Shown here: piece by piece, positions 1 to 60,621 of the stretch
How positions within the stretch are numbered: the first letter of the stretch is position 1
Layout: every line of letters starts with the position of its first letter
From: Armatimonadota bacterium
Lineage (GTDB): Bacteria > Armatimonadota > Fimbriimonadia > Fimbriimonadales > GBS-DC
Assembly (NCBI GenBank): GCA_037445735.1
Contig: JBBIJY010000017.1
Coordinates: forward strand, 1 to 60,621
Reading direction: 5' to 3'
DNA: 60,621 nucleotides
Position numbers and translations under genes: made by a program
Notes under the pieces: generated by a model
Seen by the model: only the letters and a program-made list of their open reading frames with translations
What the model was told of the DNA's origin: nothing
Databases searched by the model: none

Positions 1-115
1 GGCCCCCCCCCCCCCCCCCGCGCAAGCGCGCCTGCCGATGGGGAGCCGGCAGCTCCCTTTCAGCAGGGGCGGTCGATTCTGGCGCTATCCTCCTGATCAG
101 CAACAGCGCTGACAT
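1..115 (-). CDS. Short leader ORF of repeated module, copy 1 (runs off window); [38 protein letters not shown]...
   Basis: Manual translation: ATG at 115, GGAGG RBS, 32 codons then a G17 tract (C-run 3-19). Same architecture as 23201-23326 and 60473-60574. Confidence 0.6.
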
Positions 116-136
116 CACTGCTCCTCCATATTATAC

Positions 137-163
137 ATTCGCAGTATGGACAGGGATTCCTGC
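137..163 (-). promoter_or_regulatory. SigmaH-type promoter GCAGGAATC-N13-CGAAT
   Basis: Shared with 23149-23176 and 60425-60452; resembles the B. subtilis SigH consensus AGGA...GAAT. Confidence 0.6.
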
Positions 164-200
164 TTTTTGGGAGCGGGCAGGGCAGGTACAATTGATTTGT

Positions 201-2006
201 ATGGGCGATCGGCAGCGGTACATTCGGAACTTCTGCATCATTGCTCACATCGATCACGGCAAGTCGACGCTGGCGGATCGGCTGATGGAGTTCACGGGCG
301 CGATCCCGCCCGGCACCACGGTGGAGCAGGTGCTGGACACGATGGAGCTGGAGCGCGAGCGAGGCATCACCATCAAGATGACCGCCGTGCGCCTGACCTA
401 CCACGCCCGCGACGGACACACCTATCAGCTGAACCTCATCGATACGCCCGGGCATGTGGACTTCACCTATGAGGTGTCGCGCAGTCTCGCCGCCTGCGAG
501 GGCGCGATCCTGGTGGTGGACGCCGTGCAGGGCGTGGAGGCGCAAACCATCGCCAACACGAACCTCGCCTACAATCAGGGGCTGATGATTGTGCCCGTCA
601 TCAGCAAGATCGACCTGCCCGCTGCCGAGCCAGAGCGCGTGAAAGAGGAGATGGAACACGCGCTGCTGATCGACCCCGCCGATGTGATCCTTGCCAGCGC
701 GAAGGAGGGCATCGGCATCGAGGAGATTCTGGAGGCAGTAGTGCAGCGCATTCCGCCGCCGTCAGGCAAGCCCGATGCCCCCCTGCGCGCACTGGTGTAC
801 GACTCGCACTATGACCCCTATGTGGGCGTGGTGGCGTATGTGCGCGTGGTGGACGGCAGTGTGCAGCCGGGCGACCGTATTCAGTTTATGTCCACGGGCA
901 GGGTGTTCGAAGTGGCGCAGGTGGGCTACTTCACGCCGCAGCTACGCCCCGCTGAGCGCCTGCACACGGGTGAGGTCGGCTATATCACGGCGGGCATCAA
1001 ATCGGTCAAGGATGCGCAGGTGGGCGACACGATTACTTCGGCGGATCGCCCCGCGCGCGAGCCGCTGCCAGGCTTCCGCAAGGTGAAGCCGATGGTGTTC
1101 TGCGGGCTGTACCCGGTGGAGGGCGACCGCTATCCCGACCTGCGCGACGCTTTAGAGAAGCTCAGCCTGAACGACGCCGCCATCACCTTTGAGCCAGAGA
1201 CCAGCGCCGCGCTCGGCTTCGGTTTCCGCTGCGGCTTTCTGGGGCTGTTGCATATGGAGATTGTGCAGGAGCGGCTGGAGCGCGAGTTCGGACTGGAGCT
1301 GATTGCGACCGCGCCCAGCGTGGTCTATCGCGTGGTGCTGAACGACGGCGCGGTGCTGGAGATCGACAACCCGACGCGCTGGCCCGACGCGGGCAAAATC
1401 GCGCGGGTGGAGGAGCCGATCGTCTATGCGACGGTGATGGTGCCTGCCGAGTATGTGGGCGCGGTGATGGAGCTGTGCATGGGTCGGCGCGGCGAGTTCG
1501 TGCGCATGGAGTACCCCACACCCCAGCGCGTGATCCTCTATTACCGCCTGCCGCTCAGCGAGATTCTGCTCGATTTCTATGACCAGCTCAAGACCCGCAC
1601 GCGCGGCTACGCCTCCTTCGATTACGAGCCAGCTGGCTATCGCGAGGCGGATATGGTCAAGCTGGACATCCTGCTGAATGGCGATCCTGTGGATGCCCTG
1701 AGCTTCATCGCGCCGCGCGAGCGGGCGTATCAGCGGGCGCGCGCCCTCGTGGAGAAGCTCAAGGAGGTTGTGCCCCGCCAGCAGTTCGAAGTGCGCATTC
1801 AGGCGGCAATCGGCTCCCGCATCATCGCCTCGGAGGTCATCAAGCCGTTCCGCAAGAATGTGATTGCCAAGTGCTACGGCGGCGACATCACGCGCAAGCG
1901 CAAACTGCTGGAGCGCCAGAAAGAGGGCAAGAAGCGCATGAAGCAGGTGGGCACCGTCGAAGTGCCTCAAGAAGCCTTCTTGAGCGTGCTGAAGGTCGGG
2001 GACTGA
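201..2006 (+). CDS. lepA: Elongation factor 4 (LepA)
   Basis: [46 protein letters not shown] at 201 lies 8 nt after TACAAT. Confidence 0.98.
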
Positions 2007-2032
2007 CGGGTTCATTCAGAGGGGATTTCACT

Positions 2033-2653
2033 TCACTCCAGAAAACCTGTGTAGTTAAGCAGGGCGACCCAGATGCGTCCGTCCACGCGCTCGATGATGG
2101 AGAGGGCAGCGTTATCCAGTCGGATGCGCCGGTAGGTCTGGATGTCGCCCGCGAGCGCGTCGCAGAGCAGGATGCGGAGGCTGCCCCCGTGCCCCACCAC
2201 AATCAGCTCGCCTTCTGTGTAGCGCTCATAAAGCATCCGGGCGAACTGCTGCACGCGCTCCCAGAAGGCGGTCATCGGCTCCGCTGCGGGCGGCGTGCCG
2301 CCCAGCGGGTCATACAGATAGGTGAAATGGTGTTCGGGGTAGCGTTCGATCACCTCGTCGCGGGTGAGTCCTTCCCACGCGCCCCAGTCGCGCTCGCGCA
2401 GGGCGGGCGTGAGAAGGAGCGGCGCGTTCAACCGTTCGGCAATCACCTGCGCGGTCCGGGCAGCGCGTTGCAGGTCGCTGCTGTAGACGGCGTGCAGCGA
2501 CTGGCGACTGGCAAGCCGCTGTGCCAGCCAGTGCGCCACGCGCTCCGCCTGCTGAGAGCCGACCTCATCCAGCGGCACATCGGAATGACCCTGAATGCGC
2601 CCGATATGGTTCCATGCCGTCTGCCCATGCCGCACCAGGTAGAGCCGCAACAT
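2033..2653 (-). CDS. Histidine phosphatase (phosphoglycerate mutase family)
   Basis: LVRHGQT, SSDLQRA and VGHGG motifs. Start could alternatively be 2665. Confidence 0.92.
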   Translation of the reverse strand: MLRLYLVRHGQTAWNHIGRIQGHSDVPLDEVGSQQAERVAHWLAQRLASRQSLHAVYSSDLQRAARTAQVIAERLNAPLLLTPALRERDWGAWEGLTRDEVIERYPEHHFTYLYDPLGGTPPAAEPMTAFWERVQQFARMLYERYTEGELIVVGHGGSLRILLCDALAGDIQTYRRIRLDNAALSIIERVDGRIWVALLNYTGFLE

Positions 2654-2675
2654 ATCAGAAAGCATACCCCCTGTG

Positions 2676-2708
2676 AAAAAAGGGGGAGCCAGCGGGGAAC
2701 TGGCTCCC
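2676..2708 (-). terminator. Intrinsic terminator after nrdJ
   Basis: GGGAGCCAG...CTGGCTCCC stem followed by T6 on the minus strand. Confidence 0.75.
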
Positions 2709-2743
2709 GATGAGTGAGGGTCTGGAGAGGGGGAGCAAAGCCC

Positions 2744-5700
2744 TTACCCACAGCCATAGGCGGTGCCGCAGTTCAGGCACTGGTGGCACGCGCCCGCACG
2801 CACCATAATCATGCCGCAAACAGGGCAGGGTGGCGCATCCTGCTGCAGTTTCACCAGTTGCGACCAGTCCGTGGTCTCACCCTGCCCTGCGGGTGCAGGA
2901 ACCGTCTCCTTCGCGCCTGCCACGCCGACCGCCTCTGGCGGCTCGCTCGCCTGCGCGACAGGCTGCTCCTCCAGCGAGGATTCGAGCGACTGCTTCTGCT
3001 GCGGCTGCTGGTTCAGAAACTTCAGCGCTAGCCAGCGGAAGATGTAGTCCACGATAGAGGTGGCGACAGGTATCTGCGGGTTGTTCGTGAAGCCGCTGGG
3101 CTGGAAGCGCGTGTAGGAGAACTTCTCCACCAGCTTCTCCAGCGGCACGCCGTACTGCAGCGCGAGCGAGATGGCGGTCGCGAAGGCGTCCATCAGCCCT
3201 GAAATGACCGAGCCTTCCTTCGCCATCGTGATGAAGATTTCGCCGGGCGTGCCGTCTTCGTACATGCCGACGGTGATGTAGCCTTCGTGCCCCGCGATGC
3301 TGAACTTGTGAGTGATGCTCTTGCGCTCGTCGGGCAGGTGGCGTCGGATGGGACGCCCGGTGGTGGCGGGAAGTGACGCCTCCTCGTCGGTCGGCTTCTT
3401 CGTGGAGAGCGGCTGAGTGCGTTTGCTGCCATCCCGATAGATGGCGATTGCCTTCAAGCCGAGCTTCCACGCCTGCATGTAGATGTGCTCGATGTCTTCG
3501 GGCGTGGCGTCGCTGGGCAGGTTCACCGTCTTGCTGATAGCCCCACTTAAGAAGGGTTGCACTGCCGCCATCATCTTCACATGCGCCATCGGGGCGAGAC
3601 TGCGCGTGCCCCTGGCGGGGCGGAAGGCGCAGTCGAACACGGGCAGATGCTCCTCTTTCAGGTAGGGTGCGCCCTCGATGGTGTCGTGCTCATCGATGTA
3701 GCGCGTGATGGCTTCGATCTGCTCGGGCGAATAGCCCAGCTGCTGAAGCGCAAGCGGCACCGTCGTGTTCACTATCTTCAGCAGCCCGCCACCGACCAGC
3801 GTCTTGTATTTCACCAGCGCAATATCGGGTTCAATACCCGTCGTGTCGCAGTCCATCATAAAGGAAATAGTCCCGGTAGGAGCTAATACTGTCACCTGTG
3901 CATTCCGATAGCCGTACTGCTCGCCCAGTTGCAGCATTTCGTCGTAGATGGCGCGCGCCGCCTTCATGAGATAGTCGGGCACATACTGGGCTTGAATCTG
4001 GTTGAGCGCGTCGGCGTGCATGCGCATCACTTCCAGCATCGGCTCGCGATTGAGCGCGAAGCCAGGGAACGGCGCACCGCAGTCGCGCGCGATGATTGCT
4101 GACTGACGGTACGCCTCGCCGTGCATGAGGGCGGTGATAATGGCTGCGTAGGCGCGTCCCGCATCGCTGTCGTAGGGCAAGCCGAGCGACATCAGCAGCG
4201 CACCCAGATTCGCATAGCCCAGCCCCAGCGGGCGGAAGTTGTGGCTGTTGTCGGCGATGCGCTCGGTCGGATACGCCGAGTTGTCCACAATAATCTCCTG
4301 CGCGGTGATCATAATCCGCACCGCTGCGCGGAACGCCTCCACATCAAAGCTGCCATCTGGCAGACGGAACTTCATCAAATTCAAACTTGCCAGATTGCAG
4401 GATGTGTCGTTAAGAAAGACAAATTCTGAGCAATTGGCTACAACAAGACCGTTCACGATGTAGGTATGGTGCAGCGGCTCGGTCAGGTTGTAGGTCAGCT
4501 CATAGCCGTCGAACTCGCGCTCCACAAGGTGAGCGTCGACCCGCACCGCGTAAAACTCATGCTCACGAATCCAGCGCTCCAGGGTTTGCTGTTTGCTGGT
4601 GGTCGCAAAACCGATGTAGTCGTAGAATCGCCGAATAGAGGGTCCGGTGATTCGCAGGTCGTAGCTGTTGCCTAGTGATGAGTAGCTCACCTGCTGACCG
4701 TCGCGCTTGCGCGTGTAGCGGAACCCTGATTGCCTGGGCGGTTGCGTGTAGATGCGGCTCTGGATTCCGAACATCAGCAGCAGTTGTTGCACCTGTTGCA
4801 GGAGGGTCAGCGATTTGCTACCCAGCCCGATGTAGCGGGTGCCTTTTTTCTGATCGTCGTGGGCGCAGCCATCGGCGGTGAACAGTCCGCGCAGGTAAGC
4901 CGCCACGATTTCGGGCGGCGCCTGGAAGATCGAGTCGGGCACGCGCTTCTCAGCGGCTCGGGCTTTCGGCACGCCCAGCGCTTGCAGGAAGCGACCGAAA
5001 GCGGCTCGCACGACACGCAGTTGGACCGTGCCGTTGGTCTGCCGGCTGATGTGCGGACGCAACCCCAGCGACTCCAGCACGGTGCGGTGGCGAGGCAGCA
5101 GTTGTTCCTGTTCCTCGGCACTTCCGTATGTCCAGACAACCATCGGGCTGGAGCGCACAAAGCAGCCATCGCCAGTGAGATGCCCCAGCATCTCTGCGAA
5201 AGGAACCGACCATTCAGAGGGCAGGTTAAGGCGGGCGTGCCGCTCACCTTTGGCACGCAGCTGTTTCCAGTCGGCGGGCACGGGCAGGCTCCAGGAGGCG
5301 TCCACAGGCAAGCAGGGAGCGTCCGTAACCAGCACCACATCGTCCGGTGTTAGCTCGTCGGCGCGTACCATCCCGCGATTGAGCGTGAAGAAGCGATGAT
5401 TCGGCGTGCAGCGCACCTCGATGCCGTTCGAGAATCGCAGGCGCCACACCTCGTTCACGCCGGTGACCATCCACTGCACTGGCTCGCTCAGGCGCACGCC
5501 CTCTTGCGGCTCGCCGGCGGTGCGATTGTGCGTGTAGATGAGGAACGATTCGCCTGCGTTCACGCGCTGAATCAGCTCGCGGAAACGGATGAGACCCTTG
5601 CTGGTGTAGACGAGGCTATCGCCTGTGAAGCAGGGGTTGCTGGCTTCGATGGGACCGCTGTTTTTGACGGTGTGCCAGCGGTTGGTGGTGTCGTGGAACT

Positions 5701-6829
5701 GCAGACCGGGGTCGCCGCACACCCATGCGGCTTCGGCGATTTTGCGGAACAGTTCGCGCGCTTTGTAGCGCCCCATCACCGCGCCGGTCGTGCGCGCGTA
5801 GGTGCACCATTCACGATCCTCCTCCACCGCTCGCATGAACTCGTCCGTCACGCGCACGCTGTGATTGGCGTTCTGGAAGAAGACCGAATCGTACGCGCCG
5901 CCTGGCGTATCGAAGCCCGGATCGTAGCCCTGCTCGATGAGCGCCCATGCCTTCTTTTCCTCGTTGGCTTTGCACTCGATGAAGTCCACGATGTCGGGGT
6001 GGTCGATGTTCAGCACCACCATTTTGGCGGCGCGGCGGGTTTTGCCACCCGATTTGATGACGCCGGCGAAGGCGTCGAATCCGCGCATGAAGGAAACAGG
6101 ACCCGACGCGCGCCCGCCCCCCGACAGATACTCCCTGGAGCCACGAATGCGCGACAGGTTCGAACCCGAGCCCGAACCGAACTTGAAAATCATGCCCTCC
6201 GTTTTCGCCAGATCGAGAATCGATTCCATCGTATCCTCGACGGAGACGATAAAACACGCCGAGGATTGCGGGCGCGGCTCGATCCCGACATTGAACCAGA
6301 CGGGGCTGTTGAAGGCGGCGTACTGGTGCAGGAGGAGATATTTCAGTTCATCGCGGAAGGCGTCGGCATCGGCATTGGAAGCGAAGTAGCCCATTTCGCG
6401 TCCCCAGCGCGTGAGGGTCTCCACCACGCGCCCAATCACCTGCCGAACGCTCTGCTCGCGCTCAGGTGTGCCGACCTGCCCGCGGAAATATTTGGACGCC
6501 ACCACATTCGTCGCCAGTTGCGACCAGAAGGTGGGTACTTCCACATCTTTTTGCTCGAACACGACCTCGCCGCGCTCGCCTGTGATGACGGCGGTGCGCC
6601 GCTCCCACTCAACCGTATCGAAGGGGTCGACGCCCGGCTGCGTGAAGTAGCGTTCGATGCGCAGCCCTTTGCCCGTGTTGATGTTATCGAACTTCTCGCG
6701 CGGGATGAAGCCGTAGCGCCGTTCCACGCGCACGCCATCGGTGCGAACAGCAGCCGCCGGGGCGGCGGGGGTCTCTACCGCGCCATTCGTCTCCGATAGT
6801 TCCAGCAAGCCCTCATTCGGTTCCAACAT
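2744..6829 (-). CDS. nrdJ: Vitamin B12-dependent class II ribonucleotide reductase with intein
   Basis: FNSPVWFN, SACF, NP|CSE, CNLASLNL, APTGT motifs; C-terminal TSCPD-like domain with CxxC pairs; next to nrdR. Confidence 0.96.
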   Translation of the reverse strand: MLEPNEGLLELSETNGAVETPAAPAAAVRTDGVRVERRYGFIPREKFDNINTGKGLRIERYFTQPGVDPFDTVEWERRTAVITGERGEVVFEQKDVEVPTFWSQLATNVVASKYFRGQVGTPEREQSVRQVIGRVVETLTRWGREMGYFASNADADAFRDELKYLLLHQYAAFNSPVWFNVGIEPRPQSSACFIVSVEDTMESILDLAKTEGMIFKFGSGSGSNLSRIRGSREYLSGGGRASGPVSFMRGFDAFAGVIKSGGKTRRAAKMVVLNIDHPDIVDFIECKANEEKKAWALIEQGYDPGFDTPGGAYDSVFFQNANHSVRVTDEFMRAVEEDREWCTYARTTGAVMGRYKARELFRKIAEAAWVCGDPGLQFHDTTNRWHTVKNSGPIEASNPCFTGDSLVYTSKGLIRFRELIQRVNAGESFLIYTHNRTAGEPQEGVRLSEPVQWMVTGVNEVWRLRFSNGIEVRCTPNHRFFTLNRGMVRADELTPDDVVLVTDAPCLPVDASWSLPVPADWKQLRAKGERHARLNLPSEWSVPFAEMLGHLTGDGCFVRSSPMVVWTYGSAEEQEQLLPRHRTVLESLGLRPHISRQTNGTVQLRVVRAAFGRFLQALGVPKARAAEKRVPDSIFQAPPEIVAAYLRGLFTADGCAHDDQKKGTRYIGLGSKSLTLLQQVQQLLLMFGIQSRIYTQPPRQSGFRYTRKRDGQQVSYSSLGNSYDLRITGPSIRRFYDYIGFATTSKQQTLERWIREHEFYAVRVDAHLVEREFDGYELTYNLTEPLHHTYIVNGLVVANCSEFVFLNDTSCNLASLNLMKFRLPDGSFDVEAFRAAVRIMITAQEIIVDNSAYPTERIADNSHNFRPLGLGYANLGALLMSLGLPYDSDAGRAYAAIITALMHGEAYRQSAIIARDCGAPFPGFALNREPMLEVMRMHADALNQIQAQYVPDYLMKAARAIYDEMLQLGEQYGYRNAQVTVLAPTGTISFMMDCDTTGIEPDIALVKYKTLVGGGLLKIVNTTVPLALQQLGYSPEQIEAITRYIDEHDTIEGAPYLKEEHLPVFDCAFRPARGTRSLAPMAHVKMMAAVQPFLSGAISKTVNLPSDATPEDIEHIYMQAWKLGLKAIAIYRDGSKRTQPLSTKKPTDEEASLPATTGRPIRRHLPDERKSITHKFSIAGHEGYITVGMYEDGTPGEIFITMAKEGSVISGLMDAFATAISLALQYGVPLEKLVEKFSYTRFQPSGFTNNPQIPVATSIVDYIFRWLALKFLNQQPQQKQSLESSLEEQPVAQASEPPEAVGVAGAKETVPAPAGQGETTDWSQLVKLQQDAPPCPVCGMIMVRAGACHQCLNCGTAYGCG
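4433..5632 (-). mobile_element. Intein (400 aa) with LAGLIDADG homing endonuclease in NrdJ
   Basis: EASNP|CFTGDSLV...GLVVAN|CSEF; block B TPNHRF; LGHLTGDG and LRGLFTADG motifs. Confidence 0.95.
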
Positions 6830-6854
6830 AGCCAACCTCCTGACACAAAGGGGT

Positions 6855-7334
6855 TCAACGACTTCGGGACTGACGCGCTTTTTGCATGCGCATCAGCATC
6901 TGCACGACCCGATTGAACTGCTGCGGGTCCTGAAACTCCTCATAGACGGAGGCGAAGCGCACATAGGCGACGGAATCGATCTCCAGCAGTTTTTGCATGA
7001 CCATGCGCCCAATCTCCACCGAGCTGATCTCGGTCTCGGCGCGGTTATGAATCTCCTGCTCGATTTCGTCAACGGCTTTTTCCAGCACCTCCATGCTGAT
7101 GGGGCGTTTGCGGCAGGCGATGACCATGCCCTGCAGAACCTTGTTGCGGTCGAACGGTTCGCGTCGCCCGTCCTTTTTGATAACCATCAGCGGGCGTTCC
7201 TCATAGCGTTCGAAGGTGGTGAACCGCCGTCCACACTGGAGGCATTCGCGCCGTCGACGGATGGCTTTGCCCTCCTGTGTGGGGCGCGAGTCCACCACAT
7301 GGTCCTCCTCACTGCCGCAGTACGGGCACCGCAT
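6855..7334 (-). CDS. nrdR: Transcriptional repressor NrdR
   Basis: MRCPYC, RRRRECxxCGRRFTTFE, ATP cone, VAYVRFASVY. Confidence 0.98.
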   Translation of the reverse strand: MRCPYCGSEEDHVVDSRPTQEGKAIRRRRECLQCGRRFTTFERYEERPLMVIKKDGRREPFDRNKVLQGMVIACRKRPISMEVLEKAVDEIEQEIHNRAETEISSVEIGRMVMQKLLEIDSVAYVRFASVYEEFQDPQQFNRVVQMLMRMQKARQSRSR

Positions 7335-7351
7335 CGTTCACCTCGCCTCAA

Positions 7352-7398
7352 TAGCCACATATGCGGGGTTATTGCTCGTTATCCCCAAGATGTTGTGG
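7352..7398. promoter_or_regulatory. Tandem NrdR boxes
   Basis: CCCCAAGATGTTGTGG (7383-7398) and a weaker TAGCCACATATGCGGG (7352-7367), centres 31 bp apart, between the nrdR promoter and start. Confidence 0.7.
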
Positions 7399-7406
7399 CT
7401 GCCCTC

Positions 7407-7436
7407 TATTATAGCACATCGGATGCGCGTTTGTCA
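7407..7436 (-). promoter_or_regulatory. Sigma70 promoter of nrdR-nrdJ
   Basis: TTGACA-N18-TATAAT on the minus strand. Confidence 0.8.
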
Positions 7437-7445
7437 AGGGGGGGT

Positions 7446-7671
7446 GAGGGTGTTCGAAAATTCGTGGGCATCCTATCCGCCTGTGTGAAGCCCCCTCACC
7501 CGTACCCTCTCCCCCGCACGCGGGGGAGAGGGGCTTGGTTTCTCCCTCTCCCCGCTGGGGAGGGGGTCGGGGTGAGGGGTAGGCTTTCCTCTGGTTGGAT
7601 TTTTCGAACAGCTTCAGGGGAGGGTTCGAAAATTCCGCCCCCCTCACCCCGACCGAATTTTCGAACACCGC
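7446..7671. mobile_element. MITE-like element with internal REP-like palindromes (full unit 7446-7615 plus mini unit about 7619-7671)
   Basis: 16-bp perfect inverted repeat GGTGTTCGAAAATTCG (7449-7464 / 7654-7669); homologous to 12181-12348. Confidence 0.65.
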
Positions 7672-7682
7672 TGCGCACCCCC

Positions 7683-7712
7683 TTGACAATGGCGTCCGCC
7701 GTTGGGTAATAT
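7683..7712 (+). promoter_or_regulatory. Sigma70 promoter of sufCB
   Basis: TTGACA (7683-7688) ... TAATAT (7707-7712). Confidence 0.7.
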
Positions 7713-7727
7713 TTAGTCAGGCTAAAC
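7711..7727. promoter_or_regulatory. Palindromic operator ATTTAG-tcagg-CTAAAC
   Basis: Lies between the -10 and RBS of sufC; near-identical site at 12121-12137. Confidence 0.65.
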
Positions 7728-7742
7728 AACAGGAGGTTGGCA

Positions 7743-8528
7743 GTGAGCGAGAGAATACCACTTCTGGAGATTCGGGATTTGTGGGTCAAACTGCCTGACG
7801 AGGAGGAACCGATTCTGCGCGGGGTGAGCCTGACCCTTTACGCGGGCGAGGTTCACGCGCTGATGGGCCCGAACGGGTCGGGCAAGTCCACTCTGGCGAA
7901 GGTTCTCGCGGGCTATGAGGGCTATGAGATTATTCGCGGCGAGGTTCTCTTCCGCGGCGAGAACCTGCTGGAGATGGAACCCGACGAGCGGGCGCGCGTG
8001 GGGCTGTTCCTCGCCTTCCAGTACCCGATGGAGGTGCCCGGCGTGACCATCGCGAACTTCCTGCGACTGGCGTACCAGCGACGCTTCAACTGCGAGGTGC
8101 GATACGCTGAGTTCTATCGGCTGCTGCTTCAGCATCTCAAAAAGCTGGAGATGGACGCCTCTTTCGCCAGCCGCGCGGTGAACGAGGGCTTTTCGGGTGG
8201 CGAAAAGAAGCGATTCGAAATCGTGCAGATGTCCCTGCTGGAACCCGTGCTGGCAATCTTAGATGAGACCGATTCGGGGCTGGACATCGACGCGCTCAAG
8301 GTCGTGGCGAACGGCGTCAATAGCATGCGCTCGCCCGAACGCGCGTTCCTTGTCATCACGCACTATCAGCGCATCCTGAACTACATCACGCCCGACTATG
8401 TGCATGTGATGGTCGACGGGCGCATCGTGCGGTCGGGCGGCGCGGAGCTGGCGCTCCAGCTGGAAGAGCGCGGCTACGACTGGGTGCGCGGTGAGTTGAC
8501 CAGCGTCGCCGCTGTACAGGAGGGTTAA
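7743..8528 (+). CDS. sufC: Fe-S cluster assembly ATPase SufC
   Basis: [44 protein letters not shown] start chosen from RBS spacing. Confidence 0.96.
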
Positions 8529-8531
8529 ATC

Positions 8532-11162
8532 ATGGCACAGCCAGAAGTATTGCGGATTGGTGAAGACTATCTTCACAAGTATGGCTTTTACGATGACATC
8601 AAGCCCGTTTTCCAGACAGGGCGCGGGCTGAACCGTCGCGTGGTGGAGGCAATCTCCTACGAGAAGAACGAGCCGAAGTGGATGCGCGACTTCCGCCTGC
8701 GCGCCTACGAGATTTTCATCAGCAAGCCGATGCCCAGCTGGGGGCCCGACCTGTCCGCGCTCAACTTCGACGAAATCGTCTACTACATCAAGCCGACCGA
8801 CCGCAAGGCGCGCAGCTGGGATGAAGTGCCCGAAGACATCAAGCGCACCTTCGACAGGCTCGGCATCCCCGAATGGGAGCGCAAGTTCCTCGCGGGTGTC
8901 GGCGCGCAGTACGACAGTTTCACCGTCTACCATCGCCTGCGCGAAGACCTCGAAAAGCAGGGCGTTATCTTTGTCGATACCGACACCGCCGTGCAGGAGT
9001 ATCCAGAGCTGGTTCAGGAATATTTTGGCACGGTGATCCCGCCGCACGATAACAAGTTCGCCGCGCTCAACTCAGCGGTCTGGTCGGGCGGCTCGTTCGT
9101 GTATGTGCCCGCGGGCGTGAAGGTCGAAATCCCCCTGCAGGCTTACTTCCGCATCAACGCCCGCAACGCGGGTCAGTTCGAGCGCACGCTGATTATCGCC
9201 GAGGAAGGCTCGTTTGTGCATTACGTCGAAGGTTGCACAGCTCCGGTTTATGCTGAAGAAGCCCTGCACAGCGCGGTGGTGGAGATTATCGTGAAGCGCG
9301 GCGCGCGCGTGCGCTACACCACCATCCAGAACTGGTCCAAAGATGTGTATAACCTCGTGACCAAGCGCTCTGTCGTGTACGGCGACGCCGTGATGGAATG
9401 GGTGGACGGCAATCTGGGCTGCGTGTGTGCTGGGGAGCTGGTCTACACAGAGCGCGGTCCTGTGCCGATTGAGCAGGTGGAGCCGGGCACGCGCGTGTGG
9501 AGCTTCGATGAGGTGCGTCGGCGCTGGGTGCTACGCCCCGTGGTGGCGCGCAAGGCGAGTGGCATGCAGCAGGTGTACGAGATTGCTCTCTCCAACGGGC
9601 GCACGCTGCGCCTGACGGCAAACCATCCGCTGCTGACCGTGCAGTACGACCCGACGCGCCCGAAGAAACTGGGACGCTACAGCCTGCACTGGAAGCCCGT
9701 CGAGTCGCTAACAACGGGCGACCTGATCATCTTCCCAACTGCGCTAATAGACGAGGGGCAACCCTACCGCTTCGTACGCCCTGAGTTGCCCGACCAGTTC
9801 ACCGGGCGCAATCAGTACGGCGCGGAGTATCCAATCGCCTCTCACTCGCGTCAGGCTGTTCAGCTCCCCGAATACGCTGACGAAGACATTTGCTGGCTGC
9901 TGGGGCTGTGGATAGCGGAAGGCGACTACGCCATCCAATCGGGACGCAACGGCTATCGGTACGGGCGCGTGGGGTTCAGCGTGCCGATAACCGACCGTGC
10001 CTGCCCGCGCCTGATTTCGTTGCTGACCCGCTACTTCGGCAACCACGCCATCGATCTGCGCAAGGACGAGCGTTACCTGCGCGTCAACTCGCTGGAGTTC
10101 GCGCTGTGGCTGAAGGCGAACGGCTTTGTGTCGGGCGCGAAGAAAAAGCGCACACCTGCATGGGTGTTCACGCTCCCAACCCGCATGCAGGCAGCGTTCC
10201 TTGCAGGCTACATCGACGGCGACGGCTGCGCCCGAGGCAACCAGCTTGCCCTCAAGTCGGCGAACCGCGCCCTGCTGCAGGATGTGCAGCAACTCGCCCT
10301 GCAGTGTGGTCTCCACGCGAGCGCCATCTACACGGATATGATTGAGGTGGACATCAACCGTGTGGGGCGTGCCAAGCGCTACACCGCGTATCGAGTAGAC
10401 CTATCGAACATCACGCCCTTACTGCCGCACCTGACTCCTGCCCTGCGTGATCGACTGAACATGCCGAAGAAGGCGCATCGCTATCGGCATCTGCGTGGCT
10501 TCCGTGCGGCGAACCTGCTGACTCCCGAAATGGGCGTCGCACGAGTCGAGGCGATCACCCCCTCCATCGTCGCGCCAACCTACGACCTTGAGGTGACGGA
10601 GGCGCATTCGTTCGTGGTGAACGGCGTGCTGGTGCATAATAGCCGCGTCACGATGAAGTATCCCTCGGTCTATTTGCTGGAGCCGGGGGCGCGGGGCGAG
10701 GTGCTGTCGGTCGCCTTCGCGGGCGACGGGCAACATCAGGACACGGGCGGCAAAGCCATCCACGCCGCGCCCTACACCAGCAGCCGAATCACCTCCAAGT
10801 CCATCTCCAAAGGCACAGGTCGCGCCTCCTATCGCGGGCTGGTGCAGGTGCTGGAAGGCGCGCACCACAGTAAGTGCAATGTGGAGTGCGACGCACTGCT
10901 GCTGGACGAGAACGCCCGCACCGACACCTACCCCTACATCGAGGTGAACGAACAGCAGGTAACGATCGGGCACGAGGCGCGCGTGAGCAAGGTGAGCGAG
11001 GATCAGCTCTTCTACCTGCAAAGCCGCGGGCTGAAGAAGGACGAGGCGCTCACGCTGATTGTGTCGGGCTTCATCGAGCCGCTGGCGAAACAGTTGCCGA
11101 TGGAGTATGCCGTCGAGCTGAACCGCCTGATCGAGCTGGAAATGGAAGGCTCGGTGGGCTAA
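8532..11162 (+). CDS. sufB: Fe-S cluster assembly protein SufB with intein
   Basis: FAALNSAVWSGGSF, GQFERTLII, HYVEGCTAP, LHSAVVE, TMKYP, HEARVSKV. Confidence 0.97.
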   Translation: MAQPEVLRIGEDYLHKYGFYDDIKPVFQTGRGLNRRVVEAISYEKNEPKWMRDFRLRAYEIFISKPMPSWGPDLSALNFDEIVYYIKPTDRKARSWDEVPEDIKRTFDRLGIPEWERKFLAGVGAQYDSFTVYHRLREDLEKQGVIFVDTDTAVQEYPELVQEYFGTVIPPHDNKFAALNSAVWSGGSFVYVPAGVKVEIPLQAYFRINARNAGQFERTLIIAEEGSFVHYVEGCTAPVYAEEALHSAVVEIIVKRGARVRYTTIQNWSKDVYNLVTKRSVVYGDAVMEWVDGNLGCVCAGELVYTERGPVPIEQVEPGTRVWSFDEVRRRWVLRPVVARKASGMQQVYEIALSNGRTLRLTANHPLLTVQYDPTRPKKLGRYSLHWKPVESLTTGDLIIFPTALIDEGQPYRFVRPELPDQFTGRNQYGAEYPIASHSRQAVQLPEYADEDICWLLGLWIAEGDYAIQSGRNGYRYGRVGFSVPITDRACPRLISLLTRYFGNHAIDLRKDERYLRVNSLEFALWLKANGFVSGAKKKRTPAWVFTLPTRMQAAFLAGYIDGDGCARGNQLALKSANRALLQDVQQLALQCGLHASAIYTDMIEVDINRVGRAKRYTAYRVDLSNITPLLPHLTPALRDRLNMPKKAHRYRHLRGFRAANLLTPEMGVARVEAITPSIVAPTYDLEVTEAHSFVVNGVLVHNSRVTMKYPSVYLLEPGARGEVLSVAFAGDGQHQDTGGKAIHAAPYTSSRITSKSISKGTGRASYRGLVQVLEGAHHSKCNVECDALLLDENARTDTYPYIEVNEQQVTIGHEARVSKVSEDQLFYLQSRGLKKDEALTLIVSGFIEPLAKQLPMEYAVELNRLIELEMEGSVG
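9420..10640 (+). mobile_element. Intein (407 aa) with LAGLIDADG endonuclease in SufB
   Basis: DGNLG|CVCAGELV...VLVHN|SRVTMKYP; TANHP; LGLWIAEG and LAGYIDGDG motifs. Confidence 0.95.
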
Positions 11163-11168
11163 AAATAG

Positions 11169-11194
11169 AAGGGCGGGGAAGTATCCCCGCCCTT
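11169..11194. terminator. Bidirectional terminator between sufB and the rhodanese gene
   Basis: AAGGGCGGGGA-agta-TCCCCGCCCTT stem between convergent genes. Confidence 0.75.
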
Positions 11195-11208
11195 ATTGAT
11201 AAGAAGAT

Positions 11209-12105
11209 TCAACCGCTCTGGGGGCAGGGGGCGGTGCTGGTGCCGCCATGCACGGTGGTCGGCGCCTCCCGCTCGATGGGTGCGCCCACGATATTGCCCC
11301 ACTCCGTCCAGCTGCCGTCATAGTTGCGCACCTGCGGGTAGCCCAGCAGGTACTTCAGCACGAACCATGTATGCGACGATCGCTCCCCGATGCGGCAGTA
11401 GGCGATAACCTCCTTGTCCGGCGTGATACCCTGCGACGCATAGAGCTGGCGCAGCTCTTCAGGCGACTTGAAAGTGCCATCTTCGCGCACCGCCTGCGAC
11501 CAGGGAATGTTGCGGGCGCCAGGGATGTGCCCACCCCGCTGAGCGGTCTCCAGCAAGCCGGGCGGCGCGAGAATCTCGCCCGTGTATTCCTGCGGAGAAC
11601 GCACATCGACCAGCGCGACATCCGCGCGACCCAGGCTCTCGCGCACCTGCGGATAGAACGCCCGCAGCGACAGGTCAGGCTCCTTCGCGCGATACTCCGT
11701 GCGGGGATAGTGGGGTACCTCCGTCGTCAGCGGGCGACCCTCCGCCAGCCACTTCTTGCGACCGCCGTCCATCAACGCCAGCCCCTCATGCCCATACAGG
11801 CGCAACAGCCAGAAGGCATAGGCAGCAAACCAGTTGTTGTTGTCGCCGTACAGCACAATCAGATGGTCATTCGCGATGCCCAGCTCGCTCAACAGCCGCT
11901 CCAGGTCCGCTTTCGAGATGATGTCGCGCCGAATGGGATCCTGAAGCTGAGTCTGCCAGTTGAACGCGAGCGCACCGGGGATGTGCCCCTGCTCGTAGGC
12001 AGTCGTGTCCACATCCACCTCCACGAGGCGAATTGTCGGGTCATTCAGATGCTGCTGAACCCACTCCGTCGAAACGAGAACCTCCGCACGCCGCTCTTCA
12101 GCCAT
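11209..12105 (-). CDS. Two-domain rhodanese / thiosulfate sulfurtransferase (CysA-like)
   Basis: GHIPGA twice, active site [20 protein letters not shown] before MAEERR. Confidence 0.95.
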
Positions 12106-12120
12106 CGTTCCACCTCCAAT

Positions 12121-12137
12121 ATTTAGACTGGCTAAAC
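12121..12137. promoter_or_regulatory. Palindromic operator ATTTAG-actgg-CTAAAC
   Basis: Between TAGAAT -10 (promoter TTGACA-N18-TAGAAT, minus strand) and the rhodanese RBS. Confidence 0.65.
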
Positions 12138-12180
12138 ATTCTACCTGATTGCGCGACCGCTTGTCAAGGGGTTGCACTCC

Positions 12181-12348
12181 GAGGATGTTCGCAAATTCAG
12201 GGCATAATATCACCTGAGTGAAGCCCCCTCACCCGTACCCTCTCCCCCGCCGGCGGGGGAGAGGGGTTTAGCTGCTTCCTCTCCCCTCTGGGGAGAGGGT
12301 CGGGGTGAGGGGCATCCTCTCCTCTGGTTGGATTTTTCGAACACCCTC
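12181..12348. mobile_element. MITE-like element with REP-like palindromes, copy 2
   Basis: GAGGATGTTCGCAAA ... TTTTCGAACACCCTC ends; TTGCACTC on both flanks; internal CCCTCACCC/GGGAGAGGG hairpins. Confidence 0.65.
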
Positions 12349-12460
12349 TTGCACTCTTGACAAAAGGGGGTTCGATGGGTTATAATTAAGGAGTGGAAGC
12401 GACCGCTCTGTTTGACCGACGCGCTTCCCGCAATCTAACGCTGCGAAAGGAGCGTGATCG

Positions 12461-13135
12461 ATGATGCTAAACTATCGGAAGTGCTGGATCGTTGCAGTGA
12501 GCGTCGCGCTGATATCGAGCGCGCTGGCGTCGGGCTGGAATGTGAATGTCACGATCAGCCTCGGCTCGGTCAACAACCCGATCACTTTCCTCGTGCCGTT
12601 CAACATCAATGGTGTAACCTATGCAGCGCCGCCTGCTAATGTGACCGTTGGCACACCGCCAAGCATCACCTTCCTGACCCAGGCCAGCAACCCACCCGTC
12701 ACCATCGGCGACGGAACACCCTACACCACCGGCACCTTCGACGCCGCCTACTCCCTCGCCGGCAAAGGACTGAACCGCTTCACCTTCATCGTCAGCGGCT
12801 TCGTCTGGGGGCGAGGACAGGTCAACTGGCAGAAAACAGTAACCGATGCGACGGGCAATGTCGTCTACAGCGCCAGTGGCAGCTTTGCAGGTTCAGGTGC
12901 TGGGGGCACCGATGGTGCTTTTCTGCTGAATCTGGTTGTGACCCTGCCAGCGACCTACACGGTGCTGAATGTGAGCGAGAGTTTTCAGCTCACTTTGAAT
13001 GGGGCGCCTGCGCCGGGCACGGACACGGCGTCGTTGTTGCTGGTGGAGCAGGACTGGGTGCCGGAGCCGGCGAGCTGGCTGGTGCTGGGCGCGGGTTTGG
13101 GCAGTCTGTTGGTGCGTCGTCGGCGTCAGCGATAG
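12461..13135 (+). CDS. PEP-CTERM sorting domain protein, copy A
   Basis: Signal peptide; C-terminal VPEPASW + TM helix + RRRRQR. Confidence 0.93.
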   Translation: MMLNYRKCWIVAVSVALISSALASGWNVNVTISLGSVNNPITFLVPFNINGVTYAAPPANVTVGTPPSITFLTQASNPPVTIGDGTPYTTGTFDAAYSLAGKGLNRFTFIVSGFVWGRGQVNWQKTVTDATGNVVYSASGSFAGSGAGGTDGAFLLNLVVTLPATYTVLNVSESFQLTLNGAPAPGTDTASLLLVEQDWVPEPASWLVLGAGLGSLLVRRRRQR

Positions 13136-13147
13136 CGCATCTTTCTG

Positions 13148-13176
13148 GAACCCCCTGCTGGATGGGCAGGGGGTTC
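13148..13176 (+). terminator. Intrinsic terminator
   Basis: GAACCCCCTGC-tggatgg-GCAGGGGGTTC followed by CTCTTT. Confidence 0.75.
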
Positions 13177-13228
13177 CTCTTTACTGGAAGTAGCATCTCA
13201 CAGGTCGCCTCCGATGGCATTCGCATAG

Positions 13229-16110
<2,882 letters not shown>

Positions 16111-16134
16111 AAGAGGAGGTATCATCACAACGCC

Positions 16135-16968
16135 ATGCCACGCACGAGGGCGCAATCGGGCACCAAATCGCGCAAGCGGCAACAGTTCGATCTGGACGAC
16201 GGACCGCCCATCACCCCCGAGGTCGTCCGCGACGCCGAACAGATTATCCAGCAGCTCCAGAGCCTCACCCTGGTCGAGGAGGATGATGTCCCGTTGGAGA
16301 GCGAATGGCATCTGGTGCAGATTCATCTGCTGGACGAGATTGTGCGCCAGCATCTGGGCGATCCCAACCACTACTACTGCAACGGCAACATGTTCGTCTA
16401 CTACAGCGTCGAGCAGGCGCGGGGCGTGGCAGCCGACCCGCCCAACTATCCAGGCTACAAGGGTCCCGACTTCTTCGTGATACGCGGGGTGGACGGCACC
16501 TGTATGCGCCGCTACTGGTCGCTCTGGGATGAAGGCGGGCGCTATCCCGACCTGGTGGTGGAGCTGGTCTCGCCCAAAAGCGTCAAACAGGACAAAGAGG
16601 AGAACCTGCGTTTTTATGCGGAGGTAATGCGCGTGCCCGAATACTTCTGGTATGACCCGGATAAGGATGAGCTGCGCGGTTTTCGGCTGGAGGGCACGCG
16701 CTACGAGCCGATCGAGCCGAACGAGCGGGGCTGGCTCTGGAGCCATGTCCTGCAAGCCTATATCGGGGTGTGGGACGGCTTCTACAATAAGCGCCACGGG
16801 CGCTGGCTGCGAATCTTCCGCACTGACGGTAGCCTCGTGCCCACTCTGGGTGAGGAGGCGGAGCAGGAACGCCAGCGGGCGGAACAGGAGCGCCAGCGCG
16901 CCGAGCAGGCAGAAGCCGAACTGCAACGGCTCAAGCAGCTGCTGCGCGAGAAGGGCATCGAGCTGTAG
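16135..16968 (+). CDS. Uma2 (DUF820) family endonuclease-fold protein
   Basis: GPDFFV, PDLVVELVS, VPEYFWYDP, AEQERQR tail repeats. Confidence 0.9.
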   Translation: MPRTRAQSGTKSRKRQQFDLDDGPPITPEVVRDAEQIIQQLQSLTLVEEDDVPLESEWHLVQIHLLDEIVRQHLGDPNHYYCNGNMFVYYSVEQARGVAADPPNYPGYKGPDFFVIRGVDGTCMRRYWSLWDEGGRYPDLVVELVSPKSVKQDKEENLRFYAEVMRVPEYFWYDPDKDELRGFRLEGTRYEPIEPNERGWLWSHVLQAYIGVWDGFYNKRHGRWLRIFRTDGSLVPTLGEEAEQERQRAEQERQRAEQAEAELQRLKQLLREKGIEL

Positions 16969-17015
16969 GAGTTGCAGAGTGGGCGTCGTATCTCAATAAC
17001 GCTGGAGGTGCAACC

Positions 17016-17579
17016 ATGCGAGGGTTGAAGGAGCTGCTGCCGTTGATTATCGGCGTCGTAATCGCGGTGGTGATTCTGACCAGCTGGCTCACGAAAGCCG
17101 CGCATTTCATCGCGAAATCGCGCGCGTCGGTTCCCAGCGGGTTCGTTACGCCGCCTGTCAGACCCCCTGCCATCGTCACCGTATCCGGCACCACCGACGG
17201 GCGCCTGCGCCAGCTCTCCTTCGCTATCCAGATGTATTGCGCTGATTACGATGACACGCTCCCACCGATGACCAGCGCAACCCGGCTCCAGGGAGCGCTG
17301 CTGCCCTATCTCAAGACGAATCTCACCTGGTATGACCCCACCACCAGCAGCCAGTTCCAGTTCAACAAGAGCCTCTCGTATAAGAAGCGCGACCAGATTC
17401 GCAATCCCGCCACGATGGTGGTGTTCTACCAGCCGTTTCCCGATCCCGCCACGAAGAAGCGGTGGGTCCTTTTTCTGGATGGCAGCGTGAAACAGGTGGA
17501 CGAGAAGCAGTGGCAGCGGTTGAGCCGCGCGTCGGGCATCACCCGCTCATCGGGCGGGGCAAGGAAGCCCAAAAAGTGA
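17016..17579 (+). CDS. Membrane-anchored hypothetical protein, DUF1559-like
   Basis: N-terminal TM; LRQLSFAIQMYCADYDDTLP and VLFLDGSVK motifs. Confidence 0.7.
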   Translation: MRGLKELLPLIIGVVIAVVILTSWLTKAAHFIAKSRASVPSGFVTPPVRPPAIVTVSGTTDGRLRQLSFAIQMYCADYDDTLPPMTSATRLQGALLPYLKTNLTWYDPTTSSQFQFNKSLSYKKRDQIRNPATMVVFYQPFPDPATKKRWVLFLDGSVKQVDEKQWQRLSRASGITRSSGGARKPKK

Positions 17580-17589
17580 GTGCGAAGCC

Positions 17590-19011
17590 CTAATGCAGGC
17601 GCTCGCTCAGCACCGCGTGCAGATAGTCCAGATAATCGGCGGCATGTTCGATCTGCTCCTGCACGGCTTCAGGCGCAGTACCGCCACAGGAGGTGCGCGC
17701 CCGCAGCGCGAACTCAGGCTGAACCGCCTGCAATGCGTCTGCCTCAAACAGCGGTGAGTACCGCTTCAAATCGTCCAGCGTGAGCCGTTCCAGCGTTGCG
17801 CCGCGCTGGATGCAATCGCGCACAATCTGACCCACCAGATGGTGCGCCTCGCGGAACGGCACGCCCCTGCGCACCAGATAATCGGCTAACTCCGTCGCGG
17901 TGGAGAAATCGCCCTGAACCGCCTGACGCATCCGCTCCGTGTTCCAGCGGGCGGTCTCAATCATCTGGCGCATCAGGCGGATGGAGGGCACCAGAATATC
18001 GACGGTGGCGAACAGCAGCGTTTTGTCATCCTGAAGGTCGCGATTATAGGTGAGCGGCAGGGCTTTGAGTAGGGCGAGCATCGCCGTGAGGTTGCCGATA
18101 GCGAGTGCACTACGCCCGCGAATCAACTCGGCAATATCGGGGTTCTTCTTCTGCGGCATCAGGCTGCTGCCCGTGGTGTAGGAGTCGTCCAGCTCAACGA
18201 AGCCATATTCGGGCGTGCTCCACAGGATCAGCTCCTGCGCCAGGCGCGACAGGTGAACCATCAAAAGCGCCGCGATGAACAGGTACTCGGCGACGAAATC
18301 GCGGTCCGACACGGCGTCCATGCTGTTGGGCGCGGGTTCATCCAGCTCCAGCTCGCTGGCGACGAGTTCGCGATCGATGGGGAACGAGGTGCCTGCCAGC
18401 GCGCCTGCCCCCAGCGGGCACACCTTCAGGCGCAGGGTGTAATCGCTCAGCCGATCGAGGTCGCGCATCAGCGCCCAAGCGTGCGCCATCAGATGGTGCG
18501 CCAGCGACACCGGCTGCGCATGCTGCTGATGGGTCAAGCCGGGCATCACCGTCTCCGTGTGCTGGCGGGCGGTCTCTATCAGCGTGTTGATGAGTCCAAT
18601 CAGATTGCCTGCCAGCGTGCCGAGATGCTGCTTCAGATAGAGGCGGGTATCGGTCGCGACCTGATCGTTGCGGCTGCGTGCGGTGTGCAACTTGCCCGCG
18701 AGCGCGCCGACCTTCTCATAGAGGCGGTTCTCGATGGCGGTGTGAATATCTTCGCAGGTCGGGTCAGGCTGCCACTGACCGCTTTCGAGTTCGTGCGCAA
18801 TCTCCAGCAGAGCGTCCACCAGTCGGTTCGCCTCCTGCGTGCTGATGATGCCGCGAATGCCCAGCATCCGCGCGTGCGCGAGGCTCACCTGAATGTCCTG
18901 ACGCCACAGGCGGATATCGACGGGGAGCGAGCGCGAGAAGGCTTCCGCTTCGGGCGCGGGCGACTTTTCGAACCGCCCGCCCCACATCCGTGCCGACTCG
19001 TTCGTGTGCAT
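17590..19011 (-). CDS. argH: Argininosuccinate lyase
   Basis: MWGGRF, HTARSRNDQ, GSSLMPQKKNPD. Confidence 0.97.
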   Translation of the reverse strand: MHTNESARMWGGRFEKSPAPEAEAFSRSLPVDIRLWRQDIQVSLAHARMLGIRGIISTQEANRLVDALLEIAHELESGQWQPDPTCEDIHTAIENRLYEKVGALAGKLHTARSRNDQVATDTRLYLKQHLGTLAGNLIGLINTLIETARQHTETVMPGLTHQQHAQPVSLAHHLMAHAWALMRDLDRLSDYTLRLKVCPLGAGALAGTSFPIDRELVASELELDEPAPNSMDAVSDRDFVAEYLFIAALLMVHLSRLAQELILWSTPEYGFVELDDSYTTGSSLMPQKKNPDIAELIRGRSALAIGNLTAMLALLKALPLTYNRDLQDDKTLLFATVDILVPSIRLMRQMIETARWNTERMRQAVQGDFSTATELADYLVRRGVPFREAHHLVGQIVRDCIQRGATLERLTLDDLKRYSPLFEADALQAVQPEFALRARTSCGGTAPEAVQEQIEHAADYLDYLHAVLSERLH

Positions 19012-19119
19012 GGCTTCAACGCGATTATACCCTGAATAAACCCAACTCCCACGCCGATAATAGGGGCGTGAGGCAGGGAACGCCATCGGGATGCATGGAC
19101 GCGAGAGGAGGAAGATGGA

Positions 19120-19566
19120 ATGCCTGCATCGGTTCCGACCGTTCAACGCATATTCTGGGACACGCCCGTGCTACAGGCGGCGGAGCGGGCGATGGATCAC
19201 GCCGCCGCCCGCCAGCAGCTGCTTGCCAGTAATCTGGCGAATGTGAACACGCCGGGCTATCAGCGGCTGGACCTGCCCTTTGCAGGGGTGCTGGCTCGCA
19301 CCCGCAATCGCGCGGTGGAGCTGGCGCTCCAGCACGGCATCCCTGTGCCGCCAGCACCCATCAACCCGCTTCAGCCCGATAGCCGCGTGAACGCGATGCC
19401 CATCGCCAGCCCCACCACCATGCGCACCGACGGCAATACGGTTGACCCCGAATATGAACTCGTCGCGCTCGCCGAGAACGAACTGCGCTACTCGCTGCTG
19501 GTGCGCATCGTTAGCGGGCAGATTCGGGGCTTGCTGGACGCCATCACCGGCGGGCGAACACCATAG
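19120..19566 (+). CDS. flgB: Flagellar basal body rod protein FlgB
   Basis: ASNLANVNTPGY, RTDGNTVD; precedes flgC. Confidence 0.93.
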   Translation: MPASVPTVQRIFWDTPVLQAAERAMDHAAARQQLLASNLANVNTPGYQRLDLPFAGVLARTRNRAVELALQHGIPVPPAPINPLQPDSRVNAMPIASPTTMRTDGNTVDPEYELVALAENELRYSLLVRIVSGQIRGLLDAITGGRTP

Positions 19567-19567
19567 C

Positions 19568-19652
19568 AGACCATCCGAACCCCCTCTGGGGAGAGGGTAC
19601 GACAGACAATCCGAACCCCTCTCCCCTCTGGGGAGAGGGTACGGGTGAGGGG
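19568..19652. repeat. Tandem REP-like half units between flgB and flgC
   Basis: AGAC(C/A)ATCCGAACCC...CCCTCTGGGGAGAGGGTACG repeated twice. Confidence 0.75.
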
Positions 19653-19671
19653 AATCTGGAGGTGAAACCCG

Positions 19672-20079
19672 ATGGGACTCATCAGCACGATGAAGGTTAG
19701 CGCGAGCGGTCTCTCCGCCGAGCGACTGCGGATGGATATTATCGCGGACAATCTGGCGAACGCGAACAGCACGCGCTCAGCGACGGGCGAGGTCTACCGC
19801 CGCAAGGTGGCGATTCTGGAGCCGATCCCACCCTCGCCCGCAATGCCCGGCGGCGTGCGCGTGGTCGGCATCGCCACCGACATCACCCCGCCCCGCATGG
19901 TCTATCAGCCCGGACACCCCGACGCCGATGCCAATGGCTATGTGACCTACCCGAATGTCGATATCGTCCACGAGATGGTCGACCTGATCACTGCCAGTCG
20001 CGCCTACGAGGCGAACCTGACCGCCTACAACGCTGCCAAGAGCATGTTCCTGCGCACGCTGGACATCGGGCGCGTCTGA
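19672..20079 (+). CDS. flgC: Flagellar basal body rod protein FlgC
   Basis: SGLSAERLRMDIIADNLAN, HPDADANGYV, ASRAYEAN. Confidence 0.97.
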   Translation: MGLISTMKVSASGLSAERLRMDIIADNLANANSTRSATGEVYRRKVAILEPIPPSPAMPGGVRVVGIATDITPPRMVYQPGHPDADANGYVTYPNVDIVHEMVDLITASRAYEANLTAYNAAKSMFLRTLDIGRV

Positions 20080-20095
20080 AACGAGGTGAACCACT

Positions 20096-20428
20096 ATGCG
20101 AATTGAGAGTCCCAGCCTGTTCAAGCCCTTACCGCGCCCGGAGATGCGCGAGGTCGAGCCGCCGCAGCTGCTGGAGCCAGAGGCGGTAGAGCTGAACCCC
20201 ACGCCAGAAGCCGATTTCGGGCAGATGGTCAAAGAGATTATCCAGCAGGTGTCCGACGCGCAGAATCGGGCGGGCGAACTGGCACAGCGGTTCGCCACTG
20301 GCGAACCCGTTGACGAACACACGCTGATCCTGGCGATGGAGCGAGCCAACCTCGCCTTCCAGCTCACCCTGCATGTGCGCAACAAGGTGCTGGAAGCCTA
20401 TCAGGAAATCATGCGCTTGCAGGTGTAA
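20096..20428 (+). CDS. fliE: Flagellar hook-basal body protein FliE
   Basis: VRNKVLEAYQEIMRLQV. Confidence 0.93.
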   Translation: MRIESPSLFKPLPRPEMREVEPPQLLEPEAVELNPTPEADFGQMVKEIIQQVSDAQNRAGELAQRFATGEPVDEHTLILAMERANLAFQLTLHVRNKVLEAYQEIMRLQV

Positions 20429-20434
20429 TCAACG

Positions 20435-22096
20435 ATGCAGAACGCGCTGAATCAGCTGCGGGACTGGTGGACGAACGCGCCGCGCCCGACGCGCATGGGC
20501 GTCGCTGGGGGCGTGGTGGGGCTGCTTGTGCTATTTCTGGCGCTCGGTTTCTGGGCAGCCACGCCCACCTACACCACGCTCTACACGGGGCTTAGCCCCG
20601 CCGATTCCGCCGCTGTCGTGCAGACGCTCAAGGAGAAGGGCATCGCCGTGCGCACGAGCGGGGGCGGTAGCGTCGTGGAGGTGGAGAGCCGCCGCGCAGA
20701 AGAGGCACGCCTCGAACTGGCGGCGAAAGGGCTGCCCCGCACGGGCGCGCCCGGCTACGCCCGCCTCGAAAAAACGCCCTTCGGTCTCACGCAGGCGATG
20801 GAGCAGACCACCCTGCGCATCGCGCTCGAAGAGGAACTGCAGAACACCATCCAGCACCTGGAACCCGTCGAGAGCGCACGGGTTCATATCACCCCTGGCA
20901 ACGATTCGCCCTTCGCCGATTCGCGCGCGGAGCCGTCCGCCAGCGTGGTGGTTCATCTCAAGCCGGACGCGACGCTCACCCGCGAGCAGATTCGGGGCAT
21001 CGTGCATCTAATGTGCCACAGCGTGGAGGGGCTGAAGCCAGAGCGCGTGACGGTGGTGGACGGCGAGGCGCAACCGCTCTGGAACGGCGGCGATTCGGAT
21101 GTTGCCGATAGCGAGCTGGTGCGCGCCCGTCGCGAGGCGGAACGCGCCTACGCCGACGAACTGCGCCGCCAGCTGCAACAGCAGTTAGACCGCGTGCTGG
21201 GCACAGGCAAATCGAGTGTGGTGGTGCAGGCGGAACTCGACCTCGATCGCGAAGAGGTGCAGGCACAGCGCGTGGAGCCTTTTGACCCGAACCGCGCCGC
21301 CGTCACCAGCGAGACCTCCTCCGTCGAGCGACTGAATGGCAATGTGCCCGCAGCGGGCGGACCCGCCGGGATTGCCTCCAATCGCGCCGACACACCGATG
21401 TACCCCACCACACCGCCCGCCACGCCCGGCGGCAGCTACAATCGCGAAGACCGCGTGCGCAACTACGAGGTGAACAAGCAGGTGGAGCATATCGTGCGGG
21501 CGCCCGGACGCATCGAGCGACTGAGCGTCGCCGTGCTGATCGACGAGGGCGTCCCACAGGCGACCCAGAACGCCATTCGCCAGTGGCTGGAGGCAACTGT
21601 CGGCGCGACGCCGAACAACCCCACGCGCATCGTCACGGTGCAGGCGGTCAAGTTCGACACCCAGCAGGCGCAGGCAGCCGAGCGCCAGCGCAAAGAGCGC
21701 GAGAACGCCCGCCGACTTGCCCTGCTGTGGCAGCTGATGCCCTTCATCCTGCTGCTGATGGTCTTCTTCTTCCTGGCGCGGGTGATTGGCAAGCAGATTA
21801 AGCGTCCTGTCGCCTCCAGACCACGAGCGATTGCCGCCCTGCCGGGCGCCGCCAGCGGCATCGATGTTGCCATCGGCGACGAGGGCTGGATGGCGATGCA
21901 GGCGGACGAAACCACGGACAGCGAAGGCAACCTCCCTGCCCGACGCACGCCCCAGCAGGATGTGATGCCGCTTGATGAACCGCTCGCCTCACCCATCCAG
22001 GAGCGGAGGCAGCCCGAGCTGGTCGAAATCCAGCGATTCGCCCAGCATAAACCTGAGCATGTGGCAGCCATGCTCAAGAGCTGGATCAAAGACTGA
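20435..22096 (+). CDS. fliF: Flagellar MS-ring protein FliF
   Basis: Two TMs, ALEEEL, SARVHI, PSASV, NYEVNK; between fliE and fliG. Confidence 0.95.
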   Translation: MQNALNQLRDWWTNAPRPTRMGVAGGVVGLLVLFLALGFWAATPTYTTLYTGLSPADSAAVVQTLKEKGIAVRTSGGGSVVEVESRRAEEARLELAAKGLPRTGAPGYARLEKTPFGLTQAMEQTTLRIALEEELQNTIQHLEPVESARVHITPGNDSPFADSRAEPSASVVVHLKPDATLTREQIRGIVHLMCHSVEGLKPERVTVVDGEAQPLWNGGDSDVADSELVRARREAERAYADELRRQLQQQLDRVLGTGKSSVVVQAELDLDREEVQAQRVEPFDPNRAAVTSETSSVERLNGNVPAAGGPAGIASNRADTPMYPTTPPATPGGSYNREDRVRNYEVNKQVEHIVRAPGRIERLSVAVLIDEGVPQATQNAIRQWLEATVGATPNNPTRIVTVQAVKFDTQQAQAAERQRKERENARRLALLWQLMPFILLLMVFFFLARVIGKQIKRPVASRPRAIAALPGAASGIDVAIGDEGWMAMQADETTDSEGNLPARRTPQQDVMPLDEPLASPIQERRQPELVEIQRFAQHKPEHVAAMLKSWIKD

Positions 22097-22118
22097 GGTC
22101 GCTGCAGGGTGAACGCCA

Positions 22119-23135
22119 ATGCTGAAGCCAGCGGACAAGAAACTCACGGGCAAGCAGAAAGCGGCGATTGTGCTGGTTGCGCTCGGCACAGAGATCGCCG
22201 CTCAGATCCTGCCGCATCTGAGCGAAACGGAAGTTGAAGAGCTGGGGCTGGAAATTGCCCGACTGGGCAGTATTCCCGCCGATGTGCGCCAGCAGGTCAT
22301 TCGCGAGTTCTATGAGGTGTGTCTGGCGCAGAACCTCGCGCTGGAGGGCGGCATCGATCACGCTCGCGCCTTGCTGGAGCAGGCGTTCGGACCCGAACGC
22401 GCGAACGAGATTGTGAGCCGCCTCACCCGCGCCCTGCAGATGCTGCCGTTCGATTCCATCAAGCGCGTGCATCCCGCCCAGCTCAGCACCTTCCTGCAGG
22501 ACGAACACCCGCAGACGATTGCATTAGTGCTGGCGTATCTGGAGCCGCAGGCAGCGGCAGCGGTGTTGAGCAGCCTGCCACCCGAACTGCGCCCCGAAGT
22601 CGCCGAACGGCTCGCCACGATGGGCAGCACCCCGCCCGAAGTCATCCGCCGCGTGGAGACCGTGCTGCAACGCAAACTCTCCAGCCTCGCCAGCCAGGAA
22701 CTGACCGCCGCCGGCGGCGTCAAATCACTCGTGGATATTCTGCAGTGGGTCGACCGCAACACCGAGCGCACCATCTTCGACGCGCTCAACGAATCGAACC
22801 CCGAACTGGCAGAAGAGGTGCGCAAACTGATGTTCACCTTCGAAGACCTGCTCCAGCTGGACGACCGCTCCATCCAGCAGATTCTGAAAGAGGTGGACAT
22901 GAAGGAGCTGGCGCTCGCGCTCAAGGGCGCCAGCGACGCGCTCAAGGAGAAAATCTTCCGCAACATGTCGGAACGCGCCGTCAACATGCTCAAAGAGGAG
23001 ATCGAGTTTATGGGACCCGTGCGCGTGCGGAATGTGGAGGAGGCGCAACAGCGAATCGTGAGTATCGTGCGCCGTCTGGAGGAGGCGGGCGAGATTGTGC
23101 TGTCCCGCGGCGGCGAGGATGAGATACTGATCTGA
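22119..23135 (+). CDS. fliG: Flagellar motor switch protein FliG
   Basis: KAAIVL, EHPQTIA, MFTFEDL, NMSERA. Confidence 0.97.
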   Translation: MLKPADKKLTGKQKAAIVLVALGTEIAAQILPHLSETEVEELGLEIARLGSIPADVRQQVIREFYEVCLAQNLALEGGIDHARALLEQAFGPERANEIVSRLTRALQMLPFDSIKRVHPAQLSTFLQDEHPQTIALVLAYLEPQAAAAVLSSLPPELRPEVAERLATMGSTPPEVIRRVETVLQRKLSSLASQELTAAGGVKSLVDILQWVDRNTERTIFDALNESNPELAEEVRKLMFTFEDLLQLDDRSIQQILKEVDMKELALALKGASDALKEKIFRNMSERAVNMLKEEIEFMGPVRVRNVEEAQQRIVSIVRRLEEAGEIVLSRGGEDEILI

Positions 23136-23148
23136 ACCCCCTTCAAAA

Positions 23149-23176
23149 GCAGGAATCGCTGCCCCTGCTGGCGAAT
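23149..23176 (+). promoter_or_regulatory. SigmaH-type promoter GCAGGAATC-N14-CGAAT
   Basis: Same motif and spacing as the other two module copies. Confidence 0.6.
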
Positions 23177-23200
23177 CTTTTCATCAGCAGGAGGGTGGCG

Positions 23201-23326
23201 GTGTCGCTGCCGATTTTTTACAGGGTATCGGCTGACACATTGATCGCGACGGCAGAAGGAGGCACTATCGCCTCGTTCCAGGCTCGTGCGCACGCTCGCG
23301 CGGGGGGGGGGGAGGGGGCGCCATGA
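23201..23326 (+). CDS. Short leader ORF of repeated module, copy 2; MSLPIFYRVSADTLIATAEGGTIASFQARAHARAGGGEGAP
   Basis: AGGAGG RBS (23189-23194), GTG start, G11-A-G5 tract at 23302-23318; stop overlaps the next start (ATGA). Confidence 0.55.
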   Translation: MSLPIFYRVSADTLIATAEGGTIASFQARAHARAGGGEGAP

Positions 23327-23571
23327 CCCTCCACGACGACCCGCCCGACCAGCTCCCACCCGAACTCCAGAAAGCCGTGCATCGGGCGCTCGCCCTCACC
23401 CACCGCCTCGCCCCACCGCCCGGCTATGACCCATCCTACTGGCGCGAGGAACGCATCGCCATCGCCAACCTTGCGGTGTGGCGGGCATATTCAGGCTATC
23501 AGCCTGATCGGGGTGTGTCGCTGGAGGGGTTTGCGGTGCGGTGTGCGGTTCGGGCGATATATAGGAGGTGA
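23323..23571 (+). pseudogene. Truncated sigma-70 family factor (region 2 only, SigH-like)
   Basis: LAVWRAYSGYQPDRGVSLEGFAVRCAVRAI resembles sigma region 2 (SigH FAxxCxxRxI); 82 aa with no region 4. Confidence 0.6.
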
Positions 23572-23573
23572 AG

Positions 23574-24845
23574 ATGATGAACAAGCTGACCCTTGAATTC
23601 GTTCTGCTGATCACACTTGCTGGCAGCTGGTCACAATCTGATCAGCCTGTTCGATTGATGCGACTGCCCTATGGTGACTGTGAAAACTGCATCCAGCTGA
23701 TTATTCAGGAGGGTGCAGGAATCGGTCTGTTTGCGGTTGCACCCGACGGTTCCCGCTTCTATCTGAGGGATGGCATGGGTGTGGTACATGTTGTCAACCG
23801 CTCGGGACAGCATGTAGCACGACTGGATGTGCCAATACCGCTGGACTGCACGGCTGTTGGTGCTGATGGCTCTATTGTCTCTGTGGGCGTCTGTCAATCA
23901 ATTGAATTGCGCCGCATGGAGTCTGAGCCATCCAACAGCCAGACTACTGAAAAATCTGCCCCTGATGCCGTAGTTGTTGACGATAATCCATCTCGGCGCA
24001 TCTGGGTGATGAAGCCTGACGGTTCGATTGATCGTGAGCGCACTGATGGTTTCAACCGTGCGCTGGAGCGGTTCATGACCGAGCAAAATCGTGATGAAGG
24101 CGACTGTTTTCGCGAGATCGCCTTCTTTACGGGCAGTCGTTTGGGTCTGGTGGTTATGGCACCTGTGTCGCTCTCGGAAAGTGGTGAAGCATCCCTGCAG
24201 CGAGAGACAGGTTTGCTGATTCTGAATCAGGATGGCAGCTGGCAAGGGCTTTATCCGTGCGTTGCTGCTTCGAAGCGCGGCGCGTTTCTGGAAGATATCC
24301 ACCTGCGCGGATTGGAGGCGCAGCAGCAGTGGGTTCGCCGCGCATTTGACCCGCAAGAATATGTGGACTACCGCATCATCGAAGCAAACGGCGAGGAATA
24401 CAAGCGCGACAAGGCTCCTGCCCATCCAGCGGAGCTTAAGGTGCGCCTGATTCAGGCAGGCGGCAGTGCAACGGACGAGTTCACTCTGCGATTAGAAGCA
24501 GCGGGTGTTCTGCTGTCGGAGCCAGGTGCCCGCCTGGATGCACGCGGAAGGCTATATTTGCCAGGTGCGAAGGTTGAGCGGCGTTTGAGCAGTGTCTCAA
24601 TAGCAGGACAGTCAGAGATTGAGGTTGAAGGGCAAATGATCCAGCCCCGCTTAGGAATGCTTGATGGGTATGTCGTTGCTCGTTTCACTGCTGAGGGACA
24701 GTTTGATCGGATAGTGGCTCAGCTAAAGATACCAACCTACCACTGCCGTCCCTGGCAGTTATGGGATATTGATGAGCAGGGTAATCTCTATTATTTGGAG
24801 TTTACCAGCGATGGTGTGGAAATCTGGATGGTGCCATCTCAATAA
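23574..24845 (+). CDS. Hypothetical secreted protein (possible beta-propeller)
   Basis: Long ORF, signal-like N-terminus, AVAPDG and DIDEQGNLYY segments; visibly more A/T-ending codons. Confidence 0.75.
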   Translation: MMNKLTLEFVLLITLAGSWSQSDQPVRLMRLPYGDCENCIQLIIQEGAGIGLFAVAPDGSRFYLRDGMGVVHVVNRSGQHVARLDVPIPLDCTAVGADGSIVSVGVCQSIELRRMESEPSNSQTTEKSAPDAVVVDDNPSRRIWVMKPDGSIDRERTDGFNRALERFMTEQNRDEGDCFREIAFFTGSRLGLVVMAPVSLSESGEASLQRETGLLILNQDGSWQGLYPCVAASKRGAFLEDIHLRGLEAQQQWVRRAFDPQEYVDYRIIEANGEEYKRDKAPAHPAELKVRLIQAGGSATDEFTLRLEAAGVLLSEPGARLDARGRLYLPGAKVERRLSSVSIAGQSEIEVEGQMIQPRLGMLDGYVVARFTAEGQFDRIVAQLKIPTYHCRPWQLWDIDEQGNLYYLEFTSDGVEIWMVPSQ

Positions 24846-24943
24846 AAGCCCCTGGTATGATGGCATGGAAGCGGGTGAACCATCCTGGCTGCAGGAGCTA
24901 ACTGCGTGGTTTTACAACGGGGCTGGATGAGTATAATGGTGTC

Positions 24944-26986
24944 GTGGGGCAGATGAGACTGGCGCGGATGTTGCCGATTCTGGTGTCGGCTCTTCTCGCC
25001 GTGCTTGCGCCCAGCAGAGGGGCAGAGCAATCAGCGAACACCAGTTCTCAATCGCGTTCCAGCAACAATGCGCTCTTGACCGACACAAGGCTAAGCCAGC
25101 CAGTATCGATAGAGCTAGCGAGCGAGCCACTGAGCATCGTCGTACGGCAACTCAGCCAGCAGGCGAGGGTCAGCCTCGAAGTGGATGCCGAACTGGCATC
25201 CCATCGTGCCTGCCTGTACGCGCTTAATCGCCCGTTGCAAGAGGTGATGGTTCATCTGGCGCAGGCGTTTGACGCGCGCTGGCAGGCAATCGCCTCCAAA
25301 GAGCAGGCATCTACCTATCGGTTAGTGCCGAATCAGAAGCGGGCAGACTGGCTGCGTCAGCAGGCGAAACGGCGGCAGGAGCACTCACTTCGGCAACTTC
25401 AACGGCTACGCAAGGCTCTTCACCGCGTGCAAACCGAGATGAACCAGCCCGTCTCCTACGATGATAATGACGATGATGACACAGGGGGCGTGCCCCGATG
25501 GTACATCCAGACCGTTCGCCAGCAAAATCGGTTCTGGATTGGGCTGCTGTCCCAGCTCCGCGATTCGGAATGGCAGCGATTAGCCGCCGGTGAAACGCTC
25601 TTTTTTAGCAGTCGCGATGAACCGTGCCTGAACTGGAATCTCTTTCAGGAATGGCTGCAGTTTGAAAAAGAGGCAGCGCACAGCGAGCTGGAGTTTCTCT
25701 CCGTTCCACCTCAGATGGGCGCCCCGTACACTGATGAACGCAAGGAGTACCTCTTCGCGTTCTCCGAACGCGCTACCCAGATCGACGAGGTGCGTGTTGC
25801 CCTATGCTGGCGCCCCGCTGAGGATGACGAAGAAGAAAGCAGGCTCAAAATCTATATTGGCTGTTTTGTGCAGGGGCAACTTATTTATGCCAGTGAACTC
25901 TCCGACTGGAAGATGTTCTGGGAAGAGACCGAAGTCGAAACCAGCGAACCCGAACCAGAGCCGTCAGTTCCTCCACTGCCTCAATCGCTAATGGATAAAG
26001 CGCTACCCCCTTTCGAACTCCCTTCCCTCGATCAGGACTGGTTCAGCGTTGCAGGTAAGGCGCTTCTGCACGCCGCGCGTGTCAGCCAGGTGCCGCTGGC
26101 TGCCGAGCTGTACCCGCTGGAAATGGAAATATTGCTACCTATCAAACATAAAGGTGAAACGGATCACGCCATTAAACGATGGGCAGATCTGGCACAGGTT
26201 TTAGCCTATAGCCAGATCAGCGTGAAGGTCTCATCAGAGGGATGGATTGTTATTGGTGCTGGGAGGCGTATGGAGTGGCGGCAGCGCGATGTTCCCCCTG
26301 ATAGGATACGCCGCTGGTTCTACAAACCGAATCGTCGCGGTCGCATTACGCTGCAAGACTGGATGGAGATGGTCGCGATGCACGAATCGCTGCCCTCGCT
26401 GCTCTATAGCTCTTTGAGTATTCTTGGTGAAAAGTACGATCTGGTTGTCGATGTGGAACGGGAGGGCTATAAACCCATCAGAGCATACCTGCCGTTTGAG
26501 CGTGCGCATCGGGGTTTACTGCTTGCCTGTGCCAGCCTGTATCAACCACTGAGTGTCAAAAATGGTGCGATGCTGATTGCCCGGCTGACCCCTGCCCAGC
26601 GGCAGGCACTGGTCAGCGGCAATACGGTGCACTTCGATACACTGTCGCCTGCCGCACAAAATGCTTTCCTGGAGCTGTTATCCCTTTACAGCCCTGCGGA
26701 ACTCCCGTTTTTCTGGCTGTCGCCCGCTCGGCAGCAAACCGAAGCCGCTACGGGCTCAATACGCCTGATTACAGAGACCCGATGGGAGCCAGGCTACCGC
26801 TATCCGCCTGCTCTGCTCAACTCAATAGACACTCTTCAAAAGCTTTGGGAATGGGCCGCGCGACAGGATCATGAGCGCCTGCAAACCTACCTCGTGGAGC
26901 GGGCATATAAGGTTCAGCGCTGCTCGCTGGAGCTTCGGTTAGGCAACAAAACGCGCTACATTCCCATCTTAACAGTTTATCCGTGA
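24944..26986 (+). CDS. Hypothetical secreted protein
   Basis: 680-aa ORF with signal peptide; N-terminal DTRLSQPVSIE...VSLEVD STN-like segment. Confidence 0.75.
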   Translation: MGQMRLARMLPILVSALLAVLAPSRGAEQSANTSSQSRSSNNALLTDTRLSQPVSIELASEPLSIVVRQLSQQARVSLEVDAELASHRACLYALNRPLQEVMVHLAQAFDARWQAIASKEQASTYRLVPNQKRADWLRQQAKRRQEHSLRQLQRLRKALHRVQTEMNQPVSYDDNDDDDTGGVPRWYIQTVRQQNRFWIGLLSQLRDSEWQRLAAGETLFFSSRDEPCLNWNLFQEWLQFEKEAAHSELEFLSVPPQMGAPYTDERKEYLFAFSERATQIDEVRVALCWRPAEDDEEESRLKIYIGCFVQGQLIYASELSDWKMFWEETEVETSEPEPEPSVPPLPQSLMDKALPPFELPSLDQDWFSVAGKALLHAARVSQVPLAAELYPLEMEILLPIKHKGETDHAIKRWADLAQVLAYSQISVKVSSEGWIVIGAGRRMEWRQRDVPPDRIRRWFYKPNRRGRITLQDWMEMVAMHESLPSLLYSSLSILGEKYDLVVDVEREGYKPIRAYLPFERAHRGLLLACASLYQPLSVKNGAMLIARLTPAQRQALVSGNTVHFDTLSPAAQNAFLELLSLYSPAELPFFWLSPARQQTEAATGSIRLITETRWEPGYRYPPALLNSIDTLQKLWEWAARQDHERLQTYLVERAYKVQRCSLELRLGNKTRYIPILTVYP

Positions 26987-27002
26987 GCGGATAAAACGAA
27001 AC

Positions 27003-27629
27003 TTATCGGGCGACGGTTCCGTACAGGCGGTCGCCGAAGTCGCCCAGGCCGGGCAGGATGAACTTCTGGGCGTTCAGCTCCCGATCGAGCGCGGCGGCAT
27101 AGATGGGCACCTGCGGGAAGCGACGAGTCAACCGCTCCACGCCTTCGGGCGCCGCCACCACGCAGATATGCACCACATCGTCCGCGCCCGCCTCGAACAG
27201 CACCTGCAGCGCCTGCTCGGCGGAGCCGCCCGTCGCCAGCATCGGGTCCAGCAGCAGCACGCGACTGCTGGTCAGCGGCGGCAGTTTGCAATAGTAGGCG
27301 CGGGCGATGGCGGTCTGCTCGTCGCGCTCCAGTCCGATATAGCCCACACGCACATCGGGGAACAGCTCCGTGATGGCTTCCATCATGCCTAATCCCGCCC
27401 GCAAAATCGGCACCGCCACAATCGTTTTGTTCAGCGAGTAGCCTTCGGTGGTCTCCAGCGGCGTGCGCACGGGATGGATGCGCAGGGGTAGGTCGCGTGT
27501 GGCTTCGATTGCCAGCAGGAAGGTGAGTTGCCGAGCCAGCGCACGGAAGCGCGCCGGCTCGGTGTCCACATCGCGCAGGCGCGTCAGAATATGCTTCACC
27601 AGCGGGTGATCGACCACATGCAGCGCCAT
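27003..27629 (-). CDS. upp: Uracil phosphoribosyltransferase
   Basis: [35 protein letters not shown]. Confidence 0.98.
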
Positions 27630-27633
27630 CGCC

Positions 27634-28812
27634 TCAGACCATTTCGAACAGCCCTGCGGCGCCCATGCCGCCCCCGACACACATGCTCACGATGCCCCAC
27701 TTGCCGCCGCGCCGGCGCAGGGCGTTCAGCAGGGTGGCGGTCATGCGCGCGCCGGTCGCCCCCAGCGGGTGTCCGAGCGCGACCGCGCCACCGTTCACAT
27801 TCAGGCGGTCGGTGGGCAGGTCCGGCAGCTGGCGCAGTACTGCCAGCACCTGCGCGGCGAACGCCTCGTTGATTTCGAACAGGTCGATATCCGTCAGGCG
27901 TTTGCCCGTCTTCTGGAGCAGTTTGGGGATGGCATAGGCGGGTCCGATACCCATCGTTTCGGGCGGCACGCCTGCCAGCGCGTAGCCGGCGAAGCGCGCT
28001 ATCGGCTGAAGCCCCAGCTCCTTCACCGTGCGCTCGCTCATCAGCAGAACGGCGGCGGCGCCATCGCTACGCTGGGAGCTGTTGCCCGCCGTAACGGTGC
28101 CGTCCGTTTTGAACACGGGCTTCAGCTTCGCCAGCGCCTCCATGCTCGTGTCGGCGCGGGGACCCTCGTCGCGGTCAAAGCGGAAGCGGTTCTCGTGAAT
28201 CGTGCCGTTTTTGACCACCTTCTCGACCACTTCGACGGGCACGATTTCGCCTTCAAACGCGCCTTCTGCCTGTGCCCGCAGCGCTTTCTGGTGGCTCTGC
28301 AGGGCGAAGGCGTCCGCTTCCTCGCGTGTGATGCCGAACTGCTGAACCAGATTCTCGGTGGTCAGCCCCATGCCCAGATAGGCGTCGGGGTACTGACGCG
28401 CCAGCACGGGGTTCGGGCGGAACACATGTCCCTCCATCGGCACCATCGACATGCTTTCGGTGCCGCCTGCGATGCCCACATCGATCTGCCCTGTCTGGAT
28501 GCGCTGGGCAATAATGGCGATGGCTTCCAGTCCCGAGGCGCACATGCGGTTCACGGTGGCGGCGGGCACATCGACGGGCAGACCTGCGCGCAGCACGGCG
28601 ATTCGGGCGACATTCATGCCCTGCTCGGCTTCGGGCACGGCACAGCCCAGCACCACATCTTCGATCAGGCTGGGGTTCAGCGCGGGCACGCGCTCCAGCA
28701 CGGCGCGGATGGCGGTCGCTGCCAGATCGTCGGGGCGCGTGTTGCGCAGCGAGCCGCGCGGCGCCTTGCCTATCGCGGTTCGAACAGCAGCCACAATATA
28801 TGCCTCTTGCAT
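27634..28812 (-). CDS. Acetyl-CoA C-acyltransferase (thiolase)
   Basis: [29 protein letters not shown]. Confidence 0.96.
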
Positions 28813-28907
28813 TCGGTTCACCTCACCCTGAAGTTTACCCCACCACGAAGCGAATTCCTTTGGCAAGGGACGATTCGGACGGGAAGCAGGGGAGTTGAAT
28901 CTAAAGG

Positions 28908-29648
28908 CTATGGCTGCCCCGTGGAGGCGCGGGAGGGATCCAGTTCAGGGCAGTAGAGCAGGCGGGCGCAGTTTTCGCAGGTGATGAGTTCGGCTTCGTG
29001 TTCCATCCGTTTGAGCAGGTAGGGCGTCAGCACGGTGTGGCAGAAGTCGCAGGCATTCTTCACCACAAGGGCGATGGCAATCTCGCCCAGCCGCTGACGA
29101 ATGAGTTCGTACCGTTCCAGCGCTTCCGGGTCGATCTGCTGCGCCAGTTCCGCCCGCTGCTGCTCGTGGAAGCGAATCTCGCTCTCCAGCGCTGCTTTGC
29201 GCTGGTAGTATTCCTGCAGGTAGGCTTCGTACCGCTGCTCAATCGTCTCCATCTGCTGCTGCGAGTAGTCGATGCGGGCGCGCAGGTTCTCCATCCGTTC
29301 CCACATCTCCAGCAGGCGGATGTCCAGCTCGGCGCGGCGCTGCTTGAGGTAATCGATATCTTTTTGCAGGGCGGCGAGTTCTTTGGGGTTGCGCACGCGC
29401 CCTGAATAGAGATCCTGCTCCGCCTCGCGCAGCTTCTCATCGAGCATGCGCAGCTGGAGTTCCTGATCGACGGCGTCGGCGTGGATGCGCTCGTATTCGC
29501 GCTTGATCTGCTCCAGCACCTGCCGCTGCTGTTGAATCTCGACCTGCAGCTGCTCGCCAGGGTCGAGCTGCGCCAGGTGGCGGCGCAGCTCGGCAATATA
29601 CAGGTCGAGCTGTTGCAGTTCGTATAGCAGTGGCATCGCTGGATGCAT
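28908..29648 (-). CDS. Coiled-coil C4 zinc-ribbon protein (DUF164 family)
   Basis: LYELQQLD start, long coiled coil, CDFCH...CENCARLLY. Confidence 0.9.
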   Translation of the reverse strand: MHPAMPLLYELQQLDLYIAELRRHLAQLDPGEQLQVEIQQQRQVLEQIKREYERIHADAVDQELQLRMLDEKLREAEQDLYSGRVRNPKELAALQKDIDYLKQRRAELDIRLLEMWERMENLRARIDYSQQQMETIEQRYEAYLQEYYQRKAALESEIRFHEQQRAELAQQIDPEALERYELIRQRLGEIAIALVVKNACDFCHTVLTPYLLKRMEHEAELITCENCARLLYCPELDPSRASTGQP

Positions 29649-29657
29649 GGCGTCCTC

Positions 29658-31529
29658 CTATGAAATCACATAGCGGCGCACGCGATTGCGAATGGGCTTG
29701 TTGATCTCCTTCTCCTCCAGATGCCACACGGTGGAGCCTTTATGCAGCTCGAAGCAGGGATAGGCGCTCAGCAGGGAGGCGGTCAGATCGCGTCGGGTGC
29801 GTCGCACCACATTCAGCTCGTTATGCAGGGTGATGAAGTCGGCGCCGGTCGGATGCTGGCGCAGCACCTCAATCAGCAGATGGTAGGTGGACATCGTGTC
29901 GGCTTTGCTCTGCAGATCCAGCAGCTTCTGGAAGCGTGCGGGCGGAATGGCGAGCAGGGGATCCACCTCGCCTGTGTAGATGAACCGATAGGTATCGGGT
30001 CGGTCGGTGCGATGCAGTTCGAAGATAGCGCCGGAGCGCACCTCCAGCTCGGCGAATCGGTCAAACAGCCCGAACAGCAGGTGGTTGTTGTAGTTGAGCC
30101 ATACTTCGTATTTGCGCCCCTGCTCGTCGATGAAGGTCAGCTGCTGGATATCGGGCGTGTCCTCAAAGAAGCCTGCCGGGATCTGGCACAGCGGCAGCGT
30201 GCCCAGATCGGTGTGAGGCAGACGCAGCACCACTCGCACCACGCTCGGAATCTCTTCGGGTCGAACGGGCGAGTCCTCGTCGTTCACATCCTGCACGCGC
30301 AGGTCGTGGATCTCCTGACGCAGCGGGCGTGGATACGCCGATTCATGCACCAGAATGTCGTACCGCTCGCCCTGCTCGTTGCGCACATCGGGCAGCGGCG
30401 GGAACGCGAAGGCGGCGGGCACCTCCAGCACATAGGGTGGCACATCACTGTGACGCCCGAACCGATCATAGCCAAACCATGCGATGCGCATGTCGGCAAT
30501 CAGCGCGGAAATCAGCGTGTCCAGGTCTTCACGGAAGGTGCGACTGGCAGGCGAGACTTCGAACATCTCCTCCAGAATGCTTGCCGCATGCACGATCCCG
30601 GGCTGATTGAGGATATGCGTGACAATCTGCTCCACTTCGTCGGGGCGCAGTTCCAGAGGCTGCATCTCCTCTTCGGGCAGCTGGCGGTGCAGTTCTTCCG
30701 CTAACTGCAGGGCGCGCTGAAGCCATTCGGCACGCACCGATTCGGGATACCATCGCCCATCACTGCCCCACACATAGGCGCCCGACTGGTAAATCTGCTC
30801 GAAAATTGCCACTGGATCATACGGGTAGACCCAGCGCGGGTCGGGCGAGAGCGTGAGGTACCATCCGAGAAAGCCCAGAATGCGGTTCGGCAGCGGCTCC
30901 CTGACGCGCTGCAGGAACTGGAGCGGTGTGTCGGGCTGCTGCCAGTCGAGCGTGCGGGCTTTTTTGAGGTACGGTTCCACCTCCTGCCAGGTGAGGTCGT
31001 TGTAGAAGAGGGCGTCCTGCGCCGCGCGCTCGCGCTCCTCCGCTCGCTCCCACTCATACGGGATCGGCTCGATCCAGTCGGGCACAAACAGCCACTCGCG
31101 CAGCCCGATCAGCCCGCCTGGGGTACAAAAGAGCGTCTCTGAGTTCTGACACACGCGCGGCAGAATGGTCTCGTAATATTCGAAGCTCCGTCGATAGTGC
31201 GCCCCACACTCGCGCGCAATCTTCTCCACCGGGATCGGCGTGCCCACCATGCGCACCACGCGCTCCACGAAGGCGACCAGCGGCAGGCGCGGCGATACCT
31301 TGCGATAGAGCGGGAGCCAGCGCCGCTCCTCCTGCAGGAAGCGCGACGGCTCGTTCAGCAGCACCGCGCGCAGCACCGCCGTGTTCAACGACAGATGCTG
31401 CAGGCGCGCTGCCAGCTCGTTCGTGCGCAACGGAACCAGCGAATCCACCATAAACGCCTGCAAAATCTCGCCCAGCAAATAGTCCAGCGCCAGACGGTCT
31501 TTCGGATCCTGTACCAGCGTCTCTATCAT
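29658..31529 (-). CDS. Hypothetical protein, possibly multi winged-helix
   Basis: Long ORF with genome-typical codon usage; wHTH-like segments by inspection only. Confidence 0.75.
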   Translation of the reverse strand: MIETLVQDPKDRLALDYLLGEILQAFMVDSLVPLRTNELAARLQHLSLNTAVLRAVLLNEPSRFLQEERRWLPLYRKVSPRLPLVAFVERVVRMVGTPIPVEKIARECGAHYRRSFEYYETILPRVCQNSETLFCTPGGLIGLREWLFVPDWIEPIPYEWERAEERERAAQDALFYNDLTWQEVEPYLKKARTLDWQQPDTPLQFLQRVREPLPNRILGFLGWYLTLSPDPRWVYPYDPVAIFEQIYQSGAYVWGSDGRWYPESVRAEWLQRALQLAEELHRQLPEEEMQPLELRPDEVEQIVTHILNQPGIVHAASILEEMFEVSPASRTFREDLDTLISALIADMRIAWFGYDRFGRHSDVPPYVLEVPAAFAFPPLPDVRNEQGERYDILVHESAYPRPLRQEIHDLRVQDVNDEDSPVRPEEIPSVVRVVLRLPHTDLGTLPLCQIPAGFFEDTPDIQQLTFIDEQGRKYEVWLNYNNHLLFGLFDRFAELEVRSGAIFELHRTDRPDTYRFIYTGEVDPLLAIPPARFQKLLDLQSKADTMSTYHLLIEVLRQHPTGADFITLHNELNVVRRTRRDLTASLLSAYPCFELHKGSTVWHLEEKEINKPIRNRVRRYVIS

Positions 31530-31591
31530 CGTCGTTATCCCTCGATTCACTCTCGGATGGTTCTCTCCCGCGTTTGCCGATGCACCCAATA

Positions 31592-33247
31592 TTATGGCAC
31601 ATGGGCGCGCCGTGCCATGCGCAGATGCGTTAGCAGCCCCAGCAGCAGTCCGACCGCCAGCCAGCCCATCCCGGCTCCCACCATCACCTGAAACGAATCG
31701 GCGGAGGTGACGCGGAGAAATCCCGATGTGCGATACATTTCACCAATAAAGTCCAGCAGTGCCATCGGGAACCAGCACCACAGGATGGGACCTGCATCCT
31801 CGAAACGGTCGGGGAACTCGCCAATCAGCAGCGCCTGCAGCAGAAGGGGCACAAGTATGAGCGCAACGGTGAGCGTGATGGCGAACCAGCGGGCGACGCC
31901 CAGCCCGTGATGCCCCACCAGCGCGGATGCCAGTCGTGCCACGCCCCACAGCAGAACCCAGACCCCGTACAGATAGAACATCATCGTGAACGCCGCCATC
32001 TGCTGAGCCAGCGTGAGCGCTTTCCAGATACTGATGCTGCCCAGCACCACGGCGCCCGACACAACGAGCCACAGGAGCGTAATATAGGGCAGCGCGCCCG
32101 CCGCCGATGCCCGAAACATCCGCCACAGATTGAAAACGCCATCGTCCACCATCGGCTGCTCGTCCCGCCTGCCAATCGGGGATACCAGCAGCACAATGAG
32201 ACCCATCGTGCCCGCAATCAGCAGGATCAGCAGAACCACGAACTCAAGCCCACCGCCACCGGTTCGGATTGCGGTTGAAAACCCGGCTGCCATCAGGTAC
32301 ACATAAAGCCCTGCAACCACGAGCAGCTGGCGACGGAAGGAGGGCAGCACATCTTTGTCGTAGAGTCCCACCCGTCGCGCTGCACCCGTCATCACCAGTC
32401 GCACAAACAGCAGGCACACCACGAGGCTGACCACCCACGCGGGGATCTGCATCGTGCCCAGCTTGAGGTAAAAGCCTGCCACCAGCGGCGCACTGAACGG
32501 GTTCAGCAAGCCCAGCGGTGCCAGCAGCTCCTGACCCGTTAAACCCGCACCACCTGAACCACCAGGGGAGGTCATCGCCAGGCTGAGCAGCGTGAAGGGG
32601 AGTGTTGCGCCCAGATAGAAGAAGCAGAGCAGGTAGCCGCCGAACACCGCCCACATCGAGCTGCGCGAGTATGCCGAGGTGAACAGCGCGACCGCGCTCA
32701 GGCACAGTCCGCTTAACGCCAGCATAAAGTAGCTCTCCAGCACCTCGCCGAAGGTCGTGCCGCCCAACAGCACGCACACCGCGCTGGCGGGCAAAGTGAG
32801 CGCCAGCAACAGCACCAGAAAGGCGAACGAGCCGACCAGCTTGCCCGTGAGCAGCTCGCGCGCGCTGAGCGGGGTCGTGAGCAGCAGATCGAGCGTGCGT
32901 CGCTCCCGCTCCTGCGTGACGGCGCCCGCCGTCAGCCCCGGCGCAATCAGCACGATCAGCGCGGTCAGCGTGCCAAAAATCACCCAGTAGAATTGTTGCA
33001 GATAGGTCTGGGCGCGGTAGGGATCCATCGAAATCTGGCTGCCGAGCGTGCCCATGTAGGCGATGCCCACAATCAGCAGCAGAAAGAGCAGATACAGCGC
33101 CTGCAGCCAGTAGGCGCGCGCCAGCCGCACGCGCACGCGCAGCTCCCGCGCCACCACCGGATTGCCCAGCACCTGCGTGACGATGCCCGTCCCGTAGCGC
33201 CACCAGTCGCGCCACCACGACCGCCGAACAACGGTTGCACCCGCCAT
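31592..33247 (-). CDS. ABC-2 type transporter permease
   Basis: NPVVARELR, QERERRTLDLLLTTP, GKL motif, many TMs. Confidence 0.88.
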   Translation of the reverse strand: MAGATVVRRSWWRDWWRYGTGIVTQVLGNPVVARELRVRVRLARAYWLQALYLLFLLLIVGIAYMGTLGSQISMDPYRAQTYLQQFYWVIFGTLTALIVLIAPGLTAGAVTQERERRTLDLLLTTPLSARELLTGKLVGSFAFLVLLLALTLPASAVCVLLGGTTFGEVLESYFMLALSGLCLSAVALFTSAYSRSSMWAVFGGYLLCFFYLGATLPFTLLSLAMTSPGGSGGAGLTGQELLAPLGLLNPFSAPLVAGFYLKLGTMQIPAWVVSLVVCLLFVRLVMTGAARRVGLYDKDVLPSFRRQLLVVAGLYVYLMAAGFSTAIRTGGGGLEFVVLLILLIAGTMGLIVLLVSPIGRRDEQPMVDDGVFNLWRMFRASAAGALPYITLLWLVVSGAVVLGSISIWKALTLAQQMAAFTMMFYLYGVWVLLWGVARLASALVGHHGLGVARWFAITLTVALILVPLLLQALLIGEFPDRFEDAGPILWCWFPMALLDFIGEMYRTSGFLRVTSADSFQVMVGAGMGWLAVGLLLGLLTHLRMARRAHVP

Positions 33248-33270
33248 CCCGATTCACACCCCTCTGCTCG

Positions 33271-33297
33271 ATTCGCCCACCGGGTCGCTGCTCCTGC
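33271..33297 (-). promoter_or_regulatory. SigmaH-type promoter GCAGGAGCA-N13-CGAAT
   Basis: Motif match 24 nt upstream of the permease start. Confidence 0.5.
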
Positions 33298-33306
33298 TGA
33301 CTCAGC

Positions 33307-33972
33307 TCAATCTGCCAGCTCGTAGGAGAGGAGCGGCTGCCCAGGTGCAGGGCGCGGTTGCGGGCGCGGCGCCTTGCGCTCCACCCGACCATCCAGCCGC
33401 AAAATCAGCAGCACACCCTTATCCCTGCCCCTGCGATGAAGGTTATCCCGCACGATGGGATAGTCGCCCCTGCGCTGCTTCAACACCCACAGCGGGTCCT
33501 CCCAGGTGTGGACCGAAACCATGGCAGACATCGAGCGGGAAACAGCTACACCAGGTGGGAGCTGATAGTAGATGGAGCGCAAATCATGGTAAACATAGTC
33601 CGTGAAGGTGCGCGTACCGTGAGCGCAGTTGAGCCGATCCCGTGCAACATAGCCACCGCGCCACATCGTGAACAGCCCATCGGGCAGTGGGAACCCCCAT
33701 CGGGCAACCAGCATCTCCCGTCGTGGCATGTCGCTGATGCCCGGATAGGAATCGATCTCCGCCTGCCAGTCGGCGATTTTGTGGTCTTCGATATAGAGTT
33801 TGAGCGCGATGCCAATCTGGTGCAGGTTCGCCATGCAGGTGCGTTGATTGGACTGCTCCTGCGCAATACGCGCTCTGGCGACCGTGCGGAAGGCGTACAT
33901 CATGGCAGCCAGCGCTGCGACGATAGCCAGCACCAGCGCTATCTCCATCGGCGTCCAGCGACCTGCGCGCAC
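33307..33972 (-). CDS. Prepilin-like / DUF1559-like protein
   Basis: RAGRWTPMEIALVLAIVAALAAM N-terminus, CMANLHQIGIALKLY, LRLDGRV; start uncertain. Confidence 0.7.
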   Translation of the reverse strand: MRAGRWTPMEIALVLAIVAALAAMMYAFRTVARARIAQEQSNQRTCMANLHQIGIALKLYIEDHKIADWQAEIDSYPGISDMPRREMLVARWGFPLPDGLFTMWRGGYVARDRLNCAHGTRTFTDYVYHDLRSIYYQLPPGVAVSRSMSAMVSVHTWEDPLWVLKQRRGDYPIVRDNLHRRGRDKGVLLILRLDGRVERKAPRPQPRPAPGQPLLSYELAD

Positions 33973-34086
33973 GCTCTCTCTGCCTCCCCACTCAAGGGGC
34001 GATAGCCGAACGCACATCCCAGAGATGCGCGCCTCTCGCTCCCTGCGCCAGAAATATTACCCGACCGCCCTGTGCAAAGAGAGAAA

Positions 34087-34174
34087 GCCCCCCTCACCCG
34101 TATCCTCTTTCCCCACCTGCGGGGGAGAGGGGCTAAACTTCTCCCTCTCCCCTCTGGGGAGAGGGTTGGGGTGA
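34087..34174. repeat. REP-like palindrome pair
   Basis: GCCCCCTCACCCGTA...GGGGGAGAGGGG...CCCTCTCCCCTCTGGGGAGAGGG, same core as about 7490-7580 and 12223-12312. Confidence 0.8.
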
Positions 34175-34195
34175 ATTGTCTGGCAGGTGGCGAAT

Positions 34196-35113
34196 CTATG
34201 CGGCAAGGTTTGCCAGCGCGTTGCGGGCAATCATGTTTTCGGGGTCGATCTCCAGCACCTGGAGGTACTCGGCGCGGGCTTCGGCGTGGCGTCCAGCGTC
34301 GCGCAGCGTGATGGCGAGATTCAGCCGGGCTTCCACATAGCGCGGGTTAATCTCCAGTGCGCGGCGGAACGCCTGAACCGCCTCCTCATCACGCCCCAGT
34401 GCGGCGAGCGCCATGCCCAGATGGTTGTGGATGTCGGCAAAGTTCGGCTGGATGGCGAGCGCACGCTGATATTCGGCGACCGCTGCCTCAAAATCGCCCC
34501 GCCGATAGAGGTCGTCGCCCAGCTGCGCATGATAGAGCGCGTCGTCGGTGGTGGTGGAGCCGAGCGTCTCAAAAAGCGCGAGCGCCTGATCGAACCGACC
34601 GTCCCTATCATGCTGCAACGCCTGCTCATACCGCTCGGAGCGGAAGCCCGCATCTAACTGCACCGCCTCCTGAATCCACTGCAATGCCTCTTCGCGCCGA
34701 CCTGTCTCGTAAAGCAGAATGCCGTAGTGGAGCTTCGCCTTCGCGAAGCGGGGATTGATGCGCAACGCCTCCTGAAGGTGGAATCCTGCGCCCTCATAAT
34801 CTTTGAGCTTGCGCAGGGCGAACGCGCGCTGAAAATGGAGGTCAGCATAATGGGGGTGGATTTCGAGCGCTTTGGCGAAGTGAGCCGCTGCGACCGCATA
34901 CTGCCCGCGCCGCAACGCCGCCTGACCCAGCTGCGCATGCGACTCAGCCACATAAAATCGGGCGAGCTTCTGAATCATCAGGTCGCGCGTCTCGGTGAGG
35001 GCGCGCTCGAACAGGCGGAGCGCCTCCTCAAATCGCCCCTCATCATAACAGCGGATGCCCTCATCGTACGCCTGATGGCGTCCGACACCCAGAAAGCGTT
35101 GCAGGAACGACAT
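34196..35113 (-). CDS. Tetratricopeptide repeat protein
   Basis: Multiple TPRs (KALEIHPHYADLH, RALAIQPNFADIHNHLG, RALEINPRYVEA). Confidence 0.92.
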   Translation of the reverse strand: MSFLQRFLGVGRHQAYDEGIRCYDEGRFEEALRLFERALTETRDLMIQKLARFYVAESHAQLGQAALRRGQYAVAAAHFAKALEIHPHYADLHFQRAFALRKLKDYEGAGFHLQEALRINPRFAKAKLHYGILLYETGRREEALQWIQEAVQLDAGFRSERYEQALQHDRDGRFDQALALFETLGSTTTDDALYHAQLGDDLYRRGDFEAAVAEYQRALAIQPNFADIHNHLGMALAALGRDEEAVQAFRRALEINPRYVEARLNLAITLRDAGRHAEARAEYLQVLEIDPENMIARNALANLAA

Positions 35114-35132
35114 GCGTGCCTCCAGTAGAGGA

Positions 35133-35160
35133 TTATCGGTCAGCACGGGGGGTCTTTTTA
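35133..35160 (-). promoter_or_regulatory. Sigma28-type promoter of the TPR gene
   Basis: TAAA-N16-ACCGATAA. Confidence 0.5.
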
Positions 35161-35175
35161 GACCCCATCCGCCTG

Positions 35176-35202
35176 GCAGGAGAACGGGCAGCCAGCGCGA
35201 AT
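35176..35202 (+). promoter_or_regulatory. SigmaH-type promoter GCAGGAGAA-N13-CGAAT
   Basis: Motif match just upstream of the RBS of the UPF0145 gene. Confidence 0.5.
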
Positions 35203-35226
35203 CTCCCTCTTTCACAGGAGGTGGCT

Positions 35227-35553
35227 ATGGTCATCACAACGGTGCCAGAGGTGCCAGGCTACCGCATCGTGCGGGTGCTGGGCATCGTGAAGGGCAACAC
35301 GGTGCGTGCCACGCACCTGGGCAAAGATATTCTGGCAGGCTTGCGACAGATTGTGGGTGGCGAACTTAAGGAGTACACCGAGATGCTCACCAACGCGCGG
35401 GCGGAAGCCGAACGGCGCATGATTGAAGAGGCAGCGCGGTTGGGCGCGAACGCGATTGTGAATGTGCGCTACGCGACCGGGCATGTAACGCAGAACTCCG
35501 CCGAGATTCTGGTGTACGGCACAGCCGTGCAGATCGAGTCGGCGACACCATGA
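35227..35553 (+). CDS. YbjQ / UPF0145 family protein
   Basis: LGIVKG, IVGGELKEYT, LGANAIVNVRY, YGTAV. Confidence 0.93.
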   Translation: MVITTVPEVPGYRIVRVLGIVKGNTVRATHLGKDILAGLRQIVGGELKEYTEMLTNARAEAERRMIEEAARLGANAIVNVRYATGHVTQNSAEILVYGTAVQIESATP

Positions 35554-36335
35554 GGCTTGCAGGGCGCATCGCGTGGGTCACGGGCGCGGCGCAGGGGCTG
35601 GGCGAGGCGATTGCGCACCGCCTCGCCCGCGAAGGCTGTCGCGGATTGACGCTTACAGACCTGCAATCCGACAAACTGCAGGCGGTCGCCCAGGCAATTG
35701 AGCGCGAATCGCCCGCCTGCCGCGTGCTGGCGCTCTACGGCGATGTAACAGACGAAGCCCATGTCGCCGACGCTGTGCGCCAGACGGTGCAGGCGTTCGG
35801 CAGGCTCGATATTTTAGTTGCCAACGCGGGCGTCATCCACTCCGCGGAAATCACCGAGATGACGCTCGCCCAGTGGCGCTGGCAGATCGAAGTGAACCTC
35901 ACCGGCTACTTTCTGTGCGCCCGCGAAGCCGCGCGGGTGATGAAAGAGCAGGGCAGAGGAGTGATTATCCAGATTAACTCCAAGTCGGGGCTGAAGGGGA
36001 GCTATAAAAACAGCGCCTACGCCGCCAGCAAGTTCGGTGGCATCGGGCTGACCCAGAGCCTCGCGCTGGAGCTGGCGCCCTGCGGCATCCGCGTGAACGC
36101 CATCTGCCCTGGCAACCTGCTCGATTCTCCGATGTGGCAGGAGACGCTTTTCGAGCAGTACGCCCGTAAGTGGGGTCTGCCCGAAGAGGCGATCCGGCGC
36201 TACTACGAGGCGCAGGTGCCGCTCGGACGCGCCTGCACCTATGACGATGTGTGCAACCTGCTGGTGTTCCTCGCCTCCGAGGACGCCGCCTACATCACCG
36301 GCGAAGCCATCCGCGTCGCTGGCGGACAACTCTGA
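35550..36335 (+). CDS. SDR oxidoreductase, sorbitol-6-phosphate dehydrogenase-like
   Basis: TGAAQGLG, QINSKSG, YAASKFGG, GNLLDSPM (SrlD-like). Confidence 0.88.
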   Translation: MRLAGRIAWVTGAAQGLGEAIAHRLAREGCRGLTLTDLQSDKLQAVAQAIERESPACRVLALYGDVTDEAHVADAVRQTVQAFGRLDILVANAGVIHSAEITEMTLAQWRWQIEVNLTGYFLCAREAARVMKEQGRGVIIQINSKSGLKGSYKNSAYAASKFGGIGLTQSLALELAPCGIRVNAICPGNLLDSPMWQETLFEQYARKWGLPEEAIRRYYEAQVPLGRACTYDDVCNLLVFLASEDAAYITGEAIRVAGGQL

Positions 36336-36363
36336 GGTATAATCGAGAGCGGAGGTTCATCGT

Positions 36364-36747
36364 ATGCGACTGATCGAGCGTCTGAAAAGCAAAATCCATC
36401 TGGCGCGGGTAACCGAATCGCGGCTGGACTATATCGGCAGCATCGCCATCGATGAGGAGCTGATGGACGCCGTGGGGCTGGAGCCAGGCGAGATGGTGCA
36501 TGTGTGGGTGATGGATAACGGGGAGCGATTTCAGACCTATGTGGTGCCCGCACCGCCTGGCTCGGGCGAGGTCGCCATCTACGGCGCCGCCGCCCACCGC
36601 GCCCAGAAAGGGCACCGACTCATCATCGCCGCCACCTGCTGGACCGACGAATGGATTGAACCCAAAATGGTGCTGGTCAACGAGAAGAACCAGATTGTCC
36701 AGCACCTGCCTTTTCAGGCGCAGGCAATCCCTGTCGAGCTGTCGTGA
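36364..36747 (+). CDS. panD: Aspartate 1-decarboxylase
   Basis: LKSKIH, YIG|SIAID, NGERFQTY, GAAAH. Confidence 0.93.
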   Translation: MRLIERLKSKIHLARVTESRLDYIGSIAIDEELMDAVGLEPGEMVHVWVMDNGERFQTYVVPAPPGSGEVAIYGAAAHRAQKGHRLIIAATCWTDEWIEPKMVLVNEKNQIVQHLPFQAQAIPVELS

Positions 36748-36753
36748 AGAGCG

Positions 36754-37509
36754 ATGGAAACAGCGACGGTATTGCGAGCCATTCTGTTCGATATCGACGG
36801 CACGCTGATTGACACGGTGGAGCTGATTACGCAGGCGTTGAACTACACTTATCGGAAACATCTGGGCATCGAGCTGCCCAGAGAGGAGCTGCGGCGACTG
36901 ATCGGGCTGCCGCTGAAGACGCAGATGCACTATCTGGACGAGCGCGTGGCACAGCCAGTTGACCACGAGGCGATGGAACGAGACGAGATGGCATATTACG
37001 AACAGCACCGCCATCTGGAGCGGGTGCTGCCAGAGGTGGTGCAGGCGGTGCGCATAGCCCATGCGCGTGGCTATCGAACCGCGCTGGTCACCTCCAAAAA
37101 TCGGGCGGAGCTGAGGGGCGTGCTGCCACGCCTGAACATCGATTCGGTGGTGGACACCATCATTTCCGCCGACGATTCACCGCGTCCCAAGCCGTCGCCT
37201 GACCCCGTGCTGGTCGCGCTGAATCGGCTGCAGGTGCGCCCTGACGCGGCGATTTTTATCGGCGACACGGTGTTCGACATCGCCTGCGGGCGCGCGGCGG
37301 GCGTGCAGGTCGGCGCCGTCGGCTGGGGCGCCCACCTGCCGGAAGACCTTAAAGCGGCACAGCCCGACTACTTTTTTGAGGCGCCCAGCGAACTCCTGAA
37401 CTGGATCGAACAGCTACCTGAACGAACCGACGATGGCAAGGCGCAAAAAGCAACCGATTTCCGAGAGTTCACCCGCGATCACACAGCCTATCGAGCCAGA
37501 AGCGACTGA
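36754..37509 (+). CDS. HAD family phosphatase (PpaX/Gph-like)
   Basis: FDIDGTL, VTSK, KPSPDP, IGDT. Confidence 0.92.
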   Translation: METATVLRAILFDIDGTLIDTVELITQALNYTYRKHLGIELPREELRRLIGLPLKTQMHYLDERVAQPVDHEAMERDEMAYYEQHRHLERVLPEVVQAVRIAHARGYRTALVTSKNRAELRGVLPRLNIDSVVDTIISADDSPRPKPSPDPVLVALNRLQVRPDAAIFIGDTVFDIACGRAAGVQVGAVGWGAHLPEDLKAAQPDYFFEAPSELLNWIEQLPERTDDGKAQKATDFREFTRDHTAYRARSD

Positions 37510-40348
37510 AAAGCCGAAGCGTCGACGACGCAGGTCAGCAGGCGCTGCTTCAGCAGCGCCCTCTACCGAACAGGCTGGGATCGAGCAGGCGACGGTGGAA
37601 TCGCCCGCAGAGGCGGCTGTGCCCGAATCGGGGTCGACGGAGTCGCCCGTAGAAACAACCGCGCCCGAAACGGCAGCCGAGCCGCCGAAACCGCGGCGCA
37701 CGCGCCGTCGCGCCAGAACCACTGCCAGCGAGCCACCCTCCGCAGATGAACCCGCTGAATCGACGCCAGAAACGGGTGCAGAAGCCGAACCGACAGCGGT
37801 GGCCACACCGCCTGCCCGCAGGCGGCGCACCCGCCGCAAGAAATCTGCTGACGAGCATCCGCCAGAGCCAGCGGTCGCCTCACCCGACGGCGCCCTCGCG
37901 CTGGAAACCCCGCCCGAAGTTGTCATCCACCATCCCATCGCGCAGGTGCAGTTCCAGCGGGGCGTGCCGTGCCTGCGCTTTGGCGAGCGCGCGCTGAAGC
38001 CGTGCCTCTTCTTCGGCAACCCGCACACGCCCGAAGCGGCTACGCGCGTGTATCAGCAAATGCAACTCGCCAGCGAGTCAGGCATCGCCCTCTTCGCCCT
38101 GCTGATTGTGCTGCCCGTGCGCTCCACCGGCGCCATCGAAGCTTTCGATGCCATCCGCTACTGGTCCACACTCGCGCGCGAGATCAACCCCGATGCGCTG
38201 ATGCTGTGGCGGATTGTGCCTGCGCCCGTGGGCAACTGGCAGCAGGAGTTTCCCGAAGCGGTGGTGCGCTATGCCGACGGCACCGTGGGCGGTCCATCCA
38301 TCTGCGCCGACCGCTGGTGGGAAAAGGTTCAAACGCTGCTCACCGAGCTGGTGCAACTGGTTGAACGCGAGGATGAGGGCGCCTGCACGCTGGGTTATCA
38401 TCTGGACTGGGGCGAATGGTTCCAGCCCGAATCGGGCGGCTACGACACCAGCGAAGCCGCGTTGCAGGCGTTCCGCGACTGGCTACGCCGCCATTTCCGC
38501 AACGATACCGTGAGCCTGCGAGCAGGCTGGTTCAGCGGCGAGGTCAGCTTCAGCACGGCTGCCATCCCGCCCTTCATTCCGAACGCGCCGCTCACCAAGC
38601 GCCAGCTGTATGACCCACGTCGCGAAGGACGCTGGATTGATTATCACCAGTTCATTTCCGAGGCGACTGCCCGCCGCATACTGAGCCTGGCAGGCGCTAT
38701 CAAGCAGGCGTGCCATCGCCGCTGCCTTGTGGGGGTCTCGTACGGCTATGTGCTGGAGTGGCGCCATCCCTATTCGGGGCATCTCGCGCTCGCCAGCCTG
38801 CTTCAAAGCGATGATATCGATTTCATCTCGGCGCCCATCACCTACGCTGACCGATTGCCTGGTGGCACAGGCGCGTTCCCCGTACCCGTCGATTCGCTGC
38901 ACCTGCACCAGAAGCTGTTCCTGTCGGAAGAGGACTATCGCACGCCGTTCGGTAAGCTGATGCGGCTGGATCAGCTGGCGACGGAACACGCGCTGACGCC
39001 TGGTGCGGGCAGCGAGGAAGACTATAACCCGCCGTTGCGTTCGGCAGAGGCGGTCGCGCAGGTGCAGACCCGCTCGCTGATGCAGGCGGTCGTGCACGGC
39101 TTTGGCGAATCGTGGATGGATTTGTGGGGCGACGGCTGGCTGATGCACCCCGCCATCTGGGAGCGCGTCGCGGCGGGTCAGTCGCTGTGGGAACTGCGCG
39201 AGCGCGTCGGTCAGGCGGAACCCGACCTCGCCGTCGTGATCGACCCACTGAGCCTGAGCTATGTGCGTACCGGCTCACCCCTCATCCAGCAGGTCATCGG
39301 GGTCGCTCGCGAGGCGGTGCTGCGCTCGGGCATCTCGTGCGGCTTCTACCTGCTGGACGATGTGGCGCGGCGCGACTTCCCTCGCTCCCGAATCGTGCTG
39401 TTCCTGAATGCGTGGAACCTCAAGCCATCGGTGCGCGAGGCGATCCGGCGGCGGCTGCATCGGGATGGGCGCGTGCTGGTGTGGCTCTATGCTGCCTCGC
39501 TGTTCGAGAACCACCGCCACGCGCTGGAGACCGCCCGCGAGGTCACAGGGCTGGCGCTGGCACTCCAGCCGTGGGCAAGCACGCAGGGCACCCAGATCGT
39601 CGATCCCCTGCACCCGATTGCCCGCCGACTCAAAAGCGACAAACTGGGCACGCAACAGCGCTGGGAGCCGTCGTTCTACGCTCTGCCCGACGAATGCCAT
39701 GTGATTGGCGAGTACATCGAAACGGGGCTGCCCTCGCTCGCCGTCGCCGAATATGGGAACTGGAAAGCGGTCTTCATCGGCGAGCGGGCACTCACGCCTG
39801 ACCTGCTGCGCGGCATCGCCGACTGGGCAGGCGTGCATGTGTGGTGCGCCACCGACGATCTGGTGCAGGTACGCCTGCCGTTTGTGCATCTGCACGCCCG
39901 TCACGGCGGCGAGAAATCGTTGCAATTGCCGATGCCCCTGTGCGTGTACGACCTCACCGAGGGCGCGCTTGTGGCGGACGAGGTGCAGGAGTACCGACCG
40001 GGCATGAGCGAGGGTGAGAGCCGATTGTGGCTGATTGCGCCCCGCGAGGCGATGGAGCGTCTGCTATCGGGTGAGGGCAACGCCAGCGAGCTGCGCTGGT
40101 GGGAGCAGCCCGCCCCTGAAGAAGCGCTCCCGCCCGAAGTTCCCGACTCCCAGCCGGTAGCCATTGCACTGGTACAACCACTGCTCGAACCTGCCGTACC
40201 AGAAGAGGTGGAGCAACCCATCGAGCAACGGCGCCAGCCGTCGCGCAAACGCCGCCGCGCCCGAAACAGCAAACGAACCCGACCCGAACCCGCAGAAAAC
40301 GCTGACCTGCTGCAGACCGTCCGCTGGCGCAAGCACATAGAAGAATAA
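37433..40348 (+). CDS. Beta-galactosidase-like (GH42-like) protein with long disordered N-terminus
   Basis: GEWF, AFRDWLR, DFISAP, LFLSEED and a trimerisation-like domain; family assignment by inspection. Confidence 0.65.
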   Translation: MARRKKQPISESSPAITQPIEPEATEKPKRRRRRSAGAASAAPSTEQAGIEQATVESPAEAAVPESGSTESPVETTAPETAAEPPKPRRTRRRARTTASEPPSADEPAESTPETGAEAEPTAVATPPARRRRTRRKKSADEHPPEPAVASPDGALALETPPEVVIHHPIAQVQFQRGVPCLRFGERALKPCLFFGNPHTPEAATRVYQQMQLASESGIALFALLIVLPVRSTGAIEAFDAIRYWSTLAREINPDALMLWRIVPAPVGNWQQEFPEAVVRYADGTVGGPSICADRWWEKVQTLLTELVQLVEREDEGACTLGYHLDWGEWFQPESGGYDTSEAALQAFRDWLRRHFRNDTVSLRAGWFSGEVSFSTAAIPPFIPNAPLTKRQLYDPRREGRWIDYHQFISEATARRILSLAGAIKQACHRRCLVGVSYGYVLEWRHPYSGHLALASLLQSDDIDFISAPITYADRLPGGTGAFPVPVDSLHLHQKLFLSEEDYRTPFGKLMRLDQLATEHALTPGAGSEEDYNPPLRSAEAVAQVQTRSLMQAVVHGFGESWMDLWGDGWLMHPAIWERVAAGQSLWELRERVGQAEPDLAVVIDPLSLSYVRTGSPLIQQVIGVAREAVLRSGISCGFYLLDDVARRDFPRSRIVLFLNAWNLKPSVREAIRRRLHRDGRVLVWLYAASLFENHRHALETAREVTGLALALQPWASTQGTQIVDPLHPIARRLKSDKLGTQQRWEPSFYALPDECHVIGEYIETGLPSLAVAEYGNWKAVFIGERALTPDLLRGIADWAGVHVWCATDDLVQVRLPFVHLHARHGGEKSLQLPMPLCVYDLTEGALVADEVQEYRPGMSEGESRLWLIAPREAMERLLSGEGNASELRWWEQPAPEEALPPEVPDSQPVAIALVQPLLEPAVPEEVEQPIEQRRQPSRKRRRARNSKRTRPEPAENADLLQTVRWRKHIEE

Positions 40349-40353
40349 AAAAA

Positions 40354-41135
40354 GAACCCCCTGCTGGATGGGCAGGGGGTTCCAGAAAGATGCGCTATCG
40401 CTGACGCCGACGACGCACCAACAGACTGCCCAAACCCGCGCCCAGCACCAGCCAGCTCGCCGGCTCCGGCACCCAGTCCTGCTCCACCAGCAACAACGAC
40501 GCCGTGTCCGTGCCCGGCGCAGGCGCCCCATTCAAAGTGAGCTGAAAACTCTCGCTCACATTCAGCACCGTGTAGGTCGCTGGCAGGGTCACAACCAGAT
40601 TCAGCAGAAAAGCACCATCGGTGCCCCCAGCACCTGAACCTGCAAAGCTGCCACTGGCGCTGTAGACGACATTGCCCGTCGCATCGGTTACTGTTTTCTG
40701 CCAGTTGACCTGTCCTCGCCCCCAGACGAAGCCGCTGACGATGAAGGTGAAGCGGTTCAGTCCTTTGCCGGCGAGGGAGTAGGCGGCGTCGAAGGTGCCG
40801 GTGGTGTAGGGTGTTCCGTCGCCGATGGTGACGGGTGGGTTGCTGGCCTGGGTCAGGAAGGTGATGCTTGGCGGTGTGCCAACGGTCACATTAGCAGGCG
40901 GCGCTGCATAGGTTACACCATTGATGTTGAACGGCACGAGGAAAGTGATCGGGTTGTTGACCGAGCCGAGGCTGATCGTGACATTCACATTCCAGCCCGA
41001 CGCCAGCGCGCTCGATATCAGCGCGACGCTCACTGCAACGATCCAGCACTTCCGATAGTTTAGCATCATCGATCACGCTCCTTTCGCAGCGTTAGATTGC
41101 GGGAAGCGCGCTGGTCAAACAGAGCGGTCGCTTCC
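40354..41135 (-). repeat. 782-bp inverted repeat copy B
   Basis: Reverse complement of 12395-13176. Confidence 0.95.
40395..41069 (-). CDS. PEP-CTERM sorting domain protein, copy B
   Basis: Identical 224-aa translation to 12461-13135. Confidence 0.93.
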   Translation of the reverse strand: MMLNYRKCWIVAVSVALISSALASGWNVNVTISLGSVNNPITFLVPFNINGVTYAAPPANVTVGTPPSITFLTQASNPPVTIGDGTPYTTGTFDAAYSLAGKGLNRFTFIVSGFVWGRGQVNWQKTVTDATGNVVYSASGSFAGSGAGGTDGAFLLNLVVTLPATYTVLNVSESFQLTLNGAPAPGTDTASLLLVEQDWVPEPASWLVLGAGLGSLLVRRRRQR

Positions 41136-41203
41136 GCATCCGATTATACCCGTCGCGCATCCCTTTATCAAGGGGGTAAGGTTGCTGGTCATTCAATGCG
41201 CGC

Positions 41204-44200
41204 TCAATCAAAAAGGCTTGCCTGATGGCGCGTGTTGATCAGAGTCTGCGGCCTGGGGAACAGCTGGTCAAAATCGGGGAATAGCTCCTCCAGTCGGCAG
41301 GCGAACTTATAGAGCTTCTCCACATAGTGTTCACGGTCCTCGTCGCCCGCATACTCTTCCAGCAGTCCCAGCGAGCCGTCCCTGCGCCGATAGACATTGA
41401 TATAATCGCCCACCTGAAAGCGTTTTGCCAGCTCATAGAGGGGGTGATGGCTCTGGCGGCTCTTTTCGGTGATGCGCTCGCGGCGGCACAGGTGCTCGAT
41501 GGGCAGCTCACCGTTCAGAATCGCGTTCGCGAGCCGTTTATACTCTTCTGCCACGCGCTCCGGCTGACCCTGTAGCAGCCACTGAATCGCCTGGCTGATA
41601 AACTCGCGCCCGAACCGTTCATCGGCACGCGAGCGCAGGGACGCGCCTTTGTAGATGAGCTTGCCGTCGTAGCCTAACAGCACATAGTTCTTGGTCTTGA
41701 CCGACAGCATCGCCTGATAGCGTCCGTCGTGCACAAGACGGATGCCCTCGGGCAGCGTCTGGGCGACTTCGGCGATAAACGCCTGCTCCTGCTCTTCAGT
41801 TTCGATGCCTTCAGGCGGCTGGAAGTAGACGCCATCGGTGTCGATTTCAATCACTTTGCCGCCGCGCGCTTCAATCTCCGCCGCGATCTGCTTCACAATC
41901 TCCTGCCCCTTGAGCGTCACGGCTTCAGCAGCATCGTAGTCGTTGAAGTTGAAAGGCGCTCCCAGGTATCCATAGTAGCTCTGACCAATCCAGTTCAGCT
42001 TCTTGTTGCGCCCTGCGAGCAATGTATGGTTATCCTCAACTGTCAAGCAGTAAATAAATCCCTCATAATCTACCATCTTTGAATGACGGGGATGCAGGCG
42101 TGGAGCAATCCTCTTAAAAGCGAGTCCAATCCTGTGCCAGCCATCATAGTATCGGATCGTAGGGCGAATGCCGAGGTGATAGCACAGCCGGATAACATCG
42201 TCGCGGAGCGTTGTAGAGGCGGTCGTAAACCGCTTGCCCGTCGTTCGCTTATCGCCATCACCTGCCACAAGGCTTCGGAACAGGTGAGCCAGCAAGTGCG
42301 GAGGCAGTTTGAACAACCATTGAGGGATGCGCTTCTCATATGCCCCCTTACCGCATTCACGCTCAAAGAACTCATAGAGCAGGCGTGAGCTAATCTGAAA
42401 ACCGTTGCTATCTTCCCGATAGTGGATGCCTAATCGCTGAAGAAGGTGGGCAATCTGCACACGACCTTCAGGATTTTTCTGATACAGTGAGATGATATAG
42501 CTGATGCCACGCCGATGCCCATTTGCATAGGTTTTAGGCGTGCTGCGAAAGAGTGATCCCTCCGCAAGGTACCAGCCTATCAAATCCATAAAATCTGCCA
42601 TTGGATAATACCGGGGTTGCAACTGGTGATGCCGACCTACCCTTTTGCTTCTGGGTGATCTCAGCATGAGACGACCATCTTGTACAACCTGCTCGTAAGG
42701 GATACCGTTGTCATCACACCAGCGAGCCAGGTCGAAATATTCTGGAACCTTCGCGGTTTGTTCGGGTAGCGGATTGAGCGAGGGTAACAGCGTTGTTTTG
42801 CCTACCAGATTGAGCGCGTATTGCCAGCGTAATTCGCCCGATTTGTGCATCCGAACCAGACAGCGGTGATTCGGCGTAATGAGAAAATCAACGGAGAGAC
42901 TCTTCAGATGAACCATCTTACCACGATAGAATTGGGAATAGGTTGCGATAACTCGCTTAATTTCCACCTGCCCTGTCCGGGGATTGAGGCTGTAGACAGT
43001 GTCACCAACTCGAATCTCACGAATGTTTTTTATTCCACTTGTTGTTAGAACCTCTGTGTCGCCATCAAAGCAGTTGATCAATATTTTAAACGAACCCTGC
43101 AATCCGTCCCAGTAGGCAGATTCGAGTCCGGCGGCGGCTTTGGCGCGCGCTTTGGCGTCCAGTCGCAGCTCGCGCAGCTTCGCCAGCGTGGGCAGGAACA
43201 CATTCAGCGTGTCTGCGCTGGGCTTGATGCCGAACTGGAGCATCACGCTGGGGTAGAGGCTTTCCACATCGGCTTTCACCACGCGGTTAACCAGCCCGAC
43301 CATCCGCACTTCGGTGTAGCCGCCCGGATACTCGCGCGGGGGTTGCGGCAGGGGGATGGCATGCCGTGCCTGCAGGTAGGCGCGCACAAAGATCAGGTTC
43401 GCCTTCTCGCCTGTGCCGATGGTCGCCAGATTTTGCAGGGTGTCGGGCACCATCTGGCACTGATAGAACTCGGTGGGCAGGGTCAGCTCCGCCAGGCGGC
43501 GCGTCTCATGCACATCCTGCAGGCAATACTGGCGCACCGTGTCGGGGTCGGTCTGCCACAGGTGCGGAATCTGCTCGCGCTCCAGATAGATGCGCTCCTC
43601 GAGGGCAAGCCCCAGGCTCTGTGCCGACTCTTTGAGACCGTAGCTTTCCAGCTCGCCGCGCCCGATGTCGAACCGCTGAACCGCCAGATAGGTATCCAGC
43701 AGGTGGCGTCCATGCACGAACGCGGGCTTGAAGGTGCGGCTGTTGGCGCCAATGATGCAGCTGCGCGGTGCCCCCACCCGCAATACGGAGCCATCCCGAC
43801 CCAGCGCCAGCGGGATGCCATGATGCTCCGCGCGAGCCACCAGAAACGGGATGTCGAAGCCGAACAGATTGTGCCCCTCAATCACATCGGGGTCCAGCGA
43901 CCGGATGCGCTCCACCAGTTGCTCCAGCATGAGTGCCTCGTCGCCTTCCAGCAGCTCCTCATAGCCGCGATTGTCGCTGAGCGCGATCATCAGGATGCGG
44001 GCGCCCGGCTGGTCGGGCGTGAGCGTGCTGGTCTCGATATCGAGCTGAACGCGGTGCAGGTCTTCAAACGCCATCCCCTTGAAAAGCGTTTTGCCCGTGA
44101 TCATCAGGTACTGGCGGGCGAAGGAGCCGTAGATCAGCGTGGCGCGATGCTCCTCGCGCAGGGCGTCGCGCAGGCGTTCGAAGGCGTCGCGGTCGACACA

Positions 44201-44515
44201 GCGGGCGAGATAGCGCAGGGAGGGGCGCTCCCCGAAATCGCCGCGTAGCTCCTCCCACTCAACGCCGCGCATCGTGAGAGGCTGATCGCTCAACAGCCAG
44301 GGCTGGAACGGCTCCTTCACAACGCGCAACTGCTCGCCCTCGCGAATGTAGAGCCAGATGGTGCTATCGACGGCTTCGACGGCAACGATGCAGGGCGTGG
44401 GATCGCTGCCGAAGATGAGCGCGCCAACCGGCTCCACTTCGGCAGCAGCCAGCGGCTCTGCAGACGGCTTCTCACCTGCGGACAGCGGTTCGTCAATCGG
44501 TAGCGTGCCCTGCAT
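41204..44515 (-). CDS. polB: Family B DNA polymerase with intein
   Basis: Exonuclease motifs LDIET and GHNLFGFD; ADVESLYPS, KILIN|SYYG, EIDTDG, KNY. Confidence 0.93.
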   Translation of the reverse strand: MQGTLPIDEPLSAGEKPSAEPLAAAEVEPVGALIFGSDPTPCIVAVEAVDSTIWLYIREGEQLRVVKEPFQPWLLSDQPLTMRGVEWEELRGDFGERPSLRYLARCVDRDAFERLRDALREEHRATLIYGSFARQYLMITGKTLFKGMAFEDLHRVQLDIETSTLTPDQPGARILMIALSDNRGYEELLEGDEALMLEQLVERIRSLDPDVIEGHNLFGFDIPFLVARAEHHGIPLALGRDGSVLRVGAPRSCIIGANSRTFKPAFVHGRHLLDTYLAVQRFDIGRGELESYGLKESAQSLGLALEERIYLEREQIPHLWQTDPDTVRQYCLQDVHETRRLAELTLPTEFYQCQMVPDTLQNLATIGTGEKANLIFVRAYLQARHAIPLPQPPREYPGGYTEVRMVGLVNRVVKADVESLYPSVMLQFGIKPSADTLNVFLPTLAKLRELRLDAKARAKAAAGLESAYWDGLQGSFKILINCFDGDTEVLTTSGIKNIREIRVGDTVYSLNPRTGQVEIKRVIATYSQFYRGKMVHLKSLSVDFLITPNHRCLVRMHKSGELRWQYALNLVGKTTLLPSLNPLPEQTAKVPEYFDLARWCDDNGIPYEQVVQDGRLMLRSPRSKRVGRHHQLQPRYYPMADFMDLIGWYLAEGSLFRSTPKTYANGHRRGISYIISLYQKNPEGRVQIAHLLQRLGIHYREDSNGFQISSRLLYEFFERECGKGAYEKRIPQWLFKLPPHLLAHLFRSLVAGDGDKRTTGKRFTTASTTLRDDVIRLCYHLGIRPTIRYYDGWHRIGLAFKRIAPRLHPRHSKMVDYEGFIYCLTVEDNHTLLAGRNKKLNWIGQSYYGYLGAPFNFNDYDAAEAVTLKGQEIVKQIAAEIEARGGKVIEIDTDGVYFQPPEGIETEEQEQAFIAEVAQTLPEGIRLVHDGRYQAMLSVKTKNYVLLGYDGKLIYKGASLRSRADERFGREFISQAIQWLLQGQPERVAEEYKRLANAILNGELPIEHLCRRERITEKSRQSHHPLYELAKRFQVGDYINVYRRRDGSLGLLEEYAGDEDREHYVEKLYKFACRLEELFPDFDQLFPRPQTLINTRHQASLFD
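41981..43072 (-). mobile_element. Intein (364 aa) with LAGLIDADG endonuclease in PolB, ending Gly-Gln
   Basis: KILIN|CFDGDTEV...NWIGQ|SYYGY; TPNHR; IGWYLAEG and LVAGDG; visibly AT-richer than the exteins. Confidence 0.93.
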
Positions 44516-44560
44516 ACAGCAATTATACCCGACTCGGTGGCTTACAGGCACCTTAAATGG

Positions 44561-44787
44561 CTATAGTAGATTGCGAAATTCTTCTACTGTTATACTCATA
44601 TCCTGTATTATCGCTGATAGGGTCTTGGGCTTAATAATTTTGCATGCATGGGTATAACAACCCTTGCTCCGTCACCTTCCCGATAGTAAACCACATGACT
44701 GTTCTTTTGTCGGTCCAGTACGAAGCCAAGCTTATGAGCCACCTTGACAACCTCCTTAGCTGTGACTCGGGGCAATTTTGCACTCAT
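44561..44787 (-). pseudogene. hicA: HicA toxin, frameshifted
   Basis: MSAKLPRVTAKEVVKVAHKLGFVLDRQKNSHVVY...VVIPMH stops early at 44608; the HicA tail KIIKPKTLSAIIQDMSITVEEFRNLL continues in another frame. Confidence 0.85.
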
Positions 44788-45008
44788 AGAGTGACCTCGA
44801 TAGGTTTAATGAGTATATCCTCCGCTGGTAAAACCTCGCCGTGCTGGGCAAGGCTTTCCAAGTAGACCTCTATCGCTTCGCGAATGTTTGCCAGCGCTTC
44901 CTCGAGGGTGTCGCCCTGCGAATGACACCCCTTCAGCGCTGGACAGAAGGCGTGGTAGCCGCCCTCATCTTCACGCTCAAGGATAACCGTGAAATAGTGC
45001 TTTTCCAT
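44784..45008 (-). CDS. hicB: HicB family antitoxin
   Basis: GGYHAFCPALKGCHSQGDTLEEALANIREAIE; ATGA overlap with hicA. Confidence 0.93.
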   Translation of the reverse strand: MEKHYFTVILEREDEGGYHAFCPALKGCHSQGDTLEEALANIREAIEVYLESLAQHGEVLPAEDILIKPIEVTL

Positions 45009-45114
45009 CGTTGACCTCCTCTATGTCCTGCACTGGTCGAAGTATACCTCCTTCCTTTGCGATTCAGGGCGCATCCATCGGGTATAATAGGTAGCACATA
45101 CAGGGGGTAAGTTG

Positions 45115-47184
45115 ATGACTGACCTCTATGGAGAGTGGCAGCAGGTGGGTAATGGGCACTATCGGCAGGAGCGCCAGCTGATCGGGCGCGTGGTGGCGAC
45201 GGAGCGTCAGCCGAACACGGCGTTCCAGTTCCATTTCTGGGCGACACCCGATAGCCCTGTCGGCATCGGCACGCTGGTGGTGGTGCATACGCCCCAGCGC
45301 ACCGTGTGGGGTGTGGTGGTGGAGGGGCTGGGCTATAACGATGTCGCCAGCCCGATGTTCGACTATTTAGGTGCGGACGGCGACCCGCAGGCAATCGCGC
45401 CCACCATGCGCCCCGAAATCCGCGTCTACACCGCCGCCGTGCTGCGCCACGAACCCGAACAGCCCATCCAGCCCGTGCCCATCGGACCCGTCTATCTGGC
45501 AACCGAGCAGGATGTGCTGATTGCCCTGCGTATCGACGCCATCCCCGAAGAGCGACGAATCCCCATCGGCATCTATCAGAGCGGCAATCTCAAGGCGCCC
45601 GTCTATCTGGACGCCGACTTCCTGCTGGGTCCTGAAGCCGGACACCTGAATGTAACGGGCACGAGCGGGCTGGCTGCCAAAACGAGCGCCATCCAGTTCC
45701 TGGTGTCGGCGATTTTCCAGAAGGTGCAGCGCTCCGTCGCGGCGGTCTGCTTCAATGTCAAAGGCGGCGACCTGCTCTTTGTGGATCAGTCGCCCGCCCA
45801 TCAACTGAGCGAGGAAGACCTTGAGATTTATCGGCTGCTGGGGGTCGAGCCGAAGCCGTTCCCGCGCGTGGAGTACTACGCGCCGTTCAAGCCCGACCGC
45901 GTGAATCTCGCCACCTTGCGCACGCATGCCCGATTGCGCCACACGGTCAAGCCGCTCTGCTGGGGCTTGCAGGAGGTCATGCGCTATGTGGAGGTGCTGC
46001 TCAATCGCGACGATGTGGATGTGAAAGCCGACGCCTTCCTGCAGTTTCTGCGCCAGCGCGTCATCGAAACGGGACGATTCCGATTCGATGAAGAGGAAGC
46101 CGCCTTTATGCGCGAGATGGAGCTGCCCATCGAACTGCGCGTGACAAACTTCACCGAGCTGGTGCGCTGGTTCGACCAGGTGCTGTGCTACATGGAACGC
46201 ACCAATAAACGCACCTGGCGCAGCTTCGCGCTGGAGACCATCCGCAAGATTCAGAACCGCCTCGCGAATCTGACCACGCGCTTCGCGGGGCTGGTCGCCG
46301 AAAGCGATGTGGTGTACGACCTGCCCTGGGGTCAGTTTCAGGATCGCACGCTCTATGTGATCGATGTGGCGAACCTGTCGGCGGAGGCGCAGGATTTAAT
46401 CTTCACGCGCGTGATTGCCGAGCTGCGTGAGCGCATGGAGAAGCGGCAGCTCGGCGTGGAGACGGTGATTGTGATCGTGGACGAGCTGAACCATTACGCG
46501 CCAGTGAACGCGCGGGAGACCTATGTGATGCGCACGCTACGCGACATCTGTGCGCGGGGGCGCTATCTGGGGCTGGTGCTGTTCGGGGCGCAGCAGTTCC
46601 GCTCGCAGGTGGACAAGCAGATTATCGGCAACGCCTCCACCTCGCTCTACGGGCGCATCGAGATGGAGGAGATGGCGCAGCCCGGCTATCAGATTTTCAG
46701 CCCTGCGGTGAAGGAGAAGATGGGCGCGCTCTCGCCCGGCGAGGTGCTGGTACGCCATCCCTACTTCACCCAGCCCATCTTTGTGCGGTTCCCGCGCCCC
46801 GCACTGATGCGCGGTCAGGACGGACTGCAACTCTATCAGCCCGAACCCGATTTACCGCTGGAGGAGGCGGTCTGGCGTAGCCTGCAGGAGCTGGACCCCT
46901 CTATCGCGCGCAACGCCGTCGCCGACATCATCGCCCGCACATGCGATATTGATGGCAAGCCGAACCATCAGGCGGTGGTGGACGCGCTCAATCGGGTGCG
47001 GGTGGAGCGACCACCTGTGGGCGAGGTGTTGAGCCGATTCGAACGGCTGATCCCGCAGCGCCCGACCGTGCGCACCATTCCCGATGACCTGCCGCCGCCG
47101 CCCGCCACAGGCGACCTGCTTGCCGACCTCTCCGACGGCGCCGACTGGTCCGACGAACTGGACGAAGATGACCCGTTCCGCTAA
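45115..47184 (+). CDS. HerA-like ATPase (HAS barrel + DUF87)
   Basis: HLNVTGTSGLAAKT Walker A variant, VIVDE Walker B, RGRYLG...AQQ. Confidence 0.85.
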   Translation: MTDLYGEWQQVGNGHYRQERQLIGRVVATERQPNTAFQFHFWATPDSPVGIGTLVVVHTPQRTVWGVVVEGLGYNDVASPMFDYLGADGDPQAIAPTMRPEIRVYTAAVLRHEPEQPIQPVPIGPVYLATEQDVLIALRIDAIPEERRIPIGIYQSGNLKAPVYLDADFLLGPEAGHLNVTGTSGLAAKTSAIQFLVSAIFQKVQRSVAAVCFNVKGGDLLFVDQSPAHQLSEEDLEIYRLLGVEPKPFPRVEYYAPFKPDRVNLATLRTHARLRHTVKPLCWGLQEVMRYVEVLLNRDDVDVKADAFLQFLRQRVIETGRFRFDEEEAAFMREMELPIELRVTNFTELVRWFDQVLCYMERTNKRTWRSFALETIRKIQNRLANLTTRFAGLVAESDVVYDLPWGQFQDRTLYVIDVANLSAEAQDLIFTRVIAELRERMEKRQLGVETVIVIVDELNHYAPVNARETYVMRTLRDICARGRYLGLVLFGAQQFRSQVDKQIIGNASTSLYGRIEMEEMAQPGYQIFSPAVKEKMGALSPGEVLVRHPYFTQPIFVRFPRPALMRGQDGLQLYQPEPDLPLEEAVWRSLQELDPSIARNAVADIIARTCDIDGKPNHQAVVDALNRVRVERPPVGEVLSRFERLIPQRPTVRTIPDDLPPPPATGDLLADLSDGADWSDELDEDDPFR

Positions 47185-48712
47185 AAAAGCCTTCCGCAAG
47201 GTGCTGATTGCCAATCGGGGCGAGATTGCCCGACGGGTGATCACCGCCTGCCGTGAGCTGGGACTGCGCACCGTCGCCGTCTATTCAGAAGCGGACCGGT
47301 TCGCGCCGTTCGTGCAGGAGGCAGATGAAGCCTATCTGCTGGGCGACGCGCCTGTTAGCGAAAGCTACCTCGCCATCGATAAGATTCTGGCGATTGCGCA
47401 GCAGGCGGGTGCGGACGCCATTCATCCCGGCTACGGCTTCCTGTCGGAGAACCCCGATTTTGCGCAGGCGTGTGAGCAGGCAGGGATTACCTTTATTGGA
47501 CCGCCCGCGTCAGTCATTCGCCTGCTGGGCGACAAGGGCGAGGCGAAGCGGCTGGCGGAGCGCGTGGGCGTGCCACTGGTGTCAGGCTTCACCCCGCAGG
47601 AGCCACTCCCACCAGAGGCGCTGCTGACCCATGCACGCGCGGTCGGCTTCCCCCTGCTGCTGAAAGCGGTTGCGGGCGGTGGCGGCAAAGGCATGCGCGT
47701 CGTGAAGGACGAATCGGAGTTTTTGCTCGCGGCGGAAAGCGCGGCACGCGAGGCACAGGGCGCCTTCGGCGACCCGCGCCTGATGCTCGAACGCTACCTC
47801 CCGCGCCCGCGCCACATCGAAGTGCAGATTCTGGCAGACCAGCATGGCAGGGTGCTGCACCTGTTCGAACGCGAATGCTCCATCCAGCGCCGCTATCAAA
47901 AAATTATCGAGGAAAGCCCATCGCCCGCCCTCGATTCTGCCACTCGCGCCGCCATCACCGACGCCGCTGTGCGACTCGCGCAGGCAGCAGGTTATGTGAA
48001 CGCGGGCACGGTCGAGTTTCTCTTTGAAGAGACGCCCGACGGCGCCCGATTCTACTTTCTGGAGGTCAACACGCGCCTGCAGGTGGAGCATCCCGTCACG
48101 GAAATGGTCACAGGACTGGACCTGGTTCACTGGCAGTTGCGGATAGCGATGGGCGAGCGGCTGCCGTTTAATCAGGGCGATATCGAGGGGCGCGGGCACG
48201 CGATGGAGGCGCGCCTCTATGCGGAAGACCCCATGAACGAGTTTGCGCCCTCGCTGGGCACGCTGAGCGTGTGGCAGATGCCGAACCTGCCCGGCGTGCG
48301 CATCGATTCGGGCGTGGAGCGCGGCAGCGTCATCACGCACCACTATGACCCGATGCTGGCGAAGATTATCGCGTGGGGCGCCGATCGGGAGCAGGCGCGG
48401 CAACGACTGCTGAACGCGCTCCAGCAGGCTCTCGTGCTGGGCGTGCGCACGAACCTGGAACTGCTTATCGATATCTTACGCCATCCCGCGTTTCAGGCGG
48501 GCGAACTGCACACGGGCTTTTTGCGCCAGCACGCCGAACTGCTGAACCCGCCTGCCGATCTGCCCGACGCGGTGCTGGTCGGGCTGGCGACGCTCGCTGC
48601 CCTGCCCCGAAGCCGCGTTGCAACCCTTAGCAGGCTGGGTGGAACACCCGATCAGGATCGGCGCGTCCTCAATGTGTGGGAGCAGCTTGGTCGCTGGCGG
48701 CTCGGCGGGTGA
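47168..48712 (+). CDS. Biotin carboxylase subunit of an acyl-CoA carboxylase (no biotin carrier domain)
   Basis: LIANRGEIA, HPGYGFLSEN, GGGGKGMR, RECSIQRR, NTRLQVEHPVTE. Confidence 0.93.
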   Translation: MTRSAKKAFRKVLIANRGEIARRVITACRELGLRTVAVYSEADRFAPFVQEADEAYLLGDAPVSESYLAIDKILAIAQQAGADAIHPGYGFLSENPDFAQACEQAGITFIGPPASVIRLLGDKGEAKRLAERVGVPLVSGFTPQEPLPPEALLTHARAVGFPLLLKAVAGGGGKGMRVVKDESEFLLAAESAAREAQGAFGDPRLMLERYLPRPRHIEVQILADQHGRVLHLFERECSIQRRYQKIIEESPSPALDSATRAAITDAAVRLAQAAGYVNAGTVEFLFEETPDGARFYFLEVNTRLQVEHPVTEMVTGLDLVHWQLRIAMGERLPFNQGDIEGRGHAMEARLYAEDPMNEFAPSLGTLSVWQMPNLPGVRIDSGVERGSVITHHYDPMLAKIIAWGADREQARQRLLNALQQALVLGVRTNLELLIDILRHPAFQAGELHTGFLRQHAELLNPPADLPDAVLVGLATLAALPRSRVATLSRLGGTPDQDRRVLNVWEQLGRWRLGG

Positions 48713-48722
48713 TGAGAGAAAC

Positions 48723-49874
48723 ATGACAAACGTAACGAACTGGTTCGAGATCGATCTGAACGCCCTGCGGCGGAACGCGCGGCGCGTTCAAAAGTTGATA
48801 GGCGAGCGGTGTGCGCTGTGGGCGGTGGTGAAAACCAGCGCCTACGGGCACGGCGCCGTGCCGATAGCCCGTGCCCTTCAGCAGGCGGGCATCGCGCGCA
48901 TGATTGTTGCCACCATCGCTGAAGGCGTCGAGCTGAGAGAGGCGGGCATCACCACACCGATTATGGCGCTCTGCCCGCCCATCAGCAGCGAGGAGTGGTC
49001 AGCCGCCCAGCATTATCGGCTGGAGGTGGTGGTGGAGGGCGAATGGGGCTATCAGCAGGCGCTGATGCAGGCGGAGCGCACTGGCGTGCCCATCGACGCC
49101 CATCTGGAGATCGACACGGGATTGAGCCGACTGGGCTGGCAACCAGGGGAACTGCCCGCGCTGCTGCAACGCTGGCAGGTGGAGCATCCCATCCGCTGGC
49201 GGAGCGTCTTCACCCACTTCGCCTGCGCCGATCGGGACGAGGACGCCACACGCGAGCAGCTGAAGCAGTTTCTAACGGCAGTGGAGGGTCTGCGGCAGGC
49301 GGGCTTTCCCGATGTGCCCCTGCATGCGGCTGCCAGCGCGGGATTATTAACTCTGCCCGAAAGTAGCCTGCATGCGGTGCGATGCGGGCTGCTGCTGTAC
49401 GGCATTATGCCGCTCATCAGCTCGCCGCCCGAGCTGGGGCTGGAGCCGGTGCTGAGCTGGCGGGCGCGCGTGCTGTCGGTGCGCACGATACCCGCGGGGC
49501 AGGGCGTGAGCTACGGCTGGCGGTTCCGTGCCCCGCGCCCCACGCGCGTCGCCACGCTCGGCGTCGGCTATGCCGGCGGCTACCCCCTTGCGCTCAGCGG
49601 ACGGAGCGAGGTCATCCTGCACGGGCAGCGCGTGCCCCAGATCGGTCGCATCTGCATGGATATGATGATGATCGATGTCTCGGAGCTACCGGCCGTGCAA
49701 CCGGGCGAGGTGGCAACCCTGATAGGCGCCGACGGCAACGCGCGCATCCGCGTGGAAGAGCTGGCACAGCTCGTGCCGACCACCCCCCACGAAATCGTCG
49801 CCCGATTAGGCGACCGCCCACCCCGCCTGTTCCTCAACGCAACGGGTGAATTTTTCGAGCGCGATTCCGTATAA
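48723..49874 (+). CDS. alr: Alanine racemase
   Basis: AVVKTSAYGHG, DTGLSRLG, GVSYG, GRICMD. Confidence 0.94.
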   Translation: MTNVTNWFEIDLNALRRNARRVQKLIGERCALWAVVKTSAYGHGAVPIARALQQAGIARMIVATIAEGVELREAGITTPIMALCPPISSEEWSAAQHYRLEVVVEGEWGYQQALMQAERTGVPIDAHLEIDTGLSRLGWQPGELPALLQRWQVEHPIRWRSVFTHFACADRDEDATREQLKQFLTAVEGLRQAGFPDVPLHAAASAGLLTLPESSLHAVRCGLLLYGIMPLISSPPELGLEPVLSWRARVLSVRTIPAGQGVSYGWRFRAPRPTRVATLGVGYAGGYPLALSGRSEVILHGQRVPQIGRICMDMMMIDVSELPAVQPGEVATLIGADGNARIRVEELAQLVPTTPHEIVARLGDRPPRLFLNATGEFFERDSV

Positions 49875-49886
49875 TAAAGTGTGGAA

Positions 49887-49978
49887 GCCCGCGCGAGGGA
49901 CTTCGAAAGCAACTTCATAGAGCCTGATGCCGTCTAAACAGGCAGCGAAGCGCCGTTTCGATGCTCCCTGAGGCGGGC
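49887..49978 (+). ncRNA. Putative structured 5' leader RNA (long rod-like hairpin)
   Basis: Nested pairings GCCCGC/GCGGGC, AGGGA/TCCCT, TCGAAA/TTTCGA, CTTC/GAAG, GCCTG/CAGGC right after TATAAT (49870-49875). Confidence 0.45.
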
Positions 49979-50004
49979 ACGACCTTACGAGGAGGTTTTA
50001 AACG

Positions 50005-50907
50005 ATGGCGACTTTCACACCGTATGAGGTGAATGCGATTCTGAATCGGCTGGCAGGCGAGAAGGCGGATCGCTTCCAGAAGGAGGTGCTGTATCCGCAG
50101 CTGGCGCGCACGATGCGCATCCAGGGCAGCGGTCCGCAGGAGGTGCGTGAGGCGCTGGCAGACCCGTACTACGCCTTCCGCGCGATGCTGGGCTATTACG
50201 CCTTCGCGAAGCGGGGCAACGACCGCGCCGAATACTCCGCGTTCGCCCTCGCCGCTTTAGAGCGCGCCCTGAAGGGCAAGAAAGAGAACTTCAGCACGCT
50301 GCTCGCATCGGGCACCGCGCCCCAGCAACTGTGGGAAGCGTTCGTGCAAATCTGCCAGGAGAACCAGCGCAAAATCAACGAGCAGCTCAATCGCGGGCTG
50401 ATTGAAGGGCTGGCAGAGTTCGCCACCCAGATCTATCAGGAGGACGAGATCGGCAACATCTGGACGCATATCCATCAGGCGATTGTGCGCAGCGGGCGCG
50501 TCGAACCCATCTACCAGAAGATTACCGATATTCGCGGGATTGGACCCAAGGTCGGCTCGCTGCTGCTGCGCGATATGGTCGCGCTCTACGAGCTGGAGAC
50601 GCGTGTCGATCCCGCCGACTACCACTACCTGCAGCCCGTCGACACCTGGATTCGGCGGATTGGACCGATGCTCACCGATGAGCTGACCAACGACTCCGCC
50701 GACTGGATTATCGCGGGCAAGCTCTCCAAACTGTGTCGGCGCAATCGGGTCAGCGGCGTGCGCTTCAATCAGGGCGTGCAATACCTCGCGATTGTCGAGG
50801 TGCGCCGCCTGGAGGATCTGAAAGACTATCTGACGAAGCTGGCGCAGAGCGCGCCCGTCGCCACCGCCCAGCCACGCAACAGCACCAGCTTCACCTGGCG
50901 ACGATAA
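50005..50907 (+). CDS. HhH-GPD superfamily (DNA glycosylase-like) protein
   Basis: ITDIRGIGPKVGSLLL helix-hairpin-helix and PVDTWIRR. Confidence 0.7.
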   Translation: MATFTPYEVNAILNRLAGEKADRFQKEVLYPQLARTMRIQGSGPQEVREALADPYYAFRAMLGYYAFAKRGNDRAEYSAFALAALERALKGKKENFSTLLASGTAPQQLWEAFVQICQENQRKINEQLNRGLIEGLAEFATQIYQEDEIGNIWTHIHQAIVRSGRVEPIYQKITDIRGIGPKVGSLLLRDMVALYELETRVDPADYHYLQPVDTWIRRIGPMLTDELTNDSADWIIAGKLSKLCRRNRVSGVRFNQGVQYLAIVEVRRLEDLKDYLTKLAQSAPVATAQPRNSTSFTWRR

Positions 50908-50957
50908 GGTCGGACATGTCGAACCCACCCGACATGCCCGACCTCCGCTGACCATAC

Positions 50958-52703
50958 CTATAGCACGGGGAAGGCAACGATAAGCCCCTGAGTCGCTGTG
51001 CCCGTGTACGCCTGCTTCTGGAACACCAGGCAGAAGCTCCCGAGCGTGTCCCCCGTGAAGCGGATAGCGGGCAGATAGTCCGCCTGTGAACCCAGCGCCG
51101 ATTCCGGCACCTCATAGCGATTGTAAGGGTTCATCACCGTGACCATCGCCATGCGGGGTTGCGTGGCGCTGCTGCCGCTGATCTGCTGCTGTGCCAGCAC
51201 ATAGGCGTAGGGCGATTTGCGCTCGGCGCGACGCAGCACAGCTATCGTGGCTCGCTCCAGCGGCTGACCGCTGAAAACCTGCTGCGGATAATAGGGCGCT
51301 GGCGTGCCCGTTGAACCGCTGAACGCATAGAGCCAGCCTGAACGGGTCAGCACCAGCACCGAATCGGTGTCCGGCTCATACGCCAGCGGCGAGACCACCC
51401 CGTCGGGCAGGCTGACCGTCCAGTAAGTTGTGCCCTGCAGCGCGGTGAGTGCCACGATGCGCGCGGAGCCAATCTGCGCCAGCAACAGCCGTTCATCGGC
51501 GGTTATCGCGAGGCTTTTAATCGGCTCCGTCGCCACCTGACGCGCCAGCCGAACCCCGCCTGTAACCAGATCAAACGCCACCACATAGCCCTGCGCGGTG
51601 CCCACCACAATCGTGCGGCTGGTCAGCAGCGGCGGGCAGGAGATGTTGCCAACCGCGCTGCTCGGTCGTGCACTTTGCGAAACCCATGTGCCCGCCGAAG
51701 AGATAACATGCAAGCGGTTATCGCTGCCGACCAGATACAGGCGCGAGCGGTACACGATCGGCTGTAAATCGCGACGCACCTGAACCCCGTTGGGCAGGTT
51801 TACCTGCTGATACGGGTCGCTGCTGGTGTCGTTGTTCAGAATGCGTGTCAGGTCAATCCGCAACAGCCGTCCATCGCTCGTGCCCACGAACCAGCCGTTG
51901 TCCACCGCCACGCTCCAGCCGTCAGGAACGAAGTTCAGGGCGCGTCCATAAGCGGCACGATTGCCGTTGAAAGTGGCACCTGCCTGATCCATGCGGTTCG
52001 GCGTGTAGAACAGTCGGGTGATGTTGTTGTTGTCGGTGCCCATCCAGAAGACACGCCCCTGATAATAGATGGGCGCTGCATACAGCCATTGCCCGGGATT
52101 ACAACCCCCACGGCTTTGATAGGAGAGGGTGCGGATAACACCTGCCACATATTCAGCAATCAGGGCGCTGCTCGGGGCGGAGGCGGTGCGAGCCGCCACA
52201 CCTGCCCACGCGCCATCGGTGGGAGTTGAGGAAGAAGGCGGGCGCATGCGCAGAAGATAGCCCATCGTGCGCGCGGGTTCGATCAGGCTGCCCAGGTTGC
52301 TAATCTGCTCACCGCCGTCAATCATGCCGTTCGCGTTCCGATCCTCAAACAGGCTTACCTGCCACACCGGGGTCTCGGTGAGTTCCCACTGCCAGCCCTC
52401 GAACTTGGGGCTATCATAGCCGTTGCCCAGATTGGTCAGCTGGAACTGAAAGAGGGCATCCCCTGCGGGCACGCTCGCACCACGCGGCGAGGGAATCTGC
52501 ATCTGCCAGTTGTACACCTGCCCGACACACACCTGAGCGGCGCCGGAGTTCGTTGCCATGTTGCTGCAGGTCGCCACCGCCTGCAGAGTAAAGGTTGTGC
52601 CTGCCCAGAGCATGCCGTGCAGTGTGCGCGGAACGGTGGTTTCATCCGCACAAAGCGTCGCCAAAACCACCCAGCCCAATACAACTCCCCAAAAGCGTCT
52701 CAT
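50958..52703 (-). CDS. Secreted PQQ-like beta-propeller protein
   Basis: Signal peptide; VGTSDGRLL, VGTAQGYVVAFD and GWLYAF blades. Confidence 0.78.
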   Translation of the reverse strand: MRRFWGVVLGWVVLATLCADETTVPRTLHGMLWAGTTFTLQAVATCSNMATNSGAAQVCVGQVYNWQMQIPSPRGASVPAGDALFQFQLTNLGNGYDSPKFEGWQWELTETPVWQVSLFEDRNANGMIDGGEQISNLGSLIEPARTMGYLLRMRPPSSSTPTDGAWAGVAARTASAPSSALIAEYVAGVIRTLSYQSRGGCNPGQWLYAAPIYYQGRVFWMGTDNNNITRLFYTPNRMDQAGATFNGNRAAYGRALNFVPDGWSVAVDNGWFVGTSDGRLLRIDLTRILNNDTSSDPYQQVNLPNGVQVRRDLQPIVYRSRLYLVGSDNRLHVISSAGTWVSQSARPSSAVGNISCPPLLTSRTIVVGTAQGYVVAFDLVTGGVRLARQVATEPIKSLAITADERLLLAQIGSARIVALTALQGTTYWTVSLPDGVVSPLAYEPDTDSVLVLTRSGWLYAFSGSTGTPAPYYPQQVFSGQPLERATIAVLRRAERKSPYAYVLAQQQISGSSATQPRMAMVTVMNPYNRYEVPESALGSQADYLPAIRFTGDTLGSFCLVFQKQAYTGTATQGLIVAFPVL

Positions 52704-52875
52704 TCTGGTCGCTCCCTCCTGGAGCGAGTCGTTCCATAGCGCAGGAACCCCGATGCAGGCAAAACGCACAGGGGCTTAACGAAAAAGCCCGCTCCCTCTC
52801 CAAAGAGCGGGAACTGCTTCAACCCTCTCCCCTTCAGCGGAAAAGCATCCGGGTGAGAGGGATTTGCACGCGAAA

Positions 52876-52911
52876 CAGGAAGCCCTCGCCTGTTGAGGCG
52901 AGGGCTTCCTG
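52876..52911 (-). terminator. Intrinsic terminator after the PEP-CTERM gene
   Basis: 16-bp stem CAGGAAGCCCTCGCCT/AGGCGAGGGCTTCCTG. Confidence 0.8.
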
Positions 52912-52931
52912 CTCCAAAGACAGAGGAGGCA

Positions 52932-53618
52932 TCAGCGCTTTCGACGACGCAGACCCAGCAGCCCGGTCAGCCCGGCACCGAGCGCCAGCAGGCTCGCCGG
53001 CTCTGGAATGGGACCACTGTAGGCTACATAATCCAGATCCCGAACGGTGGCAGTGATGCGGGTCAATGGAGATTCAACACAGAAAGCATACAGCTCAAGG
53101 TTCAGATAGTTGAACTGATTGCCCCCGGTGTCGTCCATCCGCACAAAGAAGTTGCGATTGCACGCATTTGAGAAGTAAGCGGGAATGATGGTCGCATCCA
53201 CGCGCAGATTGCCACCCGTGATGCGTTTGACCAGGATATCGGCGGGCAGCCCCGTCTGCGAGGCAGGCAAACAGAGGTTAATATCGGTCGCAGGTACGAC
53301 CCAGTTGATCTGGCTTCCGCCTGCCAGCGCTGTTCCCGTGAGCGTGATGGTGGGCAAGCCCGGGATTCCCACCAGTGCCGCCAGATTCAGATTGATGTCC
53401 AGAGTGTTGGAGCTCTTCGTCAGGCAGACGGGATTCTGGTTGCTAATAGTGATAGTTGTTGAAAATGCGCCTGAAGTGACAATGTTGCCCGCGTTCAGGT
53501 CGAACTCGAGCGCGTTATCGAGCCAGACCAGCCCGGCAGCGCCGGGTGGTTGCGCGTATACGCCCGCCATCATCAGCGCAAGGATTGCGCCTGTAGCAAG
53601 CCGTTTCAAGCCTTTCAT
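52932..53618 (-). CDS. PEP-CTERM sorting domain protein
   Basis: Signal peptide MKGLKRL...; IPEPASLLALGAGLTGLLGLRRRKR. Confidence 0.93.
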   Translation of the reverse strand: MKGLKRLATGAILALMMAGVYAQPPGAAGLVWLDNALEFDLNAGNIVTSGAFSTTITISNQNPVCLTKSSNTLDINLNLAALVGIPGLPTITLTGTALAGGSQINWVVPATDINLCLPASQTGLPADILVKRITGGNLRVDATIIPAYFSNACNRNFFVRMDDTGGNQFNYLNLELYAFCVESPLTRITATVRDLDYVAYSGPIPEPASLLALGAGLTGLLGLRRRKR

Positions 53619-53887
53619 AGTCTCATAGACCTCCTCAATGAGCGTTTTTGGGCGGGACAACCCTGCCCATTCAGCTGCAACCCTGCCCGCAGGGAGAGTG
53701 CCACTCTCCCTCACCCGCTTTTTAATGACTCGGCAGATGCCCAAAAGCGGACAGGCTTTTTGACGGATGGGTCAGGAAAGCCCGTTCCGCTCCATTATAA
53801 ACCAGAACGCCGCCGAATCGAGCCAGTAGATTTACGGGTTTTGGGGCTTTTCGGACACCCTCGCACCATCAGGTAAAATCCATCGTA

Positions 53888-54832
53888 ATGGAAACCACAG
53901 GCGTTGAGAAGCTGATTATTGTCGGTTCCGGACCGGCGGGCTACACGGCTGCGCTCTATGCGGCGCGGGCAAACTTATCGCCCCTGCTGTTCGCGGGCAT
54001 CCAGCCCGGCGGACAGCTGATGATTACCACCGATGTTGAGAACTATCCGGGCTTCCCCGACGGGGTTCAGGGACCCGAACTGATGGAGCTGTTTCGTCGG
54101 CAGGCGGAACGGTTCGGCACCCGTGTGCTGTATGAGACCATCACCCGCGTCGATTTCAGCCAGCGACCGTTCCGACTCTGGAGCGATTCGGGGAATGAGT
54201 ATCGCGCTCGCGCGGTGATTATCGCCACGGGCGCCTCCGCCAAATGGCTTGGTCTCGAATCGGAAGGGAAGCTCAAGGGGCATGGCGTCTCCGCATGCGC
54301 CACCTGCGACGGCTTCTTCTTTCGCGGCAAGCGCGTGATTGTGGTCGGCGGGGGCGACACAGCGATGGAAGAGGCGCTCTACCTCACCCATCACTGCGAG
54401 CGCGTCTATGTGGTGCATCGGCGCGACGAACTGCGCGCCTCCAAAATCATGCAGGAGCGCGCCTTCCGCAACCCCAAAATCGAGTTCATCTGGAGTACCA
54501 TCGTGCGCGATATCTACGACCCCAATCTGGGTAAAGTGGTCGGCGTGCGCCTGCATAACCTCAAAACGGACGAAGAGTACGACTTCCCCATCGACGGCGT
54601 GTTCATCGCGATTGGACACAAGCCCAACACCGATTTTCTGCAGGGCATTCTGGAGATGGATGAACTGGGGTATATCCGGGTACGCAACGGCACGCACACC
54701 AGCGTCGAGGGCGTGTTCGCCTGCGGCGATGTGATGGATCGGGTCTATCGTCAGGCGGTGACCGCTGCGGGCACCGGCTGTATGGCGGCGCTGGATGCCG
54801 AACGCTGGCTGGCACAGCACGGCGAGGAATGA
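53888..54832 (+). CDS. trxB: Thioredoxin reductase
   Basis: [39 protein letters not shown]. Confidence 0.98.
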
Positions 54833-54847
54833 ACAGGAGGGATCATT

Positions 54848-55486
54848 ATGCGAACAGCGGCACTGATAAGCGGTCTGATTCTGGCGCTGGCACTGAGTGG
54901 GGCGCAGCAACCGTCGGCGCGTCCCAAATCGGCACAACCTGCCCGGAACAACAAACCCGCCCAATCCGCTCCCAGGCAGACTGCGCCTGGCAACCCGGCG
55001 CCTAAAACGGGTTCCTTCACCCTCAAGGGCACGGGCATCAAGTTCTTCTCACGGGCGGACGGCACGCTCACCATCAAGGGGCACGGCTTCGTGATTGTCG
55101 GCGACCTGAAGGGCGAAATCCGCGCACAGGGCTTCCGTGAACTCAAACAGCTGCCGCGCGGCGTCAGCCTGAACCCGCCCATCAACCAGCGGTTCCGGGT
55201 CTTTCATGGCAGGGGCACGCTCACCATCCAGGGCAAATACGACTCGCTGAAAGCCTCGCTCACTGAAGCGGAGATCAGCTTTCGGGGCGCAGGCAGCTTC
55301 GAGATGATGGGCGTCGGCAAGGGTATCCGCAACGGCAAAGAGCTTGTCATCTATCCTTCGGCTGCCACTCCCATCATCGTGCCCGAACCGGCGTGGCAAG
55401 CCCAGCCACCACCCGTGCAACCAGCTCCTGGGGCGATGCTGAAGGGGCGGACCCCACCGGCAAACCCGCCCGCAACCCGCAAATAG
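54848..55486 (+). CDS. Hypothetical secreted protein
   Basis: RBS, signal peptide, Pro-rich termini. Confidence 0.75.
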   Translation: MRTAALISGLILALALSGAQQPSARPKSAQPARNNKPAQSAPRQTAPGNPAPKTGSFTLKGTGIKFFSRADGTLTIKGHGFVIVGDLKGEIRAQGFRELKQLPRGVSLNPPINQRFRVFHGRGTLTIQGKYDSLKASLTEAEISFRGAGSFEMMGVGKGIRNGKELVIYPSAATPIIVPEPAWQAQPPPVQPAPGAMLKGRTPPANPPATRK

Positions 55487-55492
55487 CCCGCC

Positions 55493-58297
55493 ATGCGACT
55501 GCTGGAACTGGAGCTGGAGAACTTTCGGCAGTACGCCCGCGCGGCGGTGGCGTTCGAAACGGGCATCACGGCGATTGTGGGCGCCAACGGCGCAGGTAAG
55601 ACCACCCTCGTGGAAGCCATCCTGTGGGCGCTGTACGGCGCGAACGCCGCCCGCGGCACCGCCGACACCCTGCGCTTCATGTGGTCGCAGGGCGGCACGC
55701 GCGTGCAGGTGCGACTCGACTTCCAGCTCGGCGCCCGACTCTATCAGGTGGTGCGCACCGACAAAGACGCCGCGCTGACCCAGATTCAGAACGGCGTCCA
55801 CCAGACGCTCGCGCGGGGCACACGCCCCACCACCGAAGCCATCCTGAACCTGCTCGGCATGACCCTCAACCAGTTCCAGACCAGCTTCTGCGCCCGCCAG
55901 AAGGAGCTGGAGTTCATGAGCTACGCGCCCGAACGCCGCCGCGAGGAAATCAGCCGCATGCTGGGCTATGAGCGCATCACGAAAGCCATCGACGAAATCG
56001 CCCAGCACGCCAAACAGCTCGGCGCCGAAATCGAAGGGCTTCAGCAGGGGCTGGGCGACCGCGAACTCGTGCAGCAACAGATCGAGCAGACGCGCCAGAC
56101 GCTTGCGTCCTGCGAGCGCGACATCGCCCGCATCGAAGCACAGCTTGCCACCGCCCGCGCCGAATACGAGCAACTCGCCCAGCAACGACGCGAAGCCGAA
56201 CTCAAAAAGCAGACCCACGACACTCTCCAGAACCAGCTCCGCCTGCTCCAGAACCAGCAGACCAGCATCGACAAACTGCTGGAGCAACTGCGCACGCGCT
56301 GGAACCAGATCCAGCAAGCCAGAAGACGCCTGCGCGAGCTTCAATCCGACCTCAAACGCTATCGCGAGGTGCAGCAGCGCCTGAAGGAACTGAACGAACT
56401 GGCTCAGGCGGAACAGCAGCGCGCCGCGCTGACCGCCGCTATCGAACAGCTCCAGCCGCATATCGAGCGGCTCCAGAGCCAGCTGCAGCAACTGGAGCAA
56501 AAAGCGCACCAGCTGCAGCAACTGGAGCCTGTCATCCAGCAGGCGAACCAGATTCAGGCGGAGCTGAGCGCGTTGCGCCAGCAAGCCGCCCGCGCCGCCG
56601 AACGCGCCCGCCTCGAAAATGAGCTGACCACCCTCCAGTCCCGCCTCAACGCCCTCCAGCAACGCCAGCAGGAAGCCGAAAGCCTGCAGGCGCAAATCGC
56701 CCAGCTCGAATCACAGCTGAACGAGGGTGAGGCACAACGCGCCGAACTGCAACAGTGCATCGATCAGCTCACCCGGCAGTGGCATCAGCAGCGCACCGAC
56801 GCCGAAGCCCAGCTGAAACTCCTGCAATCCCGCCTGCAGGAACTCCAGCAACGGCTGGACGAGCTGCACGCGCTGGGTGCGGCGGGCGAGTGCCCCACCT
56901 GCGGTCAACCGCTCGGCGACGCCTACCAGCGAATCTGCCACGAGCTGGAGCAACAGCTGCGGAGCGAACAGGACGCCTATCAGCGTCAGCTCGCCCACTG
57001 CCAGTCGCTGGAGCGGGAGCCAGAGCCGCTCCAGGCGTATCGGGCACAGCTCCAGCAGCTGATGGCACAGCGCGATTCGCTCCAGCAGCAGCTTGCCGAA
57101 CAGTGCACCCGCCACGACCAGATTCAAGCCGAACTCGCTGAACAGCCCGCCCTCCAGCAACAGTGCCGCGAGCTGCAGCGCCGGATCGAAGCCATCCCGC
57201 CCTATGACCCCCAGCGCGAGCAGGCTCTCATCGAGCACCTGCACCAGCTTCAGCCCCAGCTGGAACTGGCGAACGAGCTGAACATCCAGCTCAAGGAGCG
57301 ATCCCGTCTCCAGAACGAGCTGAAAGGGTGTCAGGGCGAACTCCGCACGCTTCAGCAGCAGCTTGCCAGCCTGCCCGAAGGCTACGACCCCACCGAACAC
57401 GCAACCCTGCGCACCGAAGCCGAACAGCTCCAGCCCCTCTATGAAGAAGCCATCCAGCTCAACACCATTCTCAAAGAGGAAGCGCCCACGCGCGAACAGA
57501 TCGAGCAAGCCCAGCGCGAGAAAGGGGAGCTGCAGGCTCAGCTGGAACAGACCCTGCAGGCGCTGCAGGCGCTCGCCTTCTCACCCGAAGCGTACGCGCA
57601 AGCCCTGCAACGGTGTGCCGATGCCGAAGCGCAACTGCGCGAGCTGGAGAACCAGCTCGCCTCCCTGCAGGCGACCCGACAGAGCCATCAACAGCACCTG
57701 CAGATGCTCGAACAGCAACTCCAGCAGATTCAGGAACGCGAGGAGCTATTGAAACACCGTCGCCGGGAGCAGCTGCTTTATGAAACTTTGCGCAAGGCGA
57801 TGCAGGCGTTCCGCACCGAGCTGAACCAGCGCCTGCGCCCGATGCTCGCCAGCTACGCCACCGAGTTCCTCACTCACCTCACGGGCGGGCGCTACACCCA
57901 GCTGGAGCTGGACGAGGAGTACCGCTTCCACCTGATGGACGATGGCATGCGCAAGGCGGTCATCTCCGGGGGCGAGCAGGACATCGTGAACCTCTGCATG
58001 CGCCTCGCGCTCGCACGGCTCATCACCGAGCGCGCGGGTCAGCCCCTCTCCCTGCTGATACTGGACGAGGTGTTCGGCTCGCTGGACACCGACCGCCGCC
58101 AGAATGTGCTGATGCTGCTCAACAACCTGCGCGACTGGTTCGAACAGATTCTCATCATTTCGCATATCGAGGAGATCAACGAGGCGGCGGATCGCACGCT
58201 CTATGTGGTGCGCGACGAGCGCACGCGCGCCAGCACCATCCTGACCCGCACCGCCGACCCACTGTCTGACCTCGCCCTCACCGACCCCGACGCCTGA
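55493..58297 (+). CDS. sbcC: SbcC/Rad50-type SMC ATPase
   Basis: GANGAGKTT, coiled coil with CPTCG zinc hook, ISGGE, LILDEVFGSLD, IISH. Confidence 0.9.
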   Translation: MRLLELELENFRQYARAAVAFETGITAIVGANGAGKTTLVEAILWALYGANAARGTADTLRFMWSQGGTRVQVRLDFQLGARLYQVVRTDKDAALTQIQNGVHQTLARGTRPTTEAILNLLGMTLNQFQTSFCARQKELEFMSYAPERRREEISRMLGYERITKAIDEIAQHAKQLGAEIEGLQQGLGDRELVQQQIEQTRQTLASCERDIARIEAQLATARAEYEQLAQQRREAELKKQTHDTLQNQLRLLQNQQTSIDKLLEQLRTRWNQIQQARRRLRELQSDLKRYREVQQRLKELNELAQAEQQRAALTAAIEQLQPHIERLQSQLQQLEQKAHQLQQLEPVIQQANQIQAELSALRQQAARAAERARLENELTTLQSRLNALQQRQQEAESLQAQIAQLESQLNEGEAQRAELQQCIDQLTRQWHQQRTDAEAQLKLLQSRLQELQQRLDELHALGAAGECPTCGQPLGDAYQRICHELEQQLRSEQDAYQRQLAHCQSLEREPEPLQAYRAQLQQLMAQRDSLQQQLAEQCTRHDQIQAELAEQPALQQQCRELQRRIEAIPPYDPQREQALIEHLHQLQPQLELANELNIQLKERSRLQNELKGCQGELRTLQQQLASLPEGYDPTEHATLRTEAEQLQPLYEEAIQLNTILKEEAPTREQIEQAQREKGELQAQLEQTLQALQALAFSPEAYAQALQRCADAEAQLRELENQLASLQATRQSHQQHLQMLEQQLQQIQEREELLKHRRREQLLYETLRKAMQAFRTELNQRLRPMLASYATEFLTHLTGGRYTQLELDEEYRFHLMDDGMRKAVISGGEQDIVNLCMRLALARLITERAGQPLSLLILDEVFGSLDTDRRQNVLMLLNNLRDWFEQILIISHIEEINEAADRTLYVVRDERTRASTILTRTADPLSDLALTDPDA

Positions 58298-58363
58298 CCC
58301 TTCAATCGTTAGCCTTCCTCACCCTGAGCCTTTTCCTGGAGGCGAGCAGGGGAAACCAGCTAA

Positions 58364-58963
58364 TCACTCTATGCCCCATTCGGGCACGAGCGGCTGCTCC
58401 ACCTTCAGCAGTTGCAGGGCGCGGGCGACGATGGTATCGACGGCTTCTTCCAGCGTGCGCGGGCGGTTATAGAAGGCGGGGCAGGCGGGCAGAATCGTCG
58501 CGCCCGCCTCCGCCGCCAGCAACATATTGCGCAGATGCACGCGATTGAACGGCGCCTCGCGCACCACCAGAATCAGCGGGCGACGCTCCTTGAGGCACAC
58601 ATCCGCCGCGCGGGTCATCAAATCGTCCGACGCGCCGTTCGCGATGCGTCCCAGCGTGCCCATCGAGCAGGGGATAATCACCATGCCGTCGTGGCGGAAG
58701 CTGCCACTGGCGGGCGGCGCGAAGTAGTCGCGCGGCTGAAGCACCTTCAGCCCGTCCCACGCCTCGCCTAACAGCGTTTCCGCGCCGAGCGTCTCGCGCG
58801 TGACGGGCAGCTCCAGCTCCGTCTGCAGCACCTGAATGCCCTGATCGGAGCAGATGAGGTAAATCTCGCGGAACTGTTGACGCGCCGCCTGCAAAAAGCG
58901 CAGGGCATAGAGCGCACCACTCGCGCCCGTGATGCCCATCACCAGCCGACCTGTGGTTCCCAT
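58364..58963 (-). CDS. ubiX: Flavin prenyltransferase
   Basis: GITGASG, ASGS, PCSMGTL, RAADVCLKERRPL, PAFY. Confidence 0.94.
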   Translation of the reverse strand: MGTTGRLVMGITGASGALYALRFLQAARQQFREIYLICSDQGIQVLQTELELPVTRETLGAETLLGEAWDGLKVLQPRDYFAPPASGSFRHDGMVIIPCSMGTLGRIANGASDDLMTRAADVCLKERRPLILVVREAPFNRVHLRNMLLAAEAGATILPACPAFYNRPRTLEEAVDTIVARALQLLKVEQPLVPEWGIE

Positions 58964-59015
58964 CCACCCAGAGCATACCCCATCGGGTATCCTTCTTCTG
59001 CAGGGAGGCGAGCTA

Positions 59016-59810
59016 ATGGCGAAGCGTGGCGTGATGGAGGTGTCGCTCATCTTCCCGCCCGCCGAGATCATCCAGCGGTACTATAAGGGGCTGATCTATC
59101 TGGCGGCGCGCACCTGCTACAGCGAGAAGACACCCCAGCAAATCTGGGACGAGTTCCTGTCCGATAAAGTGCCACCCGAACGGGTGCATAGCCTGCTCAC
59201 GCATGTGATCGAATCGGGACACCACAGCACAATCGAGCATATCAGCTTCACCTTCGCGATTTCGGGGGTGAGCCGCGCGCTCTCGCATCAGCTGGTACGC
59301 CACCGAATCGGCGTCGCGTTCGACCAGCAGAGCCAGCGCTATGTGAAATATAAAGAACCCCTCTATGTGACCCCACCCTCCATCGAGGCACTGCCTGAAG
59401 CGCTGCAGGAGTTCGAACGCCTGCGCGACACGAGTGAGGAGGTCTATCACCGCTTCCTGCAGATGGGCATTCCCGCCGAAGATGCCCGATTCGTGTTCCC
59501 GAACGCTGTCACCACCAATCTGATTATGACGGTGAACCTGCGCCAGCTGATGCACATGGCGGGTCTGCGCCTCTGCACGCTCGCCCAGTGGGAGATTCGG
59601 CAGCTCTTTAAGCTCATTCGCAAGGAGCTGATGGCTGCTGACCCCTACTTTGGCAGGCTGCTGGTGCCCAAGTGCGTGCCGTTAGGCTACTGCGATGAGA
59701 AACGCAACGAGGACGAACACTGCAAGATTCGCCCGCACCGCAATTCGGTCTTTCACGTGTGGGAGCTTTATAAACAGGGCAGACTCATCGAGAGGGGCGA
59801 CGCGGAGTAA
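59016..59810 (+). CDS. thyX: FAD-dependent thymidylate synthase
   Basis: GHHSTIEH, HQLVRHR-X8-SQRY, EDAR, AQWEIR; start chosen from RBS. Confidence 0.95.
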   Translation: MAKRGVMEVSLIFPPAEIIQRYYKGLIYLAARTCYSEKTPQQIWDEFLSDKVPPERVHSLLTHVIESGHHSTIEHISFTFAISGVSRALSHQLVRHRIGVAFDQQSQRYVKYKEPLYVTPPSIEALPEALQEFERLRDTSEEVYHRFLQMGIPAEDARFVFPNAVTTNLIMTVNLRQLMHMAGLRLCTLAQWEIRQLFKLIRKELMAADPYFGRLLVPKCVPLGYCDEKRNEDEHCKIRPHRNSVFHVWELYKQGRLIERGDAE

Positions 59811-59839
59811 AGGGGTATAATTATGATGGGTGTGATGGG

Positions 59840-60397
59840 ATGAATCTGCGAATCGCGCTGACGGACGAGTTGCTGGCGCATGCGGAGCTGGTGGCGCAGG
59901 TGTTCCTGCAAGCGATGTACACCTCCATCGGCGAGCGGATGCTGGAGGAGCTGGCGGAGTCGGAAGTCACCTACTCGCAGATGCAGGCATTGCGCTACTT
60001 GCGCACGCATCGGCGCGTGACGGTGGGCGACCTTGCGGAGGGGCTGAACATCTCCTATCCGTCGGCGACCAACATGGTGCATCGGCTGGAGAAGAAGGGG
60101 CTGATTCGGCGCATCGCGAACCCGCGCGACCGCCGACAGGTGGGGCTGCTGCTCACCGACGAGGGACGCCAGCTGATAGAACAGATCGACCAGGAGCGGC
60201 GGCAGCGGTTCGCCCGCGTGCTGGCACAGATGGACGAACGCGACCGCCATGCGTTCATCAACGGGCTATCGGCGTTCATCCGCGCGGGGCTGGCATCGGG
60301 CACGCTGAAGGTGGACGAGGTATGCCTGCACTGCGGCACCGGCGCCGACCCCCTCTGCCCCCTCGTCGAACTGCACTCACCCGAGATCTGTCGGTGA
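59840..60397 (+). CDS. MarR family regulator with C-terminal Cys cluster
   Basis: wHTH, DRR motif, CLHCGTGADPLCP tail. Confidence 0.9.
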   Translation: MNLRIALTDELLAHAELVAQVFLQAMYTSIGERMLEELAESEVTYSQMQALRYLRTHRRVTVGDLAEGLNISYPSATNMVHRLEKKGLIRRIANPRDRRQVGLLLTDEGRQLIEQIDQERRQRFARVLAQMDERDRHAFINGLSAFIRAGLASGTLKVDEVCLHCGTGADPLCPLVELHSPEICR

Positions 60398-60424
60398 GTT
60401 CAAGCCAAGATCGATTCATTAGAA

Positions 60425-60452
60425 GCAGGAGTCAGATCGCCTGGAAACGAAT
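60425..60452 (+). promoter_or_regulatory. SigmaH-type promoter GCAGGAGTC-N14-CGAAT
   Basis: Same motif as module copies 1 and 2. Confidence 0.6.
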
Positions 60453-60472
60453 CTTCTGAACGGAGGGCGGTG

Positions 60473-60574
60473 ATGCCCGCGCGCTTTGTGTATGGAGTCG
60501 TTGACGAGCAGTTAGGGCGTTCACGCGATGGCGCTCTCGTCCGGCATCCACGCCTGCGCGGGGGGACGCCATGA
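60473..60574 (+). CDS. Short leader ORF of repeated module, copy 3; MPARFVYGVVDEQLGRSRDGALVRHPRLRGGTP
   Basis: GGAGG RBS (60462-60466), G6 tract at 60560-60565, stop overlaps the next start (ATGA). Confidence 0.55.
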   Translation: MPARFVYGVVDEQLGRSRDGALVRHPRLRGGTP

Positions 60575-60621
60575 GCTGCCAGACCCAGCCCTTCCACGAC
60601 CTCCTGCGCGACCTGCCCGAA
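60571..60621 (+). CDS. 5' end of a gene coupled to the leader (MSCQTQPFHDLLRDLPE...), possibly another sigma paralogue
   Basis: Same CGCC-ATGA junction as 23323 and a loosely similar HD...LP.E N-terminus; only 17 codons visible. Confidence 0.4.
   Translation, partial: MSCQTQPFHDLLRDLPE

Follow-up and report, generated by a model that had tools for sequence, protein, structure and literature searches.

We report a repeated module on one contig of an Armatimonadota bacterium that most likely represents phase variation by slipped-strand mispairing, with three alternative outcomes for translation, placed upstream of paralogous, lineage-specific genes for two-domain sigma-70 factors. On the sequence evidence presented below, the poly-G run in front of these sigma genes is probably a heritable switch of the known slippage kind, which is wired unusually, with three states. 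The window, i.e. the whole stretch of DNA analysed, is the complete contig JBBIJY010000017.1 (60,621 nt, assembly GCA_037445735.1), and both of its ends lie inside copies of the module. Each of its three loci would be the 5' end of a gene, and these genes would be paralogs that encode a two-domain sigma-70 factor specific to one family of the Armatimonadota. We establish the anatomy of the module, the constrained reading frame of its leader, the conserved start/stop overlap, the membership of the downstream genes in the sigma factors, the length polymorphism of the tract and the occurrence of all three states.

Anatomy of the three loci

Every copy of the module contains a promoter-like AGGAAT-N14/15-CGAAT box, a strong ribosome-binding site, a leader of about 30 codons and a poly-G tract of 5-17 G, interrupted by an A in some copies, with a start codon overlapping a TGA stop 2-8 nt downstream of the tract. 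The first-pass annotation of this DNA had assigned one architecture to three loci, with CGCnnGCGC ahead of the tract and CGCC-ATGA at the end of the leader. All three loci are present where it placed them, and both motifs read as it gave them.

Copy 1 lies on the minus strand. Its box, GCAGGAAT-N14-CGAAT (137..163), is divergent from lepA (201-2006, plus strand). The leader ORF (20..118) is preceded by GGAGG at 127-123, starts with GTG at 118 or ATG at 115 and has 32-33 open codons before a G17 tract (3..19), behind which only CC is left before the contig ends. The sigma body of this copy is located off contig JBBIJY010000017.1, a candidate being the end of contig C26.

Copy 2 lies on the plus strand, with its box, GCAGGAAT-N15-CGAAT, at 23149..23176 and the fliG stop codon 14 nt upstream; no sigma-70 consensus promoter was found within 22950-23700. 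The ribosome-binding site GGAGG (23190-23194) precedes a leader ORF of 43 codons (23195..23326), whose TGA stop overlaps the next ATG (ATGA, 23323-23326). The tract reads G11-A-G5 (23302..23318), and the interrupting A creates a GGAGG 7 nt ahead of that ATG. The sigma-70 family gene that follows (23323..23571) is truncated, encoding 82 aa with region 2 only (Pfam Sigma70_r2), and its stop codon shares the sequence GTGA (23568-23571) with the GTG at which the following ORF starts. We regard it as a truncated remnant; homology to an intact paralog stops at about 23559, and a contig from the same sample runs on past 23559 with the sequence of the intact paralog. The two ORFs behind it (425 aa and 680 aa; 23568..26986, plus strand) lie in DNA of lower G+C content (about 55%), show hydrophobic, signal-peptide-like N-termini by eye and gave no match in Pfam or NCBIfam.

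Copy 3 lies on the plus strand, with its box, GCAGGAGT-N15-CGAAT, at 60425..60452. GGAGG at 60462-60466 precedes a leader ORF of 34 codons (60470..60574), which includes a G6 tract (60560..60565) and stops at the TGA of ATGA (60571-60574). The first 17 codons of the sigma-family gene (60571..60621), whose N-terminus is like that of the sigma genes of relatives, are present before the gene runs off the contig. A 347-nt repeat (60260..60606, plus strand) is 100% identical to C7:2347-2693, a second copy of module 3 that is located ahead of a different gene, and because of this shared repeat the contig ends at copy 3. Together with the end of copy 1 in G17 and the finding that 10 of the 118 contig ends of the assembly fall in this sigma family or its promoter box, this bears out the earlier suggestion that the window ends lie inside copies and that the assembly breaks there. 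At either end, the contig stops in repeated or variable DNA.

A structured RNA leader such as a riboswitch or attenuator was considered and rejected, since an Rfam search of the window gave 0 matches and the RNA folds of five leaders were not more stable than shuffled sequences (z-scores -0.3 to -1.85).

Leader, start/stop overlap and tract length

The module is dispersed, as had been supposed. By the strict pattern it was matched in 6 of 41 related genomes (reversed-pattern controls, 0), the genomes examined all being metagenome bins, in whose assemblies homopolymer length can be miscalled. Protein searches gave further copies beyond the strict pattern, and the same module is carried by relatives and metagenomes.

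Twenty modules were examined for leader frames, with start codons chosen by a pattern rule, and one (L201) was dropped as no ribosome-binding site and start were recognised. The leader frame is free of stops in 19/19 modules; the other two frames are open in 6/19 and 4/19, with 20 and 18 stops. The context from ribosome-binding site to start is conserved as GGAGG-N5/6-CGATG. The constrained open frame and the strong ribosome-binding site suggest that the leader is translated. Just past the tract, a start codon followed by A (xTGA) was present in 16 of 18 scorable genome rows and in 14/14 metagenome copies (12 scored and 2 read from printed sequence), i.e. in 30/32 copies, compared with an A after the leader's own start codon in just 1-3 of 19 modules. 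The first-pass annotation had proposed a leader peptide. The leader ORF does exist, but since it is in frame with the sigma gene in most relatives, a phase-variable 5' coding segment is a better description of it than a separate peptide alone.

Counted over related copies that are not independent of each other (L140 duplicates L083), the frame states of 30 scored copies are fused in 13, overlap-stop in 10 and read-through in 7. Copies 2 and 3, the two complete ones, are in the overlap-stop state, and the earlier frame arithmetic holds for both: one additional G would fuse leader and gene, and one G less would make the leader read past the start. The supposition of a variable tract is likewise confirmed, since near-identical alleles (0-1 mismatch over 601-684 nt) differ in length by one G. 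L119 (G10) and L179 (G11) differ over 684 nt by 1 mismatch and 1 gap column beside the tract, L131 (G8) and L189 (G9) over 670 nt by 0 mismatches and 1 gap column beside the tract, and L083 (G11) and L258 (G12) show 0 mismatches over 601 nt. In one allele family G10, G11 and G12 correspond to the read-through, overlap-stop and fused states. Public gene calls include long fused forms as well as short forms. Contigs from public runs break beside the tract, and among these contigs there was no length heterogeneity. In the three overlap-stop copies of this genus the tract is either short or broken by an A (G6, G5AG4, G11AG5), and such tracts may be stable ones that do not switch.

In the mechanism that we propose, transcription would start at the widely used AGGAAT-N14/15-CGAAT promoter class, and translation would proceed from the strong ribosome-binding site for about 30 codons into the poly-G tract. 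Judging from the allele comparisons, the length of the tract would be changed by slipped-strand mispairing in replication, so that tract length would set which of three outcomes follows. With the leader in frame, an N-terminally extended sigma factor would be made. If the leader ends at the conserved TGA overlapping the sigma start, a sigma factor of native length would result, either through termination-reinitiation or, with the G tract as Shine-Dalgarno sequence, through direct initiation. If the leader passes the sigma start out of frame, it would stop 25-100 codons further on, the start would be occluded and the gene silenced. Heritable switching, the coupling and the assignment of the ON states are what we infer here.

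Long G/C tracts across the genome

Run lengths of G/C in this genome are bimodal: 39 runs are 7 bases long, 5 have 8 bases and 15 reach at least 9. By reading of sequences and ORFs, 13 of the 15 runs of at least 9 are located at gene boundaries, mostly 16-35 codons past the start codon of secreted-protein or regulator genes; since long G/C runs cluster in this way, the modules seem to belong to a set of contingency loci spread over the genome. Further long tracts behind start codons were found in genes for galactose-oxidase-like and PKD-domain secreted proteins and for LuxR-type and sigma regulators. The genome encodes mismatch-repair proteins (two of the MutS family, and MutL), and given these, tracts may slip more rarely here than in Campylobacter with its deficient repair.

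In this genome 10 long tracts could be scored, including those of all six large secreted-protein genes with such tracts, two of which have no start codon of their own past the tract; none of the 10 shows the fused frame. This fits an OFF default, and it also fits expression by transcriptional slippage. It thereby speaks for an explanation without a heritable switch, to which we give a small but real chance: RNA polymerase slippage or ribosomal frameshifting on the G tract would yield mixed fused, coupled and out-of-frame products from one template, with DNA length tuning their proportions. RNA polymerase slippage on long homopolymers is established for A/T runs, which counts for this explanation, as do the mismatch-repair genes. 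However, otherwise identical alleles differ in tract length at the DNA level, the three DNA states are about equally common, and the interrupted tracts (G5AG4, G11AG5) are unexpected if transcriptional slippage were the selected function. DNA-level switching and slippage in transcription or translation are not mutually exclusive.

It is improbable that the element is fixed, the G run serving as a Shine-Dalgarno-like sequence and glycine linker, the leader as an ordinary coupled upstream ORF, and length differences being due to neutral drift or assembly error. Runs of 9-17 G far exceed what a ribosome-binding site needs, although in every case 2-8 nt separate the tract from the start codon, which puts it in Shine-Dalgarno position, and the interrupting A gives a perfect GGAGG. 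In one copy (C1:88380) the tract has decayed while the leader and a GTGA overlap are kept; the coupling layout is therefore maintained on its own, as a fixed element would have it. Against this stand the bimodal run-length frequencies across the genome and similar tracts within the 5' coding regions of unrelated secreted-protein genes that have no internal start thereafter. All data come from metagenome assemblies, which would suit assembly error, yet three independent allele pairs, with at most 1 mismatch elsewhere, differ by one G in the tract.

Sigma factor family, promoter-like box and known systems

The genes behind the module belong to a narrow family, specific to Armatimonadota, whose sigma-70 proteins have two domains (regions 2 and 4). 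The copy 2 gene passes Pfam Sigma70_r2 (PF04542) with 31.2 bits (cut-off 24). In agreement with the earlier view that the downstream genes are sigma-like, 8/8 full-length relatives pass region 4 (PF08281 or PF04545) and 7/8 match region 2 (Pfam, E <= 0.01). Among the best 25 NCBIfam matches per protein, the sigma70-ECF superfamily model TIGR02937 was passed at 53-67 bits (cut-off 42.9), and no subfamily cut-off was reached. The proposed resemblance to SigH reduces to a generic superfamily match: a SigH model was absent among the matches listed for three proteins (best 25 of 31-44 each, E <= 0.001), which give no support to a SigH of the Bacillus/Staphylococcus type. With the sigma query, matches were obtained in 14 of 24 genomes of the bacterial family and in 1 of 16 others. 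By eye, no conserved partner gene, such as one for a cognate anti-sigma factor, was seen downstream in 11 loci, where the ORFs encode varied small secreted or membrane proteins. Another sigma gene of this genome is split by a G7 tract (C20:4599) between regions 2 and 4, whereas the module tracts are located in a translated leader ahead of the sigma domain, where they go together with the stop/start overlap and the common promoter box.

The box pattern gave 3 matches in the window against 0.02 expected (100 shuffles) and 33 in the genome, for which ten shuffles gave 0-2 and the reversed sequence 0. The spacing peaks at 14 (23 matches) and 15 (9 matches). Chance origin is excluded. All 25 genomes of this bacterial family contain 5-35 boxes, compared with 0-3 in 16 other genomes of the order. 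In this genome 10 of the 33 boxes precede sigma-70-family genes or their leaders; others are found ahead of the genes for a primary-type (rpoD-type) sigma-70 factor, sigma-54 (rpoN), DNA polymerase III alpha (dnaE), an S1-domain protein, ParA and a rhomboid protein. The box is a general promoter-like class of this bacterial family and not a mark of the module. As it occurs ahead of core genes and in 33 copies, the autoregulation that the first-pass annotation had considered possible is doubtful, and autoregulation of the sigma paralogs through the box is unlikely. The Bacillus sigma-H consensus resembles AGGAAT-N14-CGAAT, B. subtilis sigma-H promoters being alike in an AGGA-type -35, a GAAT-type -10 and similar spacing; here, in contrast, the box serves core genes of a non-Firmicute, and no SigH-type protein was identified among the best NCBIfam matches. 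The full earlier model, in which the paralogs of an autoregulated SigH-type family recognise the box and switches feed back on their own and each other's promoters, is highly improbable: the boxes ahead of sigma genes, the confinement of both box and sigma subfamily largely to one bacterial family and the likeness to the Bacillus consensus favour it, but the primary-type sigma-70, rpoN, dnaE, S1-domain and parA genes and other core genes with the box would hardly rely on minor sigma factors that are subject to stochastic switching, no SigH model was among the best 25 NCBIfam matches per protein, and several paralogs acting on one box would be redundant.

The G5 tract of Pseudomonas aeruginosa mucA is a homopolymer in a regulator gene that changes a whole regulon; it is short, largely non-reversible and not known to be linked to a leader or overlap. 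Likewise, homopolymers in Campylobacter jejuni flgR/flgS change a whole regulon at once; unlike the module tracts, they are short (<7 repeats) and largely non-reversible, and the account consulted describes them with no leader/overlap layout (PMC8355987). As far as the reports on them describe, contingency loci of C. jejuni, Neisseria and Haemophilus carry poly-G/C tracts in 5' coding regions, with a long homopolymer a few codons past the start, in-frame and out-of-frame alleles, tract lengths differing between near-identical strains, and many loci per genome, mostly in genes for surface or secreted proteins (PMC8355987, PMC2651432, PMC2831843). Our data agree with this picture in over-represented long homopolymers at coding starts, alleles differing by one G, alleles in and out of frame and a multitude of such loci within one genome, mostly in genes for surface or secreted proteins. 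They differ from it in that the bacterium, which has MutS and MutL genes, is a free-living member of the Armatimonadota from the subsurface or a hot spring, that the targets include a whole family of sigma factor paralogs, and that the conserved start/stop overlap past the tract makes possible a third outcome beyond plain ON and OFF. Staphylococcus aureus SigH, as reported, is a sigma factor that is normally cryptic and becomes active in rare cells (Morikawa et al. 2012, PMC3486894). It resembles what we propose here in being a minor sigma factor that part of the population activates through a DNA change, both spontaneous and reversible, giving an N-terminal fusion, with a 5' leader that also controls translation. 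In that report a single gene undergoes tandem duplication (1e-5 or less), and here it would be homopolymer slippage in a paralog family; among the best 25 NCBIfam matches per protein nothing pointed to kinship with the SigH protein.

Tentatively, these loci could constitute a stochastic sigma factor network in a free-living thermophilic lineage, in which a poly-G counter for each paralog and a stop/start overlap provide three heritable translation states. If this is true, single cells of a clone would differ in which sigma regulons they express together, and in which of the secreted-protein genes placed behind the sigma genes. Such a network would correspond, on the level of sigma factors, to the phasevarions of pathogens; as there is no host immune system in this environment, the likely selective agents would be phage pressure or patchy substrates.

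Poly-G modules and the sigma-factor family behind them

The window is the entire contig C17 of a genome bin (G000) that comprises 2.78 Mb in 59 contigs with 62% G+C. The first-pass annotation had drawn attention to three loci of one architecture, and all three are present as described: a promoter-like box, a ribosome binding site (RBS), a leader of about 30 codons, a poly-G tract and a start codon that overlaps a TGA. Copy 1 lies on the minus strand, with its box (GCAGGAAT-N14-CGAAT) at 163-137, a leader that follows GGAGG from a GTG/ATG at 118/115 and runs through 32-33 open codons to CGCTTGCGC before the tract, and a G17 tract at 19-3, just beyond which the contig ends. Copy 2, on the plus strand, has its box at 23149-23176 and a leader ORF at 23195-23326, which contains the tract G11-A-G5 (23302-23318) and ends CGCC-ATGA; the ATG of this ATGA opens an ORF of 82 codons. 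Copy 3, also on the plus strand, consists of a box at 60425-60452 and a leader with G6 at 60470-60574 ending ACGCC-ATGA, and the following ORF leaves the contig. The box pattern matches the window three times (0.02 expected), and no canonical sigma-70 promoter for copy 2 was found in 22950-23700. A simple scan reported a weak, terminator-like hairpin with a T6 run at 23194-23220, in the first codons of the copy 2 leader; nothing similar was seen in copies 1 and 3.

The genes behind the modules belong to a family of sigma factors. The 82-aa product of copy 2 passes Pfam Sigma70_r2, and homologs, whose open frames span roughly 180-250 aa, occur in 16 of the 41 related genomes searched. Region 4 was detected in all eight full-length homologs examined and region 2 in seven of them, which bears out the earlier view of the downstream genes as sigma-like. 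The comparison with SigH made at the same time is not supported: the homologs are assigned only to the generic sigma70-ECF superfamily of NCBIfam, reach none of the subfamily cut-offs and have no SigH model among the matches listed. By sequence, the nearest solved structures are those of FliA, WhiG and ECF sigma factors. The family is narrow: a database of 5.8 billion yielded only 16 protein clusters at E <= 1e-5. The named clusters come from Fimbriimonadales/Armatimonadota bins and are labelled 'hypothetical' or 'sigma-70 family'; 'Armatimonadetes bacterium DC' is one relative. The phylum was indicated by the sigma protein, the best matches of LepA being spread over many phyla at 55-66% identity.

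The copy 2 gene itself is a remnant that ends at 82 aa. On a public contig from the same sample the sequence of an intact paralog carries on beyond 23559, and the matching remainder of a paralog sits at the end of contig C26 of the bin. Past the break lie two ORFs in DNA of lower G+C (about 55%), with N-termini that by eye are hydrophobic and signal-peptide-like; no family match was obtained for either, and the first overlaps the stop of the remnant as GTGA. Sequences of related strains in two public sequencing runs (X2, X3; 95-99% alike over fliG) part from the window immediately behind the fliG stop, from 23140 onward, so that at this site copy 2, together with the low-G+C genes that follow, seems peculiar to the strain. 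Elsewhere in the bin, a sigma gene at C16:24560-25350 (minus strand) lies in two frames, split between regions 2 and 4 without a homopolymer; a pseudogene is one possibility and an assembly error another.

Leader frame, start/stop overlap and tract length

Further copies were found when the related genomes were scanned, as the first-pass annotation had proposed: the strict module pattern (box, 95-125 nt, at least seven Gs) occurs in 6 of 41 genomes at about a dozen distinct loci, the reversed pattern nowhere, and protein-anchored loci yielded additional modules. The RBS-linked start frame is stop-free up to the tract in 19 modules, one further module without a recognisable start being left out of the count, and the two alternative frames are free of stops in 6 and 4 of the 19. 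The leader is thus a constrained reading frame. A structured-RNA leader is unsupported, since an Rfam scan of the window gave no match and the folds of five leaders, with z-scores of -0.3 to -1.85, revealed no convincing structure.

Of 32 copies, 30 have a start codon with an A directly behind it 2-8 nt past the tract (in one case up to 10 nt), and the resulting TGA overlaps the start; after the leader's own start an A occurs in only 1-3 of 19. In one copy (C1:88380) the tract is gone (GGCAGGAGGTGGCGG), but the leader persists and so does the overlap, as GTGA. Conservation of the start/stop overlap past the tract points to a design with three states, in which the leader is fused in frame to the sigma gene, stops at the overlap or reads past the sigma start out of frame. 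Among 30 scored copies these states are represented 13, 10 and 7 times, respectively, and one allele family shows all three, with read-through at G10, the stop at the overlap at G11 and fusion at G12.

Tract lengths range from 5 to 17, some tracts being interrupted by an A; all compared sequences are from bins. A pattern scan of metagenomes returned at least 120 loci; 14 of those listed carry the sigma family, and the non-sigma loci are taken to be chance matches. Among the 14 are three near-identical allele pairs that differ by one G in the tract: L119 and L179 (G10 and G11; 1 mismatch in an overlap of 684 nt), L131 and L189 (G8 and G9; no mismatch in 670 nt) and L083 and L258 (G11 and G12; no mismatch in 601 nt). 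Locus L258 additionally carries a duplicated CCAC (4 nt) in its sigma coding sequence, about 120 nt past the tract, and the protein P0007 runs out of frame for about 35 residues and returns to the sigma frame near the site of this duplication, a pattern suggestive of either a further slippery site or indels that compensate each other. Public gene calls comprise long forms with leader-GGG-sigma and short forms that begin at an internal Met. Four public runs, available as contigs only, end beside the tract without inserted or deleted letters and are therefore uninformative on tract heterogeneity.

A promoter-like box of one bacterial family

The genome contains 33 strict boxes, against 0-2 in shuffled and none in reversed sequence; their spacing is 14 in 23 cases and 15 in 9. 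The box precedes leader modules and other sigma-family genes, and likewise a primary-type sigma-70 gene (regions 1.1 to 4), sigma-54, DNA polymerase III alpha, a protein with four S1 domains, ParA, a rhomboid and others. Each of 25 genomes of one bacterial family contains 5-35 boxes, compared with 0-3 in 16 genomes of sister families and 0-1 in reversed controls. The box is a general class and a trait of one bacterial family, and no mark of the module. Its presence before core genes and across this family suggests a lineage-typical promoter that would be used by some major holoenzyme, a promoter role that we infer from its geometry. Autoregulation by the switched paralogs, which had been considered possible, is unlikely, since the box is common to many unrelated genes including the primary-type sigma-70 gene. 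The putative promoter class could be used for annotating genomes of this lineage.

Long tracts in the genome and their possible switching

G/C run lengths in G000 are bimodal: 39 runs are 7 long, 5 are 8 long and 15 reach at least 9. Six of these 15 long tracts touch sigma genes, namely copies 1 and 2 of the window, one tract before another sigma-like gene (contig C44), two at the 3' ends of sigma genes (C3, C59) and one 33 codons inside the gene following a sigma gene (C7). Two concern LuxR-type genes: a leader module with G9-CACC-ATGA in front of such a gene on C13, and a C15 run that splits a small regulator at C1:2352-2699 (locus L100:853-1199), where it can be read as five proline codons and leaves ORFs of 58 aa and 72 aa, the second with a LuxR-like helix-turn-helix by eye. 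Of the remainder, one is intergenic and six lie 16-30 codons past the start codon in genes for large secreted proteins of galactose-oxidase-like, PKD-domain or unknown type; by eye, several of these genes stand behind canonical TTGACA-N17-TATAAT promoters. At C18:10992, the ATG for a protein of 874 aa, whose N-terminus is signal-peptide-like, comes 3 nt after a G12, and an upstream leader passes this ATG out of frame; the layout is that of the sigma modules minus the TGA overlap. A shorter run, G7, interrupts the sigma gene at C20:4380-5100 (minus strand) between its regions 2 and 4; this gene has the promoter box of the modules and no leader. The two bases before the long G tracts are GC in 14 of 15 cases and AC in one. 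Poly-A/T runs of at least 9, considered as a parallel set of switches, were rejected, as by eye they resemble terminator tails and intergenic runs.

Slipped-strand phase variation at the poly-G tract, with a three-way translational outcome, is the best reading of the module. The fused frame is absent from all 10 long tracts of G000 that could be scored, an all-OFF pattern that would also fit transcriptional slippage. Genes for MutS-family proteins and MutL are present in the bin, which counts against slipped-strand variation and led us to reject lost mismatch repair as the cause of the tracts. A sequencing artefact of contig ends is dismissed, as in G000 only the copy 1 tract reaches an end and the other 14 are internal. 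In seven relatives (G017, G019, G024, G029, G037, G039, G040) overlapping G9 matches number from dozens to hundreds, and several lie in the first 100 bases of contigs; some may be contig-end sequencing artefacts or mark places where the assembly stopped at a genuine tract.

As the first reading of the window supposed, the assembly does break at a multicopy variable element: positions 60260-60606 are 100% identical to C7:2347-2693 and the contigs differ beyond, copy 1 ends in its G17, and 10 of the 118 contig ends of the whole assembly lie in the sigma family or the box. The poly-G modules explain both these breaks and the inconsistency of gene calls, in which long, short and split forms occur.

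Homopolymer phase variation is textbook knowledge for host-adapted pathogens, where immune evasion is the usual explanation. Here the same device would operate in an uncultured subsurface or hot-spring lineage of Armatimonadota, and the tracts are concentrated on transcription factors. As a general device it is well described in pathogens (PMC8355987, PMC2651432, PMC2831843), and in Staphylococcus aureus a DNA rearrangement that creates an N-terminal fusion turns on the cryptic sigma factor SigH in rare cells (PMC3486894). In the openly accessible main texts searched, we found no report of homopolymer switches on Armatimonadota sigma genes or of the leader/overlap layout, and no paper on phase variation in Armatimonadetes. 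If the tracts switch, the lineage diversifies its gene-expression programmes through mutation instead of sensing, which, if true, bears on bet-hedging in environmental bacteria.
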